Positions 1-64,000 of a stretch of 64,000 bases of DNA are shown piece by piece. The notes beneath the pieces were generated by a model. The model made no database searches. It was not told the origin of the DNA and saw only the letters and a program-made list of their open reading frames with translations. A program made the translations under genes and the position numbers. The stretch's first letter is position 1. Each line of letters opens with the position of its first letter. Source of the stretch: Candidatus Marinacidobacterium sp. (lineage in GTDB: Bacteria; Acidobacteriota; Vicinamibacteria; Marinacidobacterales; Marinacidobacteraceae); the NCBI GenBank assembly GCA_965204755.1, contig OZ242011.1, positions 2,944,001-3,008,000 of the forward strand, in the 5' to 3' direction.

Positions 1-1594
1 TCGGTGGATGCATGTCTCCGATCCCGACGGAGTCAACCTCCGCACCGGGCCGATCTTCGTGAAGGCCGGGCCGCGCCGGATCTCCGCGGCGTTCCTGAAG
101 CGGTTCGAAGGCCCGGTCCTCGACCTCATCTCGCCCCACGACTGGTCGCTCGCCTCCACGGCGACTTCGCGCGCCTACGGCATCCACAGCATGCCGCACC
201 TGCGCGACCTGTTCATCCGGGGCCCGTTCGACGCGACGGGTGTTTCGGAGACTCCGAGCCGGCGGGCGATCTTCGAGTGCCGTCCGCTGAGCGAGGCGGA
301 GGCGCGTCCGTGCGCGGAGCGGATCCTGGGGCGTTTGGGCCGGCTGGCGTATCGGGGCTCGCTGACGGCGGGGAAGTTGGGTTCGCTGCTGGAGTTGTAC
401 GACGCGGGAGCGGCGGCGAACGGTTTCGAGGAGGGGATCCGGATGGGGATCGAGGGGATGCTGGCGAGCCCGAACTTCGTGTTCCGGATCGAGGAGCCGC
501 TGGACCCGCGCGAGGCGGAGTACGGGTATCCGCTTTCGGATGTGGACCTGGCGTCTCGGCTGTCGTTTTTCCTGTGGGGGACGATCCCGGACGGGGAGTT
601 GCTGGACCTGGCGGAGGCGGGGCAACTGTCGGAGCCTGCGGTGTATGAGGCTCAGGTTCGGCGGATGCTGGCGGACGGGCGTTCGGATGCGCTTTCGCGG
701 CGCTTTGCGAGCCAGTGGTTCCGGCTGCAGGACCTGGAGAAGATCAACCCGAATGTCCGTTTGTATCCGGACTTCCACCAGCAGTTGAAGACGGCGATGG
801 TGGAGGAGACGGAGCGCTTCTTCCACCACCTGGTTGCGGAGGACCGGAGCGCGTTGGAGATGTTCACGGCGGACTACACCTTCGTGAACGAGCGTTTGGC
901 GCACCACTACGGGATCCCGGGGGTTACGGGGCCGGAGCACCGGCTGGTGAGGTATCCGGACGAGAGCCGCCGGGGGGTGTTCGGCCACGGGAGCATGTTG
1001 ACGCTGACTTCGCACCCGTACCGGACTTCGGCGGTGCTGCGGGGGAAGTGGGTGATGGAGGTGCTCCTGGGGAGTCCTCCTCCTCCGCCACCGCCGAATG
1101 TTTCGGACCTGGACGCGACTCCGGCGACGGCGGACGGCCGGGAGTTGACGGCGCGGGAGCGGCTGGAGATCCACCGGGACAACCCGGCGTGCCGCTCGTG
1201 CCACCGGATGATGGACCCGATCGGGCTGGCCCTGGAGCACTTCGATGTGACGGGCCGGGTCCGGGTGAAGGACTCGGGGCAGGCGATCGACGCTTCGGGC
1301 GAGTTCTACGACGGGACGGCGATCCGGGATGTTTCGGACTTGCGGGAGGCGCTGCTGCAGCGCCCGATACCGCTGCTTCGGACTTTCACGGAGAACTTGC
1401 TGGCGTACGGGTTGGGGCGCCGGGTGGAGTATTTCGACCAGCCGCGGGTACGGGAGATCGTGCGGGAGGCGGAGGGTTCGGGGTACCGGATGTCGGCGTT
1501 CCTGCTGGGGGTGGCGCGGAGCCCGGCGTTCCTGCGCAAGGGCGGTTCGCCGGCGGAGGAGTCGGCGACGGAGGCGATTTCCGGTCAGCACTGA
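1..1594 (+). CDS. DUF1592/DUF1588/DUF1585 (PSD-domain) protein with c-type heme motif; probably 5'-truncated by the window
   Basis: Motifs LASRLSFFLW, FTADYTFVNERLAHHYGI, RTSAVLRGKWV, PPPPP and CRSCH; followed by DUF1552, the usual partner. Confidence 0.85.
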   Translation, partial: RWMHVSDPDGVNLRTGPIFVKAGPRRISAAFLKRFEGPVLDLISPHDWSLASTATSRAYGIHSMPHLRDLFIRGPFDATGVSETPSRRAIFECRPLSEAEARPCAERILGRLGRLAYRGSLTAGKLGSLLELYDAGAAANGFEEGIRMGIEGMLASPNFVFRIEEPLDPREAEYGYPLSDVDLASRLSFFLWGTIPDGELLDLAEAGQLSEPAVYEAQVRRMLADGRSDALSRRFASQWFRLQDLEKINPNVRLYPDFHQQLKTAMVEETERFFHHLVAEDRSALEMFTADYTFVNERLAHHYGIPGVTGPEHRLVRYPDESRRGVFGHGSMLTLTSHPYRTSAVLRGKWVMEVLLGSPPPPPPPNVSDLDATPATADGRELTARERLEIHRDNPACRSCHRMMDPIGLALEHFDVTGRVRVKDSGQAIDASGEFYDGTAIRDVSDLREALLQRPIPLLRTFTENLLAYGLGRRVEYFDQPRVREIVREAEGSGYRMSAFLLGVARSPAFLRKGGSPAEESATEAISGQH

Positions 1595-1637
1595 CCGGCA
1601 GAGCACGGGTTCCGGGGACGGGGCCGAGGAGAGACGG

Positions 1638-3023
1638 ATGCACTACCTGACGGGCAAGAGCCTTCCGAGGCGGAGTTTCCTGCGGGGCGCGGGGGCGGTG
1701 GTGGCGCTGCCGTTCCTGGACGCGATGGTTCCGGCGAGCGCGGCGGCGAAGGTCGCGGGCTCGGCGGACCGGACGCGCCTGGTTGCGGTGGAGATCGTGC
1801 ACGGCGCGGCGGGGAGCAACAAGTACGGCCGGGAGAACCACCTGTGGTCCCCGGAGGCGGAGGGGACGGAGTTCGACCTGTCCCGGGGGGCGCTGGCGCC
1901 GCTGGAGCCGGTTCGGGACTATGTGACGGTCGTGAGCGACTGCGATGTGGAGCCGGCGGAGGCGCGGACGGCGCGGGAGATCGGCGGCGACCACTTCCGT
2001 TCGAGCGCGGCGTTCCTGACGCAGTCGTATCCGAAGCAGACGGAGAGTTCCGATGTGTATGCCGGGACTTCCCTGGACCAGTTGTATGCGCAGCGTTTCG
2101 GGCAGGAGACTCCGATCCCTTCGATGCAGTTGTGCATCGAGACGGTGGACCAGGCCGGGGGTTGCGCGTACGGGTATGCGTGCGTGTACACGGACACGAT
2201 CAGTTGGGCTTCCCCGACGGAGCCGCTCCCGATGACGCGCGACCCCCGGATCGTGTTCGACCAGTTGTTCGGCGCGGGCGGGACGCCGGAGGGCCGGCTG
2301 GCTCGGCAGGAGGCGCGCCGGAGCGTGCTGGACTTCATCTCGGGGGAGGTGCGGGACCTGAAGCGCAGTCTGGACTCGGAGGACCTGCGGCGGATGGACC
2401 GGTACCTGACGGACATCCGGGAGATGGAGCGCCGGATCGAGCGGATCGTCGCGCGGAACACGAGCGGGGAGTTGCGTGACCTCCCGGATGCGCCTTCGGG
2501 GGTTCCGGACTCGTTCGACGAGCATGTGAAGATCATGTTCGACCTGCAGGCGTTGGCGTTCCAGTCGGACATGACGCGGGTGTTCAGTTTCAAGTTGGGT
2601 CGGGACGCGTCGAGCCGGGTGTATCCGGAGAGCGGTGAGTCGACGGCGTTCCACCCGGCCTCGCACCACGGGAACGACCCGGAGCGGGTGGAGATCCTGG
2701 GGCGGATCAACCGGTACCATGTGGGTTTGATTCCGTACTTCATGGAGAAGTTGCGGAGCATCGAGGAGGGTGACCGGACGCTCCTGGACAAGACGATGAT
2801 CGTGTACGGGTCTCCGATGGGCGATCCGAACATCCACAACCACAAGCGGGTCCCGTTCTTCGTTGCGGGCGGGGCGAACGGGGCGTTGGAGAACAACCTG
2901 CACTTGCGTGCGGCTCCGGGGACGCCTCTGGCGAATGTGATGCTGTCGCTGCTGCGGCGGTTGGGCCTGGAGGACTTGGAGAGTTTCGGGAACAGCACCG
3001 GGGAGTTCTCGCTTTCGGCGTAG
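1638..3023 (+). CDS. DUF1552 (HXXSHH) family protein
   Basis: ATG at 1638 after GAGGAG; Tat-like RRSFLRG..LPFLDAM; HPASHH; GCAYGYACVY. Confidence 0.88.
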   Translation: MHYLTGKSLPRRSFLRGAGAVVALPFLDAMVPASAAAKVAGSADRTRLVAVEIVHGAAGSNKYGRENHLWSPEAEGTEFDLSRGALAPLEPVRDYVTVVSDCDVEPAEARTAREIGGDHFRSSAAFLTQSYPKQTESSDVYAGTSLDQLYAQRFGQETPIPSMQLCIETVDQAGGCAYGYACVYTDTISWASPTEPLPMTRDPRIVFDQLFGAGGTPEGRLARQEARRSVLDFISGEVRDLKRSLDSEDLRRMDRYLTDIREMERRIERIVARNTSGELRDLPDAPSGVPDSFDEHVKIMFDLQALAFQSDMTRVFSFKLGRDASSRVYPESGESTAFHPASHHGNDPERVEILGRINRYHVGLIPYFMEKLRSIEEGDRTLLDKTMIVYGSPMGDPNIHNHKRVPFFVAGGANGALENNLHLRAAPGTPLANVMLSLLRRLGLEDLESFGNSTGEFSLSA

Positions 3024-3049
3024 GCCGGGGGCGTGACCTGGTAGCGGGA

Positions 3050-4909
3050 GTGAGGGCCATGGGCGTTCTGACGAGGACACGGGTTCTGGCGCTTTCGGCG
3101 CTGGTGAGCGCTGCGGCTCTGGCGGTGGCGGCAGCGCCGTCGTCGGGTCCGGTGTTGGAGGCGGCGAAGCGCGGGGATGTGGAGTCGGTTCGGGCGGAGT
3201 TGCGTTCGGGTGGTGATGTGAACGCGGCGGAGGGGGACGGTTTCACGGCGCTTCACTGGGCGGCGAAGCGCGGCGACGCGGAGTTGGCGGGTGTCCTGTT
3301 GTCTGCGGGAGCGGACTTCCGGGCGACGACGCGGCTGGGCGCGCACCAGCCGCTGCATGTGGCGGCGGCTGCGGGAGAGGCGGAGGTGGCGGAGGCGCTG
3401 CTGTCTGCGGGAGCGCCGGTCAGCGCGCCCACGGGAACCGGCGCCCGGCCGATCCACTTGGCCGCGGCCGCCGGCGACGAGCGAGTCGTCGCCGCCCTGG
3501 TCGCCGCCGGGGCGAATGTGGACGGGCAGGAGTCCGAGTGGGGAATGACCCCGCTCATGTTCGCCGCGGTGAAGGGGAGGTCGGAGGCCGTTACCGCCCT
3601 GTTGGAAGCGGGCGCTGACGCCGAAATCACCGCCAAGGTGCTCGACATCGTCGAGCGCGCCGAGTTCGACTCCGACGAGCGGCGGGCGCGGCAGGCCCGT
3701 TTGGCCGACCGGCGCGGCGGTACCGGCATCCTCTACGCCGAGCGTCCGGAGAACCGGGGAGCGCGCGCCGGCGGCGCGGCCGGCGCGGGCGCAGCCGCGG
3801 CGGGGACCGGAACCGGAGGCGGCGACCTGAATCCGGCCGGCCGCGCGGCCGGCGCGCCGCTCGACCCGCTGAATCCGGAAGTCGAAGAGGAAGATCCGAA
3901 CGAGCCGAAGCCGAAGACCTACGAGGAGCGTGTGGGCACCCACGGCGGCCTGACGGCGCTCCTGCTCGCCGCCCGGGAGGGGAAGATCGAGGCGGCCTCG
4001 GCGATGCTCGACGGCGGCGCCGATGTGAACCGGCGAGCCGCCGGAAGCGGCGCCACCCCGCTCCTGATGGCCACCATCAACGGCCACTTCGACCTGGCGA
4101 TGGAGTTGCTCGCGCGCGGCGCCGACCCGACGCTGGCCGACGCGCAGGGGGCGACGCCGCTCTACGGCGCGATCAACACCCAGTGGATACCCAAGGCGCG
4201 CCACCCGCAGCCGGCGGACTACCTCCAACAGGAGACCTCGCACCTGGAACTGATGCAGGCCCTGTTGGATGCCGGCGCCGATGTGAACGCCCGCATAGAC
4301 AGTTCCCTCTGGTACACGGTGTTCAATGTGGACCAACTGGGAGTGGACCGCAGCGGGGCGACCGCGTTCTGGCGCGCCGCCTATTCGCTGGACCTTCCGG
4401 CGATGAAGTTGCTCGTGGCGAACGGCGCCGACCCGCATATCCCGACGATCCGCGTCCCCGAACGGCGGCGCCTTCCCCGGATCATCCCGGAGGACGCCGA
4501 GGATCCCTCCGGCCTCCCGCCGGCCGAATACGGCGGCCCGGCGGTGTACCCGATCCATGCCGCCGCCGGAGTCGGCTACGGCCTCGGTTTGGCGGCGAAC
4601 TCACACCGTCACGCGCCGGAGGCGTGGTTCTCGGCGGTCGAATACTTGGTCGAAGAGTGCGGCGCGGATGTGACCGTCCGCGACCACAACGGCTACGGGG
4701 TCATCCACCATGCCGCTTCGCGCGGGGACAACGAGATGATCGAGTACCTCGTGGCGAAGGGCGCGGACCCGCTGCTCGTCGCCCGCACCGGCCAGACGAC
4801 GATCGACCTGGCCAACGGGCCGGTGCAGCGCATCAACCCCTTCCCGGAGACCATCGCGCTCCTCGAAAGTTACGGAGCCAAGAACAACCACGCCTGCGTC
4901 GGATGCTGA
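3050..4909 (+). CDS. Secreted ankyrin-repeat protein
   Basis: Signal-like N-terminus; many ankyrin repeats (TALHWAA, TPLMFAA, TPLLMA, GADVNA); C-terminal CVGC. Confidence 0.9.
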   Translation: MRAMGVLTRTRVLALSALVSAAALAVAAAPSSGPVLEAAKRGDVESVRAELRSGGDVNAAEGDGFTALHWAAKRGDAELAGVLLSAGADFRATTRLGAHQPLHVAAAAGEAEVAEALLSAGAPVSAPTGTGARPIHLAAAAGDERVVAALVAAGANVDGQESEWGMTPLMFAAVKGRSEAVTALLEAGADAEITAKVLDIVERAEFDSDERRARQARLADRRGGTGILYAERPENRGARAGGAAGAGAAAAGTGTGGGDLNPAGRAAGAPLDPLNPEVEEEDPNEPKPKTYEERVGTHGGLTALLLAAREGKIEAASAMLDGGADVNRRAAGSGATPLLMATINGHFDLAMELLARGADPTLADAQGATPLYGAINTQWIPKARHPQPADYLQQETSHLELMQALLDAGADVNARIDSSLWYTVFNVDQLGVDRSGATAFWRAAYSLDLPAMKLLVANGADPHIPTIRVPERRRLPRIIPEDAEDPSGLPPAEYGGPAVYPIHAAAGVGYGLGLAANSHRHAPEAWFSAVEYLVEECGADVTVRDHNGYGVIHHAASRGDNEMIEYLVAKGADPLLVARTGQTTIDLANGPVQRINPFPETIALLESYGAKNNHACVGC

Positions 4910-5961
4910 CCAAGCGAACTCTCACTTGGGGGGCTGGCGCGGTTGTCGCCTGCGCGGTCATTGCTGTCGTATGGAGTTCGTCAAGATATCGAAACCGTGT
5001 AGATGCCGCGGTCGGCGCCGAGATCGTGGCCCTTGACGCACGATTCCAAATGCTGCGTGCAATGGATCGGGCGCAGAACGCAGATGCGCTTGGGGCGTGG
5101 TTTTCGCAACGACTGGACGTTGAGGCAGCGGAAGCGTCTTTGCGCGATGCGGAGAATGTGCTCGCCGATGTTGGAGCCGAAATGACGGAACGAATCAAGA
5201 AGTACGAATCTCGGGCTAGTGGTTACGGGAGAATCGAAAGTGAACGACTAGGAGACATGGTGTCCGCCGCGCAACTGGCGAATCGCATGGCTGGCGCACC
5301 GAGAGAGATGCAAGTAGCCGTCGAGAAGGAGATCCAGTTGTCAGGGTTTGAAATAGGTCTGATGAGAAGATGGGCACAAGAGAACGCTTCCAAGGCAGAA
5401 CAGAGCCGTGCGGAAGTGGCACGTGCCGAAGAAGTGGCGTTGAAGGCCCGAGAGCGCTTCGCCGCTACGCGTCAAGCGAGCGCGATCTGGAATTCAGTGA
5501 GCGAAGAGGTAGAGCGTCGAGAGCGCACAGCTACTGGTCGGGCGGAGTCGGCCCGAGACGAAGTCCAAAACGCACTACGCTTGATCAAGGCGGAGGAAGG
5601 CTCTCCGGATGCGAAGGAGAGATCCTATCTCGCAGCATCGGCGACACTCCGAGAAGCGCTTCTCCGGAAGCGTCAGGCCATAGCCCAATTCAAGACGACT
5701 GTCCAGATTGAAGAGGCGCTCGATCACTCCGCAAGCCCGACTTCGTGGACGAACTATTGGACCAAGAAGCGACTGGCGATGTTGTGGATGCCGGATAGTC
5801 TGAGAGCAGTCGTCGAGGCCGCACAGGACGCGTTCTCCCAAGGCGCGCCTGCAGAATTGGCCGAGGATCGCGCGGCGAAGTGGGAGGCTGCCGCACGAGC
5901 GGCAGAGGCGTGGCAGCGTGCGGAACGGACAGCGACGGAGGCGTGGGAGCGGGTCGGCTAA
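4903..5961 (+). CDS. Hypothetical membrane-anchored, Ala/Glu/Arg-rich helical (coiled-coil-like) protein
   Basis: ATG overlaps the end of the ankyrin gene; one N-terminal hydrophobic segment; codon usage differs from neighbours. Confidence 0.6.
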   Translation: MLTKRTLTWGAGAVVACAVIAVVWSSSRYRNRVDAAVGAEIVALDARFQMLRAMDRAQNADALGAWFSQRLDVEAAEASLRDAENVLADVGAEMTERIKKYESRASGYGRIESERLGDMVSAAQLANRMAGAPREMQVAVEKEIQLSGFEIGLMRRWAQENASKAEQSRAEVARAEEVALKARERFAATRQASAIWNSVSEEVERRERTATGRAESARDEVQNALRLIKAEEGSPDAKERSYLAASATLREALLRKRQAIAQFKTTVQIEEALDHSASPTSWTNYWTKKRLAMLWMPDSLRAVVEAAQDAFSQGAPAELAEDRAAKWEAAARAAEAWQRAERTATEAWERVG

Positions 5962-7256
5962 GCGCCTCCGTTCCTTGGCTTCTTGATGATGACGCCCTTG
6001 GGGCGTGTGGCAACCGAGGGTCGCAAGGCGTTCATGGATGGCCCGTCCCATTGAGATCGCCGATCGTCGCTGACGAGCGCGGCGGAGAGCCGGCGTCCGA
6101 AAGACGGATTCGCTAGAAAGGACGAGCCAGACACCGTTCGCCGGACCGGCGCAAACCCGTCGAATGCAGATCGCTCATTCGGGCTGGCTCGGCGCCACTG
6201 CTTGGTGAATGGTTGGGGGGAGGCAGAAGGATCGTCGCGACGAGTGACCCAACGCGAGAGCAGGCAGGTGGAGACGTCGTCGATGAGTTTTTCGCTCCGA
6301 AGGAGCAGTCCCTCCAATGTTGCTTTTGCGTCCTCTTGGACAACATAGGTGTCGGCAGAATCGGCGTCGATGAACGCCTCGACATCGGATAGTGATGGAG
6401 ACCGGGGTAGCCGTCGTTGAGATCGAAAGCGAGCAGGGAGATGGCTAGGATTGAGTATAGTTGTGTCCGGTTCGCTATCGTGAAACTGCATTCGAAGGCC
6501 CCGATGAGTCAACATGTTTCGATAGTCCAACATCCAGTGGAGCCAGCCGCCAGCACTGTGACGGAGCACTGTGGCGCGAATCCCGGACAAGGGGTCATGG
6601 CCATCGCGATCCAGGGATTTCGGGAATGTTCGAGAGAAGGAGGCAGTCTTGATCCATTCGGGCAGTGGGTGCACGCCAATGATGAGGGCTGCCAAGCAAT
6701 CCAAGGCGCTGCAGAGGGCGCGGAGCAGCCCGTCGCGATGGATATCCGCAAGAGTGCCTCGCTGCAGGGAATCGAGTGGGCTCCGAACGGGCCCGGTAAG
6801 ACTGTCTCGCGTGGGGAAGAAGCACTCGTTCTCGGAGTGGTCCAAGTATTCGAGCCAGTGGACGCGGGCAGCAACAAGGTGCGTGGAAATACTGCTGGCG
6901 CAGACAAGGAGGTGGTCACCGATGAGGATGCGATGTGGTGTTACTTCCTTACACTGCGGAAGCCACCAGCCGATACCGTACGGCGGTGCGGTGCTAAGGT
7001 CCTCGAATACGGCCTTACGCAGGTGATGGACATGGGGTGTCTCGATGCCCAGTTTTTCCTCAAGTTCGTGCTCTTGGTGTCGCGGATCGCTACTCTGAAA
7101 CGGTTTGGCGAGGAGCGCGAGATGGGCGTCAAGCACGGTGTCGATGGGCGGTATGGTAGTCCCGAGCGAGGGCCGCATGGCCGACGCGGGAGAGAAACCA
7201 TAGCATGGGTTGCCTCGGCTGGTGGTTCGCCGATCTGGCTGCACGGGTGGCGTCAT
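5958..7256 (-). CDS. Hypothetical protein, putative HEPN-domain RNase (start uncertain)
   Basis: Helix LRALCSALDCLAALI followed by an Rx4H motif (YRNMLTHR); lower GC. Confidence 0.55.
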   Translation of the reverse strand: MTPPVQPDRRTTSRGNPCYGFSPASAMRPSLGTTIPPIDTVLDAHLALLAKPFQSSDPRHQEHELEEKLGIETPHVHHLRKAVFEDLSTAPPYGIGWWLPQCKEVTPHRILIGDHLLVCASSISTHLVAARVHWLEYLDHSENECFFPTRDSLTGPVRSPLDSLQRGTLADIHRDGLLRALCSALDCLAALIIGVHPLPEWIKTASFSRTFPKSLDRDGHDPLSGIRATVLRHSAGGWLHWMLDYRNMLTHRGLRMQFHDSEPDTTILNPSHLPARFRSQRRLPRSPSLSDVEAFIDADSADTYVVQEDAKATLEGLLLRSEKLIDDVSTCLLSRWVTRRDDPSASPQPFTKQWRRASPNERSAFDGFAPVRRTVSGSSFLANPSFGRRLSAALVSDDRRSQWDGPSMNALRPSVATRPKGVIIKKPRNGGA

Positions 7257-7316
7257 TCACTCGCGGACTTGCGAGCAGTAGAGAGATCGGTTAAGGTTCT
7301 GTAGAGGTGTTCACCG

Positions 7317-8237
7317 ATGACTGAACGACTTGGATCAGCGATTCTCGTTGTCGCCCTGATTCCCGTTGCGGCGGCAGGGCAGCCGGAGCCGGACTGGGAG
7401 GCGGTGGAGATCACGCGGGAAGAGGTCGGGAGCGGGATCCATGTGCTGTTCGGGCGGGGCGGCAACATCGCCGTCTCGACCGGGGAGGACGGCGCCCTGA
7501 TGGTGGACGACCAGTTCGCGCCGCTCACCGGGAAGATCTTGGCCTCGGTGGCGGAAGTGACCGACGATCCGGTGCGTTTCGTCGTGAACACGCACTGGCA
7601 CGGGGACCACACCGGGGGCAACGAGAACCTCGGCGAGGCCGGCGGGATCATCGTGGCCCACGAGAATGTGCGGCGCCGGATGAACCCGGCGGAGTTCGCC
7701 GATCTGGTGGGGCGAAGCGACCAGGCGCCGAAGGGCGCGCTGCCGGTCGTCACTTTCGACAGCGGCGTGACCCTGCACTGGAACGGACTCACGATCGAAG
7801 CCGTCCATCAGCCGCATGCCCACACCGACGGCGATTCGGCGATCTTCTTCGGCGGGGCGAATGTGGTCCACATGGGCGACTTGTTCTTCAACGGCGGGTT
7901 CCCGTTCATCGATGTGGACTCCGGCGGCGCGCTCGACGGCCTGATCTCGGCCGCCGAGACGGTAATCGCCCGCACCGACGGCGCGACCGTAGTCATCCCC
8001 GGCCATGGCCCGGTGACCGACCGGGCGCGGTTGATGCGCTACGCGGAGGCGCTTCGGGAGGCGCGGGAGCGCCTGACCATGAGGATCTCCGCCGGCGACA
8101 GCGAGGAAGACGCCGTAGCCGCCGTTGCCGAGATCGTCACCGGGATCGCCGAGGAACTGGGCTGGACGGTGGACACGACCGGCTTCGTGAGCGCCGAGCG
8201 CTTCGTCCGGCTGGCCTACCGCAGTCTGGCCGGCTGA
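7317..8237 (+). CDS. Secreted MBL-fold metallo-hydrolase (cyclase-like)
   Basis: THWHGDHTGGN, HAHTDGD, HMGD and PGHG motifs; signal peptide. Confidence 0.9.
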   Translation: MTERLGSAILVVALIPVAAAGQPEPDWEAVEITREEVGSGIHVLFGRGGNIAVSTGEDGALMVDDQFAPLTGKILASVAEVTDDPVRFVVNTHWHGDHTGGNENLGEAGGIIVAHENVRRRMNPAEFADLVGRSDQAPKGALPVVTFDSGVTLHWNGLTIEAVHQPHAHTDGDSAIFFGGANVVHMGDLFFNGGFPFIDVDSGGALDGLISAAETVIARTDGATVVIPGHGPVTDRARLMRYAEALREARERLTMRISAGDSEEDAVAAVAEIVTGIAEELGWTVDTTGFVSAERFVRLAYRSLAG

Positions 8238-8383
8238 GACTCCGCGCCGGACTCGCCCGCCCGGGCCGGCGTAGGCGCGCGGGAGGCTCGCCGCCGCCGC
8301 CACCCCGCGATAGCGTTCCGGCTCCCGGCGGCGCCCCGAGGGGGACTTCCCTCGACCTCGTCCGCCGCGGAAGGAGAACACCG

Positions 8384-8890
8384 ATGCATCTCGCAACCCG
8401 CCGCTCGGCGGCGCTTTCTCTCGCTTTCCTGTTGATCGGCGCGGCGGTCGGCTCGGCTCAGGACTCCGGCCGATTCCGGTTCGTGTTCGGCGGCGAACGC
8501 GACTACTCGACCGTCGAGCATCCGGACAAGACGGTCACGGTCGGCGAAATCCACGGTCTCTGGGTAGTGACCCAGGGCGACGAGACCGGCCCGTTCGTGG
8601 ACGAGGCGATCCTGCACGGCAGTTGCGCCGTCCGGGTGACCACCTCCGGAGGCGAGAGCGACATCGCCGCCGACTGCGCGCTCGAGGACGAGGAACACGA
8701 CGAGTTGTTTCTCGTCGGCACCCGCCGAAGCGGCGATGTGGCTGTCGGAGGAGGCGGCGACGGCGTCTTCACCCTGAGCGGCGGCACCGGCAAGTTCAGC
8801 GAAATCGGCGGCGTCTGCCCCTACACCGTCCACTACATGGAAGACGAAGACCTGGTCGTCTTCGCCCACTGCGACTGGACGAAGAACTGA
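8384..8890 (+). CDS. Hypothetical secreted beta-rich protein
   Basis: AAGGAG RBS; signal peptide; GGTGKF motif; four Cys. Confidence 0.7.
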   Translation: MHLATRRSAALSLAFLLIGAAVGSAQDSGRFRFVFGGERDYSTVEHPDKTVTVGEIHGLWVVTQGDETGPFVDEAILHGSCAVRVTTSGGESDIAADCALEDEEHDELFLVGTRRSGDVAVGGGGDGVFTLSGGTGKFSEIGGVCPYTVHYMEDEDLVVFAHCDWTKN

Positions 8891-9023
8891 CCGCGTAGCG
8901 AGCGCTCCCGGTGGTTCGCGCCGCCCCGGCAGATGGGCCGTGGCCGCGCGGGCACTGGATGACCTTCTTTGTCGGTTCGGTGGGGCCCGCCGGTCCTGGC
9001 TGGATGCCTCTCCGTCGACGCGA

Positions 9024-10040
9024 TCACTTCGATTGACGCGGGAAGTCTCGTGAAATCGTGCGGTCCCAGATACTGTCGAATGCTTCGGCGATGCCGTTCG
9101 GGCGAATGCCGCCGTATTCTCCGCTCGTGTGGCATATCGCGCCGCAACCGTCCTCATCGTGGAACAGCGTATGGAACGCTATCCGGTCGTTCCGTTGACG
9201 CCTCAGGTCCAACTCCTTGAGGATCACATAGTCGTGCGTCGCCAGAAACACCTGCACGCCGAGTCGGTGGAGTTTCAGGATCGCTTCAATGACGCCGCCG
9301 AGTAGAGAAGGATTCAGCGATGCCTCCGGGTGATCCCAGAACAACACGGAATCCTTTTTGAGAGTGCCGTTCCGCACCAGGAGCCAGAGCAAGCCCAGCC
9401 GTCGAAGACCGTCGGCTACGAGTGGAAACTCCAGATTGCCACGGTTGCAGTCCAAGTAGAACTCGCCATTCTCCACCCGGACTCTGCCGCCAAGGCGCAG
9501 GCCCTGAAGAACATCCTCGCGAGCGGCGTCCATCGGTACGCCGTGCGTGGTTCGGAGCGCCTGCTCGATCAGGTCCGAATGGAACTCCGGGGAGCGGGTT
9601 TCCGAGGATGATGGCCGGTTTCGAATTCCTGAGGTGCGCGACAACACTTCCTCGACCGGGATAAAGACGGCTTCCAGGGAATCATGGCGCCAAGCAGGAT
9701 CGACGCTCAGTTGCGCCGTGTTCGTCTCGCGCGAGTTCGTGGCGAATTCCAGACGCAGGCGGCGCGTCCCTCGATGCACCTCCACGGAACTGGTTTGGCC
9801 GCCGAGCCGGCGGGTGACGAGTCTCCCGATGAGCCGGTGTCGCGGTTGGAAGACGCCCACCAGTTGGTCTGCGAAGTCCTTGCCGGCGCGAGTGGCGGCG
9901 CCGGCAGCGTAGGCGACCCTCATCAAGTGCGTTTTGCCGGCGCCGTTCTTGCCGAGGAAGACATTGACGCCGGGGGAGAACTCGAGGTCGAGGTCCGTGA
10001 AGGCCGTGAAGTTCCTGAGCCGAACGCGAGTGAGGCTCAC
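9024..10040 (-). CDS. AAA_15/AAA_21-type ABC ATPase with atypical Walker B
   Basis: LRNFTAF..GVNVFLGKNGAGKT (Walker A); LFWDHPE; ATHDY (H-loop). Confidence 0.85.
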   Translation of the reverse strand: MSLTRVRLRNFTAFTDLDLEFSPGVNVFLGKNGAGKTHLMRVAYAAGAATRAGKDFADQLVGVFQPRHRLIGRLVTRRLGGQTSSVEVHRGTRRLRLEFATNSRETNTAQLSVDPAWRHDSLEAVFIPVEEVLSRTSGIRNRPSSSETRSPEFHSDLIEQALRTTHGVPMDAAREDVLQGLRLGGRVRVENGEFYLDCNRGNLEFPLVADGLRRLGLLWLLVRNGTLKKDSVLFWDHPEASLNPSLLGGVIEAILKLHRLGVQVFLATHDYVILKELDLRRQRNDRIAFHTLFHDEDGCGAICHTSGEYGGIRPNGIAEAFDSIWDRTISRDFPRQSK

Positions 10041-10116
10041 GGTCTCGCGTGGGGCGAAATGGCCGCGGGGAAGACGAGGTCGGTCGTTGGCGGCGGAGAA
10101 AGCGATACGCGTTTGG

Positions 10117-11157
10117 TCAGCCGCGGACCTGGCGGCCGGTGGAGTCCACCAGGTTGTAGCGGCGGGCGTCGGCGCGCCAGTCCTCGGAGCGGATGAGGGT
10201 GGTGTAGTCGTCGGTCGGGAGGGCCTGGTCGGCGTAGCCGGGCCAGGTGGGGCCGTCGGCTTCGGCGGCGCCGTCGCGGATGTGTTCGAGGCCCCGGCGC
10301 ATGGCGCCGAGGGCGAGGCGGAGCAACTGGCCGGCGTAGAGGACCAGGGGGACGCCGTTTTCGCGAAGGGTGCTCAGCGGGGTGTCGTGGACGCTGGCGA
10401 TCACCGGGCGGCCGGCCGCTTCGGACACTGCGCCGATGCGTTCCGGGGCGAGGCCGGCGAAGAAGAGGAGGTCGGCGCCGGCTTCGCCGTAGGCGGCGCC
10501 CCGTTCCATGGCTTCCGTCTCTTCGAGTCCGATGGAGACGGCGTCGCAGCGCGCCACCAGCATCAGGCCGCCCGAGCGGGCGTCGGCGGCGGCGCGGATG
10601 CGGTCCTGCATCCGGTCCCGCTCGATGAGGACGCCGCCTTCTCCCAGGTGCTTCGCCTGGACATGGTCTTCGATCATCACCGCGGCCAGGCCGCCGCGCT
10701 CGTAGCCGCGAACCGCGCGCGCCACCGCGAGCGGGCTCCCGCCGCCGTCGTCCGCGTCGGCGAACACCGGGACGGGGACGCTTCCGGCGATGCGGGAGGC
10801 GGTGTCGATGAGTTCGGTGATGGACGCGAGGCCGTAGTCGGGGAGTCCGTAGTTCGCTGCGGAACCGGCGCTGCCGCCGTACAGGACGGCCCCGAACCCC
10901 ATCTCGACGATCAGGCGCGCCGAGAGGACATCGAACGCGCCGGGACAGAGGACCGGCGCCCCGGCGGAGAGGAGGGAACGCAGCCGGCCGCCCATGTCGG
11001 AAGCCTCGGCTCCCTCCTGGCCCGCGCCGGAGCAGGCAGCGCCGGCGGTAGCGGCCAGTCCCCCGCCGGCCGAGCCGAGCACGGCGCCTCCGGCGCCGGC
11101 GGAGAGTCGCGTCATCGCCTCGCGGCGTCCGATTCCCGGTTCCGGAACTGTCTTCAT
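10117..11157 (-). CDS. Isocitrate lyase/PEP mutase family protein with Tat-like leader
   Basis: PGAFDVLSARL, GLPDYG, ADADDGGG, IEDH, ARCDA, YGEAGAD. Confidence 0.82.
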   Translation of the reverse strand: MKTVPEPGIGRREAMTRLSAGAGGAVLGSAGGGLAATAGAACSGAGQEGAEASDMGGRLRSLLSAGAPVLCPGAFDVLSARLIVEMGFGAVLYGGSAGSAANYGLPDYGLASITELIDTASRIAGSVPVPVFADADDGGGSPLAVARAVRGYERGGLAAVMIEDHVQAKHLGEGGVLIERDRMQDRIRAAADARSGGLMLVARCDAVSIGLEETEAMERGAAYGEAGADLLFFAGLAPERIGAVSEAAGRPVIASVHDTPLSTLRENGVPLVLYAGQLLRLALGAMRRGLEHIRDGAAEADGPTWPGYADQALPTDDYTTLIRSEDWRADARRYNLVDSTGRQVRG

Positions 11158-11186
11158 CGAGTGTCTCCCGGGGGACTCGCCCCCCG

Positions 11187-12071
11187 TTATCTCGCGCCCG
11201 GTCGGTGATCGAGGGCGCAGCGGAAGCCGATGGTGTGGATCCGCGTGTCGGGACGGGTGAAGTTGCGGTAGAAGACGCTGGCGATCCGTTCGTCGGTATC
11301 GGCCCAACTCCCGCCGCGGAAGACCCGGTAAGGGGCGTCTTCCGGGCCGCGGGGATTCACCGAAGCCGCCACCGCGTACTGGCCGAGGTCGTACCCGTCG
11401 GCGACCCATTCGGCGATGTTGCCCACCATGTCGTGGAGGCCGTAACCGTTCGGGGGGTAGGAGCCGACTGCAGTCGGTCCCCGGGGATGCCGTAGCCTCG
11501 CCGGGGGCGGGCCGCTCTCGCCGGCGCCCTCCCCGGTTCCCGGACGGAAGGTTTCGCCCCAGGGCCACGCCTTCCCAGCGAGACCGCCGCGCGCGGCTTT
11601 CTCCCACTCCGCCTCCGTCGGCAGCCGTTTGCCGCGGAAGTCGCAATACGCAGCCGCTTCGTCCCAAGTCAGGTTGTACGCCGGAAGGTCGGCGCGGTCG
11701 GCCGGGAAACCCTGCCGCCAGTGGAACGGCTCCGCGGCGCCGGTGCTCTCCGCGTACACGAGGTAAGCCCCCTGGGTCACTTCCGTCCGGTCCATCCAGA
11801 AGCCGGGCAGCGTCACGCGGTGCGCCGGGCGGTCGTCCACCCGGTCGCGCGCCTGCCAGCCGATCTCGTCTATGAGCCACAGCCTCGTGCGTCCCATCCA
11901 GAAGTCGCCCGGCGGGATCCAGCAGATGTCCTCCGCGCGGTCGTCGGTGCAATGGGCGGAGACCGCGCCGCCCTCGTCCCCGGCGCCTCCCGATACGGCG
12001 GCGCCGGAGAGCAGCAGGAGCGCCGCGGCCCGGACGCCGACTCTCAGGCGAGCCGGCGGCCGCCTACGCAA
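11187..12071 (-). CDS. Formylglycine-generating enzyme (SUMF1/FGE-sulfatase) family protein
   Basis: RLPTEAEWEKAARGG, PNGYGLHDMVGN, RGGSW, GFRC. Confidence 0.9.
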   Translation of the reverse strand: MRRRPPARLRVGVRAAALLLLSGAAVSGGAGDEGGAVSAHCTDDRAEDICWIPPGDFWMGRTRLWLIDEIGWQARDRVDDRPAHRVTLPGFWMDRTEVTQGAYLVYAESTGAAEPFHWRQGFPADRADLPAYNLTWDEAAAYCDFRGKRLPTEAEWEKAARGGLAGKAWPWGETFRPGTGEGAGESGPPPARLRHPRGPTAVGSYPPNGYGLHDMVGNIAEWVADGYDLGQYAVAASVNPRGPEDAPYRVFRGGSWADTDERIASVFYRNFTRPDTRIHTIGFRCALDHRPGAR

Positions 12072-13476
12072 AGATCTCGCCGATCTCGTCGTCGAACATC
12101 ATCTCGGAACCGCCGAGCGATACCGAGTCCACATACAGGTACTCCCGGCCGGACGGAGTGTTCGACACGGACTTCCGCCAATCGATGCCCAGGGCGGAGT
12201 AGATGGTCGCCACCGTGTTGTCCATGAACGGTTGGCCGGCGTGTTTCCAGCCCGGATCCACGACTTCCGAGCCGTCCTCGTTGGTGCGTCCGACGACCCG
12301 GCCGCCCGCAACGCCGGCCCCGGCGAAGAGCGAGGTGTAGGCGAAGCGGTAGTGGTCGCGGCCCATCACCGGGTTCATCTCCGGAGTGCGGCCGAATTCG
12401 CTGGCGACCACGATCAGCGTCTCGTCCAGCAGGGTCTTGCCCGGTTCGCCGCCGGGGCGGGCGGCGAGATCGTCGAGCAGCGAGGTGAAACCCCGATCCA
12501 ACCGGGGGCAGGTGGTGTAGTGGTTCCACTCCCGCGACCGGTCGAAGATGCCGGCGTGGTGATCCCATCGGTCGCCGTCGTAGATGTAGATGAACCGCGT
12601 GCCGGCGTCGGCTTCGATCAGGTTGCGCGCGAGGATGCAGCCGAGGCCGAACTCGTCCTCGCCGTAACGCTCGCGGTCGGCGCCGCTGGCCTGGAACAAC
12701 CGCGGCCAGCGCGGGTCGGTGAGCAGCCCGTACGCCGTCCGGTAGTAGTCGCGGTAGTCGTTCGCCTGCCGCCCGAGCGAGGCCCGTTCCGCGGCCGAAA
12801 CCTCCGCGAGGCGTTCGAGCAGCCGGAAGCGCTCCTCGAGCAGCCGGCGTCCGCCTTCGACATTGCCGCCGAAGGACTCGAACACCGTCGTCGGGTCGAG
12901 ATCGAGGCCGGAGAACCGGGTGGGCAGGAATCCGGCGCCGATGGAGCCGGCGCGCGCCCGCGTGAGATAGGTGCTCACATAGGTCGGGAACCGATCCGTT
13001 TCGCGCCGTTCCCCGTCGAGTTCGGCGGCGATGACGCTGCCGAAGGCGGGGATCTCGCGGGCCAGCGCCACATTCAGCGCCCGTCCGGTCTGGGTGTGGT
13101 ACTGCCCGTTGAAGTGGATGAGTTCCGGGGCGCGCATCGAGCGCACCAGCGCCACGCGGTCCATCCGCGACACCAAGTTCGGGAAGAGCGTTCGGGACAG
13201 CGAGACTTCGTCCCCGAGTTGGACCATGTCGAGGTCCGGCGGGGTCCACCGGGTCTGCTTGAAGTCCCAGGTGTCCATCGGGCTGATGGCGCCGCCCATC
13301 TCGATGAAGATGCAGTAGCGCGCGGCGCCGCGCGGGTTCGCCTTTCCCTCGGCCCGCGCGGCGAGCGGCCACACGGCTTGGCCGGCGAAGGAACCGGCGA
13401 GCGCCAGTCCGCCGTACTTCAGGACTTCGCGCCGCGCCGGCAGCAGGTCGGCGATTCGGGGGTCAGGGCTGCACAT
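12064..13476 (-). CDS. DUF1501 family protein
   Basis: RREVLK leader; GGAISPMDTWD-like segment, WDHH, SEFGRTP, GRDH. Confidence 0.88.
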   Translation of the reverse strand: MCSPDPRIADLLPARREVLKYGGLALAGSFAGQAVWPLAARAEGKANPRGAARYCIFIEMGGAISPMDTWDFKQTRWTPPDLDMVQLGDEVSLSRTLFPNLVSRMDRVALVRSMRAPELIHFNGQYHTQTGRALNVALAREIPAFGSVIAAELDGERRETDRFPTYVSTYLTRARAGSIGAGFLPTRFSGLDLDPTTVFESFGGNVEGGRRLLEERFRLLERLAEVSAAERASLGRQANDYRDYYRTAYGLLTDPRWPRLFQASGADRERYGEDEFGLGCILARNLIEADAGTRFIYIYDGDRWDHHAGIFDRSREWNHYTTCPRLDRGFTSLLDDLAARPGGEPGKTLLDETLIVVASEFGRTPEMNPVMGRDHYRFAYTSLFAGAGVAGGRVVGRTNEDGSEVVDPGWKHAGQPFMDNTVATIYSALGIDWRKSVSNTPSGREYLYVDSVSLGGSEMMFDDEIGEIFA

Positions 13477-13479
13477 GGC

Positions 13480-15447
13480 TCAGCGATTCAGCAAGAACTC
13501 CGGGGAGTTCAACAGCGCCCACTGAAGGTCCTCCGCGCCCCGGACGCGGTCGTCCGCGACCCGCTCGGCGCCGAGTTCGGACTCCGCCTCCGAGGGGAAG
13601 CGACCCAGGGTGGCCAGGAAGAGTTCGGTAACGATCTCGTCGGCGCTCGAAGCCGAGGCGGTCAGGTCTTCGACCCGGCCGCCGGCGCCGGCGGAGACGC
13701 GCCGGTTCACCACTCCCGACTGCATCATCAGCAGCGCCTGGAGGATGGAGCCGCGGTTGCCCACCGGCGCGGGCGTCATCCGGTTGCTCTGGAAGAAACT
13801 CTGGAGCAGGGCGTCCACTTCCGTTCCCTCGCCCCGCCCCCGCCGGCCGCCGAGGTCCGAAGGCGTGGTGAGTTCCTTCACCCGCTCCACCGTGATCCCG
13901 GAGAACGCGAACTCGGTCGGGACCGCGGTGGCGCGGGTGAGGGAGTCCACCAGTTCCGGCCCGGTGAGGACGCGCACATAACGGCGCGGGTAGTAACCCG
14001 CCCATTCGTCCCGCCACTCGCCCCCGGAGTGCGGCGACAGTCCGTACGCTTCGGACTTCATGATGGTCTCGACCAAATGCCAGAAACTGAAGCCGCTGTC
14101 GACGAAGTCCCGGGCCAGGGCTTCGAGGAGTTCCGGGTTCACCGGGCGGGAGGGAAGCGGATCCTCTTCGCCGGCCGCGAGCCGGTCGAGCCGCGACGGG
14201 TCGAAGGCGTTGTAAGGCTCGACGAAGGCGACCGTCATGAGTTTGCCCCAGACCAGGTTCACGGTGGCCCGGGCGAACTGCGGGTGTCCGGTGATCATCC
14301 GCGCCAGCGCGTCGCGCGGGTTCTCGCCCGGCGCCGGGGTTTCGCCGGTGAGCAGGAACGCCGGCTCGTAGGCGAGTCCCTCGAGGCGGGGGAACCGGCC
14401 CTCGGACAGCGTGTGGTACGGAGCGTCGTCGCCGGTGTCGTAACCCTTCGCCCGGTCGTCCACCAACAGGTCCACCACCACATTCTTGGAACGGTCGTCC
14501 CAGGTCGTGATGAGCCGGGAGTTGCCGAAGAACGCCGAGTGCCGGTAGAACTCTTCGCGCGTCCGCTCCGAGAGCCAGCGGTTCAGCGGTTCGAGATGGT
14601 TCGCCCCGTCGTGGCAGGAGATGCACGAGGTGTTGATGCCCAGGAAAGCGCGCGAGACATCCACATTGAATTGGTCGATCGCGTCCAGCCGGTTGTGGAT
14701 CGAGTAGTCGTCCGGGCTCATCACGATCCGGCTCTTCGCCTGGTGCGACCGGGCGAGGAAGGCGAGCGAGGGAACGCTGCCGTGCGCCTTGGACACTCCG
14801 GTGAGCAGGTCGCGGACGACTTCGTCGTAGGGCCGGTCGGTGGTCAGCCACTCCTTGATCCAACTCTGGAACGGGTTGCGGACCGGGCCGACCTGGTGCG
14901 CCAGCCGGAACAGGTCGCCGAAGAACCAGGCCCACTGCTCGGCGAACTCCTCGGTACCCACCAGGCGGTCCACCAACCGGTCGCGCTTGTCGGGCGAGCC
15001 GTCGGCGAGGAAGTCGCGGACTTCTTCGGGGGAGGGGATGAGGCCGGTGGCGTCGAGCATCGCCCGGCGGAGGAACTCGGCGTCGGACGCCGGGCCGGCG
15101 TGGGGGATCCCGCGCCGCTCCAACTGGGCCGCGAGCACTTCGTCCACGAGAGTGCGGCGCGGCATCGGCCCCGAAGCGTCCGGGCGCGGTGAGCCGGCCG
15201 CCGGCAGCGTGTCCGCGGCGGCGACCGCCCGGCGGGCCTTCTCCGCGGCGGTTTCGGACTCCGCCGCCGCCCGGTGGGCCGCATCGGCGCGGCGCTCGTC
15301 CTCCTGCCGGGGATCGGCCGTCGGCGCCTGCTCCGCCGGCGCCTGCTCCGCCGGCGGCTGCGCTCCGGCGAACGCCGGCCCGCCGACCGGCAGCGACAGA
15401 ACCAGAACCAGTCCGGCTGCGTAGGAAGGGGCGGGAACTCGCGGCAA
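13480..15447 (-). CDS. DUF1549/DUF1553 (PSCyt2/PSD1) protein; start approximate
   Basis: DAEFLRRAMLDATG, DRPYDEVVR, CISCH, PVNPELLEALA, DLQWALLNSPEF. Confidence 0.85.
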   Translation of the reverse strand: MPRVPAPSYAAGLVLVLSLPVGGPAFAGAQPPAEQAPAEQAPTADPRQEDERRADAAHRAAAESETAAEKARRAVAAADTLPAAGSPRPDASGPMPRRTLVDEVLAAQLERRGIPHAGPASDAEFLRRAMLDATGLIPSPEEVRDFLADGSPDKRDRLVDRLVGTEEFAEQWAWFFGDLFRLAHQVGPVRNPFQSWIKEWLTTDRPYDEVVRDLLTGVSKAHGSVPSLAFLARSHQAKSRIVMSPDDYSIHNRLDAIDQFNVDVSRAFLGINTSCISCHDGANHLEPLNRWLSERTREEFYRHSAFFGNSRLITTWDDRSKNVVVDLLVDDRAKGYDTGDDAPYHTLSEGRFPRLEGLAYEPAFLLTGETPAPGENPRDALARMITGHPQFARATVNLVWGKLMTVAFVEPYNAFDPSRLDRLAAGEEDPLPSRPVNPELLEALARDFVDSGFSFWHLVETIMKSEAYGLSPHSGGEWRDEWAGYYPRRYVRVLTGPELVDSLTRATAVPTEFAFSGITVERVKELTTPSDLGGRRGRGEGTEVDALLQSFFQSNRMTPAPVGNRGSILQALLMMQSGVVNRRVSAGAGGRVEDLTASASSADEIVTELFLATLGRFPSEAESELGAERVADDRVRGAEDLQWALLNSPEFLLNR

Positions 15448-15480
15448 GATCGTTTTCGACTCCGAAGGGCCATAGTAGGG

Positions 15481-18252
15481 ATGCGGGGGAATCCCGGTCA
15501 AGTGCGAGTCGCGGGAGGCGTCCGCTCGCCGAGGGGGGCGCCGGCTGTCGGGCTGGTCGCCGGGTTGGTCTTCGCGGCCGGCGCGATGGGCGCCGCGGCG
15601 GAGGGCGCCGGCGCGCCGCCGCTGAGCGGCCCGCGGGAAGAGCGCCCCGCCTCGAAACCGGACGGGGACTTCGCGCCCTCCGGTCGGGGAGCGGAGGGCG
15701 GGGCGCTTTCTTCGCGGGCTGCCGAGGAGCCGTCGTTCCCGCGCGGGAGCGAAGTGGACCGGTTCATGGAGCGGGTGTTCGAGAACCGCCGGGAGGCCTG
15801 GCGGCGGCTCGGCGACTTCGATGTGACGGAGGTCTTCGCCTGGGAGATGGGGCGGCCCGGCGAGCCTCCGGCGGCCCGCGCCCGGATCGAGTACGAATGG
15901 CGGGTGCGCGGCGGGGTGGCGGTCCGGCGCCCGGTCTCGGTGGACGGCGCGCCCGTGGGCGCCGGCCGCCGGCGAGGCTACGAGCGCGCCTCGCGGCGTC
16001 TCGAAGCCCACCGCCGCCGGGTCCGGGACAGCCGCCCGCGTCCGTCGGGCCGGAAGGAACGGGAAGAGGAGGTTCGAGCGCTCATCGACCGGACTTGGGG
16101 CGGTTCCGTCCGCGCCGGACTGTTGAACGCCGTGGCCGGCGACGCCCTGCTCCTCGGGGACGGAGCCGCCGCGGTGGCGCTGAATGCCGGGCCGATCCTC
16201 GAATCACTGGGCGGCGTCGAGGCCGTCGGGTTCGAGGCTGCGCTCGACCGGACCGGCTCGCTCCTGGAACGGGCCGGCGCCGGGCCGCTGACGGACGGAG
16301 AGGTGGGCCGCGCCCTGCGGCAGCCCCTCGCGGCGCTCGCCGAACGGTTGGACGAGGCAGGCCCGGCCGCGACGGCGCGATACCGGGATCTCGCCGCCCG
16401 GGCGGCGCGGCTGGATCGGTCCGCGCCGGACGACCGGGCTTTCGACCGCGGCCGGGCTTTCGACCCCGACCGGGCCTTCGACCCCCGGGACGGCTTGGCC
16501 GCCGCCCTCGCCGGATCCCTGCTCGACCCCGGCCGCGTGGAGCCGCTCTTCTCGGTGGACCACTACTACTTCAGCGAGTTCACCTTCGAACCCGGCGCCT
16601 TCTACAACGCCGGCCGCGCCGAGGAAGCCGGCCGCCCGGTCCTCGTCATCGAGTACTACCCGGACGCGCCCGCCGCCGACGGCGACGGCCTCCGCGACCT
16701 GCTCTACCGGACGAACCGGCGATCGCGGCACACCTTCCGCGTGGACCCCGACTCGCTCGAGGTCGTCCGCCACACGATGGAGAACCGGGGCGTCCCCGGT
16801 CTCCCGCTGCGCTGGCTCACGCGGATAAAGAGATTCCAGGCGGACCTTTCCCTGGCGCCCGTCCCCGCGCCCGGCGGCGAGGTCTGGATGCCGGCGACCG
16901 TGACTCTCGGCGGGACCGTCGCGACCGCGCTCGGTGACTTCGAAGTGAGTCTCGCCCGCGAGTTCGGGGAGTACCGCCGGCGCCCGGCCCCGGGCGCCGC
17001 CCCGCCGGAAGGAACCGCCCCGGCGACAGCCGCCGCGGGCGGCGCTTCGACCCGCGAGCCGCCGGCGGGCGCCGGGGAGGCCGCCGGCGACGAATCCCGC
17101 CGGCCGGTGGCTTCCGAAGTGCGCGTCCACGGCAACCGGGACCTCTCCGAGGCCGACATCCGCCGGCTCGCCGGGTTGGAGCCGGGAGCGGAACTGCGCC
17201 CCGGGACGGAAGAAGAGGCCGCCGCCCGGCTGCGGGCCACCGGCCGCTTCGAAACCGTGGAGGCGCGCCGGCGCCGCCGGTCGCTCCCGCCCGGCGGCCC
17301 GGAGGAGACGGTGATCCTGCTCGTGGAGGAGCGCGCCCCCGCCGGCGGCGCGACCGGCCTCGCCGCGCTGCCCGTCGTTCGCTACGACGAGGGGTACGGC
17401 GTCACCTACGGCGCCCGGTTGACCCTCCTCGATCCGTTCGGCGAGAACAGCCGGCTCTCCGCGCCCCTCACCCGGGGCGGCGAAGACCGGGCGGCCGTCG
17501 AGTTCGAGGCTCGGCCCCGGACCGGCCCGTTCTCCGCGGTTCGGCTGGCTGCTTCGGCATTTCGCCGGGAGAACCCCCGCTACGGACTGGCCGATCGGCG
17601 TCGAGTGGTGGCCGCGGAAGCCGAGCGCCGGTTCGGCGACCGCTTCCGGCTCTCCGGAGGGGCGGCGTGGAGTCGGGTCCGGTTCGGGGCCGCCGAGGAG
17701 CGCCTCGCCGCCTACCGGGCGGGCCTGGCCCTGGACACCCGCGACAACCCCTCGCTTCCGCGAAACGGGGTGTTCGTCGAGGCCGGCTCGGAGTGGCTGC
17801 GTTGGGGTGGAGGGGCCGGAACGGCCCGCCGACCGTGGGTGGACGCCCGGGGCTTCGTCGGCCTGTTCGGGCCCGCCGTCCTGCGCGCGCGGGCGCAGTA
17901 CCGGGGTTCGGATGCGCCGCTGCCCCGGTTCGCCCGTCCGCTGCTCGGAGGGGCGGGTTCGGTGCGCGGCCACCCGGTCGGCGCCGCCGCCGGAGACCGG
18001 CTCGCGGCCGCGTCCGTCGAGGTCCGCGCCCCGCTCGACGCTCCGTACCACGCGGTGCGCTACGGGGCGCGAATCTTCTTCGAAGCCGGCGCCGTCGCCG
18101 GGGCGGGCGAGCCCTTCCGCGGCGTGGCGATCCACCGGGGTCTCGGCGGCGGTCTGTTCCTCGCCGCCCCGCTGGTGACCGTCGGGCTCGACGCGGCGAG
18201 TGACTTCGAAGGCGGTTTCCGCCTGCACCTCTCGGCGGCGACCCGTTTCTGA
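15481..18252 (+). CDS. Large N-terminal domain fused to POTRA and an Omp85 (BamA/TamA-like) beta-barrel; start approximate
   Basis: EVRVHGN..RLRATGRFETVE (POTRA); DTRDN..PRNG; GGAGSVRGH; C-terminal Phe. Confidence 0.75.
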   Translation: MRGNPGQVRVAGGVRSPRGAPAVGLVAGLVFAAGAMGAAAEGAGAPPLSGPREERPASKPDGDFAPSGRGAEGGALSSRAAEEPSFPRGSEVDRFMERVFENRREAWRRLGDFDVTEVFAWEMGRPGEPPAARARIEYEWRVRGGVAVRRPVSVDGAPVGAGRRRGYERASRRLEAHRRRVRDSRPRPSGRKEREEEVRALIDRTWGGSVRAGLLNAVAGDALLLGDGAAAVALNAGPILESLGGVEAVGFEAALDRTGSLLERAGAGPLTDGEVGRALRQPLAALAERLDEAGPAATARYRDLAARAARLDRSAPDDRAFDRGRAFDPDRAFDPRDGLAAALAGSLLDPGRVEPLFSVDHYYFSEFTFEPGAFYNAGRAEEAGRPVLVIEYYPDAPAADGDGLRDLLYRTNRRSRHTFRVDPDSLEVVRHTMENRGVPGLPLRWLTRIKRFQADLSLAPVPAPGGEVWMPATVTLGGTVATALGDFEVSLAREFGEYRRRPAPGAAPPEGTAPATAAAGGASTREPPAGAGEAAGDESRRPVASEVRVHGNRDLSEADIRRLAGLEPGAELRPGTEEEAAARLRATGRFETVEARRRRRSLPPGGPEETVILLVEERAPAGGATGLAALPVVRYDEGYGVTYGARLTLLDPFGENSRLSAPLTRGGEDRAAVEFEARPRTGPFSAVRLAASAFRRENPRYGLADRRRVVAAEAERRFGDRFRLSGGAAWSRVRFGAAEERLAAYRAGLALDTRDNPSLPRNGVFVEAGSEWLRWGGGAGTARRPWVDARGFVGLFGPAVLRARAQYRGSDAPLPRFARPLLGGAGSVRGHPVGAAAGDRLAAASVEVRAPLDAPYHAVRYGARIFFEAGAVAGAGEPFRGVAIHRGLGGGLFLAAPLVTVGLDAASDFEGGFRLHLSAATRF
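15631..15725 (+). repeat. Palindromic REP-like element, in-frame intragenic copy
   Basis: Arms agcgccccgcc (15641-15651) and ggcggggcgct (15697-15707); similar to the reverse complement of 30440-30530. Confidence 0.7.
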
Positions 18253-18284
18253 ATCGGGGCGGGGGGCTCGCCCCCGTCCCGGAC

Positions 18285-19463
18285 TCAGGCGCGCGCCGAA
18301 GGCGCCGAGGCCGGATTCCCGGAAGCGGCCTCCCCGGAATCGGCGGGCGCCGCCGCGTACTTGCCCAGCCGCAGGCTGCGCCAGGCCCGGGGCAGGAGGG
18401 GGGCGCTGAGCGCGACATTCGCCAGCAGGAAGGTCAGGTGGGCGGCCAGCGCATACGCGAGCAGGCCGGCCTCCCCGCCGGGGGACGCCGACGCAGCCGC
18501 GGAGTGGAAGTAGATCCAGGCGGCCTGGGTGGTGCCGAGGCGGGCGATCCCGATGGGAAGCGCGGCCGCCAGGAAGATGAGGGGCAGGGTGGCGACCAGG
18601 GCGCCGAAGGAGACTTCCACGCCGAAGGCCCGGAGGGCGAAGTGGTGGCCCGCCGCGGCCGCCAGCAGCGCCGGCGCCTTCCACGCGAGCACCGTCAGGT
18701 AGCGCCGGGCGCCCGCCCGCCGGAAGGCGGCCAGGATCCGCCAGCGGGGCGGGCCGACCCGCGCCGCGCCGACGCGGAGCCGCCCCCGGAGGAAGACCGC
18801 GACGAGGCCGAGCCCCGCGGCGGCGATGGCGACGGCCGCCGGCGCCCGTTCCGGAGCGGCGCTGCCGAGCGCCGCGGCGCCCAGGCCGGCCCACAGCAGC
18901 AGGTGGAGCCGCTGGCACAGGTCGAGGAACAGGAGCGTTCCCGCGCATTCCAGATAGCCGGAGTCCGGCCGGCCGCCCGCGGTGAACCGGCGGCCCATCG
19001 CCCCGAGCAGCGCCGCCTGCGACGCGCGCCCGTTCCACAGGCTCACCAGGTAGTCCACCGCCCGCAGCGACAGCACTTCGCGCGCCGGGAGGCGCGGCGG
19101 ATGGAACCAGCCGAGCGTCTGCCGCAGCAGGCCGGTGTCGAGGGCGACATAGACCACGGAAACCGGGAGCACCGCCAGCAGGAACCGGCCGGTGTCCGCC
19201 TCGGCGAACGCCGCCGCCAGGCGCTCCACCGGCACCCGGCGCAGCAGGAGCGCCAGGATGACGGCGGCCCCGACGAACGGCAGCGCCGCGAGGAGGAACC
19301 GCGCCGCTCGCCGGCGCGGGGTCGGGCCGCCGGCCGGCGCCCGGTCGCCGTTCGCGCCGCCGTTCATTCCCCCGTTCGCGCCGCCGTTCATGCCCCCGTT
19401 CGCGCCGCCGTTCACGCCCCCGTTCACGCCGCCGTTCATGCCCCCGTTCATGCCCCGGTTCAT
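18285..19463 (-). CDS. Lysylphosphatidylglycerol synthase TM / flippase-like membrane protein; start uncertain
   Basis: Multiple TM helices; LPIGIARLGTTQAAW resembles the LPG_synthase_TM motif. Confidence 0.7.
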   Translation of the reverse strand: MNRGMNGGMNGGVNGGVNGGANGGMNGGANGGMNGGANGDRAPAGGPTPRRRAARFLLAALPFVGAAVILALLLRRVPVERLAAAFAEADTGRFLLAVLPVSVVYVALDTGLLRQTLGWFHPPRLPAREVLSLRAVDYLVSLWNGRASQAALLGAMGRRFTAGGRPDSGYLECAGTLLFLDLCQRLHLLLWAGLGAAALGSAAPERAPAAVAIAAAGLGLVAVFLRGRLRVGAARVGPPRWRILAAFRRAGARRYLTVLAWKAPALLAAAAGHHFALRAFGVEVSFGALVATLPLIFLAAALPIGIARLGTTQAAWIYFHSAAASASPGGEAGLLAYALAAHLTFLLANVALSAPLLPRAWRSLRLGKYAAAPADSGEAASGNPASAPSARA

Positions 19464-19473
19464 GCCGCCGTTC
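19348..19473. repeat. 12-bp tandem repeat, about 10.5 copies of ccgttcNNNccS
   Basis: Directly visible; encodes (M/V/A)NGG on the minus strand. Confidence 0.9.
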
Positions 19474-19505
19474 CGCTCCGTCCGTCCGCCGGCGCCGCCG
19501 GTGCG

Positions 19506-20201
19506 TCAGCGGCCGGGTGTCTCGATGACACCGGTGATCCGCAGCCCCGGATGACGCGCGGTTCCGGCCCGGCCCAGGTCGAGGAGCAGGGCCACGGCGG
19601 CCTCCGCCCGGCGGGCGCCGCCGAGCGGCCCGGCGGGCACGGCGCGGAGACCGGTGATCGCGACCGCGAGCGCCGCCGCCTCCCGGTCCTCGGCCCGGTC
19701 GGCGAAGACGAGCGCGTCCGGCTGCTCCGGCGGGCGCCCGCCGGTTTCGCCGGGGGGCGGCGCCGCGTGGAGGGCGGCGGCGGCGACCGTCTGGAAGGCC
19801 GCCGCGACCCGGGCCTCCGGAACGCCGGCCTCCCGCAGCGCTCGCTCGGCCTCTTCCGCCGCGCTGGTGTCCCGGCCGGCGCCGGGGGGCCAGAGCACGG
19901 CGCAGGAGATCACCAACCGGCCGCGCAGGGTGTCTCCCAGTTCGCGGATCAACGCTTCCTGGGCCGCCGCCGGAACCGCGAGGAAGACCGCGTCCGCGCC
20001 GTCGGCGGCGGCCCGGTTCGCCGCCCCCTCGACCGCGGCGGGCCGCCGTTCGCCCTCGAGGCGTCGGCGGATCTCCCCGGCGGCGGCCTCGGCGCGACCA
20101 GGCGTCCGGGAGCCGATCCGCACCTCGGCGCCGCCGGAGGCCAGCCGGTACGCCAGCCCGCGCCCGAACGGCCCGGCGCCGCCGAGCACCGCAGTCCGCA
20201 C
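19506..20201 (-). CDS. npdG: NADPH-dependent F420 reductase
   Basis: VLGGAGPFGRGLAYRLA..IGSR, NRAAA, FLAVP, SAAEE, AAFQTVAA; adjacent to cofE. Confidence 0.75.
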   Translation of the reverse strand: MRTAVLGGAGPFGRGLAYRLASGGAEVRIGSRTPGRAEAAAGEIRRRLEGERRPAAVEGAANRAAADGADAVFLAVPAAAQEALIRELGDTLRGRLVISCAVLWPPGAGRDTSAAEEAERALREAGVPEARVAAAFQTVAAAALHAAPPPGETGGRPPEQPDALVFADRAEDREAAALAVAITGLRAVPAGPLGGARRAEAAVALLLDLGRAGTARHPGLRITGVIETPGR

Positions 20202-20212
20202 CGCCGGACGGG

Positions 20213-21124
20213 CTAGCGGAACAGGTCCTCGCCGGCGTCCCGCAGCAGCGCCGCGGCGCCCGCGCGATCGTCCCCGCGATCGTCCCTGCGATCGTTCCCG
20301 CCATCGCCGTTCGACTCGCCCTCTTCGGTCGTCTCGCCCTCCGTCCCCGACACGGCTTCCGGCAGCCCCCGAACGACCACGGCGGGGATCCGCCGGACCT
20401 TTCCCATCACCAGCCCCGCCGCCGCCGCCACCGCGTCCGGAAGCGCCAGCGCCGACGCCGTGAGTTCCCGTCCCGCCGCATCCGACGCCCCCCGGTGATC
20501 GAGCAGCGCCGGCAGCCCGGCCATGCCGATCGCCACATCCACGGCGCCGAGTCGGAACGGCCGGCCCCAGGTGTCCGTGATGAGAACCGCGATCCGCCGG
20601 CCGGTCGCAGCCCGGATTTCCGCCCGCAGCCGCGCCGCCGAGGCGTCGGGATCCTCCGGCAGCAGGCAGAGGCTGTCCGGCGGAGCGTTCGACAGGTCCA
20701 CCCCGGAGTTGGCGCACACGAAACCGTGGTGGGTCTCCGTGATGAGCACCGACTCCCCGGTGCGCACCATCCGGCGCGCTTCGGCGACCACCGCCTGGAT
20801 CTCCCGCGGGTCGCGGCCGTTGGCCAGCGCCCAGGCGCGCGCGATGCGGCTGGGCTTCAACTCGTCCAGCCGAGCCACGCGTCCTTCCGACTTGGAGACC
20901 ACCTTCTGGCAGATCGCGAGGCAGTCGCCGTCCTCCGGTTCGAGCCCGGCCCGGGCCATGGCCTCGATCACCAGCGGGATCAGGGCGTCTCCTTCGGTGA
21001 TTTCGGGCAGCCCGGTCAGCGGAGAGCACCGCAGCCCGCCGCCCGCGCCGCCGCGCTCCCCGGTGGCGGCGGAGTCGTCGTCGGCCGGCCCGGTCTCGGT
21101 GATCGGCGGCGGGGAGTCGTTCAC
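20213..21124 (-). CDS. cofE: Coenzyme F420-0:L-glutamate ligase
   Basis: QKVVSKSEGR, HGFVCANSGVDLSN, LLPEDPDASA, DTWGRPFRLG. Confidence 0.9.
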   Translation of the reverse strand: MNDSPPPITETGPADDDSAATGERGGAGGGLRCSPLTGLPEITEGDALIPLVIEAMARAGLEPEDGDCLAICQKVVSKSEGRVARLDELKPSRIARAWALANGRDPREIQAVVAEARRMVRTGESVLITETHHGFVCANSGVDLSNAPPDSLCLLPEDPDASAARLRAEIRAATGRRIAVLITDTWGRPFRLGAVDVAIGMAGLPALLDHRGASDAAGRELTASALALPDAVAAAAGLVMGKVRRIPAVVVRGLPEAVSGTEGETTEEGESNGDGGNDRRDDRGDDRAGAAALLRDAGEDLFR

Positions 21125-22158
21125 TGTCGGGAGGCGGTGAGCGTACGAAAGTCGAGGAAGTCGTAGTGCACCCGCCGGCGGATGCGGCGGAAGAAGTACA
21201 CCCGGGCGTTCACCGTGAGGGTGACCCGGTGCGGCAGCCAGATGCGCCCGTCGAAGCCGCTCTCCACATCGGCGCTCGTCCCGGCGTAGAGGCGGCCGAA
21301 GAGACCGGCGACGAAGTTCTCCCCTTCGGTGAGCCGGGCCCGGACCCGCGCCACCTGGAGCGCGGCGGGATCCACCCAGAGTTCGCCTTCGCCCTTGGAC
21401 ACGACGGACATCATCCGGTTCGGCGCGCCGCGGAACCCGGGCCGGGGCCGGAACCGCACGATCCGCATCGTCCGCCCCCGGAGCGGCGGCCCTTCCACCA
21501 GGTCGCCCTCGAACATCTCGAGTTCCATGGCGTCGCGGACGATCTCGTAGAACAGGTCCATCCCGTTCTTCGGGGCCACTTCGTAGTCCGGGTCGCTCCG
21601 CGCCAGCGCTTCCTCGTCCTCCCGCGCCTCCCGGACCGCGTCGCGGACCGCCTTCCGGTAGCGGCGTTCCTCCCGGCGCAGGTCGCGCCCGGAGATCGGC
21701 GTCCCGTCGCGTTCGAGGAGTTTCCAGAGGTGCCGGCCGGCCACCGGCGTGTACTCGTAGAGCGCGTCCGCCGCGCCCACCACCTCGCGCTCGGCGCTGA
21801 GCGACTCGGTGGTGATCAACTGGCGGAAGGTCAGGGCGCCTTCCACCGGGCGGACTTCCGCGCGGCGGTCGAGGACGGAGCGGAGCAGGGATTCCGCCGC
21901 CGCCTGCCCGCCGATCCGCGCCGCCGGGCCGGTCGGGGTGTCCTGCGCCGCGGCGGGCGCGGCGGGGAGAACCGCCGCGGCGGGGAGGAGCGCCGCGGAG
22001 AGGAACGCAGCGGGAAGGATCGGGCGCGGCGCGGGCGGCCGAACGCGGATGCCGGGAGGTTCGCCGGCTTCCGCCTCCCGGTGTCCGGACGCCGGGACGG
22101 TCGGCACGAGCGGTTCGAGCGGTGGGGGAGGCGCCGGCGGGAAGACGGCGGTCGGCAA
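21121..22158 (-). CDS. Hypothetical exported protein (start likely internal)
   Basis: Signal-like segment ending AAAQD; GELWVD..GRIWLP beta-rich C-terminus; stop overlaps the cofE start. Confidence 0.65.
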   Translation of the reverse strand: MPTAVFPPAPPPPLEPLVPTVPASGHREAEAGEPPGIRVRPPAPRPILPAAFLSAALLPAAAVLPAAPAAAQDTPTGPAARIGGQAAAESLLRSVLDRRAEVRPVEGALTFRQLITTESLSAEREVVGAADALYEYTPVAGRHLWKLLERDGTPISGRDLRREERRYRKAVRDAVREAREDEEALARSDPDYEVAPKNGMDLFYEIVRDAMELEMFEGDLVEGPPLRGRTMRIVRFRPRPGFRGAPNRMMSVVSKGEGELWVDPAALQVARVRARLTEGENFVAGLFGRLYAGTSADVESGFDGRIWLPHRVTLTVNARVYFFRRIRRRVHYDFLDFRTLTASRQ

Positions 22159-22208
22159 CTCCGGGCGAAGTGTAGGCGCGGGGAGGGGGTCGGCTACGGT
22201 TCCCCGCC

Positions 22209-23969
22209 GTGGCGTTCACCGGACTCGACTGGGCGGTGCTCGCCGCGTACATCGCCGCCGCGGCGGCGATCGGCCTCGGTGCCGCCCGCTCCGCCGGCCG
22301 CGGGACTTCCTCCTTCTTCCTCGGCGGACGGCGGCTCCCCTGGTGGCTGCTCGGCACCTCGATGGTGGCGACCACCTTCTCCACCGACACGCCGAACCTG
22401 GTCGCCGAACTGGTCCGCCAGAACGGCGTCGCCGCGAACTGGACCTGGTGGGCCTTCTGCCTCACCGGGATGCTCACGGTGTTCGTGTTCGCCCCGCTCT
22501 GGCGGCGGAGCGGGCTGGTCACCGACCTCGGCTTCTACGAACTGAGATACGCCGGGCGCCCGGCGGCCTTCCTGCGCGCCTTCCGCGCCGCGTACCTGGG
22601 CATCTTCTTCAACTGCGTGGTCATCGCCACGGTCACCCTCGCCGGCGCGAAGATCGGCGGGGCGCTCTTCGGGCTGGAAAAGGCCACCGCGGTGATCGCC
22701 GCCGGCGTGCTCGCCGCCGGGTACGCGGTGGTCTCCGGGTTCCGGGGAGTGGTGGTCACCGACCTCCTCCAGTTCGCCGTCTCGGTGACCGGCGCGGTCG
22801 TCGCCGCGGTCTGGGCGCTCGGCCATCCCCGGGTAGGAGGGCTCGACGGACTGACCGGGGCGCTCGGCGACCGCCTGGCCTTCGTGCCGCCCACCGGCTC
22901 GGAGGCCTTCGCCGCCCTGTTCCTCGTCCCGGTGGCGCTCCAGTGGTGGAGCGTCTGGTACCCCGGCGCGGAGCCCGGCGGCGGCGGCTACATCGCCCAG
23001 CGGATGCTGGCGGCGCGGAGCGAAGAGGACGCCCGCCGGAGCGCGCTCTGGTTCACCGTCGCGCACTACGCGCTCCGGCCCTGGCCCTGGATCCTGGTGG
23101 CGCTGGCCTCGATCCTCGTCTATCCCGACCTCGCTTCGCTCCGGGCGGCGCTCCCCGGACTCGACCCGGCGCTGGTCGGGGACGACCTCGCCTATCCGGT
23201 CATGCTCCGGCTCCTGCCGCCCGGCCTGCTCGGACTGGCGGCGGCCTCGCTGGTCGGCGCCTACATGTCCACGGTGGACACCCACCTCAACTGGGGCGCG
23301 TCCTACCTGGTCGAGGATCTCTACCGCCGGTTCCTCCGTCCCGGAGCATCCGCGAAGGAGTCGGTGCGGGTGGCCCGCGCCGCCACCGTGCTGCTCATGG
23401 CCGGGGCGGCGCTGCTCACCCTGACCATCGACACCGCCCGCGGCGGGTTCGGCCTGCTGCTGCAGATCGGCGCCGGGACCGGGCCGCTGTTCGTCGCCCG
23501 CTGGCTCTGGTGGCGGATCAACGCCTGGTCGGAGATCCTGGCGATGACCGGCTCGCTGCTGGTGGCGGTTTCGCTGCCGGCGCTCGGGGTCGAGCCGGGT
23601 TCCGCCTCCGGCCTGGCGCTCGGGATCGCCGCGACCACGGCGATCTGGCTTACCGCCACGCTGCTGACCCCGCCGGAGGACCCCGCCGCGCTCGACCGCT
23701 TCGTCGAGAAGATCCGCCCGCCCGCCCCCGGCTGGCGCGCCGCCTACCGGCGCACCGGCGCGCGGCCCGCCCCGTCCGCGCGCGCCTTCGCCGCCTGGCC
23801 GCTGGCCTGCGTGATGGTGTACGCCGCGCTCTTCGGGACGGGGGCGCTGTTGCTCGGCCGCAGCCCGATCGTCGTCGCGGCGTTCGCCGCGCTCCTCGTC
23901 GCGAGCGCCCTCGCGGTCGCCCGCCTCCTCCGCCCCCGCCCCGGAATCGCCGCCTCCCCCGGGAGTTGA
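22209..23969 (+). CDS. Sodium:solute symporter family protein
   Basis: FFLGGRRLPWW, SMVATTFSTDTP, YIAQRMLAA, AYMSTVDTHLN. Confidence 0.92.
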   Translation: MAFTGLDWAVLAAYIAAAAAIGLGAARSAGRGTSSFFLGGRRLPWWLLGTSMVATTFSTDTPNLVAELVRQNGVAANWTWWAFCLTGMLTVFVFAPLWRRSGLVTDLGFYELRYAGRPAAFLRAFRAAYLGIFFNCVVIATVTLAGAKIGGALFGLEKATAVIAAGVLAAGYAVVSGFRGVVVTDLLQFAVSVTGAVVAAVWALGHPRVGGLDGLTGALGDRLAFVPPTGSEAFAALFLVPVALQWWSVWYPGAEPGGGGYIAQRMLAARSEEDARRSALWFTVAHYALRPWPWILVALASILVYPDLASLRAALPGLDPALVGDDLAYPVMLRLLPPGLLGLAAASLVGAYMSTVDTHLNWGASYLVEDLYRRFLRPGASAKESVRVARAATVLLMAGAALLTLTIDTARGGFGLLLQIGAGTGPLFVARWLWWRINAWSEILAMTGSLLVAVSLPALGVEPGSASGLALGIAATTAIWLTATLLTPPEDPAALDRFVEKIRPPAPGWRAAYRRTGARPAPSARAFAAWPLACVMVYAALFGTGALLLGRSPIVVAAFAALLVASALAVARLLRPRPGIAASPGS

Positions 23970-24056
23970 CGCCGCCTTCCCGGAACCGACGCCGCCTCCG
24001 CGGGAATCGGCGTCACCCCGGTCAGGCCGGCGCGCCGCGGCCGCTCGCGCCCGTCG

Positions 24057-25640
24057 TCAGGGGTCCTCGGCGCCCGGGCCTTCGAGCGGGATGGCCGGGA
24101 CTGCGGCGGCGGCCGGTTCGCCGTCCTCCGGCGCATCCCCGCAGGGAGCGAGTTCCTCCCGCAGCCGCGCGCTCCGCTGCCGGCGGCGCCGGACGATGCC
24201 CGCCACCGTCTCCATCCGCTGGCGGGGGCCCGCGCTCCGTCGGACGCCTTCGACGGCTCGACCGGCATCGGACGGAGTGAGCCCCGGCAGGACCGCCGAC
24301 GCCTCCAGCGGACGGGCCGGCGCCCCTCGCCCCAGGGCCAGGAAGTCCGCCCGGAGCATCTTCTCCCCGCGCTTGCCGCTGATGCGCCAGAACTCCCGAA
24401 CGCCCAAGTCGGCGTACCGGGCGATCTTGCCCTCGTCGGCGTGGGTGATCTCGACTTCGACCACGAGGTCCGGGCCGTTTTGTTCGAGGAATGCTTGCGC
24501 GGCTTCCTCGCTCTCGGCCTCGGCGCGGAGGTAGGCCTCGGCCCGTTCCCCCACATGGAAGCAACAGTCCGGTTCCGGACCGGTTCCCGGAGGTTCCCCC
24601 TCCCCGCGCAGGCGCACATTCCCGAATTTGGCCGTGGCCCGGCCCAGCGCCTCCGCCGCGCAGTCCACGATGTCGTCGAGGACCACGCCCAGGCGCTCGT
24701 GGAGGCGCGAAGGGCTCATGAGGACGACGACTTCCCGCGCCGGGTCGAGCCATACCCGGCGGAACCGGCTCGTCCAGTCCAGCCCGGCGAGGGCCGCCAC
24801 CGTCGCCGCGTCCGCGCGCAGGCGGTAGATCGTCGAGCCGAGCGGCCCGACGAAACTCGTGCGCTCCGGCGGCGGGACCGCGCCGCCCGCCGGCGGCGGC
24901 GCCCCGTAGGGGGCGCGTTCTTCCCGCACCCGGAAACTCTCGCGTCGGCGCCGCCGGACGATGCGCGCCACCCACTCGATGCCCTCCCGGGGGTCCAGGC
25001 TCAGTTGGACACCCTCGACGGCTTCGCAGACATCCGGCGGAGTGAGCCCCGGCAGGACCGCCGACGCCTCCAGCGGACGCGGCGCCGCGCCCCGGCCGAG
25101 AGCCAGGAAGTCCGCCGAGAGCGTCTCCCCTCCGCGCTTGCCGCGCAGTCTCCAGAACTCCCGGACCCCCAGGTCGGCGTAACGAACGATCTTGCCCTCG
25201 TCCGCGTGGGTGATCTCGACTTCGACGACGAGGTCCGGGCCGTTCTCCGCGAGGAAGGCGTCCGCCGCTTCCTGGCTCCCGGCCAGCGCCTCGACATAGG
25301 CGCGGGCGCGCTCCCCGACATAGAAGGAGCAGTCCGGCTCCATGCCCGTTCCGGGCGGCGCGTCCTTCCCGCGCAGGCGAACGCTCCGGAGTTTGGCGGA
25401 GGCGCGGCCCAGGACGCCGGCCGCCGCCCGCACGATGTCGTCGAAGACCCCGGTCAGGCCTTCGTGGCGGGGTGACGGGGACATGAGGACGACGACCCCC
25501 CCGACCGGGTCCAGCCACACCCGGCGGAAGCGGCTCGTCCAGTCCAGACCGGCGAGCGCGGCCACCGTCGCCGCGTCCGCGCGCAGGCGGTAGATCGTCG
25601 AGCCGAGCGGCCCGACGAAACTCGTGCTCGTCCCGGTCAT
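24057..25640 (-). CDS. Uma2 (DUF820, PD-(D/E)XK-fold) family protein with two tandem domains
   Basis: Occurs twice: MSPS..H, EPDC.F, PDLVVEVEIT, K..RYADLGVREFW; GAGGAG RBS. Confidence 0.88.
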   Translation of the reverse strand: MTGTSTSFVGPLGSTIYRLRADAATVAALAGLDWTSRFRRVWLDPVGGVVVLMSPSPRHEGLTGVFDDIVRAAAGVLGRASAKLRSVRLRGKDAPPGTGMEPDCSFYVGERARAYVEALAGSQEAADAFLAENGPDLVVEVEITHADEGKIVRYADLGVREFWRLRGKRGGETLSADFLALGRGAAPRPLEASAVLPGLTPPDVCEAVEGVQLSLDPREGIEWVARIVRRRRRESFRVREERAPYGAPPPAGGAVPPPERTSFVGPLGSTIYRLRADAATVAALAGLDWTSRFRRVWLDPAREVVVLMSPSRLHERLGVVLDDIVDCAAEALGRATAKFGNVRLRGEGEPPGTGPEPDCCFHVGERAEAYLRAEAESEEAAQAFLEQNGPDLVVEVEITHADEGKIARYADLGVREFWRISGKRGEKMLRADFLALGRGAPARPLEASAVLPGLTPSDAGRAVEGVRRSAGPRQRMETVAGIVRRRRQRSARLREELAPCGDAPEDGEPAAAAVPAIPLEGPGAEDP

Positions 25641-25725
25641 CCGGGCTCCTCGGCGCCCGGGCCTTCGGGCGGGACAGCCTCGCCGGCGGCGGCGTCCGGG
25701 CGGGCGCCCGACGGAGCGGGACGGG

Positions 25726-26424
25726 TCACGGCGCGGCCTCCGGGGCGGGCCGGCCGGCGAGCCGCGCGAGAACCCGGCGCGCGACGCCCGATCGCCTCTC
25801 TCCCTGCGCCGCCCAGTCGCCGGCGGCCCACAACTCCTCCAAGTCTTCCCGGTGGACGCCGGGAACGACTTCGGACGCGGGAACCGACTCCGCCTCCGCT
25901 CCCGGCCGGCGGCGGTGGATCGCCGCCCCGCCCGTCGGCGTCCACGCCCAGACCTCGCGCACTCCCGAGTCGAAGTAGTCGCCGCGCTTTTCCGCCGCGC
26001 GCGCCGGCGGGGAACTCCGGTCGATCTCCACGACCAGCGGCGGCGGTCGGTGCCCGCGTTCCGGACAGCACGCCTCGTCGAAGCCGAAACCGAGTTCGAC
26101 TCCGGGGTCGAAGAAGTAGAACGACTCGTCCGGTTCCAGCACCGAGCCGCGCCACTCGATCCGGAGCGCGCCGGCCCCGTACGCCCGGTCGCCGCACACC
26201 GCGCGAACCAGGTCGTACGCCAGCCTCGCGCGGGAGTCGCGGCCGAGCATCGGCTCCGCCACCACCTCCGCCAGTCCGCGGCGAGCGTCGTAGTCCCCCC
26301 GCGGCCAGGCGAAACGGCTCGCCCCGCGGTCGAACTCCGCCCGCGTCATCCGCCGACCCTCCACGCCCCGCGCCGACCTCGCACTCGCCGGCTCGCCCGC
26401 ACTCGCCGGTTCGCCCGCACTCAC
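25726..26424 (-). CDS. Uma2 family protein, divergent paralogue
   Basis: EPDESFYF, PPLVVEIDRS, KRGDYFDSGVREVW. Confidence 0.78.
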   Translation of the reverse strand: MSAGEPASAGEPASARSARGVEGRRMTRAEFDRGASRFAWPRGDYDARRGLAEVVAEPMLGRDSRARLAYDLVRAVCGDRAYGAGALRIEWRGSVLEPDESFYFFDPGVELGFGFDEACCPERGHRPPPLVVEIDRSSPPARAAEKRGDYFDSGVREVWAWTPTGGAAIHRRRPGAEAESVPASEVVPGVHREDLEELWAAGDWAAQGERRSGVARRVLARLAGRPAPEAAP

Positions 26425-26467
26425 CGCCTCAGCCGCTCCTTTCCGCGCTCACGCGAAACGCACCCGT

Positions 26468-26540
26468 CAGTCTCGGTCTCGGGCTCGATTCCGGGCTCGA
26501 TATCGGGCTCGGTCTCGGGCTCGATCTCCGTCCCGATCCG
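26468..26540. repeat. Degenerate 12-bp tandem repeat (cgggctcgatNN-like)
   Basis: About five units visible between the Uma2 start and the 13-bp array. Confidence 0.65.
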
Positions 26541-26771
26541 GGCGCCGACCGCAGTGTAACCACTTGGTTCGACGGGCGCTTCCGCGCCTCCGGCGCCCCC
26601 GCGGGCTCGCCCCGGCGGCGGCGGAACGGCGTCGGATGACGCCGACTGTCGAGAGACACCAACCCTTGCGCAGTTGGGAGACACCGACTTTTGCGCACCC
26701 GGAAGCGGCGGAGGGGAGGCCGATCCCGAACTACGACCCGTCCACGAAAGCGGGGCGACCTCACCCCGCAG

Positions 26772-26848
26772 CTATACACAATTCCGTCCACCTATACACA
26801 ATTCCGGTCAGCTATACACAATTCGGGGGATCCAGCTATACACAATTC
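26772..26848 (+). repeat. Direct-repeat sub-array 1: four copies of CTATACACAATTC
   Basis: Exact copies at 26772, 26792, 26812 and 26836. Confidence 0.97.
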
Positions 26849-27026
26849 GGCTGAACCCCTTGCGGCCGTAGGCGATACGAGAAACCATCGGGCGGCCCGG
26901 GACGCCCCTCCGGGAGGCGTACGCGGCCCTCGGATGCCCCATGTGCGGCTTCCCGGGCTCCCCGGCGGTCGTCCGGCGAGTCCCGAAGCGGCGTGTTCCG
27001 CCGCCGGCCCGCGCCGCGGCGTCCAC

Positions 27027-27137
27027 CTATACACAATTCGCGTCACCTATACACAATTCCGGGCCGAGCTATACACAATTCGGCCGAGCTATACACAATT
27101 CGACCTATACACAATTCCGCTCACCTATACACAATTC
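27027..27137 (+). repeat. Direct-repeat sub-array 2: six copies of CTATACACAATTC
   Basis: Exact copies at 27027, 27047, 27069, 27089, 27105 and 27125. Confidence 0.97.
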
Positions 27138-27317
27138 GCCCACCGCCCGGCGGGGGCGCGGGACGAGCGGGGGCTCTCCCCGCGGAGCCGTCGGAAGCGG
27201 AGGGCGCCCCGGAGGCCGAGGCGGAGGATCGGGCGAAGGATCGGGGCGGCTTCGCCGCCCGGCGGCGCGTCCGACTTCCCGCCGCCCGGCGGGGGCGCCG
27301 GCCGCTCGCGCCCCTCG

Positions 27318-28133
27318 TTACGGCTCCTCGGTGCTCAGGCCATCGAGCGGGATGGCTCCGACGGCGGCGGCGGCCGGCGCCCCGACCGCCGCCTCCCCGT
27401 AGGGCGCCCGCTCCTCGCGCACGCGCACGCTCTGCTGCCGGCGGCGCCGGACGATGCTCGCCACCGTCTCGATCCGGTCACGGTTGTGCGGGCTCCGCCG
27501 GACGCCCTCGACGGCTCGACAGACATCCGACGGAGTGAGCCCCGACAGGACCTCCGACGCGTCCAGCGGACGCGGCGGCGCCCCTCGCCGGAGGGCCAGG
27601 AAGTCCGCCCGGAGCGTCTTCTCCCCGCGTTTGCCGCGGAGGCGCCAGAACTCCCGCACGCCCAGGTCGGCGTACCGGGCGGTCTTCCCTTCGTCGGCGT
27701 GGGTGACCTCCACCTCGACCACCAGGTCCGGGCCGTTCTGCTCGAGGAACGCCTGCGCGGCTTCCTCGCTCTCGGCCGCGGCGTCCAGATACGCCCGGGC
27801 TCGATCCCCGACATAGAAGGAACAATCCGGTTCCATGCCGGTGCCGGGAGGCTCCCCTCTCCCGCGGAGGCGCACGCTCCCGGACTTGGTCGAGGCGCGG
27901 CCCAGCGCGTCCGCCGCCGCACCCACGATCTCGTCGATGACCCGGGTCAGGAGTTCATGGAGCGGCGACGGAGACATGAGGACCACCACTTCCCGCACCG
28001 GGTCCAGCCACACCCGGCGGAAGCGGCTCGTCAGGTCCAGGCCGGCGAGCGCGGCCACCGTCGCCGCGTCCGCGCGCAGGCGGTAGATCGTCGAGCCGAG
28101 CGGCCCGACGAAACTCGTGCTCGTCTCCGTCAC
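27318..28133 (-). CDS. Uma2 family protein, close paralogue of both domains in 24057-25640
   Basis: GTG start after GGAGG; EPDCSFYVG, PDLVVEVEVT, RYADLGVREFW. Confidence 0.88.
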   Translation of the reverse strand: MTETSTSFVGPLGSTIYRLRADAATVAALAGLDLTSRFRRVWLDPVREVVVLMSPSPLHELLTRVIDEIVGAAADALGRASTKSGSVRLRGRGEPPGTGMEPDCSFYVGDRARAYLDAAAESEEAAQAFLEQNGPDLVVEVEVTHADEGKTARYADLGVREFWRLRGKRGEKTLRADFLALRRGAPPRPLDASEVLSGLTPSDVCRAVEGVRRSPHNRDRIETVASIVRRRRQQSVRVREERAPYGEAAVGAPAAAAVGAIPLDGLSTEEP

Positions 28134-28240
28134 CGATGTTCCTCCGAAGTCCGAAGGGTAACGGCGACGATCGGGCGGCCGCGGGTTTCCGCGGCGGGAC
28201 GGGCCGCCGCGGGTCCGGCCGGCCGCCGGCCGGGAGCGGG

Positions 28241-29353
28241 TCAGCGTCGGCGGAGCGTGTTGCGGTCCACCAGGCGGACGGAGACGGAGCGCTCCCGGCC
28301 GTCTCGCCAGACGGTGAGTTCCACTTCGTCTCCCACCCGGTGGTGCGTCTCCAGCAGCAGCATCAGGTCGCGCCGGGACGCCACCCGGACGCCGTCCACC
28401 GAGAGCAGGTAGTCCCCGCCGTAGCGGATGCGCAGGTTCCCGATCCGCCCCATGCGCTCCGCGCCCCGGAGCCCGGCGCGGGCGGTGGGGCCTCCCCGCG
28501 CGACCGACCGGATCATCAGGCCGCCGCCCTCCGGCGCCGCCACCCCGGAGCGGCGGAACACGCCGGCCAGCCGGGGCGGGACCTCCTGGACCGACATCGC
28601 CAGGTGGGGATGCGGGTACCGCCCGTTCTCGATGAGTTCCGGCGCCACCCGCGCCACCGTGGCCGCCGGGATGGCGTAGCCGATGCCGGCCGAGCCGCCG
28701 GTCGGGCTCACGATGGCGCTGTTCACCCCGACCACCCGGCCGTCCAGGTCGAGCAGCGGCCCCCCGGAGTTGCCCCGGTTGATCGCCGCGTCGGTCTGGA
28801 TGATCTCCCCGATGAAGGCTCGGTCGGGGCTCTCGATGACGCGGCCGAGCCCGCTCACCACCCCGGTGGTCAGGGTCTGCTCCAGCCCGAACGGATGCCC
28901 GATGGCGATCACGAACCGGCCCACTTCCAACTCGTCGGAGTCGCCGAGGGCGAGCGGCTCGCGCCCCTCCGCGCCCGAAGGCGCCCGGATCACCGCCAGG
29001 TCGTTCGTCGGGTCGCTCCCGACCAACCGCGCGGCGCGGACTTCGCCGTCGGCGAAAGTGACTTGCAGTTCGACGGCGCCTTCGACGACATGGAAGTTCG
29101 TCACGATGTGCCCGCGCCGGTCGTAGAGGAACCCGGACCCGGTCCCCTCCTCGGTCGTCGGCCCCCGGAACCAGTCGAACCCCTGCGTCCGGGAAGTGAT
29201 GTTCACCACCGCCGGGGTGGCCGCCCGATAGACCGACGACACCCGCCGCTCCAGTTCGATCTGGGCGGAAGCGCCGGCCGCGGCGCCCGCCGCCAGGACG
29301 GCGGCGAGCCCGAGCGCCGGAACGGCGAACGCAGGCCGGCGGCCGAGGGTCAT
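28241..29353 (-). CDS. HtrA/DegP-like serine protease with PDZ domain
   Basis: GTGSG, TNFHVV, DLAVI, QTDAAINRGNSGGPL. Confidence 0.92.
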   Translation of the reverse strand: MTLGRRPAFAVPALGLAAVLAAGAAAGASAQIELERRVSSVYRAATPAVVNITSRTQGFDWFRGPTTEEGTGSGFLYDRRGHIVTNFHVVEGAVELQVTFADGEVRAARLVGSDPTNDLAVIRAPSGAEGREPLALGDSDELEVGRFVIAIGHPFGLEQTLTTGVVSGLGRVIESPDRAFIGEIIQTDAAINRGNSGGPLLDLDGRVVGVNSAIVSPTGGSAGIGYAIPAATVARVAPELIENGRYPHPHLAMSVQEVPPRLAGVFRRSGVAAPEGGGLMIRSVARGGPTARAGLRGAERMGRIGNLRIRYGGDYLLSVDGVRVASRRDLMLLLETHHRVGDEVELTVWRDGRERSVSVRLVDRNTLRRR

Positions 29354-29439
29354 GGGCGGCTGGCGGCGGCTCTCGGGGATGGCGATCCCGGTATTTTGCT
29401 TCCGGCTCGGCCGCTTCCCTTTGGTATCGTTCCGGGACT

Positions 29440-30438
29440 ATGAAATCCGTTTTCAAGATCATCGCCGTCGGGGCGGTCGCTGCTCTCGCGGCATGCGGCG
29501 GCGGCGCGCCGGAGACGCTGACCATCTACTGCGGGCGGGGCGAGTCGCTGGTCGGCCCGGTGGTCGAGCGCTTCATGGCGGAGACCGGCATCCCGGTCGA
29601 GGTCCGGTACGGCGGCACCGCCGACCTGGCGGCGCAGATCCTCGAAGAAGGCGAAGTCAGCCCCGCCGATGTCTATTACGGACAGGACGCCGGCGCGCTC
29701 GGCCAACTGGCGGCCGAGGGCCGGCTGCGCGCGCTCTCCGCGGAGATCCTGGCCCGGGTTCCCGAAGGGTTCCGCGACCCCGGCGGCCGCTGGGTGGGAA
29801 CCACCGGCCGGGCGCGGGTCTTCGTTTACAACACGGAACTCCTGGGGCCGGAGGACCTGCCGGACTCCGTCTGGGGCTTCACCGAGCCCGAATGGAAGGA
29901 CCGGATCGGCTGGGCGCCCACGAACGGCTCCTTCCAGGCGTTCGTCACCGCCCTCCGCGTCCTCGAGGGCGAGGAGCGGGCCGAAGAGTGGCTGCGGGGG
30001 ATCCTGGCGAACGAGCCCGAGGCGTACTCCGGCAACACCGCGATCTACCAGGCGGTCGCCGACGGTGAAGTGGAAGTCGGCCTCTCCAACCACTACTACC
30101 TCTTCCGTTTCCTCGAGCAGCAGGGCGACGAGTTTCCGGCCCGAAGCGTGAGTCCGGCCGGCGGCGGCGCGGGCAGCCTGATCAACATCTCCGGCGGCGG
30201 CGTGCTCGACACCGCGCAGAACCCGGAGGGGGCGGAGAGATTCCTCGCCTACCTCCTCTCGGACGCGGTGCAGGCGGACTTCGCCGCCCGGACCTACGAG
30301 TATCCGCTCGTCGCCGGGATCGCCACCGACCCGGCGGTCATCCCGCTCGAAGAGATCCGGCCGCCGGACCTGGAACTCGGCGACCTCGAGGATCTCCGCG
30401 GCACCCTCGACCTCCTCCGGACCGTCGGGGCGCTCTAG
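29440..30438 (+). CDS. Fe(III) ABC transporter substrate-binding lipoprotein (FbpA/FutA type)
   Basis: Lipobox LAAC; SPADV, APTNGSF, NHYY. Confidence 0.88.
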   Translation: MKSVFKIIAVGAVAALAACGGGAPETLTIYCGRGESLVGPVVERFMAETGIPVEVRYGGTADLAAQILEEGEVSPADVYYGQDAGALGQLAAEGRLRALSAEILARVPEGFRDPGGRWVGTTGRARVFVYNTELLGPEDLPDSVWGFTEPEWKDRIGWAPTNGSFQAFVTALRVLEGEERAEEWLRGILANEPEAYSGNTAIYQAVADGEVEVGLSNHYYLFRFLEQQGDEFPARSVSPAGGGAGSLINISGGGVLDTAQNPEGAERFLAYLLSDAVQADFAARTYEYPLVAGIATDPAVIPLEEIRPPDLELGDLEDLRGTLDLLRTVGAL

Positions 30439-30439
30439 C

Positions 30440-30530
30440 GGCCCGTGGAAGAAGCGCCCCGCCCTCCGCTCTTCGACCGGAGGATGCGAAGTCCCCGTCG
30501 GGTTCGGATGCGGGGCGCTTCTCCCCCGGG
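30440..30530 (-). repeat. Palindromic REP-like element, intergenic copy
   Basis: 13-bp arms agaagcgccccgc (30450-30462) and gcggggcgcttct (30510-30522). Confidence 0.72.
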
Positions 30531-30779
30531 CAGGCGGCGCGAATCGCTTCGCGATTCCCCCCGCCGTCTTTCGCGGGGAGGGGGACACCCCCTCCCCGCA
30601 TCCCTCCCCGGTCGGCGCTTCGCGCCGACGGGCGCTCCGTGGACTTTCTCCACGGGCTGTTAGGCGTCCCGTCTCCACGCTCCGGGCGGTGACCGCGCCT
30701 CCCCGGCCGGGCGGGCGCCCGCCGGTCGGCGGCGAACTCCACCGGTCGGAGCAGGGGCCGCCGGCGGGACGGACGAACG

Positions 30780-32417
30780 ATGACCATCCACCACACGCGG
30801 CCGGGTTCCGGTCGGCCGGCCGCCGCGCTCCGGCCGGGGCGGCCTCCGTCGCGTTCGGTCGTCGTCGCCGGCGCGCTGGTCGGCGCCTGCTGCCTGCTGC
30901 CGCTCCTCTATCTCGCCGGGCGGGCCGCGTTCTCCGGGGCGCTGGCGGACACCGTGCTCCGCAGCCGGAGTCTCGGCGTCGCCGGGCGCACGGTCCTCCT
31001 CACGGTCACGGTCTCGCTGGCGGCGACCGCGCTGGGGCTCCCGCTCGCCTGGCTGACCGCCCGCACCGACCTGCCGGGCCGCCGGCTGCTCACCGGGCTG
31101 CTCGCGCTGCCGCTGGCCGTGCCGTCCTATGTGGCGGCCTTCACCGCGGTCACGGCGCTCGGCCCGCGGGGGCTGCTCTTCCGCGCGGTCGAGCCGCTGA
31201 CCGGGTGGGAGCGGCTGCCGGAGATCTACGGGTTTCCGGGGGCCTTCCTGGTGCTCACGCTGCTCAACTATCCGTATGCGTACCTGGCGGCGCGGGCGCG
31301 GTTCGCCGGGATGGACGCCTCGCTCCGGGAGGCGGCGCAGGTGCTCGGCGCCGGGAGGTGGCGCCGGTTCCGGCGGGTCACCCTGCCGCTGCTCTCCGGC
31401 GCCTTGCTCTCCGGCGGGCTGCTCTCCGCGCTCTACACGCTGAGCGACTTCGGCGCCGTCTCCCTCCTCCGCTACGAGACCTTCACCTGGGCCATCTACA
31501 ACCACTACCGGGGCTCGCTCGACCGCGAGACCGCCGCCGGGCTGGCGCTCCTGCTGGTCTTCGCGACGCTCCTGGTCCTGGCCGCCGTCCGCTGGATCGA
31601 GTCCCGGACGGCGCCGCCCGCGCCGGGCGCCGTCCGGCCCCGCCGCCCGAAGCCCGCCCCGCTCGGCGCGTTCCGCTGGCCCGCCTTCGCGCTTTGTCTC
31701 GCCGTGCTCGTCCCGGCGCTGCTCCTGCCGACCGCGGTCTGCCTCTACTGGTGGATCCGGGCGCCGGGCGGCGCGGCGGCCGGGCTGCTCCCGGCGCTCG
31801 GACGCACCGGGCTCGCGGCGGCGCTCGCCGCCGGCTGCACGACCGCCGCCGCCTTCCCGGTCGCCTTCCTCGCCGTCCGCTTCCGCTCCCGCGCCACCGC
31901 GGCGCTGCGCTCCGCCTGCCACCTCGGGTTCGGGCTGCCGGGGCTGGTGGTCGGGCTCTCGCTGGTGTGGTTTTCGGTGAACGCCGCCCCGTTCCTCTAC
32001 CAGACCCTCGCGCTCCTGGTCTTCGCCTACGCCGTGCACTCGCTGCCCCAGGCGCTCGGCCCGCTGGAGGCCTCGCTCACCCCGCTCAGCCCGCGGCTCG
32101 ACGACGCGGCGAGGACGCTCGGCGCCGGCTGGTGGCGGCGGCAGGCCGCCGTCACCCTGCCGCTGCTGCGTCCGGGGATCGCCGCCGGGTCGGCGCTGGT
32201 GTTCCTGACCACGGTGAAGGAACTGCCCGCCACGCTGATGCTGGCCCCCACCGGGTTCCGGACGCTGGCCACCACCGCGTGGAGCGCCGCCGAGAATGTG
32301 GAACTCGGCCGCGCCGCCGCCGCGGGGCTGGCGCTGCTCGCCCTCTCGATGGCGGCGCTGCTGTTCGTGCTCCGGGAGACCGCCCGGCTGACCCCGGCGG
32401 CGCGGAGGGTCGAGTGA
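30780..32417 (+). CDS. Fe(III) ABC transporter permease
   Basis: Two EAA-like loops; LPLAVPSYV, LSDFG, KELPATL. Confidence 0.9.
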   Translation: MTIHHTRPGSGRPAAALRPGRPPSRSVVVAGALVGACCLLPLLYLAGRAAFSGALADTVLRSRSLGVAGRTVLLTVTVSLAATALGLPLAWLTARTDLPGRRLLTGLLALPLAVPSYVAAFTAVTALGPRGLLFRAVEPLTGWERLPEIYGFPGAFLVLTLLNYPYAYLAARARFAGMDASLREAAQVLGAGRWRRFRRVTLPLLSGALLSGGLLSALYTLSDFGAVSLLRYETFTWAIYNHYRGSLDRETAAGLALLLVFATLLVLAAVRWIESRTAPPAPGAVRPRRPKPAPLGAFRWPAFALCLAVLVPALLLPTAVCLYWWIRAPGGAAAGLLPALGRTGLAAALAAGCTTAAAFPVAFLAVRFRSRATAALRSACHLGFGLPGLVVGLSLVWFSVNAAPFLYQTLALLVFAYAVHSLPQALGPLEASLTPLSPRLDDAARTLGAGWWRRQAAVTLPLLRPGIAAGSALVFLTTVKELPATLMLAPTGFRTLATTAWSAAENVELGRAAAAGLALLALSMAALLFVLRETARLTPAARRVE

Positions 32418-32463
32418 CCCGGCGGCCCGGTTCGCGGCGCGGCGCGACGGCGGAGGAAGCGGC

Positions 32464-33615
32464 GTGACCGCGCGGCCGGCGCTCCGCTGCTCCGGGATCG
32501 AGCGGCGGTTCCCCGCCGCGGTCCTCGCGAACGGCGGCGCCTCCGGCAACGGGCACGGCGAACGGCAGGTGCTCGCCGGGGTGGACCTCGAAGTGGAGAG
32601 CGGCGGGCTCCTCGCGGTGCTCGGGCCGAGCGGGGGCGGGAAGACCACGCTCCTCCGGATCGTCGCCGGGCTGGAGACGCCGGACGCCGGCCGGGTGGAG
32701 GTCCTGGGCCGGCCGGTGACCGCGCCGGGCGTCTTCGTGCCGCCCGAGTCCCGGCGGGTGGGGCTGGTGTTCCAGGACTACGCGCTCTTCCCGCACCTCA
32801 CGGCGCGGGAGAACGCCGGCTTCGGCGTGCCGGGGCCCGGCGGGAGCGCCCGGGCCGACGAAGCGCTCTCGCTGCTCGGCCTCTCCGGGGTCGCCGACCA
32901 CCGCCCCGACGAACTCTCCGGCGGGGAGCAGCAGCGGGTGGCGCTCGCCCGCGCGCTCGCCCCCGAACCGGCGGTGTTGCTGCTCGACGAGCCGTTCTCG
33001 AACCTGGACGCGGCGTTCCGGGTCGGCGTCCGCGACGAAGTCGCCGGGCTCCTCCGGAGGATCGGCGCGACCGCGGTGCTGGTGACCCACGACCGCGAGG
33101 AGGCGTTCGCCCTGGCCGACCGGGTGGCGCTGCTCCTCGGCGGCGTGATCCGCCGCGTCGGCGCGCCGCAGGAACTCGCCGCGAACCCCGGCAGCCGCGA
33201 GGCGGCGCGGTTCCTCGGGGAAACGAACCTCCTCCCGGCGGAGAGCGACGGCCGATCGGCGGTCTGCGAGATCGGACGCGTGGAGGTCGCGCCGCCGCCC
33301 GCCGGCGAGTCCGCGCCCGCCGGGCCGGTGGAGGTGTTGCTGCCGCTCGACGGACTGCTGCTCGAGCCGTTCGCGGTGGAGGAGTCGTGGTCCGGCTCAC
33401 CGGGGGCGAACGGCGGCGCGCTGGCGGAGTTGACCCGGGCGACCTTCCACGGGGCGTACCAACTCCTCGAGGCCCGCCTGCCGTCCGGCGCCGCGCTGAG
33501 GGCCCGCTGCCCGGCGCGGGCCCACCGGCAGGGCCTGCTCCGCCCCGGCCAGCGCGTGCGCATCCGGCCGGCAGGCCCGGTCCCGGCGTTTCCCCTCGCG
33601 GCGGACTCGTCGTAG
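32464..33615 (+). CDS. Fe(III) ABC transporter ATP-binding protein
   Basis: GPSGGGKT, FQDYALFPHL, LSGGEQQR, LLLDEPF. Confidence 0.92.
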   Translation: MTARPALRCSGIERRFPAAVLANGGASGNGHGERQVLAGVDLEVESGGLLAVLGPSGGGKTTLLRIVAGLETPDAGRVEVLGRPVTAPGVFVPPESRRVGLVFQDYALFPHLTARENAGFGVPGPGGSARADEALSLLGLSGVADHRPDELSGGEQQRVALARALAPEPAVLLLDEPFSNLDAAFRVGVRDEVAGLLRRIGATAVLVTHDREEAFALADRVALLLGGVIRRVGAPQELAANPGSREAARFLGETNLLPAESDGRSAVCEIGRVEVAPPPAGESAPAGPVEVLLPLDGLLLEPFAVEESWSGSPGANGGALAELTRATFHGAYQLLEARLPSGAALRARCPARAHRQGLLRPGQRVRIRPAGPVPAFPLAADSS

Positions 33616-33665
33616 TCGGCCGGCCCGCGGCCGCGCGTTCGCCGGGCGCGGCCCGGTAGGGGAGA

Positions 33666-34556
33666 ATGGCGGGTATGGATCGAACGGCGCGCCGGGGACT
33701 CCGGTTCGTTCTCGTCGGATCGGTCCTCGCGGTCGGCGCGGGTTGCGGCCCGCCTTCGGGCGAGCATCCGTGGAACGCGCTCGACGCCGAGCGCCCGATC
33801 GCCGCGGCGGACAGCGTGTTCATCGAGGAACTCACTTGGATGGAAGTGCGCGACCGCATCGCCGACGGGGCGGTGACGGCGATCGTCGCCACCGGCGGCA
33901 TCGAGCAGAACGGGCCCTATGTGGTGACCGGCAAGCACGATGTGGTGCTCCGCGCGACCACCGAAGCCATCGCGCGCCGCCTCGGGAACGCCCTGGTCGC
34001 GCCCATCGTGGAACTCGTTCCCGAAGGCGGCCACGACCCGCCCACCGGACACATGCGTTATCCCGGAACCATCAGCCTCACGCAAGACACCTTCGAGAGC
34101 CTGCTCTGGGATGTCTCCCGCAGTCTGGCGGTGGGCGGGTTCCGCGAAGTGATGCTCATCGGCGACAGCGGCGGGAACCAGCGCGGCCTGGCGGCGGTGG
34201 CCGAGCGCTGGAACGCGGCCCCGCCGCATCCGGGAACGCGCCTCCACCACATTCCCGAGTACTACACCGAAGACCTGTGGAGTTACGAGCAACTGAAGGA
34301 ACTCGGCGTCTTCCAGACTCCCGATGTGCAGTCCGCTTCCCGCGGCGACATCCACGACGACTACCACTACGACGCGATCATGGCGACGGTGGACCCCGCC
34401 TCGATCCGCGCCGCCGAACGCCGCGCCGCCGGCCGGTTCGAGATCAACGGCGTCCCGCTCGACCCGCTGGACGAGACGATCGCGAACGGCTACGCCCTGA
34501 TCGCCCGCCGCGCGGAAATCACCATCGCCGCGTTCGAACGCTCGCTCGCGCGCTGA
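33666..34556 (+). CDS. Creatininase family protein, lipoprotein-like leader
   Basis: IEELTWMEVRD, GGIEQNGP, PGTISL, GDSGGNQ. Confidence 0.85.
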   Translation: MAGMDRTARRGLRFVLVGSVLAVGAGCGPPSGEHPWNALDAERPIAAADSVFIEELTWMEVRDRIADGAVTAIVATGGIEQNGPYVVTGKHDVVLRATTEAIARRLGNALVAPIVELVPEGGHDPPTGHMRYPGTISLTQDTFESLLWDVSRSLAVGGFREVMLIGDSGGNQRGLAAVAERWNAAPPHPGTRLHHIPEYYTEDLWSYEQLKELGVFQTPDVQSASRGDIHDDYHYDAIMATVDPASIRAAERRAAGRFEINGVPLDPLDETIANGYALIARRAEITIAAFERSLAR

Positions 34557-34574
34557 CGCCCGCGAGTCGGGCGG

Positions 34575-34751
34575 TCACTCGTCCTCGTCGTCCCCGCGCC
34601 GCCTGCCGTAGTACCGCTCGTCGATCCGGTTCACGGCGTAAACGAGGAAGCGCAGCGCCCGGTAACTGAGCCACACGCCGCCGCCCCCCATCAGGAGCAG
34701 CAGCGCGAGGTTCCACCAAGAGAAGTCCGGAGACCACCACCTGAGTTCCAT
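34575..34751 (-). CDS. 58-aa small membrane protein (below the ORF-track cut-off)
   Basis: AAAGGA RBS, ATG, MELRWWSPDFSWWNLALLLLMGGGGVWLSYRALRFLVYAVNRIDERYYGRRRGDDEDE*. Confidence 0.6.
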   Translation of the reverse strand: MELRWWSPDFSWWNLALLLLMGGGGVWLSYRALRFLVYAVNRIDERYYGRRRGDDEDE

Positions 34752-34867
34752 GGTCGATTCCTTTCGGTCGGAGACTACACCTTCGGAACCGGGTCGGTCG
34801 GCCCATCGTTTATCCGCGTACCCGGTGGCCGCGCGGCGACGACAGTCGGGCGGCAGGGAGGTTGGAG

Positions 34868-35836
34868 ATGGCCGAGCCGAAGACCGAAGGCATTCCCGGT
34901 CCGGGCGCTGCGCCGATGGTCGGCGCCGCCGCGGAGGAATCGGGAGGCGGCGACCTGGACGCGGTGGGGCTCTACCTGCGAGGCATCCGTCGGGGCGGGC
35001 GGCCGGCGAAGGGGGGCGAGTTGCCCTGCTGCTCCGCCGGACGGGCGCCGGGAGCGAGCAAGGGCGGCCGGGTGTTCCGGTGCGCCGCCCTCCGGTCCCC
35101 GGACGCCGCGCCCTGCGGGCTGGTGCTCGGCCACCTGCGGCTGGTCGTCTCCGTGGCGCGGCGTTACGAGCGGTTCCACCTGCCGCTCGGGGACCTGATC
35201 CAGGAGGGCAATGTCGGCTTGCTGGAGGCCGTTCGGAACTACGAGCCGAAGCGCCACGGGAGATTCGTTCGCCACGCGGCGAACTGCATCAAGAAGGAGA
35301 TCTGCCGGGCGCTCTCCGAGGCGCGGACGATCCACATCCCGCGGGAGAAACTCGCCCGGCGGCGGCAGTTGGCTCGGGTCGCCGGGAATCTCGAGCAACG
35401 CGCCGGGAATGAAGCCGGCGACGCGCGGCCCCGGCCGCAACACCGACTCGAAGACGACGCCAGGGAAATCGGCGTGGAGCCCGAGGAACTTCGCGAAATC
35501 CTGCTCCTGGTGCCCGAAATGGATTCCCTCGACGCGCCGAGCGAGCCGAACGGAAGGGCGTTGGCCGAGCGGTTGCCCGGCGCCGGCGGCGCCGACCCGC
35601 TCGCGGCCGCCGAGGACTCGGAACGGCGCCGCCTCCTGCGCGAGGCGGTGGCCGGACTCCCTCCCCGTTACCGCCGGCTCGTGGAGCGGCGGTACGGACT
35701 CGACGGCGGCGGCGAGGCCCGGCTGGCCGACCTCGCGGAGGAATTCGAGGTCTCGATTCCCCGCGCGCACCAGTTGCTCGCGAAGGCGGTGAAGCAACTT
35801 CGCGGCGCCCTCCGCTTCCAACCCTCGGCCGGCTGA
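34868..35836 (+). CDS. Sigma-70 family (RpoD/RpoS/RpoH-like) sigma factor, divergent
   Basis: DAVGLYLRGI, HLRLVVSVARRY, DLIQEGNVGLLEAV, RTIHIP, SLDAP, region-4 HTH. Confidence 0.88.
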   Translation: MAEPKTEGIPGPGAAPMVGAAAEESGGGDLDAVGLYLRGIRRGGRPAKGGELPCCSAGRAPGASKGGRVFRCAALRSPDAAPCGLVLGHLRLVVSVARRYERFHLPLGDLIQEGNVGLLEAVRNYEPKRHGRFVRHAANCIKKEICRALSEARTIHIPREKLARRRQLARVAGNLEQRAGNEAGDARPRPQHRLEDDAREIGVEPEELREILLLVPEMDSLDAPSEPNGRALAERLPGAGGADPLAAAEDSERRRLLREAVAGLPPRYRRLVERRYGLDGGGEARLADLAEEFEVSIPRAHQLLAKAVKQLRGALRFQPSAG

Positions 35837-35907
35837 CTGTCGCCCGCCGTCCGCGGCGACGCGGACCGGCGGCCCACCGGAATTCCGCCGCGCGCCGACC
35901 TCGGCAG

Positions 35908-38361
35908 TTACAGCGAACGCAGCAGCGCCCAAGGGTTGGCCTTCGCCGCCCGGAGTCCGGCGTAGAGGCCGCCGGCGGCCATGAGGAGCGCGGCGAGCGC
36001 GGCGGGGCCCAGGTAGAGGAACGGATCGCCGGTCTCGACCCAGGGGATGCGGCTCCCGATCGCCCGGGCGAGCAGCCAGCCGAGCAGCAGCCCCGCGCCG
36101 ACTCCGGCGGCGGCCGCCGCGCCGGTCCGGCGGGCGACCTGCCAGACGACGACCGCCGGCTCGGCGCCGAGCGCCAGCCGGATCGCGTTCGGCTGCGCCT
36201 CGCGGGCCGCGCTGTCCGAAAGGTGGCCGACGACGCCGACCACCGTGAGCAGGATGCCGGCTACGGCGAAGACGATCAGCACCACGGAAGCGAGCCCCGA
36301 ACTGCCGAGCATTCCCGACCGCCGACTGCGCACCGAATCCGTCTGCAGCACCCGCAGCGACGGGTCAACCGCACGGGGAATCCCGGCCAGGACGCCGAGG
36401 GCTTCCGGCGACAGCCCGTCGCGGAACCGCGCCACGACCTCCGTCTTGTCCGCGAGCACGGCCCCGAGGAGCGCGTGCAGCGGCGCCGCCGCGCCGCCGT
36501 CGTCCGTTTCCTCCGCGTAGGGCCGGTACAGGTTGGATTGCCGGCGCCGCGCCGGAAAAGGCAGGACATCGGCCGCCACGCCCACGACGCGCACCGGGTC
36601 GAGTCCGGCGCGAACGAGGTCGCCGACCGGGTCTTCCGGGAGCCCGGCCGCGAAACTCCGGTCCACGACGCCGACCGCCTCTCCGGAGGCGCGGTCCGCC
36701 TCGGTGAAGCCGCGCCCCCGGACGACCGGGATCCGGAGCGCGCCCAGCATTCCCCCGCTGATGCGGCGGACGGCGAGCGGCCGCGCCTCTTCGCCCCCGG
36801 CCCCGGTGACGCGGAGAATGGATCCCGAAGGGTCGTCCGGCAGGTAGTCGCCGTAGCCGGCGGCTTCCACGGCCGGAATCGCCTCGATCCGCTCGACGAG
36901 TTCGTCCAGGATCCGCCGCCGCTCCGCGCTCGACGGCGCGAAGTCCGCCCCGCGCCCCCCGAAGTCCACGGTCATCACGCCGAGGCCGGAGTCGGAGTAG
37001 CCGCCGCGTCCGGCGAGAAGGGAGAACGCGCTCCCGGCCACGACCGCGGTGGCGATCAGGATCACCGTGGAGGCGGCGGTCCCGCCGGCGAGGAGCGGCA
37101 GGAGGAACGGCCGCCGGCCGTGCGCGCCCCGCGTTCCCTGGGTGATGGCCGCCGAGCGCTCCCGGAGGATCTCGACGAGCGACGGCGCTTCCGCGAGCCC
37201 GACGGCGAAGAGCGCGGCCAAGAAGGCCGGCAGGGCCGTTTCGACGCCGATCTCCCAGTCCGCCGCGAAGAGCAGGTGCGCCCCGTACGACCTCAGGACC
37301 GGCAGCAGGTAGGTCGAAACCGCCAGTGCGCCCCCGGCCACGGCGACGGCGAGAAGGACGATCCGGATCCCGGAGGCCGCGACTTCGTCTCCGGGCGCGG
37401 CGCCGAGCGACCTCCGGATGCCCGAGGCGCGCTGCTCGGACAGCGCCTGGGAGAGCCGGAGGCTCGCCACGCTCGCCGCGGCGACGAGGAGCAGGAGCAG
37501 GGCGCCGCCGCGGAGGATCTCGAGGGTCGGGCGAATGCCCTCGGTCAACTCCTCGGTCAGGGGCGACAGGACGACTTGCTCCTCGTCCGACCGGAATCCG
37601 GCGCGGCGGAGAACCGCCGTCGCTTCGGCGCCCGCCGCGGCGGGGGAGGCCCCCGGGGCGAGTCGGGCGAAGGTCGGGTAGGTCCGGGTTATCCCGCTGC
37701 CCGTCGTCGAGGCCAAGGGCAACCAGGCCACGATCCTCGGCGTGGGGAACACGAAGTCGCGGGGCATCAGGCCGATGACCTCGAGACGCTGACGCCCGAG
37801 GTCCAGAGTCTCCCCGACCGCCTCGGCTGCGTCGCCGAACAGGGCGGCGGCCAGGTCCTCGCGCAGGAGGGCGGCGCTCGGCGCCTCGCCGTCGGAAAGG
37901 ACGACCCGGTGGTCCGCCTCGTCGAAGAGCCTCCCGGCCACCGGAGCGGCGCCGAGCGCCTGGAGCATTCCGGGGCCGAGAGACGCGGCGACGATGAGGC
38001 GGGCGTGGGCCGCTCCGCCGATGACGCCGGTTCGCGGGATCCAGGCGCCGATCCAGGCCAGCGAACCGGCGGACTCCACGAGTTCCGCCGCCTCCGCATC
38101 CGTCGGGGAGGAGGTGGGGCGGTCGTCGCCGCTCCCGCGAACCGTCCCGCGAACCGATTCGACGGAAACCTCGACGATCTCGTCGGCGTTGCGCCACGAC
38201 AGTCGGCGCTCGACGGTGCTGTTCCAGACCGCGGTCACCGAGTGGCCGGCGGCCGCGGCCACGCTGAGGACGAGCACGGCGGCCGCAGCGTTCCATCGGG
38301 CCGCGGCGAGGGAGCGGAACGCTACGCGGAACGCGTTCTTCCAGCGGGTGGCGGTGAGCAT
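35908..38361 (-). CDS. Duplicated MacB/FtsX-type ABC permease (ADOP-like), no adjacent ATPase
   Basis: Two MacB_PCD plus FtsX halves; GIRRSLGA and AIRLALGA. Confidence 0.8.
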   Translation of the reverse strand: MLTATRWKNAFRVAFRSLAAARWNAAAAVLVLSVAAAAGHSVTAVWNSTVERRLSWRNADEIVEVSVESVRGTVRGSGDDRPTSSPTDAEAAELVESAGSLAWIGAWIPRTGVIGGAAHARLIVAASLGPGMLQALGAAPVAGRLFDEADHRVVLSDGEAPSAALLREDLAAALFGDAAEAVGETLDLGRQRLEVIGLMPRDFVFPTPRIVAWLPLASTTGSGITRTYPTFARLAPGASPAAAGAEATAVLRRAGFRSDEEQVVLSPLTEELTEGIRPTLEILRGGALLLLLVAAASVASLRLSQALSEQRASGIRRSLGAAPGDEVAASGIRIVLLAVAVAGGALAVSTYLLPVLRSYGAHLLFAADWEIGVETALPAFLAALFAVGLAEAPSLVEILRERSAAITQGTRGAHGRRPFLLPLLAGGTAASTVILIATAVVAGSAFSLLAGRGGYSDSGLGVMTVDFGGRGADFAPSSAERRRILDELVERIEAIPAVEAAGYGDYLPDDPSGSILRVTGAGGEEARPLAVRRISGGMLGALRIPVVRGRGFTEADRASGEAVGVVDRSFAAGLPEDPVGDLVRAGLDPVRVVGVAADVLPFPARRRQSNLYRPYAEETDDGGAAAPLHALLGAVLADKTEVVARFRDGLSPEALGVLAGIPRAVDPSLRVLQTDSVRSRRSGMLGSSGLASVVLIVFAVAGILLTVVGVVGHLSDSAAREAQPNAIRLALGAEPAVVVWQVARRTGAAAAAGVGAGLLLGWLLARAIGSRIPWVETGDPFLYLGPAALAALLMAAGGLYAGLRAAKANPWALLRSL

Positions 38362-38403
38362 GTCCGGCGGCGAGGAATCGGGTGGAGGGGTGTTCGGTGG
38401 CGC

Positions 38404-39276
38404 CTACGGGGCTTCCGGCTCCGCCGGAGTTTCCGGGGCGGGGTTCGCCATCGCCCGGGTCAGCGCCTCCCCGATCGGTCCGCCCATCCGGCTCAGCATC
38501 ATCATCTCGAAGTCGCTTTCCGCCCACGCCCCGTTCTCGACGAAGAGCGACAGCAACTCGGCGTTCTGCGTCATCGCCAGGGCCTTGAGGGGCGGCGCGT
38601 CCTCGTCGGATCTCAGGTTCGGATCGGCGCCGCGCTCGAACAGCATCCGCGCGAATTCCATCTCGGCGTCAGGGGCGGGCGCGCCCGCGTCGGTTGCGCC
38701 GCCCCGGGCGCGGCGAAGGAAGATGCCGCCCACGACCTGCATCAGCGCGGTGGTCCCGTTGGTTTCCGACCGGGCGTTCGCTTCAGCGCCGGCTTCGAGC
38801 AGGCGGCGGCCGGCGTCCACGGCTGCTGCCGCGGCCGCCCGCATGAGCGCGGTCCGGCCCTGTCCGTCCTGCGCCTCGAGGTCGGCGTCGGCCTCGAGGA
38901 GGAGGTCGACGATCGGCGCCTGTCCCGCTTCGGCCGCCTGGTGGAGCGGGCGGTGCCCGTTCTTCGACTCTTCGGCGTTCGGCGGGACGCCCTCGGCCAG
39001 GAGTTCGCGGACGCGGGCCGCGTTCCCGTCGCGGGCGGCCAGGACCAACTGTCCTTCCGGCGTGTCCTCGGCCACTTCGGCCCGGGCCGCCAACTCTTCC
39101 TCGAGGCCCGGCGCGGCGTTGACGCTGATGTTGACGCCGGGGCCCGGCGAATCGGTCTCATCGGACGGGGCGATCCGAACGGAGCCTCCGAGCCGGAGGA
39201 CCGCGAAGGCCACCGTCGCGAGCAATGCCACGCCGCCCAGCGCGGCGATCCAGCGGAGTTTCCTGGCGTTCGCCAT
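38404..39276 (-). CDS. Membrane-anchored ankyrin-repeat protein
   Basis: N-terminal TM segment; PLHQAA, TALMRAA, GADPN. Confidence 0.82.
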   Translation of the reverse strand: MANARKLRWIAALGGVALLATVAFAVLRLGGSVRIAPSDETDSPGPGVNISVNAAPGLEEELAARAEVAEDTPEGQLVLAARDGNAARVRELLAEGVPPNAEESKNGHRPLHQAAEAGQAPIVDLLLEADADLEAQDGQGRTALMRAAAAAAVDAGRRLLEAGAEANARSETNGTTALMQVVGGIFLRRARGGATDAGAPAPDAEMEFARMLFERGADPNLRSDEDAPPLKALAMTQNAELLSLFVENGAWAESDFEMMMLSRMGGPIGEALTRAMANPAPETPAEPEAP

Positions 39277-39435
39277 CGGAGTTCCCCTTTCCGGCGGGCA
39301 TTCCGCCGTCGCGCCCAATATATTCGTACGGACGAGAACCGTTTTTTAAGTACCCCGGCGCGGGGCGCTCTCAAGTTCTGCCGCGGCTGCGCCGCGCCGG
39401 CGGTGATGACCGGGCGGCCCCGCCGGCCGATCGGC

Positions 39436-40965
39436 TCAGCGAGCGGGTGTTTTCTTCGTGGAGAGGCGCGGCCAGAGCGGGTCGCCGCCGCGCGTCGCCA
39501 AGGCCCGGTCAGCGCGGAAGGCCGCGTACTCCGCCAGCGCCGGCGGGCCGCTCCCGACCGGGGTTCCGAGGCGCGACAGGATCTCGGCGCTCGAATCCGG
39601 CATGACCGGCCACAGGAGGGCCGCCGCGGCGCGGGTGGCTTCGGCGGCTTCGTAGAGCGTTTCGTCGAGCGCGCCGGCCCGCTCCGGGTCCTTCGCCAAC
39701 TTCCACGGGGCGCGTTCGGTGAGGAACTCGTTCACGGCGTCCACGATCCGGAACGCCGCCGCCGCGCCTTCGTGGAGGCGCAGCGACTCCATCGCCGCGC
39801 GGCAGTCCGCCGCCGCCCCGGACACGATTCCGCCCAGCCGGGTCCGCGCCGACGGTTCGAGCCGGCCGTCCCGGTACCGCCCGGCCATCGAAGTGATCCG
39901 GCTCACCAGGTTGCCGAGCGAGTTGGCGAGGTCGGCGTCGTAACGCGCCTCGAACCGGGCCCAGGAGAAATCCCCGTCCTGTCCGTAGGCGATCTCGCGC
40001 ACGAGGAACAGCCGCAGCGGATCCGGGCCGAAGTGGTCCGCCGCCTCCAGCGGGTCCACGGAAGTGCCCAGCGACTTGCTCATCTTCTCGCCCATGAAGT
40101 TGACGAAGCCGTGGCCGAAGACCTTTCGCGGAAGCGCGACTCCGGCGGAGAGGAGCATCGCCGGCCAGATGACCGCGTGGAACCGGGTGATGTCCTTGCC
40201 CACGATGTGGAGGTCCGCCGGCCACCTTTCGTCCCAGCCGGCTTCGTCGTCGCCGTAGCCGGTCGCCGAGAGGTAGTTGATGAGCGCGTCGAACCAGACA
40301 TAGACGACGCTCTTCTCGTCGAAGGGGACGGGTATGCCCCAGTCGAGCCCCGGCCGGCTCACCGAGAGATCCGTCAACCCCGCCTCGAGGACTCGGGTCA
40401 GTTCGTTGCGCCGCGTTTCCGGTTCGATGAAACCGGGGTCGTCCCGGTAGAGCGCGAGCAGGCGGTCGCCGTAACGCGACAGCCGGAAGAAGTGGTTCCG
40501 CTCGCTGATCCAGTCCGGCTTGCCGCGGTGGATCGGGCAGATTCCGTCGTCGAGGTCCTTCTCCTGCTTGAACGCTTCGCAGGAAACGCAGTACCAACCC
40601 TCGTAGGTTCCCTCGTAGAGGTCGCCGGCGTCGCGGATCGCGCCCAGCAGTTTCTGCACGGCCGTCCGGTGCCGCCGTTGGGTGGTGCGCATGAACTCGT
40701 CGAACGAGATGTTCAACTTCGACCAGACGCCGCGAAACACTTCCTCCATCCGTTCGCAGTAGGCGAGGGGTTCGAGCCCCTGCTCGGCGGCCTTCCGGCG
40801 CACATTCAGCGAGTGTTCGTCCGCCCCCATCAGGAAATGGGTGTCGTACCCGGCGCACCGCCGGAACCGGGCGATCACATCCGCGGTGATCTTCTCGTAG
40901 GCGGTGCCGAGGTGCGGGGGCGAGTTGACATAGTCGATCGCCGTGGTGAGGTAGTAGCGGGGCAC
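39436..40965 (-). CDS. metG: Methionine--tRNA ligase (short form)
   Basis: YLTTAIDYVN.PHLG, YEGWYCVSCE, YVWFDAL, GKDI, KMSKS. Confidence 0.96.
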   Translation of the reverse strand: MPRYYLTTAIDYVNSPPHLGTAYEKITADVIARFRRCAGYDTHFLMGADEHSLNVRRKAAEQGLEPLAYCERMEEVFRGVWSKLNISFDEFMRTTQRRHRTAVQKLLGAIRDAGDLYEGTYEGWYCVSCEAFKQEKDLDDGICPIHRGKPDWISERNHFFRLSRYGDRLLALYRDDPGFIEPETRRNELTRVLEAGLTDLSVSRPGLDWGIPVPFDEKSVVYVWFDALINYLSATGYGDDEAGWDERWPADLHIVGKDITRFHAVIWPAMLLSAGVALPRKVFGHGFVNFMGEKMSKSLGTSVDPLEAADHFGPDPLRLFLVREIAYGQDGDFSWARFEARYDADLANSLGNLVSRITSMAGRYRDGRLEPSARTRLGGIVSGAAADCRAAMESLRLHEGAAAAFRIVDAVNEFLTERAPWKLAKDPERAGALDETLYEAAEATRAAAALLWPVMPDSSAEILSRLGTPVGSGPPALAEYAAFRADRALATRGGDPLWPRLSTKKTPAR

Positions 40966-41086
40966 GCGGCGGGGATTCTACGGAGCGCGGCGCGGGTGGG
41001 GGCGTTCCGGGGGCCGGGCGGGCGAGGGAGCCGGCGCGGGGCGTCTCCCGGTTGACCCCGCCCCCCGGCTTGGGCAGACTCGCCGG

Positions 41087-42571
41087 ATGCCCGGACACCG
41101 CTCCCGCCGCCGCGCCCCGGTCCGACTGGCCGGATTCGCGGCCTTCGTCTTCGCCGCGATCGGCCCGGTCGTCGGGCCGGCAGCCGCCGCCCAACTCTCC
41201 TCGCGCGCGGTCGCCGACCGGGGCCCCCGGGCCTACGCCATCACCGGCGGCGCGGTGCATCTCGGCGACGGAACCGTCCTCGACGGCGCCGTCGTCGTCC
41301 TCGAAGACGGCCTGATCACCGCGGTGGGGCCGGACGCCGCCGCTCCTCCCGGCGCCTGGGAGATGGACGCGGCGGGGAAGCACCTCTACCCGGGCTTCAT
41401 CACCGCGCTCAGCGACCTCGGCCTCGCCGGCGGCGGGCCGGCCGCCGCCTCGGGGGCGCGGCCGTCCGGCGGGCCGGCGGCCGGCGATCCGCGTCCGGCG
41501 CGGGGCCCGGAAGACCGGCCGGCGACTTTCTCCTGGCGGCGCGCCGCCGACTCGGTGGCGGTGAGCGACGACCGCATCGCGGCCCGCCGCAGCCGCGGCT
41601 TCACCTCCGCGCTCTCCGTTCCCCGAAACGGCATCGTCTCCGGGCACGGCGCGTTCCTGAACCTGATCGAGACCGGGGGCGCGGACGCCCGCGACCTGGT
41701 GCTCTCCGAGGAGGCGGCGCTCATGATCCGGCTGGAGACGGCGAGTTTCCGGTCGTTTCCCGGCTCGCTGATGGGCGTGATCGCCTACCTCCGGCAGTTG
41801 TTCCTCGACGCCGCGCACTACGGCGCCGTTCGCGCCGCCTACGACGCCGACCCCGCCGGGCTGCCGCGGCCGCGATACGACCGGACGCTCGGCCCGCTCG
41901 CGGCCGCGGTCGCCGGCGAGCAGCCGGTGCTCCTTCCGGCGAACCTGGACAAGGAAGTGCGGCGCATGACGCTCCTGGCGGAGGAACTCGGCCTCCGCCC
42001 GGTGCTCTACGGCGGCCACGAAGCGGCCGACTCCGCTTCGTTCCTCGCCGAGCGCGGCGTCCCCATCCTGGTGAACCTGGACTGGCCGAAGGCCGACGCG
42101 GACGCCGATCCCGAAGCGCAGGTTCCGCTTCGCGACCTGCGCCTGCGGGATCGGGCGCCGGCCGCGCCGGCGGCTTTGGCGGCCGCGGGGGTCCGCTTCG
42201 CGTTCTACCGGCAGGCGGCGTCCCGAGGCGGGGGGCGCTCGGGCGGGCCTCCCGGAGGGCGGCGCGGCGGCGGGGCGTCCGACGATCTCGCCGCGGTGCG
42301 GCAGGCGGTGGAACGCGGGCTCGATCCCGAAGCCGCGCTCACCGCCCTGACCCTCGCGCCGGCGGAGATCTTCGGCGTCGACGACCGGGTGGGGACGCTC
42401 GCTCCGGGGAAGATCGCCAACCTGGTGATCGCCGACGGCGACCTGTTCCGCGGGGAAGCCGCGATCTCCGCGGTCTTCGTGGACGGCGTGGTCCACCATC
42501 CGGAAACCGATTCGGACACCGGAGAAGAAACCGACTCCAACTCCGGGCACACCCCGGGAGACCCCACATGA
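41087..42571 (+). CDS. Secreted amidohydrolase-family protein lacking HxH
   Basis: GKHLYPGFI, FPGSLMG, GTLAPGKIANLV. Confidence 0.82.
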   Translation: MPGHRSRRRAPVRLAGFAAFVFAAIGPVVGPAAAAQLSSRAVADRGPRAYAITGGAVHLGDGTVLDGAVVVLEDGLITAVGPDAAAPPGAWEMDAAGKHLYPGFITALSDLGLAGGGPAAASGARPSGGPAAGDPRPARGPEDRPATFSWRRAADSVAVSDDRIAARRSRGFTSALSVPRNGIVSGHGAFLNLIETGGADARDLVLSEEAALMIRLETASFRSFPGSLMGVIAYLRQLFLDAAHYGAVRAAYDADPAGLPRPRYDRTLGPLAAAVAGEQPVLLPANLDKEVRRMTLLAEELGLRPVLYGGHEAADSASFLAERGVPILVNLDWPKADADADPEAQVPLRDLRLRDRAPAAPAALAAAGVRFAFYRQAASRGGGRSGGPPGGRRGGGASDDLAAVRQAVERGLDPEAALTALTLAPAEIFGVDDRVGTLAPGKIANLVIADGDLFRGEAAISAVFVDGVVHHPETDSDTGEETDSNSGHTPGDPT

Positions 42572-44028
42572 GTTTCTCCATTCGCCGGAGGCCGGCCGCC
42601 GCGGGCGCGGTCCTCGCGTTCTCGCTCTGGGCGCCTTCCGGTTTCGTCTTCGCCCAGGACCTGGTCGTCCGCGGGGCGACCGTGCTCACCGTCACGAACG
42701 GCGTACTGGCGCCGGGAGCGATACGCATCGAAGACGGCCGCATCGCGGAAGTCGGCGCGTCGGTGGAAGTTCCCTCCGGCGTCGAAGTCATCGAAGCGGA
42801 CGGCATGTTCGTGATGCCGGGCATCGTGGACGCCCATTCGCACATCGCGGCGGAGTCCATCAACGAGGGCAGCGTCGCGGTTTCTTCCATGACCGGGACC
42901 GGCGATGTGGTGGACCCGTACGACATCGCCATCTACCGCGAGTTGGCCGGCGGCGTCACCACCTCGAACATCCTCCACGGGAGCGCGAACCCGATCGGCG
43001 GGTTGAATGTGGTGATCAAACACCGCTGGGGCGAAGACGCCGAGGGGCTGGTGTTCGAGGCGGCGCCCCCGGGAATCAAGTTCGCGCTCGGTGAAAACCC
43101 GAAGCGGTCGCGCGGGACGCCTCCGGGAGTGGAGCGGCGCTATCCGGCCACCCGGATGGGCGTCGTGGATGTGATCCGCCAGGCGTTCGTCGAAGCCCGC
43201 GCCTATCGGCAGGCGTTTCGCGACTACGAAGCCGCGAAGGCGGCGGGCCGGCCGGCGCTCCCGCCGCGCCGCGACCTGAAACTCGAACCGCTGGTGGAGA
43301 TCCTGGAGGGCGAGCGGTTGGTGCACGCCCACTGCTACCGGCAGGACGAGATCCTGCAGTTGCTGCGCGTGGCCGAGGAGTTCGATTTCCGCATCGCCAC
43401 CCTGCAGCATGTGCTCGAGGGCTACAAGGTCGCCGACGAAATCGCGGAGCACGGCGCCGGCGCCTCCACTTTCTCCGACTGGTGGGCCTACAAGGTGGAG
43501 GCCTACGACGCCATTCCCCACAACGCGGCGCTCATGGCCGAGCGCGGCGTGCTGGTCTCCATCAACTCGGACAGCGCCGAAGAGGCGCGCCACCTGAACC
43601 AGGAAGCCGCGAAGACGGTGAAGTGGGGAGGAATGACCGAGGAGCAGGCGCTCGCCACGATCACGATCAACGCGGCGATCCATCTCGGGATCGGCGACCG
43701 GGTCGGCTCCATCGAAGTCGGCAAGGACGCCGACCTGGCGGTGTTCGACCGCCACCCGCTCAGCACCTTCGCGGTGAACCGGTTCACCGTGGTGGACGGC
43801 GAAGTGCTGTTCAGCATGGAGCGCGACCGGGAGATGCGCGAAGCGATGACCGCCGAGCGCGCGGCCCTGGAAGCGAAGTTCGAGGCCGAGTCGGAGAGCG
43901 CCGCGTCGTCGGGCGGCCGCCGCGCCGGCGGGCCGCCGGGTCGGCGCGGGCCGGGCGCCCCGCCGGACGGGAAGTCGGACGGGAAGTCGGACGGGAAGTC
44001 GGACGGGACGAGGGGAGTCCGGCGATGA
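42568..44028 (+). CDS. Secreted amidohydrolase
   Basis: PGIVDAHSH, KFALGENPK, YPATRMG, INSDS, GSIEVGKDAD. Confidence 0.9.
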   Translation: MSFSIRRRPAAAGAVLAFSLWAPSGFVFAQDLVVRGATVLTVTNGVLAPGAIRIEDGRIAEVGASVEVPSGVEVIEADGMFVMPGIVDAHSHIAAESINEGSVAVSSMTGTGDVVDPYDIAIYRELAGGVTTSNILHGSANPIGGLNVVIKHRWGEDAEGLVFEAAPPGIKFALGENPKRSRGTPPGVERRYPATRMGVVDVIRQAFVEARAYRQAFRDYEAAKAAGRPALPPRRDLKLEPLVEILEGERLVHAHCYRQDEILQLLRVAEEFDFRIATLQHVLEGYKVADEIAEHGAGASTFSDWWAYKVEAYDAIPHNAALMAERGVLVSINSDSAEEARHLNQEAAKTVKWGGMTEEQALATITINAAIHLGIGDRVGSIEVGKDADLAVFDRHPLSTFAVNRFTVVDGEVLFSMERDREMREAMTAERAALEAKFEAESESAASSGGRRAGGPPGRRGPGAPPDGKSDGKSDGKSDGTRGVRR

Positions 44029-45383
44029 CCGCGTTTCCTCGAAGCGCCCGCTTCCTGCGGGCGGCGGCGGTGTCCTCCGCCGTGGTTTCGGCGGCGCTGC
44101 CGGCCGCCGCGTCCCGGGCGGCGCAACCCGCCGAGGACGAGACCTACCTCATCCGCGGCGCCACGATCCACACGATGGTCGAGGGGGATGACCCCATCGA
44201 GTCCGGCTCCATCCTCGTCCGCGCCGGGCGCATCGTGGAGATCGGCGAAGTCGCGCCGCCCGAAGGAGCGGTCGTGATCGAGGCCGACGGTCTCGAGGTG
44301 TATCCCGGAATGATGGACTCGGTGAGCCAACTCGGCCTCACCGAGATCGGCTCGGTGGCCGCCACCGTGGACACCACCGAACTCGGCGAGATGAACCCGC
44401 ACCTCCGCGCCGCGACGGCGATCCATCCGGCGAGCGAACACCTGCCGGTGGCCCGGGCGAACGGCATCACCCACGCGGTCGTGGCCCCCGGCGGCCTCGG
44501 CGGTTTCGGCGGCGGCGGCTCGGGCATCTCCGGGCAGGCCTCCATCGTCCACCTCGACGGCTGGACCGTCGAGGAGATGGGCATCGAGGTTTCCGCCGGC
44601 ATGGTGGTCCTCTGGCCCCGGCCCGCCACGCGCTCGCGCAACGCGACCACTTTCCGCATGGAGCGCCGCTCCTTCCGCGAGGCGAAGGAGGAATACGACC
44701 GCGCGGTGCGCGAACTCGGCGAAGTATTCGCCGCGGCCCGGCGTTACGCCTCGCTCGGGGAGCCCGGCCCCGGCGAGCGCGACATCCGCCTCGAAGCGCT
44801 CGGCCCGGTGCTGCGGGGGGAGACGCCGCTGCTGGTGCTGGCCCAGGGCGCCCGCGAAATCCGCGACGCCGTGGCCTTCGTCGAGGGAATCGAAGGCGCC
44901 CGCATGATGCTGCTCGGCGGCCGCGACGCCTGGAAGGAGAAGGAACTCCTGGCCGAAAAGAACATCCCGGTGATCCTCGGCCCCACCCAGAGCCTTCCGC
45001 CGGAGGAAGACGATCCCTACGACCGCGCCTTCACCACCCCCGGCGAACTCCACGCGGCGGGAGTCACCGTGGCCTTCGCCACCTTCGGCTCCTCCAACTC
45101 CCGCCTCCTCCCCTACGAAGCCGGCCACTCCGTCGGGTACGGGATGCCCCGCGCGGAAGCCATGCGCGCCATCACCGCCGTGCCGGCGGAACTCTTCGGC
45201 CTCTCGGAGGACCTCGGCACCATCGAGGAAGGCAAGGTCGCCAACCTGATCGTCGTCACCGGCGACCCCCTGGAAATCCGCACCGAGGTCCGCGAAGTCT
45301 TCGTGAACGGCGTCCCGGTCTCCCTGGACAACCGCCACCGGTCCCTCTACGAGAAGTACCGCTCCCGCCCCGCGCGGCGGTGA
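44025..45383 (+). CDS. Secreted amidohydrolase-family protein lacking HxH
   Basis: YPGMMDSVSQLGLTEI, RANGIT, GTIEEGKVANL; ATGA coupling to the upstream gene. Confidence 0.85.
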   Translation: MTAFPRSARFLRAAAVSSAVVSAALPAAASRAAQPAEDETYLIRGATIHTMVEGDDPIESGSILVRAGRIVEIGEVAPPEGAVVIEADGLEVYPGMMDSVSQLGLTEIGSVAATVDTTELGEMNPHLRAATAIHPASEHLPVARANGITHAVVAPGGLGGFGGGGSGISGQASIVHLDGWTVEEMGIEVSAGMVVLWPRPATRSRNATTFRMERRSFREAKEEYDRAVRELGEVFAAARRYASLGEPGPGERDIRLEALGPVLRGETPLLVLAQGAREIRDAVAFVEGIEGARMMLLGGRDAWKEKELLAEKNIPVILGPTQSLPPEEDDPYDRAFTTPGELHAAGVTVAFATFGSSNSRLLPYEAGHSVGYGMPRAEAMRAITAVPAELFGLSEDLGTIEEGKVANLIVVTGDPLEIRTEVREVFVNGVPVSLDNRHRSLYEKYRSRPARR

Positions 45384-45389
45384 CCCCGG

Positions 45390-45421
45390 CCCCGGCGCGG
45401 CCGTTCGCGGCCGCGCCGGGG
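45390..45421. terminator. Perfect 14-bp hairpin between convergent genes
   Basis: ccccggcgcggccg-TTCG-cggccgcgccgggg; no U-tract. Confidence 0.55.
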
Positions 45422-45432
45422 CGGCCGACGGG

Positions 45433-46401
45433 TCAGTCCAGCGTCGAGATCCGCTTGCGGAAGATCTCGTACAGCAGGTTCAGCCTCTCAGTGAGCCACT
45501 GGTAGCCGGCTTCGCGTTGACCCTCGTCCTGCCAGTTCGGATCCTGAGTCCTGCAATAGATCTTGCGCTGGATCGTGTCCGTGTTCGTGTCCCACACGAG
45601 ACCGTCATCACCGAACTGTTCGCCGAACTGCGCGTCGATCTCTGCGCGCTGCCGTTCGAGTGCCCTGAACCGCTCCCCAGCTCTGTCCCCAAAGAGCACG
45701 AATTCGCTGCGCAACTCAGGCGGATCATCTGCCCACGAACTCGCCGCAATCGCCTGAAGCCCGAAGCCGTCCTTGCCGATGGCCAAGGTCATCGAAGACG
45801 CAGCTTGCGGAGCGGTGGGACGAAATCTCGCCTTGTGCCTCTTGGCGTAGTCGACGAAGCCTCGCCAGAATTCAAGTTGGGCCATCTTCACCGGTGGCAA
45901 CTCAATGGGCCGGTTCTTCGTCCAGTCGTTCGGCTTAGCCACGATGTTGAACTTCGGAGCGGGAAGCGAGTCGTCGATTCTCCAGACCTCGATCTCAAGT
46001 CCGAAGAAGCGAATGTTCTCTCGTGTGTTCTCGTTCAGCCAGTCGAGTGCTGCCCGATGTTCGTCAGTGAACCGCTTGGCGATCCAGATCACCTTGAGCG
46101 CGTTGAGCCCTGCCGCGTAGGTCAGGATCTGACCGAGATGGCTGTGATCGGTCCTTTCGAGTTGGTTCTCGATGACGACTCTGCTGCTGTCCGCCGTATC
46201 GAAGGCGAGGATGTCGGCGGCGTAGTCTCCGACGCCTACCTCGGCGCCTTCCAACTTCAGTTTCATTCCCAAGACCTCGCCGAGGAATTGCAGGTTCTCG
46301 TCTTTCGCCAGCCACGGAGTGAAGTCACCGGCCTCATGTTTCCACACTTCCCGTTCCTCCACGCGGGACAGGCGAGAAAGGGGTTCGATAGACAGACTCA
46401 T
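45433..46401 (-). CDS. DUF4268 protein with N-terminal PD-(D/E)XK (NucS-like) nuclease domain
   Basis: REVWKHEAGDFTPWL, ADIL..VVIENQLERTDHSHLGQILTYAAG, WLNE. Confidence 0.85.
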   Translation of the reverse strand: MSLSIEPLSRLSRVEEREVWKHEAGDFTPWLAKDENLQFLGEVLGMKLKLEGAEVGVGDYAADILAFDTADSSRVVIENQLERTDHSHLGQILTYAAGLNALKVIWIAKRFTDEHRAALDWLNENTRENIRFFGLEIEVWRIDDSLPAPKFNIVAKPNDWTKNRPIELPPVKMAQLEFWRGFVDYAKRHKARFRPTAPQAASSMTLAIGKDGFGLQAIAASSWADDPPELRSEFVLFGDRAGERFRALERQRAEIDAQFGEQFGDDGLVWDTNTDTIQRKIYCRTQDPNWQDEGQREAGYQWLTERLNLLYEIFRKRISTLD

Positions 46402-46727
46402 GGCTTGGGCGGAACGGGCTCCGGGCGACCGAAGCCTATCATGAACGGCGCCAAGTCGGCATCATGGTGCGGCTGACGCTTTCGGGAACACCGATTCCCG
46501 TCACGGCGCGAGTGGCCGGCTATCGCTCGGCACTTGCCCGGTCCGGCGAGGTGCAGTGCGCGAGGCCGCCGTGGCCACGACGGCCGAAGTTCGGCGCAAC
46601 CCTCGGTCGCCGTGGACCCCGGCCTCGCCCAGCCGGCTGCGCCCACACCTGCAAGAATTCACCACGCACGGCGCGATATGGAATCCACACCCTCCACAAC
46701 TACTCTGAATCACAGACTCGGGAAGGA

Positions 46728-49661
46728 CTATTCGTGAACGAGGCCCGGCGGTCGCGTCTTCTTGCCGCCGTGCACAGTCGGTTCGGCGCACCACTTCTTC
46801 CGAAGAAGATCGAGAGGTTCCAGCACACTTTCCGGGAGTCGCAGGATTCGGAGGAGGACAGCCGCGTCCAGCGCCTTCCGGGTCGCGTCCCGGTACGCTT
46901 CATTGGCCGGAAGCAGCGGCCGCTTCGAGAACTTGCCGAAGATCGCGGACGCGATGCGGAGTTGTGGGGGATCCAGGGTTCGAACATCGAGAACGGGAAG
47001 GTCCTTGAGCCCCATGCCGGTCAGGCGGGCTCGTCCGCTCTGCTGCCTGCTGCCCTTCCACCAGAACAGCAGGAGGCCGAGAGTCGTGTTCGCCCAGAGC
47101 AGAAGCGCTTTCTCGTGAGCGGACTCGTGCGCGGTAATCGTCGGCCAGGCGGTCCCGCCCATCGTCCTCTCGTCCGTCCAGCACGCGGCGAGGGGCTGTG
47201 AGTTCAGTCGGAAGTCCAGATTGAAGTGCAGGTGGGAGGCGGACCCCCAGGCGGCCGCGGCCTTGTCCTCCATTCCGGGGCGGACTTCACCGCGGCTGTC
47301 CGGAGCGACCGTGAGTTGTTGCTCCTGCTGGGCGTCATGACGCCAGAGCATCGGATAGGTCGGATAGTCGCCGACCGAGGTCGGAGCGACATCGAAAGGC
47401 CCGCGGTAAGTGCCGTCCGAGTTCAGACCGCTTATGTCGCGATGCACCGGCCCCTTCCTGCCGATCTCCGCGAGAGCCGCGGTCGGCACGGTGATGTCTC
47501 CCCGTGTCCCGGGAAGAGCCAGCGTCCCCGCCTCCAGCGCCAGCGCCGTCTTGGCCACGGACAGGTCGCCGACGGAGGCGCAGCCTCCCGCCCTTACCGG
47601 AGCGCGAATCGTTCCGGCGATTACCTCCGACCCCGATCGTATCGTCTCCGGTCGGCGCTCCGACACCGTGGCGAGTCGGATCTGCCGGGCGGTCTCCTCG
47701 GCGCCCATTTCCGTTCGGGGCCTCTCGCGCAGCCCGACCCAGTCGGCAGAGGTTCGTACATCCGTGTAGACATCCCGATCGGAATCGCTCATCTGTCTCT
47801 TGCGGGCGATCACCAACACTTCCGCCATCCCGGTGTCCGCGGAGAAGGACTGCTCGTCGGGACGCCCGCGGGAGATCGTGACGAAGACGATGTCCTCGTA
47901 CCGCGTGTCGAGCAATCGGCGAGCATCGGCCCATGCGGCTCCGCTGACCATGACGAGCGGCATCACGAGGGCGAGCGCGCCCCCCGGCTTCAGTTTGAGG
48001 TGCGCGAGATCGAGAAAGTTGGAGGCCAAGCCCGCGTTCCCGTGCCCGACCGGCTCGTCGAGCCCGCTTCGTCTGCGGGCCAACAAGGCGGACATGCGCT
48101 GCTGCTCGTTCTTGCTGGTTTCGAACCCGGCGAACGACGGAACGGGAACATCGGCGACTTCATGATTCGTCGGGCGGGTGAACGGCGGATTCATGATGAC
48201 CAGATCCAGACTGCCGTGAGGGATGGAGAACTCCGAGAGATCACCGCCTCCGATCTCCGTGTCGGCCTCGGCCGCAGTGACTCGACGGATGCCTGTCGAG
48301 AAGAGGGAGATGCCGGATCTCTCGTCGAGGAGGTCCAAGGCGCCGATTCGGAAGGTCTGATCCCGGTCGATGTCCGTCAGGCCGTAGGGAAGCGTGTAAA
48401 CCCTCGTCTGCTCGAACAGCGTCGTCGGGTTTGCGCTGGCGAGTATCGAGGTCGTCAAGTGCGTGGCGGCCGGCATGATGTCCGTTGCGATCAGCGAATC
48501 TTCGATCATGGCCCGATGGAGGGCGCGGTCGTCGCCTCCCGCGCGCCGGTGGCGCCGGGCGACGGCGCGATATGCGGCGGTGAGCAGCGTGCCGGTGCCG
48601 CATGCGAAGTCCGCGATACGGAGGGACCGCAGGGTGTCGGGATTACGCCACTCGACCGATATCCTCCCCACTGCCAACTCCGCGAGGAGAGTGGCGGCCG
48701 CCGGACGGGTGTAGAAGGTCGCCAAGAACTTCCGATCGGTGATCAGTCTCTGGAACATGCGCCCCGAGAGATCGTGGGACCGGGCCACGCCGGAGTCTGC
48801 GATCTCTTCGGCGACGGACGCCAGCCGGCTGAGGATGTCTCCGGAAATTCCTTCGGGAATCGTCGAGAGGATCCGGGAGGCGACATGGAAGATCGGCCAG
48901 TAGTTGATGTCGTCGAGGATGCGGCGCCATTCCCGCAGGGTGAGCCTCTTCGAGATCAGGCCGCTCTCGCCCCGCAATCCCTCGATCCCCGGAACATCGC
49001 GGACACCGGCGATCATCGTCTGGAATGTGAGCGCGTTGGCGAGAATCGCCATGGCCATCCGCGTGGTCTGTTCGCCCGGGGTCTGGTGGAGCGACTCAGA
49101 AATGCCGTCGAGAACATCGGGGCGTCGCGCGCAGGCGCTTCGGAGTCGTTCTGCGGACTGCGATACACCCTCCTCGAGAACACCGAGCATTCTCGTGACG
49201 AGTCGCTCGGACAGGGCGCTCGACTCCACGAGATCAGCGAGGGAGTCCGCGTCGCCGTCGATCCAGCCCGCCCGCGGCCAGCGGACGGCGGTGTCCTCGG
49301 ACGACCAGAGGCAGTACTGGTACCGGGCGGTGGCGACCGCCTCGGGCAGCGCGTGTTGGCCGACTCGTCGGAGAGATTCAGGAACCCGGACCGCGATGGC
49401 GTGATCGATGGACCGGCCCGTAGCCAGGACTTTGGCGCCCAGCCGGGACTTGGCGTCCGCTTCGACGGTTCTGGCGGGCAGGAACTCGGTTTCCAGGACT
49501 ACGGGGCCGGCGCCGGGCTCATGGACAAGCACATCGGGACGCCTTCCACCGGGGAGGACTCCGATCGGTTCGGCTTGCAGCACATCGTCCTCGCGCCACC
49601 GGGGGTTTCTCGCCCGCATCGCGCCGGCGAGGGCGCTGTTGAAGGTGTGCTCGTCGTTCAC
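46728..49661 (-). CDS. Type IIG-like fused restriction-modification enzyme (N6-adenine MTase)
   Basis: N-terminal PDVL..VLETE; FYT; DFACGTG (motif I); NPPF (motif IV); TRD-like C-terminus. Confidence 0.82.
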   Translation of the reverse strand: MNDEHTFNSALAGAMRARNPRWREDDVLQAEPIGVLPGGRRPDVLVHEPGAGPVVLETEFLPARTVEADAKSRLGAKVLATGRSIDHAIAVRVPESLRRVGQHALPEAVATARYQYCLWSSEDTAVRWPRAGWIDGDADSLADLVESSALSERLVTRMLGVLEEGVSQSAERLRSACARRPDVLDGISESLHQTPGEQTTRMAMAILANALTFQTMIAGVRDVPGIEGLRGESGLISKRLTLREWRRILDDINYWPIFHVASRILSTIPEGISGDILSRLASVAEEIADSGVARSHDLSGRMFQRLITDRKFLATFYTRPAAATLLAELAVGRISVEWRNPDTLRSLRIADFACGTGTLLTAAYRAVARRHRRAGGDDRALHRAMIEDSLIATDIMPAATHLTTSILASANPTTLFEQTRVYTLPYGLTDIDRDQTFRIGALDLLDERSGISLFSTGIRRVTAAEADTEIGGGDLSEFSIPHGSLDLVIMNPPFTRPTNHEVADVPVPSFAGFETSKNEQQRMSALLARRRSGLDEPVGHGNAGLASNFLDLAHLKLKPGGALALVMPLVMVSGAAWADARRLLDTRYEDIVFVTISRGRPDEQSFSADTGMAEVLVIARKRQMSDSDRDVYTDVRTSADWVGLRERPRTEMGAEETARQIRLATVSERRPETIRSGSEVIAGTIRAPVRAGGCASVGDLSVAKTALALEAGTLALPGTRGDITVPTAALAEIGRKGPVHRDISGLNSDGTYRGPFDVAPTSVGDYPTYPMLWRHDAQQEQQLTVAPDSRGEVRPGMEDKAAAAWGSASHLHFNLDFRLNSQPLAACWTDERTMGGTAWPTITAHESAHEKALLLWANTTLGLLLFWWKGSRQQSGRARLTGMGLKDLPVLDVRTLDPPQLRIASAIFGKFSKRPLLPANEAYRDATRKALDAAVLLRILRLPESVLEPLDLLRKKWCAEPTVHGGKKTRPPGLVHE

Positions 49662-49829
49662 GAAGAGCCCCCGGCCGTAAGTCGCAAATGTTCGGACGCG
49701 CGGCGTCTCCCGTAGTGACGCGACACCCAAGGGTAATACTAGCGCCGACGCAGAGCAGTAGCGCCAGTGTGCCGGTCGGGAAACCGGGCGTCGGACGGAG
49801 CGGAATTCGGCCGTGGTTCCCTGTGGCGG

Positions 49830-50420
49830 CTACAAACGGGTGAGGGGTTCATGAGGTGGGAGCGAGCGCGCCGCCAGGGCGACATCGAGAGATGCGGCCA
49901 AGGCTGCCTCGCCGTTCTCGCGGAGTTGAGACGGCAACTCCGGGCGGGAGCGGGGGAGGGCGCCGGCGCGGGTGAGACAGGCGCGGGCTCGGTGCGAGAG
50001 CCAGATGAGGCGGTATTCGGCGGCCGCCTCCTCGTCCCCGATCTCCTGCATCCGGAGGAGGACTTTCCGAGCGGCGGCGGCGCGTTCGTCCGCGACTTCC
50101 GGGTCGGGCAGGGGAAGCCGGTGGCGCCAGCGCCGCGAGATGGCGCCCCAGTGTCCTTCACAGTCGAGCAAGGGGTGGCCGAACTGCACCGCCCCGATCA
50201 AGAGGTCGTTCGCGGAGCGAAGGGACGGCTCCACCCGGTCGAGCGCGACCTTGCGGAGGTCCACCTCGATCGGGGGTCGTTCGGCGATGGCGGATCGATC
50301 GCGGCAGATCGCCAGCAGGTCCAAGTCTTCCGACTCGACGCCGGGCCGCGTGGCGGAGCCGATGGCGATGACGGCGAGGAGGTTCGGGTCTCCCGCGGCG
50401 CGGTCGAGGAAGGCGCCCAC
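49830..50420 (-). CDS. Minimal nucleotidyltransferase (MNT) with HEPN-like helical C-terminus; 5' end uncertain
   Basis: IGSATR..EDLDLL (GS..DxD), VDL. Confidence 0.65.
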   Translation of the reverse strand: MGAFLDRAAGDPNLLAVIAIGSATRPGVESEDLDLLAICRDRSAIAERPPIEVDLRKVALDRVEPSLRSANDLLIGAVQFGHPLLDCEGHWGAISRRWRHRLPLPDPEVADERAAAARKVLLRMQEIGDEEAAAEYRLIWLSHRARACLTRAGALPRSRPELPSQLRENGEAALAASLDVALAARSLPPHEPLTRL

Positions 50421-50810
50421 CCACCGGCGGGAGCGGGCGGTGGGCCAGCGGAGGATCGGCCGTTCGGTTGTTTTCCGTCGTCACCTCGGATCTACGAGCC
50501 CAAAGGCGGAGGCGACATGGTATTCGACAGCCGCGGCAACCTCGCAGTCAACGACGACACAGATACCGCCAAAGTCGCTGTCGCACGGACATCGTCTTCC
50601 GAATCTTCGACAAGAGATCACTCGGCGGCTCCACAATCCACTTGGAGTAGTCGACAGGGGGAACCATGTCTTTTGACGGGTCGCCTTTCCCGATTGCTCT
50701 TCTTCTCATCATCCGAACGAAGTTGTCGTTCTGCATCGCACTTAGACCTTGGACTGCCTTCTTTTGCGCCATCGGTCTCGCAATACAACCGAAGCGACAT
50801 CATTAGTCGA

Positions 50811-51008
50811 GGCGACGATGTCAGCCGAGAAGTCCCCCACGCCGACTTCCGCGTCCTCCTACTCCAGTTCCATTCCCAGGGTTTCTCCGAGAAACTGCAA
50901 GTTCTCGCCCATCGCGAGCCACGGAGTGAAGTCCTCCGCCTCATGTCTCCACACTTCCCGCACGCCCACGCGGCGCAGTCGAGAAAGTTACTCGATGATG
51001 TGATTCAT
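50811..51008 (-). pseudogene. Truncated second copy of the DUF4268 gene 5' end
   Basis: MNHIIE*LSRLRRVGVREVWRHEAEDFTPWLAMGENLQFLGETLGMELE*EDAEVGVGDFSADIVA aligns with the protein starting at 46401; two in-frame stops. Confidence 0.85.
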
Positions 51009-51046
51009 GGTGTGGGTCGCACAGCCGATAGAGCTAATGTCGTCTA

Positions 51047-51613
51047 CTACCGTGGGCAGTGCGTGTACCCCATGGCGCGGTCGACGCCCTCCAGGAACAC
51101 ACGAAAACTCGAAGACCGGTTGCCCTCGCGGCCGAGACAGCCGGACATGGCTCTGGCTCCCGCGACCTTGCCGAAGCCGGGGACGAGTTTCCCGATCATC
51201 TGTGACGGGTTGCCGATGGTGTCCGGATTTCGGAATTGCGCTTTGGCCGCGAGTCGCGCCAGTTTCGGGTCATTGAAGGCGACGGCCATGGCGTGGGGGT
51301 CTCCAAGATACCAGGCCTCCAATTCGCGACACGCGATGCGAACGACCGCACCCGGCTTCCCGGCTCGTTCACACAACGTCGCGAGGTGTTGCTTGACGGC
51401 CTCGCACTCGGCGGCGTCCTGATCCCGCAAGACCACGAACCGAGTGTCGGGCGTGCGCCAAGCGCGGAGTTTTCTCCCGACACTCCGGTCGAGGTCGGCC
51501 TTCCCTTCATGGGTGATGAGGCGGAATCGCAGGCTGGGGAAGAAGCGAGGCAGGAGACCGTTCAGGAACTCCCTCATGGAGCGGTCCTCCACGAAGAAGA
51601 CGACCTCGCTCAT
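51047..51613 (-). CDS. DUF4276 (TOPRIM-like) family protein
   Basis: VFFVEDRS, HEGKADL, LRDQD, ELEAWYLGD, NRSSSF. Confidence 0.82.
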   Translation of the reverse strand: MSEVVFFVEDRSMREFLNGLLPRFFPSLRFRLITHEGKADLDRSVGRKLRAWRTPDTRFVVLRDQDAAECEAVKQHLATLCERAGKPGAVVRIACRELEAWYLGDPHAMAVAFNDPKLARLAAKAQFRNPDTIGNPSQMIGKLVPGFGKVAGARAMSGCLGREGNRSSSFRVFLEGVDRAMGYTHCPR

Positions 51614-52785
51614 TGGGGCTCGGCTCCCGGGAACAGGCCTTGTTTCCACAGAGTCCCCGGACGATCTCCTTCCTCAACCAGTGCGCGGATCTGTTTGTCG
51701 TGGGAGGCGCGCCGGGCGATGCTGACGCCGTTGCTCTTGACGAGCCAGAAGACTTCGTCCAAGTTGGCGGCATTGAGGAAATCCGGAGAATGGGTCGAGA
51801 CGAAGACTTGGCCTCCCTGACGAGCGTAGCCACGAAACTCCTCTGCGAGTTCTTCCATGAGATGAGGGTAGAGTTGGTTTTCCGGTTCCTCCACGGCCAG
51901 CAGCGGGTGCGGTTTCGGATCGTGGAGAAGCACGAGGTAGGCGAACATCTTGATCGTGCCGTCGGAGACATAGCGCGCGATGAACGGATCCTCGAACGCG
52001 CCGTCCTGAAAACGCAACATCAGCCTTCCGTCCTCTGTCGTCCGTGCTTCAACCCGTTCGATTCCAGGTATACGAGACTTCATCACCTCCAGAATTCGGT
52101 CGAAGCGATCGCGATGGTTCTCATAGAGGAATTTGGCGACCGGTGCGACATTCTCGCCGCGCGATGACAGATGTTCAGCGTAGACGGCATCGACGCTCGG
52201 ACGAGCTTCGGAGATGTGAAAGTCAGAGATGTACCAGTTCTCGATGATGTTGCGGAACTCCGAGACGACGCGGAAATCACGAAACTGACCGAGCCCCTTG
52301 ATGGCAGGAACGCTGGGATCGTCCAGCCGGAACTCTTTGCGTTCTTCCTTTACGTCCTCCTGTCCATAGGCAGATTCATTGGTGATGGCCACCCCGGATC
52401 CGCCTCGGAACGAAAGAAATTGCCACGGTTTGCCGCGGGCGCCTCGGCGGTACTGCAGGATCTCCCTGCGGATGACGACACGGCCGGAGTCCTCGGCCAC
52501 TTCAAGGATGTAGGTCGCGAGGCGACCGCCACTCTCGCGGAACTTGATCGTGATCGCGACAGCCCCCTTCTGCGCGCGCGTCGTGAGTTCCTGAAGTCCA
52601 CCTCGACGAGCGACCGCGATCGCGACATTGGAGGTAAGGGACTCCTTCAGGAAACTGAAGACATCAAACAGGGTGGACTTCCCGGTTCCGTTCGCGCCGA
52701 CGACGACCGCCATGCGCGGCAAATCGGCCAGCACCGTCCGGTGGAGACAGCGGTAGTTGCGAATCTCGATTCGTGTGATGTGCAT
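51610..52785 (-). CDS. AAA_21-type ABC ATPase
   Basis: GANGTGKS, SDGT, AVEEPEN, STHSP; ATGA coupling to DUF4276. Confidence 0.9.
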   Translation of the reverse strand: MHITRIEIRNYRCLHRTVLADLPRMAVVVGANGTGKSTLFDVFSFLKESLTSNVAIAVARRGGLQELTTRAQKGAVAITIKFRESGGRLATYILEVAEDSGRVVIRREILQYRRGARGKPWQFLSFRGGSGVAITNESAYGQEDVKEERKEFRLDDPSVPAIKGLGQFRDFRVVSEFRNIIENWYISDFHISEARPSVDAVYAEHLSSRGENVAPVAKFLYENHRDRFDRILEVMKSRIPGIERVEARTTEDGRLMLRFQDGAFEDPFIARYVSDGTIKMFAYLVLLHDPKPHPLLAVEEPENQLYPHLMEELAEEFRGYARQGGQVFVSTHSPDFLNAANLDEVFWLVKSNGVSIARRASHDKQIRALVEEGDRPGTLWKQGLFPGAEPQ

Positions 52786-53249
52786 GGCGAGACGGCCTGA
52801 GAGAAGTGCGGGCGGCACCGAAGGCGGGCCGACGCGGCCCGCGAATTCTAACCGGAGCGGGTCCGGTAGGTCAGCGGGGTGAGCACCGCGTGGAGCCGTG
52901 GGGCGCATCAGGCATAGGCGCTTGAAAGGGCGGGGGCGAGCGGCGGCACGGGCCACCGGAAGAGGGGCGACTGGTCTTTTTCGTTCGGATGGCCGGTAGT
53001 CCGCTCCGGAGAGCGACCGGGGAGGCAGCCGGGACGTTCAGGGCACAGGAAGGCATGTTCTCTCGTGGTAGCCTTTCCGGCTGCTGGCCATTCCGGCGTC
53101 GGCGTTCCCGGTCGGGGTGGGGTCGGCGGGCGCGGCGGTCGTTTCGCGCTTCGAGAGCGCCGACTTCGAGTCGCGCCGGGGGGCGCCCGGCGCGGTGGCC
53201 GTTCTGCTCCCTTCTCCTCCGGTCAGCCGAGGGCTGATCGTGGTGTCCG

Positions 53250-54527
53250 ATGCCCTTCCTGCCGGGGCGCGTTTCGCGCCCGTTCGCCGCCGGCGCCCTT
53301 CTCGTGGCGGCAGCCTCGTTCGGGGCCGCGCCTTCGGCGGCCGGCCAGCGGCTCGCGGGGGCCGGGAGCGGCTCCCCCTGGGCGGGGGAGGGGAGCGCCG
53401 ACGAGTCGCGGTTCCTGAGCCGGGTCCGGCGGCTGACCGTGGAGGGGCGGCGGGCCGGGGAGGGGTACTTCTCGCCGGACGGACGGGAGATCGTCTTCCA
53501 GTCGGAGCGCGAGCCGGGCAACCCGTTCTTCCAGATCTACCTCCTGTCGTTCGAGACCGGCGAGACGCTGCGGGTCTCCCCGGGGACCGGCAAGACGACC
53601 TGCGCCTTCATCTCGCCGAGCGACGGCGGGGTCCTCTTCGCGTCCACGCACCTCGACCCCGGGTCGGTGGAGTTGCAGCGGGAGGAGATCGAGTTCCGGG
53701 AGAGCGGGCGGGAGCGCCGCTACTCCTGGGACTACGACCCGGCGATGGACTTGTTCGCTTGGGACCGGGACACGGGGGAGTTGACCCGGTTGACCGAGGC
53801 GCGGGGCTACGACGCCGAGGCCAGTTACTCGCCGGACGGGGAATGGATCGCGTTCACTTCGATGCGCTCGCTGTTCGAGGACGAGTTGACGGAGCGCGAA
53901 CGGCGGCTGGCGGAAGTGGACCCGTCCTACTTCGGCGAGATCTGGATCATGCGCGCCGACGGCAGCGGGAAGACCAGACTCACGAACGCTCCCGGCTACG
54001 ACGGGGGGCCGTTCTTCTTCCCGGACGGGGAGCGGATCGTGTGGCGGCGGTTCAGCGAGGACGGCGTGATCGCGGACATCTATTCCATGCGGCGGGACGG
54101 CAGCGACCTCCGCAGGTTGACCGACTTCGGCTCCATGAGTTGGGCGCCGTATGTCCATCCGTCCGGCGAATACCTGCTCTTCGCCTCGAACAAACTCGGC
54201 TTCAGCAACTTCGAGGTGTACATGGTGGACACCGCGGGCGAGAAGGAGCCGATCCGCGTTACGACGACGGACGGCTTCGACGGCCTGCCGGTGCCGACCC
54301 CGGACGGGCGCGGCCTCGCTTGGACCTCCACCCGCCACGGGGAAGGCTCCGGCGGACAGATCTACCTGGCCGACTGGAACCACGAGGAAGCGCTGGCCGC
54401 GCTCGTCGCCGCGCCGGCCCGGCGTTCGGCGTCGGAGACGCCGCATGAACCACGATCCGGGAACGGGATCGTTCGGCGTCTTGGCATGGACCGGATGCCT
54501 CGGAAGCCATCGGGGAAGCACGAATGA
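53250..54527 (+). CDS. TolB-like PD40 beta-propeller protein
   Basis: RRAGEGYFSPDG, GYDAEASYSPDG, GYDGGPFFFPDG. Confidence 0.88.
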   Translation: MPFLPGRVSRPFAAGALLVAAASFGAAPSAAGQRLAGAGSGSPWAGEGSADESRFLSRVRRLTVEGRRAGEGYFSPDGREIVFQSEREPGNPFFQIYLLSFETGETLRVSPGTGKTTCAFISPSDGGVLFASTHLDPGSVELQREEIEFRESGRERRYSWDYDPAMDLFAWDRDTGELTRLTEARGYDAEASYSPDGEWIAFTSMRSLFEDELTERERRLAEVDPSYFGEIWIMRADGSGKTRLTNAPGYDGGPFFFPDGERIVWRRFSEDGVIADIYSMRRDGSDLRRLTDFGSMSWAPYVHPSGEYLLFASNKLGFSNFEVYMVDTAGEKEPIRVTTTDGFDGLPVPTPDGRGLAWTSTRHGEGSGGQIYLADWNHEEALAALVAAPARRSASETPHEPRSGNGIVRRLGMDRMPRKPSGKHE

Positions 54528-56233
54528 CACGCAAGAATCTCCTCGACGCCCGGACGGTCGATTTCCTGGAGTTGATCGGCAACGGGCGCACTTTCTCGGT
54601 TCCGCCGTACCAGAGAGACTACTCGTGGAACACCGAGGAGTGGGACGACCTGTGGAGCGACATCGTGGAACTCCGTGACCGACCGCAGGAGAGGCACTAC
54701 ATGGGGGCTGTCCTGGTCAAGTCGAAGACGGACTTCGAATTCCTCGTTATCGACGGCCAGCAGCGGCTGGCGACACTCAGTCTGTTCGCTCTCGCCGTCG
54801 CCAAGCGTTTGAGGACTCTCGCCGACGGTGGACTCGACGCTGAGGCGAACAGGTCGCGAGCTCAGGCCCTGCATGATCGGTTCATCGGGGAAAAGGACCC
54901 CGCGTCGCTTCTGGAAGCGAGTCGGTTGTCCCTGAACGAGACGGACAACGGCTTCTACCGGGACTACTTGGTGCAGGACCGAGCCCCTTCCAACCCCACG
55001 GCGCTGCAGGGATCCAAGCGCCAGATCTGGGGCTGTTACTGCTTCTTCCTGCGAAAACTCGAAGGGGACCCGCGACTTCGAAGTGACGGAGAGGCATTGG
55101 CGAAATTCCTGTCGCTCACGGTAGCGCGCCAGTTGCTCTTCATCATGATCACCGTCGAAGACGAACTGAACGCCTACACCGTATTCGAGACGCTGAACGC
55201 CCGAGGTGTCAGCCTGACGACGACGGATCTGCTGAAGAACTACCTGATCTCTCGCGTAGAGACACCCAGCGATGTAGATGACCTGCATCGCCGCTGGCGC
55301 ACTCTCGTGGGCACGGTCAAGGAGGGGCGGTTCCCGGACTTCCTTCGATACCACCTGTTGTCCAGGCACTCGCGAATTCGACGCCCGAACCTGTTCAAGA
55401 TCGTCCGGGACCAGTTCCGCACGCTCCCGGAAGTCTTCGAACTGCTCAAGCAACTGGAGTCCAGGGCGGAGATCTTCGCTGCGCTCACGGACTCGAGCCA
55501 CGACTACTGGAAGGATCTGCCCGAGGCGGGACCCCTTATCCGAGAACAGATTCTCTTTCGGGTCCGGCAGATGACGCCGCTTCTGTTCACCGTGTGGGAA
55601 CGGTTTTCGCGTCAGGACTTCGTTCGCGTGTTGAAGTTCGTGAGCGTGATATCGTTCCGTTACAACATCGTCAGTGCGCTGAGCCGGAGTGAGTTGGAAC
55701 CTGCTTACTCTCAGGCCGCCAAGGCCGTAGCGGCCGGAGAGTCGGTGACGCCGGGCGCCGTGTTCCGGACGCTCGACTCGATCTATGTCGACGACGAGAA
55801 GATGGCGCAGGACTTTTCTCGACTCCGGATAAACACGCACAGCGTCCGAAAGAAGGTCGTTCGGTACATCTTGACTCGACTCGAGGCGGACGCATCCGGA
55901 GGCATCGTGGATCCCGATGTGGATCCGGGATCGATCGAACACATTCTGCCGGAGAATCCTGGCGAAACTTGGGAGGAGGAATTCGCGAGAGAGAGGCATG
56001 AGGCGTTCCTGTACAGAATCGGGAACCTGACCCTGCTCGAGAAGAAGGCGAACCGAGATATCGGCAACCGGCCTTACGCAGACAAGGTGGCGGTGTACGA
56101 ACGCAGCAGCTATGCGCTGGCGCGACAGGTTGCCGAGATAGCGCCGGAAGAGTGGACGCCGGCGCTCGTCGAACACCGACAGAAGAAACTGGCCGCTCGC
56201 GCCGTACAGATCTGGAGGGCCGATTTTGCCTGA
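54524..56233 (+). CDS. DUF262 + DUF1524 protein (GmrSD/SspE-like nuclease)
   Basis: PPYQRDYSW, IDGQQRLAT, FETLNARG; SIEHILP..IGNLTLL..N (HNH-like). Confidence 0.9.
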   Translation: MTRKNLLDARTVDFLELIGNGRTFSVPPYQRDYSWNTEEWDDLWSDIVELRDRPQERHYMGAVLVKSKTDFEFLVIDGQQRLATLSLFALAVAKRLRTLADGGLDAEANRSRAQALHDRFIGEKDPASLLEASRLSLNETDNGFYRDYLVQDRAPSNPTALQGSKRQIWGCYCFFLRKLEGDPRLRSDGEALAKFLSLTVARQLLFIMITVEDELNAYTVFETLNARGVSLTTTDLLKNYLISRVETPSDVDDLHRRWRTLVGTVKEGRFPDFLRYHLLSRHSRIRRPNLFKIVRDQFRTLPEVFELLKQLESRAEIFAALTDSSHDYWKDLPEAGPLIREQILFRVRQMTPLLFTVWERFSRQDFVRVLKFVSVISFRYNIVSALSRSELEPAYSQAAKAVAAGESVTPGAVFRTLDSIYVDDEKMAQDFSRLRINTHSVRKKVVRYILTRLEADASGGIVDPDVDPGSIEHILPENPGETWEEEFARERHEAFLYRIGNLTLLEKKANRDIGNRPYADKVAVYERSSYALARQVAEIAPEEWTPALVEHRQKKLAARAVQIWRADFA

Positions 56234-58034
56234 CCTGAAACCGCTTCGCGCCTCGGCGCATGTGGCTGCCGCCGCGCTCGCGGCGGCCGTCTTGGCCGGC
56301 GTATCCGCCGCCGCGCAGACGCCGGAGGATCTTCGGGCCGATGTGCTTGCGCTCACCGGTCCCGGGACCGAAGGCAGGGCGGTCGGGACCGAGGGCGCGG
56401 CGACCGCGCGGCGGTATCTCGTTTCCGAACTCACTGCCGCCGGCGCCCGACCGCTGCCCGGGCACGACGGGCTGGGCATCCCGTTCGCGTTCGTCTCCGG
56501 GGTCGAGCACCGGGGGGCGTCGCTGCGCGCCGGGGGGCACAAACGGTTCGACGGGGACCAGGTGCGGGCGTTCGCGTTCTCCGAGACCGGGGAGGTTCGC
56601 GGCGGGCTCCACTTCGCGGGTTACGGCATCACCCTGCCGGAGAACGCCGGCTTCGACTACGACAGTTACGCCGGGCAGGAAGTGGAGGACAAGGTCGTCG
56701 TCGTCCTCCGCTACGCGCCCGACGCCGACGACGAGGACCTTCGCGCGGTGCTGAACCGGCAGGCGAGTCTCCGGCGGAAGGTCGCGGCGGCGCGGGACAA
56801 CGGCGCGGTGGGGCTGGTGGTCGTCACCGGGCCCCGGTCGCCGGGCGCGGGGGAACTCGCGCCGGACGGCTTCGAGATCGCGTCGCCGGGCGGGCAGGGG
56901 ATCCTCGCGGTCTCCATCACCGGGGAAGCGGCCGAGCGGCTCTTCGCCGGCAGCGGCCTGACGCTCGAAGAAGCGCAGGACGCGCTCGACGACGGCGATC
57001 CGTCCGCGGGAGTCGGGGAGTTGCCCGGCATCGCCACGCTCTCGGTGGACTTGGCGCGGATCCGCTCCACCGGAGTGAATGTGGTCGGCGTCCTTCCGGC
57101 GGCTGACGGCAGTATCGAAGCGCCCTTCGTGGCGGTCGGCGCGCACTACGACCACCTGGGAGACGGCGGTTCGGGTTCGCTGAATCCGCACGCGCCGCCC
57201 GAAGTGCACCCCGGCGCCGACGACAACGCTTCGGGGACGGCGGCGGTGCTCGCGGTCGCCCGCGCGGTCGCCGAGAACCCGTTGTCCCGCCCGTTGCTCG
57301 TCGCCTTGTGGTCGGGCGAGGAATCGGGTCTCCTCGGTTCGACGGCGTTCGTGCGCGAAGAGATCGGCGCCGAAGACCTGTTCGCCTACCTCAACCTCGA
57401 TATGGTCGGACGGATGGAGGACAACCGGCTGCAGGTGCAGGCGATGGGGAGTTCGCCGGTCTGGCCGGGGCTGGTCGAGCGGGTGAATGTGTCCGCCGGT
57501 TTCGACCTGGCTACGAGCGACGATCCCTGGCTCCCGACGGACTCCGCCGCTTTCCACGGCGCCGGCGTTCCGACGCTGAACCTGTTCACCGGGTCGCACG
57601 CCGACTACCACCGTCCTTCCGACACCGCGGAGAAACTGAACTACCCCGACCTGTTGCGCGTGGCGGAATTCGCGGAGACGGTGGCGCGCCGCCTCGCGGG
57701 CGCCGAAGAGCGCCCCGGCTTCGTGGATGTCCCGCGCGCCGAGCGGGAGGCGCCGGCCCGCGCCGCGCTCACCGCCTACACCGGGACGATTCCCGAATAC
57801 GCCGCCGAGGTCGAAGGCCTGCTGCTCGGCGGGGTGATGGCCGACGGCCCGGCGGAGAAAGCCGGCCTCCGGAAGGGCGATGTCATCGTCGAGTTCGGCG
57901 GACGGGCGATCCTCACGATCTACGACTACATGGGCGCCCTCGAAGCGGCGCGCATCGGCGAGCCGATCGAAGTGGTCTTCCTGCGCGGCGGCGAGCGCAT
58001 GACGGCGATCCTCACCCCGACGCCCCGTCCCTGA
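56226..58034 (+). CDS. M28 peptidase with PA and PDZ domains
   Basis: GAHYDHLG, GADDNASG, GEESGLLGS, NLDMVGR, DYHRPSD, PAEKAGL. Confidence 0.92.
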   Translation: MPDLKPLRASAHVAAAALAAAVLAGVSAAAQTPEDLRADVLALTGPGTEGRAVGTEGAATARRYLVSELTAAGARPLPGHDGLGIPFAFVSGVEHRGASLRAGGHKRFDGDQVRAFAFSETGEVRGGLHFAGYGITLPENAGFDYDSYAGQEVEDKVVVVLRYAPDADDEDLRAVLNRQASLRRKVAAARDNGAVGLVVVTGPRSPGAGELAPDGFEIASPGGQGILAVSITGEAAERLFAGSGLTLEEAQDALDDGDPSAGVGELPGIATLSVDLARIRSTGVNVVGVLPAADGSIEAPFVAVGAHYDHLGDGGSGSLNPHAPPEVHPGADDNASGTAAVLAVARAVAENPLSRPLLVALWSGEESGLLGSTAFVREEIGAEDLFAYLNLDMVGRMEDNRLQVQAMGSSPVWPGLVERVNVSAGFDLATSDDPWLPTDSAAFHGAGVPTLNLFTGSHADYHRPSDTAEKLNYPDLLRVAEFAETVARRLAGAEERPGFVDVPRAEREAPARAALTAYTGTIPEYAAEVEGLLLGGVMADGPAEKAGLRKGDVIVEFGGRAILTIYDYMGALEAARIGEPIEVVFLRGGERMTAILTPTPRP

Positions 58035-58069
58035 CCCGGTCGTTGTCGGACGAAGGAGCGCCGCTCCCG

Positions 58070-59869
58070 GTGGAGCGGGTGCGCAACTTCTGCATCATCG
58101 CCCATGTGGATCACGGGAAGTCCACGCTCGCCGACCGGCTGATCCAGCGCTGCGGCGGGGTTTCGGACCGCGAGTTCCGGAACCAGTTGCTCGACTCCAT
58201 GGAACTCGAGCGGGAACGCGGCATCACCATCAAGTCGAACAGCGTCTCGCTGCTCCACGAACATCGCGACGGCCAGACCTACCAGTTGAACCTGATCGAC
58301 ACGCCGGGCCATGTGGACTTCTCGCACGAGGTGCGGCGGTCGCTCATGTCCTGCGAGGGCGCGCTCCTCCTGGTGGACGCGGCGCAGGGCGTGGAGGCGC
58401 AGACCGTCGCCAACTACTTCGTGGCCATGGAGTACGACCTCGCCGTCGTTCCGGTCATCAACAAGATCGACCTTCCCGCCGCCGACCCGGAGCGCGCGCG
58501 GGAGGAGATCGACGACGAACTCGGTCTCGACCCGTTCGAAGCGGTGCTGGCTTCCGCCAAGCGCGGCGACGGCATCGGCGAAGTGCTCGACGCGATCGTG
58601 GAGAAGATCCCGGCCCCCGGCGGTGACTCGAACGCCCCGCTCCGGGCGCTGGTGTTCGACGCCCAATACGATGTCTATCGGGGAGTGGTGCTCCTGATCC
58701 GAGTCGTGGACGGGGCGATCCGCCCCGGCGACCGCGTGCGGCTGATGCACGGCGAGCGCGATTACCAGGTGGAGGAGGTGGGGCGGCTTCGACTCCGCCG
58801 GGAGTCCGTCGAGGAGTTGCCGGCGGGCGCGGTCGGTTACGCCATCTGCGGGATCCGCGCCATCCGGGACATCGCCATCGGCGACACGCTCGCCGGGGTC
58901 GAGCCCGCCGCGGAGGAAGCGCTCCCCGGATACACGGAAGCGTTGCCGGTGGTGTTCTCGTCGGTGTACCCGATTTCGACCGACGACTACGGCGAACTCG
59001 AGGCGGCGCTCGACCGGCTCTCGCTGAACGACGCCGCCCTCACTTTCGAGCGCGAGACCTCCACCGCGCTCGGTTTCGGTTTCCGTTGCGGTTTCCTCGG
59101 CCTCCTGCATCTCGATGTCGTCCAGGAGCGGCTGCAGCGCGAGTACGGGCTCTCGCTGCTTCTGTCCGCGCCGAGCGTCCGCTACCGGATCGAGACGAGC
59201 GACGGGCGGACGCGCGAAGTCGAGAACCCGGCGCTCTATCCGGATCCGACGATCATCGAGGGAACCGAGGAGCCCTACATCCGCGCTTCGATCCTCGCGC
59301 CGGAGCGTTCGGTGGGAGTGGTGATGGAACTGCTCACCGAACGGCGGATGGCGACCAGCAAGATGAACTTCCTGTCGGCCCGCCGGGTGGAAGTGGTCGC
59401 CGAACTCCCGCTCGCCGAAGTGCTCTTCGACTTCCACGACCGGTTGAAGACGGTCACCCGGGGTTACGGCAGTTACGACTACGACCTGCTCGACTACCGG
59501 CCGGTGGACCTGGTGAAAGTGGACATCCTGGTGAACGGGGAGCGGGTGGACGCGCTCAGCCAGTTGGTGGAGCGGGAGAGCGCGCGCCCCCGCGCGCTCC
59601 ACTACTGCGAGCGGCTGGCCGAGACGATCCCGATGCACAACTTCAAGATCGCCGTCCAGGGCGCCATCGGCGGCAAGATCATCGCCCGCACCAACATCCG
59701 CGCGCTTCGCAAGGATGTGACCGCGAAGTGCTACGGCGGCGACATCACCCGGAAGCGGAAACTGCTCGAACGCCAGAAGGAAGGCAAGAAACGCATGAAA
59801 CAGGTCGGGCAGGTGCAGATTCCGCAGTCGGCCTTCGTGGCCGTCCTGAAGTCGAGTCCGACCGCGTGA
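58070..59869 (+). CDS. lepA: Translation elongation factor 4
   Basis: RNFCIIAHVDHGKSTLADR, DTPGHVDF, GFRCGFLGLLH, KDVTAKCYGGDITRKRKLL. Confidence 0.97.
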   Translation: MERVRNFCIIAHVDHGKSTLADRLIQRCGGVSDREFRNQLLDSMELERERGITIKSNSVSLLHEHRDGQTYQLNLIDTPGHVDFSHEVRRSLMSCEGALLLVDAAQGVEAQTVANYFVAMEYDLAVVPVINKIDLPAADPERAREEIDDELGLDPFEAVLASAKRGDGIGEVLDAIVEKIPAPGGDSNAPLRALVFDAQYDVYRGVVLLIRVVDGAIRPGDRVRLMHGERDYQVEEVGRLRLRRESVEELPAGAVGYAICGIRAIRDIAIGDTLAGVEPAAEEALPGYTEALPVVFSSVYPISTDDYGELEAALDRLSLNDAALTFERETSTALGFGFRCGFLGLLHLDVVQERLQREYGLSLLLSAPSVRYRIETSDGRTREVENPALYPDPTIIEGTEEPYIRASILAPERSVGVVMELLTERRMATSKMNFLSARRVEVVAELPLAEVLFDFHDRLKTVTRGYGSYDYDLLDYRPVDLVKVDILVNGERVDALSQLVERESARPRALHYCERLAETIPMHNFKIAVQGAIGGKIIARTNIRALRKDVTAKCYGGDITRKRKLLERQKEGKKRMKQVGQVQIPQSAFVAVLKSSPTA

Positions 59870-59966
59870 CGATTCGGGGAGGAATCGCCGTGCCGCCCCC
59901 TCTTCGACCGGGAGGCATGAAGTCCGGGTCCGGTCGGCCCGGGGCGCCGGGATCGAGACGGGTTCG

Positions 59967-61445
59967 GTGAAGGCGCGGGCGGCGCTCGCCGGCGCCGGCG
60001 GCTGCGGGCCCGCGCCGGCTGCGGCCCCCGCGGAAGCCGCGCCGCCCGCGCCGGGTCTCTATGTCCATGTGCCGTTCTGCCGCCGCGTCTGTCCCTACTG
60101 CGACTTCGCGGTGGCTCCGCTCGGCGGACACGCCGCCTCCCGCCGTTTCGCCGACTACCGGGAGGCGCTCCTTCGGGAACTGCAACTGCGCGCGGAGACC
60201 GCCGCGGGCGCGGCGGCGGGCTGCGTCGGTGAGCCGGCCGACACCGTGTACTTCGGAGGCGGCACCCCTTCGCTCGCGCCTCCCGGATTCTTCGCCGAGG
60301 TCCTGGAAACCGCCGCAGACCTCGGGCTGACCACGCCTGCGCCCTGGGTCGTCCTCGAAGCGAACCCCGAGGATCTCGCGCCGGACGAGTCGCCGACTCG
60401 GCCGAGCGACCCCGGTCGAGGCTCGGGCGCGGCGGCCCCCGGAGAAGACCGCGCCCGGCAGTGGGCGGCGGAGGGCGTGGCCGGAGTGAGCCTCGGCGCC
60501 CAGGCCCTCCGCCCCGACCGGCTGCGGTTCCTCGGCCGCGCGCACGCCGGGGACGCCGTCGGCGCGGCCGCCGCCCGGCTCGCCGCCGCCGGCATCCCCT
60601 GGATTTCGCTGGACCTGATCTACGGGGTCCGCGGCGACGACGCGGACGGGATCGCCGCGGAATTCGCCGACGCCGCCGCCCTCCCCGGAGTCACCCACCT
60701 CTCCGCCTACGAACTCACCGTGGAGCCGGGGACGCCCTTCGGACGCCGCGCCGCCGCCGGGGAGTCCCTCACCGGCGGGAGCGACCTCGGCGCCCGGCTG
60801 TTCCGGGCGGTCCACCGGACGCTCGCCGACGCGGGCTTCCCCGCTTACGAAGCCTCGAACTTCGCGCGTTCGCCGAGCGACCGATCCCGGCACAACCGCA
60901 AGTACTGGCTCGGAGCGGCTTACCTCGGAGTCGGGCCGTCGGCGCATTCCTTCCACCCGGCCGTCGCCGGCGGGAACGCTCGCCCCGGCCCGGCGCGGCG
61001 TTCCTGGAACCACCGCGACCTCGCGGACTGGCGCCGCGCCGTCGGCGCGGGACGCCTCCCCGTAGCGGGCTCCGAGGATCTCCCGCCGGGCGCGCTCGCC
61101 CTCGAGGAGGTCTTCCTCCGCCTGCGCATGACCGACGGGCTCGATCTCGCCGGGTTCGCCGACCGCTGCGGCCCGGCCGTCGTGGAAGCGAACCGGGCCC
61201 GCTTCGCGGGTTGGCGCGACCGGGGCCTGGTCCGCTTCGACCGGACGCCCGCCGGCGTCTTCCTCCGTCCGACCCTCGACGGACTCGCGGTGGCGGACTC
61301 GCTGGCGGCGGAGGTGGATCTCTCCCCGCTCGAATCCCCGGTCGAATCCCCGCTCGACCGGCCCGGCCGAAGCGGACTCGACGCCTCCCGGCGGCGCTCG
61401 TCGCCCGCGCTTCCGCCGCCGACCCCGGCCGTGACCGCCGCGTGA
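59967..61445 (+). CDS. hemW: Radical SAM heme chaperone (HemW/HemN-like)
   Basis: LYVHVPFCRRVCPYCDF, YFGGGTPS, YEASNF, HNRKYW; follows lepA. Confidence 0.85.
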   Translation: MKARAALAGAGGCGPAPAAAPAEAAPPAPGLYVHVPFCRRVCPYCDFAVAPLGGHAASRRFADYREALLRELQLRAETAAGAAAGCVGEPADTVYFGGGTPSLAPPGFFAEVLETAADLGLTTPAPWVVLEANPEDLAPDESPTRPSDPGRGSGAAAPGEDRARQWAAEGVAGVSLGAQALRPDRLRFLGRAHAGDAVGAAAARLAAAGIPWISLDLIYGVRGDDADGIAAEFADAAALPGVTHLSAYELTVEPGTPFGRRAAAGESLTGGSDLGARLFRAVHRTLADAGFPAYEASNFARSPSDRSRHNRKYWLGAAYLGVGPSAHSFHPAVAGGNARPGPARRSWNHRDLADWRRAVGAGRLPVAGSEDLPPGALALEEVFLRLRMTDGLDLAGFADRCGPAVVEANRARFAGWRDRGLVRFDRTPAGVFLRPTLDGLAVADSLAAEVDLSPLESPVESPLDRPGRSGLDASRRRSSPALPPPTPAVTAA

Positions 61446-62755
61446 ACCCCCCGGACGGGCAGCCGCTGACCGGCGGCCGCATCTTCCGGGTCTGGGTTCC
61501 GATGGCGGTGACCTGGATCATGATGTCGGTCGAGGGTCTCCTGGTCGCCGCGGTGGTGGCCCGTTTGGCCGAGCCCACGGTGAACCTCGCCGCCTACGGC
61601 GTGGCGTTCGGCTTCGCGCTCATCATCGAGGCGCCGATCATCATGATCCTGAGCGCCTCGACGGCGCTCTGCCGCGACCGCGAGGCTTTCTACGCGTTAC
61701 GCCGGTTCGCCCGCCGGCTGAACCTGGGGCTCACCCTGACGGTGGTCGCCTGGGTCGTCTCGCCGCTCTATCCGTATGTCGCCGAGAACTGGATGCGGCT
61801 GAGTCCGGAGGTTTGCCACCTGAGCCGGATCTCGCTGCTGGTGCTCCTGCCCTGGCCGGCGGCCATCGGCTACCGCCGGTTCTACCAGGGGGTCATGATC
61901 CGCCACGGGCATACCCGGCGGGTGGCGTACGGCACCGCGCTGCGGCTGGTCGGGATGGCGGCGACCGCCTGGCTGCTCTGGGACAGCCCGCTCCCCGGCG
62001 CGGTGGTGGGCGCGGCGGCGCTCTCGGTGGCGGTGGTGCTCGAAGCGGCGGCCACCCGGCTGATGGCCGCGGACTGCGTCCGGGGCGTCCTCCGGCAGGC
62101 GCGCGCCGGCGAGCCGCTCACCCAGCGCGGAATCTTCCGCTTCTACTGGCCGCTGCTGGTGAGTTCGGTGATCGCCCTCGCCATCCACCCCCTGGTGAAC
62201 CTCTTCCTCGGCCATTCCCGGCTCCCGCTGGAGTCGCTGGCCACCTACCCGGTCGTCACCGCGCTCTCCTTCGTCTTCCGCAGCATGGGCCTCTCCTACC
62301 AGGAAGTGGCCATCGCCTTCATGGACGGGAGCCGCCAGCGCTTCCACGCGCTGTTCCGTTTCGCCATCTGGGTCGGCCTCGGCGCCGCCGCCGCCCAGGG
62401 CCTCATCGCGCTCACCCCGCTCGCGGCGCGCTGGTTCGGGACCGTCGGCGCGTTGACGCCCGACCTCGTGGACCTCTCCGTCCCCGCGCTCCAAATCCTG
62501 GTGGCGATGCCGGTGCTCTCGGTGCTGCTCGCGTTCTGCCGCGCGCTCCTGGTCTGGTGCGCGGAGACCCGCGCCATCACCTGGGCCGGAGGCATCGAGA
62601 TGCTGGCCGCGATCGGCGTCCTGTGGCTGCTCATCGGGCCGGTGGACCTGGTGGGCGTCTTCGCCGCGTGTTGGGCGATCCTCGTCGCCCGCGTGGTGGA
62701 CCTCGGCGCCCTCTACTACTGGTGCGCCCCCGTCGTCCGCCGCCTCCGGAGATGA
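61442..62755 (+). CDS. MATE-like multi-pass membrane protein
   Basis: About 12 hydrophobic segments in two related halves; GTGA coupling to hemW. Confidence 0.7.
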   Translation: MNPPDGQPLTGGRIFRVWVPMAVTWIMMSVEGLLVAAVVARLAEPTVNLAAYGVAFGFALIIEAPIIMILSASTALCRDREAFYALRRFARRLNLGLTLTVVAWVVSPLYPYVAENWMRLSPEVCHLSRISLLVLLPWPAAIGYRRFYQGVMIRHGHTRRVAYGTALRLVGMAATAWLLWDSPLPGAVVGAAALSVAVVLEAAATRLMAADCVRGVLRQARAGEPLTQRGIFRFYWPLLVSSVIALAIHPLVNLFLGHSRLPLESLATYPVVTALSFVFRSMGLSYQEVAIAFMDGSRQRFHALFRFAIWVGLGAAAAQGLIALTPLAARWFGTVGALTPDLVDLSVPALQILVAMPVLSVLLAFCRALLVWCAETRAITWAGGIEMLAAIGVLWLLIGPVDLVGVFAACWAILVARVVDLGALYYWCAPVVRRLRR

Positions 62756-63005
62756 AGCGCCGCGGCTATCCGTCCGCCGGGTCCGGTCGGTCCCGGATCG
62801 GGGGGCGCTCGAAGCCGGTCAGCGGTCGCCGCGGTCGCCTATACTCGCGGCCGTCGTGGGTTTCACCCCCTTTCGACGGGACGCCGGATCGAGGGCCGGG
62901 CGGTCGTGTCGGCGGCCGACCGGCGAAGTCGCGCCGGCCTCCCCCGAGGAACCCGGTCGAGTGAGCGCGGGCGTTACGGCTTCCGCCCCAAGAGGCTGAG
63001 GGACG

Positions 63006-64000
63006 ATGGCGAACGCGATCTCCGCGCGGGAGAAGTTCCAGGCGCTGTTGCGCGAACTGTTCCAGTTCGACTGCGCCGACCTCGACTTCGGCATCTACCG
63101 CATCATGAACCACAAGCGGGCGGTCATCGAGGAGTTCATCGAAAACGATCTGCTGGCCCTCGTAACCGAGGAAATCGCGTCGGGGGCGCTCGCCGGCCAG
63201 TCGGAAGCCGCAGGGGAACTGGCGACGGCCCGCCGCCGGGTTCGCGAAGCATTCGGTCCGAATGCGATCACCGGTGACGGCGAGATCGAGAGCCGCTTTC
63301 GCGAGACGCCTCTCGGGAAGAAGTATGCGGCCTTGCAGGGGCGGTCCGGCGGGGCGGCCGATCCGGAAGAGATCGAAGCCGACCTCTTCAATCGTCTCTA
63401 CGAGTTCTTTCGACGGTACTACCGCGATGGTGACTTCGTTCCCCAAGGCCGAGGGGCCGGCCGGGCGCCGTTCTCCATCCCCTACGACGGGGCCGAAGTG
63501 CATTTCCACTGGGCGAACCGCGGCCAGTACTATGTGAAGAGCGCCGACCGCTTCCGCCACTACGCCTTCACCGTGGCCGGCGTCTCTGTCCGTTTCGATC
63601 TACGGTCGGCGGAACTGGAACACAACGATGTCAAGGTGGAGGGCCGGTTCTTCGTACCTCTGGTCGGAGAAGCCGAACTCACCGAGGACTCCGGTCGCCC
63701 ATCCCTGAGACTTCCGTTCGAGTACCGGTCGTTCGAAGCGGAGAAGACGCCGGGACTCGGCCCGATGCGCCAGGACGCCCTGCTCGAGCGCGCCGCGAGC
63801 GATCTGCTTGAAAAACTGAAAGGAGAATCCGCTCTGGCCGCGGCGCTGAGCGCCGCGCATCCGACGCGCGCGGCAGACCGGTCGTTGAGTGTTCTGGAAC
63901 ACCATCTCCGCCGATACGCTCGCCGCAACACCTCCGACTTCTTCATCCACCGGAACCTGCGAGCCTTCCTCGAGCGCGAGTTCGATTTCTACCTGAAGAA
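63006..64000 (+). CDS. Type III RM Mod-like DNA methyltransferase, N-terminal part (runs off the window)
   Basis: Open from ATG 63006: LRELFQFDCADLDFGIYRIMN, YDGAEVHFHWANRGQYYVKS, RNTSDFFIH..L..FLERE.DFYLK; catalytic motifs are not inside the window. Confidence 0.8.
   Translation, partial: MANAISAREKFQALLRELFQFDCADLDFGIYRIMNHKRAVIEEFIENDLLALVTEEIASGALAGQSEAAGELATARRRVREAFGPNAITGDGEIESRFRETPLGKKYAALQGRSGGAADPEEIEADLFNRLYEFFRRYYRDGDFVPQGRGAGRAPFSIPYDGAEVHFHWANRGQYYVKSADRFRHYAFTVAGVSVRFDLRSAELEHNDVKVEGRFFVPLVGEAELTEDSGRPSLRLPFEYRSFEAEKTPGLGPMRQDALLERAASDLLEKLKGESALAAALSAAHPTRAADRSLSVLEHHLRRYARRNTSDFFIHRNLRAFLEREFDFYLK

Follow-up and report, generated by a model that had tools for sequence, protein, structure and literature searches.

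Genome-wide depletion of AGCT and ACGT in a sponge-associated Candidatus Marinacidobacterium sp., a probable case of restriction-site avoidance of unusual strength

Two palindromic tetranucleotides, AGCT and ACGT, are almost absent from the chromosome of Candidatus Marinacidobacterium sp. (genome G000, GCA_965204755.1), a sponge-associated bacterium with a single-contig assembly of 3.98 Mb, and both are probably selected against as DNA words, i.e. by restriction-site avoidance of unusual strength. The window analyzed here is a stretch of 64,000 nucleotides from this assembly (C1:2944001-3008000). It contains 6 ACGT sites, with 122 expected from a second-order Markov model and 172 from base composition, and 12 AGCT sites (121 and 172 expected, respectively). 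This deficit is a portion of a genome-wide one: the whole genome holds 265 ACGT sites versus 7,146 expected (observed/expected ratio, O/E, 0.037) and 332 AGCT sites versus 7,446 (O/E 0.045), which means that about 96% of the sites are gone from the chromosome.

The original prediction of a depletion in core genes, together with the codon-aware counts proposed for checking it, was borne out. With synonymous codons shuffled within each gene, 1,755 confident genes contain 72 AGCT sites versus 6,030 expected (O/E 0.012) and 78 ACGT sites versus 4,859 (O/E 0.016), and the 26 native genes lying entirely in the window contain none (73.0 AGCT and 68.6 ACGT expected). Orthologous genes in 16 non-depleted relatives, used as a control, gave codon-aware O/E values of 0.55-1.05. 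In frames 0, 1 and 2 the counts in the 1,755 genes are 23/1284, 35/4503 and 14/243 for AGCT and 19/1476, 43/3156 and 16/228 for ACGT, with O/E at or below 0.07 throughout. Native intergenic spacers (n=622, 85.7 kb) hold 3/104.7 and 5/95.1 for the two words. The depletion is real and very strong, genome-wide, independent of frame and equal in non-coding native DNA.

The pressure overrides codon preference. Leucine following a codon of the form xAG is written TTG in 97.7% of cases, versus 4.2% elsewhere; glutamate preceding CT is GAA in 99.6% (32% elsewhere) and aspartate preceding GT is GAT in 99% (10% elsewhere). GCT accounts for 0.3% of alanine codons after an A-ending codon and for 3.6% otherwise, and CGT for 0.3% and 4.0%, i.e. 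both are reduced 12- to 13-fold behind A-ending codons. The corresponding O/E values, 0.06 for xxA-GCT and 0.07 for xxA-CGT (hyphens mark codon boundaries), amount to a depletion of about 15-fold, whereas the same test gave 0.92 and 0.55 in the 16 normal relatives. At 138 orthologous sites where at least two non-depleted genera carry one of the words, G000 retains none, and the amino-acid pair is preserved at 103 of them.

Features of the window are listed in Table 1. Thirteen of its 18 sites lie within two low-GC stretches, nine of these in the defence island. All intact sites listed in the original prediction, six ACGT and six AGCT, are located exactly where it had placed them, and the repeat array does hold further copies of AGCT; one AGCT at 54859 had been overlooked. 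The high-GC native stretch contains no ACGT, and AGCT occurs there only within the box array; up to 5.6 sites per gene were expected (codon-aware) and each confident gene has zero. The box array consists of ten exact copies of CTATACACAATTC with a spacing of about 20 bp across two clusters, and AG precedes five copies, which creates the five AGCT sites. It is a native high-GC element, with nine such loci genome-wide.

Table 1. Features of the window and the AGCT and ACGT sites retained in them
Feature	Position	Strand	Description	AGCT	ACGT
Low-GC stretch	4183..7256		GC 0.63-0.64; two ORFs	5529	5117, 5421, 6274
ORF	4183-5961	+	GC3 0.55
ORF	5958-7256	-	GC3 0.66
AAA ATPase	9024..10040	-	match to PADLOC candidate defence protein HEC-02A, 321 bits
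High-GC native stretch	10117..44028		DUF1501/DUF1549-1553 genes, ABC transporter, sigma factor, metG, amidohydrolases
13-bp box array	26769..27139	+	clusters 26769-26850 and 27019-27139	26770, 26810, 26834, 27067, 27087
Defence island	45433..56233		GC 0.62-0.67	45679, 45802, 51032, 52204, 54859, 56108	51376, 52352, 53034
PDC-S11/DUF4268	45433-46401	-	defence island
1000-aa protein	46728-49730	-	defence island; weak mad2 and MTase-like matches
HEC-01B AAA ATPase	51610-52956	-	defence island
PD40-repeat protein	53250-54527	+	defence island
GmrSD/HEC-06 type IV nuclease	54524-56233	+	defence island
lepA	58067..59869	+	anchor for sampling relatives

Retained sites were predicted to flag recently acquired genes, and this holds in part. 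Recent DNA is cleansed only partly: the O/E for tiles of the genome is 0.37-0.39 at a GC of 0.56-0.60, 0.18-0.25 at 0.60-0.64 and 0.01-0.04 above 0.68, so that low-GC tiles stand at 0.2-0.4; however, 118 of the 332 AGCT sites (36%) belong to rRNA genes, tRNA genes and the native, dispersed 13-bp box array. The rRNA and tRNA genes account for about 60 sites and the box arrays for 69, and since these are tolerated the sites are not lethal. The rRNA region has 24 AGCT sites versus about 26 expected. By composition only, the first low-GC stretch is foreign-looking, and its two ORFs gave no family match. The HEC-02A-like ATPase adjoins this stretch and carries no retained site. The seven ORFs tested in the island and the 4-10 kb stretch, taken together, are still depleted (AGCT 6/31.6, ACGT 4/36.2).

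The depletion is lineage-specific. AGCT is depleted in two and ACGT in four of the 23 family genomes measured. In 20 kb around rpoBC, G000 has ACGT 0/41 and AGCT 1/36 and its congener (G001) 6/24 and 11/40; G005 and G007 are depleted in ACGT only (5/44 and 2/16), and 16 other family genomes are normal. The lepA gene with its 4.8-kb surroundings contains neither word in G000, versus 10-21 AGCT and 11-27 ACGT in most family members. None of 11 order-level loci showed depletion, and none of 29 phylum-level loci showed depletion of AGCT. Sites were still being lost once the two species of the genus had diverged: at AGCT sites with two synonymous routes of escape both species took the same route in 26 of 37 cases (independent choice would give about 18) and different routes in 11, and the congener keeps AGCT at eight sites lost in G000. 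In the rpoBC genes O/E is about 0.15 in the congener versus 0.00 in G000.

The search for C5-methyltransferases and vsr genes suggested in the original prediction yielded six matches each in G000 (one vsr gene with an internal stop), along with 26 matches to N4/N6-methyltransferases; five of the six vsr genes adjoin C5-methyltransferases. None of the six C5-methyltransferases and about 20 N4/N6-methyltransferases present could be assigned AGCT or ACGT, and no enzyme, be it a methyltransferase or a nuclease, was found with a proven specificity for either word. Within the family, the M3 cassette tracks the depletion of AGCT, and the M6 cassette as well as a solitary methyltransferase, MTase C, track that of ACGT; an orthodox partner nuclease was not found for any of them. 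MTase C has an N4-cytosine-type motif and is present in all four ACGT-depleted genomes and in none of 24 others, in G005 as a remnant only (residues 228-351) with ACGT still depleted. In the congener the M6 locus is replaced by a divergent module rich in sites. Outside the family, AGCT is normal in six of six unrelated genomes with M3 homologs (62-67% identity), five of which carry the whole cassette; ACGT is normal in all three carriers of the M6 cassette (54-62%), and stands at 375/452 = 0.83 in 22 pooled contigs with MTase C homologs (58-71%).

Systems of the AluI type recognize AGCT and those of the MaeII/HpyCH4IV type recognize ACGT, which makes them, by specificity alone, natural candidates for the agents. 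In the probable scenario of restriction-site avoidance, the lineage would encode now, or would have encoded until recently, one or two nucleases with specificity for the 4-bp palindromes, which would occasionally cleave the cell's own chromosome, with the consequence that every removable site is removed. Sites within rRNA and tRNA genes and within box arrays would presumably be protected by methylation, and would survive because sequence constraint outweighs their cost; incoming DNA would be gradually stripped of sites. Avoidance is consistent with every test made, and the wealth of methyltransferase and vsr matches in G000 favours it.

Avoidance of restriction sites in host genomes was reportedly described by Gelfand and Koonin in 1997 and by Rocha in 2001. 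Rusinov 2015 (PMC4687349) describes orthodox type II sites as widely avoided, with an effect that grows with residence time and is able to outlive the system. As in the cases surveyed there, the palindromes of G000 are under-represented relative to composition in a lineage-specific manner, and the same genome holds an ordinary case of avoidance, GTCGAC, at 416/2076 = 0.20. G000 also encodes a C5-methyltransferase with a nuclease of the BbrUII/HgiDII family, a family expected to cut GTCGAC. Surveys call avoidance at a cut-off of 0.78, whereas AGCT and ACGT, two 4-bp words together, stand at an O/E of 0.04 over the whole genome and of 0.012-0.016 in the codon-aware test. This 25- to 80-fold depletion, far past that cut-off, speaks against avoidance and is difficult to reconcile with complete protection by methylation. 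The failed search for enzymes of proven specificity, the normal word counts in carriers of the three tracking methyltransferases outside the family and the tolerated sites in RNA genes and box arrays speak against it as well. Also unlike typical avoidance, the tracking methyltransferases have relatives in other genomes that are not accompanied by avoidance.

A sub-case with the same mechanism, in which the systems are lost, the cutters gone and the depletion a slowly fading scar, appears unlikely. It agrees with the cognate nuclease not being found in G000, with the mere MTase C remnant in depleted G005, with the weaker depletion of the congener, where the M6 locus has been exchanged, and with the common traces of lost systems mentioned in PMC4687349. 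On the other hand, sites were lost independently after the split (the 11 discordant routes and the eight sites kept by the congener only), and DNA of foreign composition in G000 has already been depleted 3- to 10-fold, which points to recent or current pressure in this genome.

That the purge stems from a stronger, so far unrecognized conflict rather than from an AluI- or MaeII-like footprint, either methyl-marking combined with GmrSD nucleases or a new class of AGCT nuclease that would also be the force behind the loss in pandoraviruses, is rather improbable. According to the preprint of Poirot, Jeudy, Abergel and Claverie 2019 (bioRxiv 10.1101/712018), AGCT is eliminated in one clade only of the pandoraviruses and totally absent in two strains, with ACGT at normal numbers (5,822 and 6,165 copies). 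G000 resembles the viruses described there in that AGCT is removed from coding and non-coding parts of a large (about 2 Mb or above), GC-rich genome without an explanatory restriction-modification gene. The pandoravirus pattern of elimination of AGCT alone does not apply to G000: unlike those viruses it keeps 332 AGCT sites, of which RNA genes and binding-site arrays hold about one third, ACGT is depleted too and restriction-type genes are plentiful. As G000 is a bacterium full of such genes, an ordinary explanation is at hand.

The variant with methyl-marking, very doubtful in our estimation, holds that 4-bp methyltransferases, resident ones such as MTase C or invading ones, mark the words and that GmrSD-type nucleases cut the marked chromosome; a word-free genome could then keep both enzymes. 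The support is purely circumstantial. G000 has at least three GmrSD genes, one in the window and two at L075 (9103-10809) and L173 (8257-10671), the last of which, in the congener as in G000, is one gene away from MTase C. MTase C has no partner nuclease, an orthodox partner was found for none of the tracking methyltransferases, and the distribution of MTase C matches the loss of ACGT. However, GmrSD enzymes are known to act on hydroxymethyl- and glucosyl-cytosine and are not known to act on N4-methylcytosine, ACGT is not lost where MTase C homologs occur elsewhere, and dropping a methyltransferase would be easier than purging about 7,000 sites.

The second cause offered in the original prediction beside avoidance, which itself fits all tests, was mutational, and it did not hold up as the driver: resident C5-methyltransferases would methylate AG(5mC)T and A(5mC)GT, and the hypermutable 5mC would erode the words to AGTT/AACT and ATGT/ACAT. 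Apart from the six C5-methyltransferase genes, the compensating excess in genes speaks for it. The predicted excess of deamination products was found in window genes for AGTT (2.25-fold), AACT (1.75-fold) and ATGT (2.91-fold), but not for ACAT (1.02-fold). In G000 genes a codon-aware deficit of 4468 at xAG-CTx is accompanied by gains of +2068 AGTT and +2891 AACT, a deficit of 3113 at xAC-GTx by +3113 ATGT, and a deficit of 1261 at AGC-T by +1001 AGT-T. AGTT, AACT and ATGT are, however, the sole synonymous alternatives that a single step can reach in the two abundant frames, and in native intergenic DNA none of the four products is in excess (0.96 for AGTT/AACT, 1.03 for ATGT/ACAT). Decay of 5mC also predicts the sparing of sites where both deaminations alter the amino acid, and xxA-GCT and xxA-CGT are equally depleted. 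The frame-2 and intergenic results together contradict deamination as the driver.

The routes of replacement agree with this. ACG-T is replaced by ACC (75%) or ACT (22%) and hardly by the deamination product ACA (2.2%), which gained only +30 versus a deficit of 1457 and occurs at one of eight orthologous sites. Where relatives have AG-CTC, the direct C-to-T product TTC is found in G000 at none of 27 sites. Depletion of CpG by deamination of 5mC in vertebrates is roughly five-fold, and in E. coli Dcm sites are served by Vsr repair. As in the decay of CpG, a methylatable cytosine context is rare in G000 and its genes abound in TG/CA-type neighbours; unlike it, the depletion is far deeper, non-synonymous frames are affected equally and unconstrained DNA lacks the products. 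The six vsr genes would repair T:G mismatches and would work against deamination instead of furthering it. Moreover, G007 is depleted in ACGT yet has no C5-methyltransferase match in its 86% complete genome. We regard deamination as a most improbable driver; it may supply many mutations that are later fixed by selection. Miscalling of methylated C as T in a long-read consensus would yield exactly AGTT/AACT and ATGT/ACAT in this single-contig assembly, and is refuted to the point of being negligible by replacements that respect the protein (103 of 138 pairs; never TTC for CTC), by numerous replacements other than C-to-T (ACC, ACT, GCC/GCG), by rRNA and tRNA genes that keep sites at a roughly normal density and by the same depletion in three further assemblies, one of 410 contigs.

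Restriction-site avoidance in G000 would be an unusually extreme instance of a known phenomenon, and a clean natural case of selection on DNA words beating codon preference, with TTG rising from 4% of leucine codons to 98% after an AG-ending codon. What looks like a footprint of deamination in genes can result simply from which escapes are synonymous, which calls for caution with similar readings. The graded series of relatives, with G000 near-complete, the congener partial, G005 and G007 for ACGT only and sister genera normal, helps to date and dissect avoidance. If the agent is unusual, it may illuminate the unexplained loss of AGCT in pandoraviruses, and if the conflict is indeed an unrecognized one, a graded bacterial lineage would make that anomaly experimentally tractable. 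Within the lineage, a cluster of AGCT or ACGT can serve as a marker of recently acquired DNA or of a constrained element such as an RNA gene or a binding-site array.

The tetramers ACGT and AGCT occur 6 and 12 times in the window (70.6% GC over 64 kb), where 122 and 121 copies are expected from a second-order Markov model and 172 each from base composition. The window corresponds to C1:2944001-3008000 of the genome under study (G000), which is a single contig of 3,975,858 bp with 71.7% GC and contains 265 ACGT against 7,146 expected (observed/expected ratio, O/E, 0.037) and 332 AGCT against 7,446 expected (0.045). These are the lowest ratios among all 256 tetramers of the genome, followed by CTAG with 0.13. 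All six ACGT and six AGCT positions named in the original prediction are correct; the repeat array contains another five AGCT, and a single one, at position 54859, had been overlooked.

Codon-aware expectations were obtained by shuffling synonymous codons gene by gene in a confident set of 1,755 genes (2.63 Mb) called on their GC3 signature. The predicted depletion in core genes was borne out, with ratios far below 1 for both words: 72 AGCT against 6,030 expected (0.012) and 78 ACGT against 4,859 (0.016). The 26 confident native genes of the window contain neither word (73.0 AGCT and 68.6 ACGT expected). The method is not the source of the effect, because orthologous genes in 16 non-depleted relatives gave ratios of 0.55-1.05. 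The pressure against both words outweighs codon preference almost completely: TTG makes up 97.7% of Leu codons after xAG vs 4.2% otherwise, GAA 99.6% of Glu codons before CT vs 32% otherwise, and GAT 99% of Asp codons before GT vs 10% otherwise. Unrelated to the two words is a general preference in the 1,755 genes for T-ending codons before a codon starting with T; TCT accounts for 5.5% of Ser codons before T vs 1.3% elsewhere, and GGT-T reaches 2.9 times the shuffled expectation (hyphens mark codon boundaries).

As causes, 5-methylcytosine (5mC) deamination and restriction-site avoidance had both been proposed, of which only the latter agrees with the tests. The predicted excess of AGTT, AACT and ATGT in genes is real under the codon-aware model, and these words make up for the missing sites. 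In xAG-CTx a deficit of 4,468 is accompanied by gains of 2,068 AGTT and 2,891 AACT, and in xAC-GTx a deficit of 3,113 by a gain of 3,113 ATGT. Since all CTN (Leu) and GTN (Val) codons begin with the letters completing the word, a C-to-T-type change is the sole one-step synonymous escape in these frames, which are therefore uninformative between deamination and selection. Against deamination stands frame 2, where either deamination alters the amino acid, so that a purely mutational process would spare the words. Here xxA-GCT is found 14 times against 243 expected and xxA-CGT 16 times against 228, whereas normal relatives show 22 against 23.8 and 15 against 27.4. GCT accounts for 0.3% of Ala codons following an A-ending codon vs 3.6% elsewhere, and CGT for 0.3% of Arg codons vs 4.0%.

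Thr before T is encoded by ACC (75%), ACT (22%), ACA (2.2%) and ACG (0.5%), compared with 56%, 2.5%, 1.1% and 40% elsewhere. ACG-T thus gave way to ACC and ACT, although its synonymous deamination product would be ACA; orthologous sites in G000 read ACC (5), ACT (2) and ACA (1). The 622 native spacers that separate confident genes (85.7 kb in total, GC 0.75) have lost the words (AGCT 3 against 104.7 expected, ACGT 5 against 95.1), yet deamination products show no excess in them (O/E 0.96 for AGTT/AACT and 1.03 for ATGT/ACAT). At 27 orthologous sites where at least two non-depleted genera carry AG-CTC, G000 has xAA-CTC (16), AG-TTR for Leu (7) or other sequences (4), and in none of the 27 the direct deamination product AG-TTC. 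Because of the frame-2, ACG-T, spacer and AG-CTC tests we conclude that AGCT and ACGT are themselves selected against as DNA words. Deamination is not the cause of the depletion, but may be the source of many of the mutations. A single degenerate enzyme recognizing ASST is excluded because ACCT and AGGT are normal (codon-aware O/E 1.08 and 0.86). A long-read consensus artefact with 5mC miscalled as T is also excluded: 103 of 138 amino-acid pairs are kept at replaced sites, RNA genes retain sites, and the depletion recurs in three other assemblies.

The remaining 332 AGCT and 265 ACGT are distributed over the rRNA operon region (24 and 6, respectively), tRNA and tmRNA genes (25 and 6), the arrays of a 13-bp box (69 and 0), the 1,755 confident genes that cover 66% of the genome (60 and 76) and the other 34% (154 and 177). 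The surrounding 2 kb have a GC content below 0.64 for 38% of all retained sites vs 4% of random positions. Two low-GC stretches of the window account for 13 of its 18 sites and the box array for the other five; the second stretch is a defence island with PDC-S11/DUF4268, a HEC-01B ATPase and a GmrSD/HEC-06 nuclease. A cluster of sites thus marks either foreign DNA or a native element under sequence constraint, and the claim that retained sites flag acquired DNA holds only in part, as RNA genes and box arrays keep sites as well.

Box arrays occur at nine loci, each consisting of two clusters of 4-9 exact 13-bp boxes (CTATACACAATTC; 100 exact copies in the genome) that are spaced 20-21 bp, at times about 30 bp, with 150-235 bp between the two clusters of a locus. 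Their surroundings are GC-rich, with short similarities beyond the boxes and a few flanking ORFs common to subsets of loci. The arrays resemble protein-binding sites.

Relatives were sampled by 4.8-kb lepA loci and 7-20-kb rpoBC regions (5-45 kb per relative), so that 23 of 28 genomes in the Marinacidobacteraceae are covered, all but the five of genus g2. In the rpoBC region G000 has 0 ACGT against 41 expected and 1 AGCT against 36. Both words are also depleted in its congener G001 (6 against 24 and 11 against 40), whereas G005 and G007, from two other genera, are depleted in ACGT alone (5 against 44 and 2 against 16; AGCT 53 against 55 and 28 against 19). Both words are normal in the remaining 19 measured genomes. 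Depletion was found in none of 11 loci at the order level, one of which comes from the unpublished genome G027, and AGCT depletion in none of 29 evenly drawn rpoB loci at the phylum level, a thirtieth locus (from the unpublished genome G063) being excluded. The ACGT-depleted lineages do not form an obvious clade, since a midpoint-rooted FastTree phylogeny of ten concatenated proteins, with modest supports, places g1 beside g6 (0.96) and lets G007 and G005 branch apart (0.92). CTAG (O/E 0.13 in G000) is rare in most of 19 relatives' rpoBC regions as well (0-6 copies vs 2-14 expected), and stays below one quarter of expectation in seven of the ten with at least eight expected copies; its depletion is therefore an older, family-wide feature.

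DNA of G000 recurs in sponge and marine metagenomes. In agreement with this, the genome encodes several ankyrin-repeat proteins, which are often reported for sponge symbionts. Its cumulative GC skew has a minimum at 2,538,292 and a maximum near 4,247; if these mark origin and terminus, the replichores are very unequal (about 1.44 and 2.54 Mb).

At 37 AGCT sites G000 and G001 had each taken one of two synonymous routes, the same in 26 and a different one in 11, with about 18 agreements expected under independence; G001 retains AGCT at another 8. The purge therefore started before the two lineages split and continued in both. Compositionally foreign DNA of G000 is already partly purged, which argues for a recent or current pressure: 2-kb tiles have O/E values of 0.37-0.39 at GC 0.56-0.60, 0.18-0.25 at 0.60-0.64 and 0.01-0.04 above 0.68, and the island ORFs of the window hold 6 AGCT against 31.6 expected and 4 ACGT against 36.2.

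A search for C5-methyltransferases (C5-MTases; among them M1, M3, M4 and M6) and vsr genes gave six matches each, in addition to 26 N4/N6-MTase matches. Five of the six Vsr matches have a C5-MTase no more than about 6 kb away, and one has an internal stop. M1 lies together with an EcoRII-like nuclease and M4 with a nuclease of the BbrUII/HgiDII family, which we take to cut GTCGAC. Loss of GTCGAC (416 against 2,076 expected, O/E 0.20) is an ordinary case of avoidance within the same genome.

M3 belongs to a cassette that includes the PADLOC candidate system PDC-M33A/B/C and occurs within the family in G000 and G001 only (72% identity). Its gene order is kept at 40-70% identity in MAGs of Acidobacteriota, Entotheonella, Binatia and Dehalococcoidia. 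As the AGCT agent it was judged unlikely: all six carriers of M3 homologs outside the family (five with the whole cassette, one partial) have normal AGCT (58 against 64 expected, 49/63, 94/62, 62/73, 38/46 and 88/84), and the identity profile is flat along the enzyme, variable region included. Homolog names gave no specificity, one among the 120 listed being named, generically. A literature search on PDC-M33 or DUF6339 found no paper.

The M6 cassette, a similar but more distant version, consists of genes for 627, 345 and 260 aa, M6 and Vsr, and is carried by G000, by G005 and by three further acidobacterial genomes. Within the family M6 is restricted to G000 and G005, whose copies are 80% identical; G001 has a variant with 44% identity. 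In the three carriers from other families, ACGT is normal around the cassette as well as at a locus far from it; their M6 variable region is 40-63% identical, and its specificity may differ from that in G000. The M6 cassette is a candidate ACGT agent of low weight. Both cassette types look like a mobile restriction-type module. At the place equivalent to M6, G001 carries a divergent module with a 42-44% identical methyltransferase and 7 AGCT and 17 ACGT within about 9 kb; being site-rich inside an otherwise depleted genome, it is regarded as a recent replacement.

The solitary N4/N6-family MTase C has an SPPY motif, presumably of the N4-cytosine type. Within the family its carriers are G000, G001 and G007 (59%), with a remnant in G005; these are the four ACGT-depleted genomes, and the enzyme was not found in the other 24 (19 of them measured and normal). 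It is flanked by housekeeping genes, a gene of the beta-lactamase fold and a GmrSD gene, and no nuclease partner adjoins it. In 22 metagenome contigs with homologs ACGT shows no loss (375 against 452 expected, pooled); these contigs often lack GATC, GGCC or CCGG instead. MTase C is a candidate ACGT-linked enzyme, with a perfect match within the family and a link that fails outside. M3, M6 and MTase C all track depletion within the family, a pattern resting on few independent events, and for all three the link fails outside it, where homologs of 54-73% identity may differ in specificity from the G000 enzymes. The N4/N6-MTases A, B and D were rejected as widespread in normal relatives, and the Uma2 'putative restriction endonuclease' because its copy number has no relation to depletion.

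Coordinates of features in G000 and its congener G001
Feature	Location	Remarks
Box array	window 26769-27139	
Other box arrays	G000:C1 near 357.9k, 756.0k, 1208.0k, 1660.0k, 2045.5k, 2895.5k, 3119.1k, 3494.2k	
Defence island	window 45.4-56.2 kb	second low-GC stretch
Ankyrin-repeat protein	window 3050-4909 (+)	
Ankyrin-repeat protein	window 38404-39318 (-)	
Ankyrin-repeat protein	L073:10415-11671	
M3 cassette	L074:8155-12828 (G000:C1:1259155-1263828); L102-L107	C5-MTase, PDC-M33A, PDC-M33B, PDC-M33C/DUF6339, Vsr
C5-MTase M4 with BbrUII/HgiDII-family nuclease	L075:5933-9051	
MTase C	L173:5855-7120 (G000:C1:1033855-1035120)	also listed at 1,033,882
MTase A	G000 2,357,113	rejected
MTase B	G000 490,694	rejected
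MTase D	G000 1,095,371	rejected
Divergent module of G001	L101 (G001:C1:243001-261000), ~2.7-11.6 kb	

Rusinov et al. 2015 (PMC4687349) report a ratio of at most 0.78 for 47.9% of actual site-genome pairs; avoidance of orthodox type II sites increases with residence time, and lost systems commonly leave traces. The depletion in G000 is of the same kind, but far deeper and directed at two 4-bp words together. The nearest striking parallel comes from pandoraviruses (bioRxiv 10.1101/712018): two of their genomes contain no AGCT at all, and restriction-modification offered no explanation for it; ACGT is normal there, in contrast to G000. A literature search found no paper on such depletion in this lineage. 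With the observation confirmed and the interpretation first given to it supported in part, the depletion of AGCT and ACGT in G000 most likely represents a new, extreme case of restriction-site avoidance.

Follow-up and report, generated by a model that had tools for sequence, protein, structure and literature searches.

A conserved two-cluster array of identical 13-nt direct repeats as a candidate docking platform for a DNA-binding protein

Known elements in which one protein site is repeated many times mark key cis-acting functions, namely origins, centromeres and initiator-titrating loci. The hallmark of iteron origins is a set of several co-oriented direct repeats of 17–22 bp spaced at about two helical turns. 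Two-cluster plasmid centromeres, such as R1 parC with 5 + 5 repeats and pBtoxis tubC with 3 + 4, are bound by small adaptor proteins, and clusters of DnaA boxes are found outside origins as well, as in datA of E. coli and the DnaA-box clusters of B. subtilis. Several other repeat systems have their own characteristic dimensions. CRISPR arrays consist of repeats of about 23–55 nt with unique spacers of similar length and usually come with cas genes, type III toxin–antitoxin loci of the ToxI-like kind carry near-identical tandem units of about 34–40 nt directly upstream of the toxin gene and on the same strand, and sponge-type RNAs (CsrB- and CrcZ-type) present their motifs at a spacing that resembles a period of about 20 nt. 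To our knowledge, few conserved non-coding elements of bacterial chromosomes hold at least ten identical sites for a protein.

The array described here was found in a 64-kb window (the whole stretch of DNA that was analysed), whose gene content comprises planctomycete-type families (PSD/PSCyt domains, DUF1501 and DUF1552) together with metG, lepA and an Omp85 protein. The 13-nt core CTATACACAATTC occurs in the window as ten exact copies, all on the plus strand and arranged as 4 + 6. The left cluster (26772–26848, plus strand) has cores starting at 26772, 26792, 26812 and 26836, with start-to-start periods of 20, 20 and 24 bp; the right cluster (27027–27137, plus strand) has cores starting at 27027, 27047, 27069, 27089, 27105 and 27125, with periods of 20, 22, 20, 16 and 20 bp. 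The two are separated by a linker of 178 bp (26849–27026) with a GC content of 77%. Our recount thus agrees with the first-pass annotation of this DNA, which had reported ten same-orientation copies in two groups of four and six about a GC-rich linker of this length. The periods that it listed are also correct, as is its extended consensus A[GC]-core-[CG], which holds for 10 of 10 copies and defines an asymmetric site of about 16 bp (A-S-CTATACACAATTC-S). The chance expectation for the core at two or fewer mismatches is 0.06 matches per window, and none of 100 shuffled sequences reached 11. When up to three mismatches are allowed, the sole site in the 64 kb beyond the ten copies is at 6448–6460, with two mismatches, and the array is therefore free of degenerate copies.

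All 13 core columns are invariant across the ten copies, while the spacers between the cores, 3–11 nt long, vary in both length and sequence. The five spacers of 7 nt have a mean pairwise identity of 51% compared to the 32% expected from composition. Duplex stability is lower in the right cluster than in any other segment of the 64-kb window, at segment lengths of 60, 100 and 120 nt alike. A phasing of about 20–22 bp, or two helical turns, had been claimed for the array; the periods themselves stand, but the ten copies in this window are not tightly phased on the helix (resultant length of 0.26–0.48 at pitches of 10.5–11), and the phasing in the relatives described below is far tighter.

The array sits in a gap of 893 bp (26425–27317) flanked by two minus-strand genes. 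The third-position GC content of ORFs in the gap is 0.61–0.81 compared with 0.88–0.93 in the neighbouring genes, a Pfam scan of six gap ORFs gave no match, and the periods (16, 20, 22 and 24) are not multiples of three. On these three grounds we regard the gap as non-coding, in agreement with what had been stated at first, and the Pfam-negative ORFs with their non-coding third-position GC speak against a small protein encoded in it.

The gap contains other repeats in addition to the array. Two 25-bp direct repeats, 80% alike (26648–26697, plus strand; repeat family D12), lie about 75 bp to the left of the array and are kept in close strains, two of which (P0020 and P0022) match the window from 26636 and thus cover them; it is uncertain whether these repeats are part of the element. 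A sigma-54-type promoter suggested by eye in the same repeats was rejected, as the GG of the −24 element is missing. Two 27-nt direct repeats on the plus strand, 89% alike (27139–27165 and 27278–27304; repeat family D9), bound a segment of 139 bp. This segment is kept in close strains P0020, P0022 and P0023 and is absent in P0004, where the last core runs straight into the second repeat. The gap is also rich in short tandem repeats, located within 26466–26549 and 26380–26436, which comprise five 12-bp units (CTCGGGCTCGAT-like) and three 18-bp units that run into the 5′ end of the adjacent gene of the Uma2 family (gene C) and encode SAGEPA repeats. A search for CRISPR repeats in this window yielded two weak matches, with 3.7 expected.

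Because gene callers predict spurious ORFs across high-GC gaps, related arrays are expected to be deposited as 'hypothetical proteins'. The core has no stop codon in any frame of the plus strand and translates as (S/T)YTQF, (A/P)IHNS or LYTI, depending on the frame. A query with the ORF that crosses the right cluster in this window found two array-spanning proteins among 191 candidates, and one of these two (P0005) used as a query led to 17 array-spanning proteins among 430 candidates. An exhaustive HMMER search of 1.84 billion cluster representatives gave 15 matches at E ≤ 0.001, 13 of them with the core, and a cluster look-up contributed three further members. The family sample consists of 22 array-spanning ORFs. 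The contigs that carry them, all from ENA or JGI, are between 1.1 and 329 kb long. These ORFs hold 217 exact core words and 18 with one residue changed, where 'exact' refers to the positions visible in the given reading frame, as peptide words hide synonymous changes.

The relatives share the layout of the array. Two clusters are spanned by 16 of the 22 ORFs, with 3–10 and 4–7 copies (truncation of an ORF at one end accounts for the smallest counts), and their linkers measure 167–224 nt in all 16 cases. The period is 20–21 nt in 160 of 197 intervals and 19–22 nt in 181 of 197. All 235 cores in the 22 ORFs are on one strand, with none inverted. In one frame, 79 copies allow the flanking bases to be read: position −2 holds A in 73 of them, and position +1 holds G or C in 77. 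By composition-corrected tblastn, distant relatives match the window only across 26737–27161, that is, the two clusters and the linker, which indicates that what is conserved is the array itself. The match of close strains P0020, P0022 and P0023 is 93–96% over 26636–27278. Copy number varies among the close strains by one unit, with five instead of four copies in the left cluster (P0020 and P0022) and seven instead of six in the right (P0004), and the core is retained throughout. The first-pass annotation had suggested a comparison of intervening sequences between strains; in diverged relatives the spacers, linker and flanks differ, and the core, the period and the two-cluster layout are kept. 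Judged by these matches, the array belongs to a conserved family and is not a one-off at this locus. This is the new result, and it makes the observation stronger than first reported. A search for longer fused forms that would reveal neighbouring genes returned 597 candidates, none of them significant, which is weak evidence.

One lineage of relatives (P0006–P0009) differs in its surroundings. The words WIET, GLKHE, PLKR and GLIEA recur in the array flanks at a spacing of 20–22 residues (60–66 nt), and we take them to be what type I-C-like CRISPR repeats ending in GGATTGAAAC would encode. In this lineage, the array thus seems to adjoin a CRISPR array.

The data establish that the sites exist and are strongly selected, that they keep a conserved layout, and that they lie in non-coding DNA. 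Selection on the core follows from its identity in the presence of drifting spacers, linker and flanks; the earlier claim that the core is selected and does not owe its uniformity to slippage is strengthened by the same pattern of invariant core and divergent spacers, which holds both here and in the relatives. An identical asymmetric site, head-to-tail packing at two helical turns, two clusters at a set distance and a small, narrow family lead us to consider it probable that the element is a cis-acting non-coding docking platform on which a single sequence-specific DNA-binding protein, the product of a gene elsewhere in the genome, would assemble. Each cluster, with its co-oriented, asymmetric sites of about 16 bp packed at about 20–21 bp, would be filled by this protein as monomers or as head-to-tail oligomers, and a bridge across the linker could join the two loaded clusters, about 170–220 bp apart. 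The models are iterons and DnaA-box clusters, and the element most likely works in their manner, through binding and assembly of a protein on the sites. The first-pass annotation had presented a choice between a loading platform, possibly for the flanking Uma2 proteins, and a small-RNA array. Of these, the protein-binding platform is retained, as the layout recurs in diverged relatives, and Uma2 as the binder and the small-RNA array are not supported.

The 8 of 9 match to the DnaA-box consensus makes DnaA the most concrete candidate for the bound protein. The first nine bases of all ten copies are one mismatch away from TTATNCACA, a general consensus that may not be that of the host, and one other site in the 64 kb comes within one mismatch of it, compared with 2.75 expected. 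The box was chosen after the motif had been seen, and for that reason the match serves as a lead and not as a test. Of the specific versions of the docking-platform reading, the foremost is a chromosomal origin or DnaA-binding cluster, which we put forward tentatively on the basis of sequence resemblance. The bipartite array might conceivably be the oriC of a high-GC clade, in which DnaA would sit on an extended 13-nt box present in 10–17 co-oriented copies and forming two platforms. Such an origin would function without an adjacent dnaA gene and without a classical AT-rich unwinding element. The counter-evidence is considerable. Among the window ORFs scanned with Pfam there was no dnaA, dnaN or other usual origin-linked gene, although this linkage is usual and not universal. 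No AT-rich unwinding element was found in the gap, where the GC content in 40-nt windows is 45–53% in the arrays and 60–90% in the flanks and linker, and the lowest value, 45%, belongs to the array itself. Third-position skew gives a switch at 27 kb of −0.018 ± 0.025 (42 genes) or +0.014 ± 0.022 (40 genes), and 25 of 42 genes are co-oriented with divergent forks (p = 0.14), both measures having little power in a window of 64 kb. The low duplex stability of the two clusters, which rank first and third or fourth among the least stable segments, counts for the DnaA version; conservation in the array spans four bases beyond the 9-nt DnaA box, which counts against it.

A literature search found no occurrence of the 13-mer or its complement. 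As far as the accessible texts extend, it also found no paper describing a planctomycete replication origin, and the accessible part of a genome comparison of Isosphaeraceae (PMC5352709) mentions neither dnaA nor oriC. The small size of the family as a sign of one array per chromosome is only suggestive.

Arrays resembling this one were sought in a genome collection by a pattern scan for three copies of the 8-base heart of the core at periods of 14–28 bp. The 13-mer was present in none of the 133 loci among the matches listed, which were mostly unrelated tandem repeats. The matches listed include 47 arrays of this 8-mer that have variable spacers and at least 2 kb of sequence, loci of two satellite-rich genomes among them. 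A DnaA homologue lies beside 7 of the 47, and these seven all represent one Veillonella locus; this low base rate counts against the DnaA version. In one of the seven (L004), a positive control that counts for it, three direct TTATACACA boxes with periods of 21–22 bp are located 12 bp upstream of a gene with Bac_DnaA and Bac_DnaA_C domains, and rnpA is on the other side. The other six (L009, L010, L061, L067, L068 and L071) have the same spacers as L004, and the DnaA homologue is present there as well. Five loci (L004, L009, L010, L061 and L071) have another box 1692 bp downstream, L068 has a near-identical one, and L067 ends before that point. From their arrangement, the Veillonella boxes look like a bipartite origin around dnaA.

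One more locus from the scan (L015, positions 2001–2440 of the Planctomycetota MAG contig JACQXL010000145.1) has eight copies of a 13-mer that shares CTATACACA with the core, at periods of 22 and 66 bp. They occupy a non-coding stretch of about 450 bp between outer-membrane-like and permease-like genes on a 4.7-kb contig. No dnaA, dnaN or Uma2 gene lies beside it. We dropped this locus as a relative of the array, as the extra shared base is not significant. Its build is similar to that of the array in the window, and a relationship is unproven.

The strict co-orientation of all copies fits a role at the RNA level as well as it fits DNA binding. If the array were transcribed, the G-free 13-mer of the plus strand or its complement could serve as a sponge whose many sites titrate a small RNA or an RNA-binding protein, or the transcript could be processed into short units. 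A strand-specific role of this kind predicts the single orientation seen in 235 of 235 family cores and in the ten copies here, the plus-strand core is devoid of G in a window with a GC content of 70.6%, and the period of about 20 nt is similar to the motif spacing in sponge RNAs. However, the predicted folds of 26740–27320 (581 nt) on both strands are no better than those of shuffled sequences (z = −0.40 and −0.73), and Rfam yielded no match at E ≤ 1 around the gap and, at the gathering score, none anywhere in the 64 kb. The gap yielded no sigma-70-like promoter, and the lone weak terminator-like hairpin (minus strand, 26907–26890, inside the linker) is within the shuffle expectation, with one found and 0.5 expected. 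A tRNA search found none. The conserved flank bases and the period of two helical turns are suited to recognition of duplex DNA. We therefore view an element acting as RNA as unlikely, and the repeat-processed small-RNA array that had been proposed finds no support in the fold scores or in Rfam.

Another explanation views the array as a remnant of a mobile replicon. It would be what is left of the iterons or partition centromere of an integrative element, plasmid or phage that now resides in the chromosome. The architecture is like that of iteron origins and of two-cluster centromeres such as R1 parC. According to the accessible text of a preprint, planctomycete plasmids carry an RPA-family initiator beside putative iterons, and chromosomal RPA genes look like integrated plasmids (10.1101/2024.01.22.576637). 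In the window, however, no Rep/RPA, Par, integrase or transposase was detected among 73 ORFs and segments scanned with Pfam or 15 scanned with NCBIfam, and metG, lepA and the Omp85 protein represent housekeeping genes. A tblastn search of 72,556 plasmids and 50,697 phage records with the array-spanning ORF P0011 gave no match, and blastn of the region produced one irrelevant 42-nt plasmid match and none in phages. The same locus is retained across diverged lineages, which likewise argues against a mobile remnant, and we consider such an origin of the array improbable.

The genes next to the array suggested a further possibility. Four Uma2 (PF05685) domains are present in three minus-strand ORFs on both sides of the array, with Pfam scores of 61.9 bits for the fused A + B ORF, 31.8 for C and 31.8 for D at a gathering cut-off of 27, which bears out the initial report of Uma2 genes on either side. 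A and B are two D-type copies fused in frame in a 527-aa ORF (24057–25640, minus strand). Gene C (25726–26424, minus strand) is of a type distinct from the other three, with 31% identity to D over 125 residues, and gene D (27318–28132, minus strand) is one of the three recent duplicates. A 3′-end remnant of a fourth D-type copy (25644–25699) is butted against the start of copy A. A, B and D share 80–84% DNA identity, and local amplification of a single gene accounts for most of the Uma2 'cluster'. The duplication reaches to about 30 bp beyond the stop codon and so leaves out the array, and the gap and gene C make up a unique segment of about 1.6 kb that has copies of the amplified gene on either side.

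The array could in principle form a module with these genes, either as the place where the neighbouring Uma2 proteins of the PD-(D/E)XK type load or as their small-RNA partner. The Uma2 genes do lie on each side of it, the unique segment means that the array and gene C could be one unit, and close strains keep the 3′ end of the D-type gene beside the array. In addition, PADLOC gives matches of the Uma2 proteins to PDC-S17, a candidate single-gene defence family, although these are only partial. On the other hand, three of the four Uma2 domains are local duplicates, which inflates the impression of a cluster, and the array is excluded from the duplicated unit. The distant relatives have no detectable common flank beyond 26737–27161, which is no proof that Uma2 is absent beside their arrays, and in the P0006–P0009 lineage the array flanks carry the CRISPR-repeat-like words instead. 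A tblastn search of a plasmid collection with both Uma2 types found no relative, and the accessible literature offers no link between Uma2/DUF820 and repeat arrays. The proposed link is thus one of adjacency, it is not supported by the local duplication or by the extent of the match in distant relatives, and the element is probably unconnected to Uma2; we regard a joint module as quite improbable. Finally, we consider it highly improbable that the array is a minisatellite without function whose uniformity is due to slippage and gene conversion. For such a reading, copy number varies in close strains (4 vs. 5 and 6 vs. 7), the window has no degenerate copies, as homogenisation would give, and the gap is rich in other short repeats. 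Against it, slippage and homogenisation should have made the spacers uniform too, and these vary in both length and sequence around an unchanging core; the core, flank bases, period and two-cluster layout persist where spacers and linkers have diverged.

The window has several other features of note. A defence island with a lower GC content (62–67%) extends from 45433 to 56233. It contains PDC-S11/DUF4268 (45433–46401), a 1000-aa protein with weak methyltransferase-like matches (46728–49730), the HEC-01 pair AAA_21 + DUF4276 (51047–52956) and HEC-06/GmrSD (54524–56233); a HEC-02A ATPase is located apart from the island, at 9024–10040. A tandem repeat at 19346–19473, with a 12/24-bp period, about 10.7 copies and a score of 196, lies at the 5′ end of a minus-strand gene (18285–19463) that has a weak, below-cutoff match to LPG_synthase_TM. 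The PSD-family and DUF1552 genes at 8–3023 have a third-position GC skew of +0.32 to +0.34, unlike all other genes in the window.

If the locus is an origin, or a site occupied by a single protein in 10–17 copies, it would provide a direct handle on that protein and, for the construction of plasmids in these bacteria, a candidate replicator. Failing both, the locus would be a strongly selected element among variable, defence-type genes in at least two lineages, and worth explaining as such.

The array can be compared with the known systems. ToxI-like repeats differ from it, as conservation here covers only 13 of the roughly 20 nt in a unit, unit length ranges from 16 to 24 nt, and 178 bp separate the clusters. 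A CRISPR array differs from this locus in its dimensions, as the repeats here are 13 nt and the spacers 3–11 nt long, and no cas domain was present among the scanned ORFs. Two-cluster centromeres are among the closest known systems, with direct repeats in two groups about a central segment, but their central segment measures tens of bases compared with 167–224 nt here, and no genes of the parR/parM or tubR/tubZ type were found in the window.

DnaA-box clusters, of the oriC and other kinds, resemble the array in that the first nine bases of each copy are one mismatch from the consensus, a lead as stated above, and direct boxes at 21–22 bp do occur upstream of a real dnaA in Veillonella. They differ in that 13 bases and the flanks are conserved here compared with 9, in the single orientation of the copies, and in the lack of a nearby dnaA or dnaN and of an unwinding element; nor is a skew switch apparent, at the little power that a 64-kb window gives. 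Iteron origins differ from the locus in three respects: no initiator gene (Rep/RPA) adjoins the array among the ORFs scanned with Pfam and NCBIfam, no AT-rich unwinding region adjoins it and only the arrays themselves are low in GC, and the locus is chromosomal, with housekeeping genes and without a match in the plasmid and phage collections. In their architecture, however, iterons such as those of RK2 oriV and P1 oriR/incA resemble the array. Both are built of co-oriented, asymmetric sites of about 16–19 bp at about two helical turns, with an invariant core and variable spacers and often in more than one cluster, and the ten copies found here, together with a family in which 160 of 197 periods are 20–21 nt and no copy is inverted, conform to this pattern.
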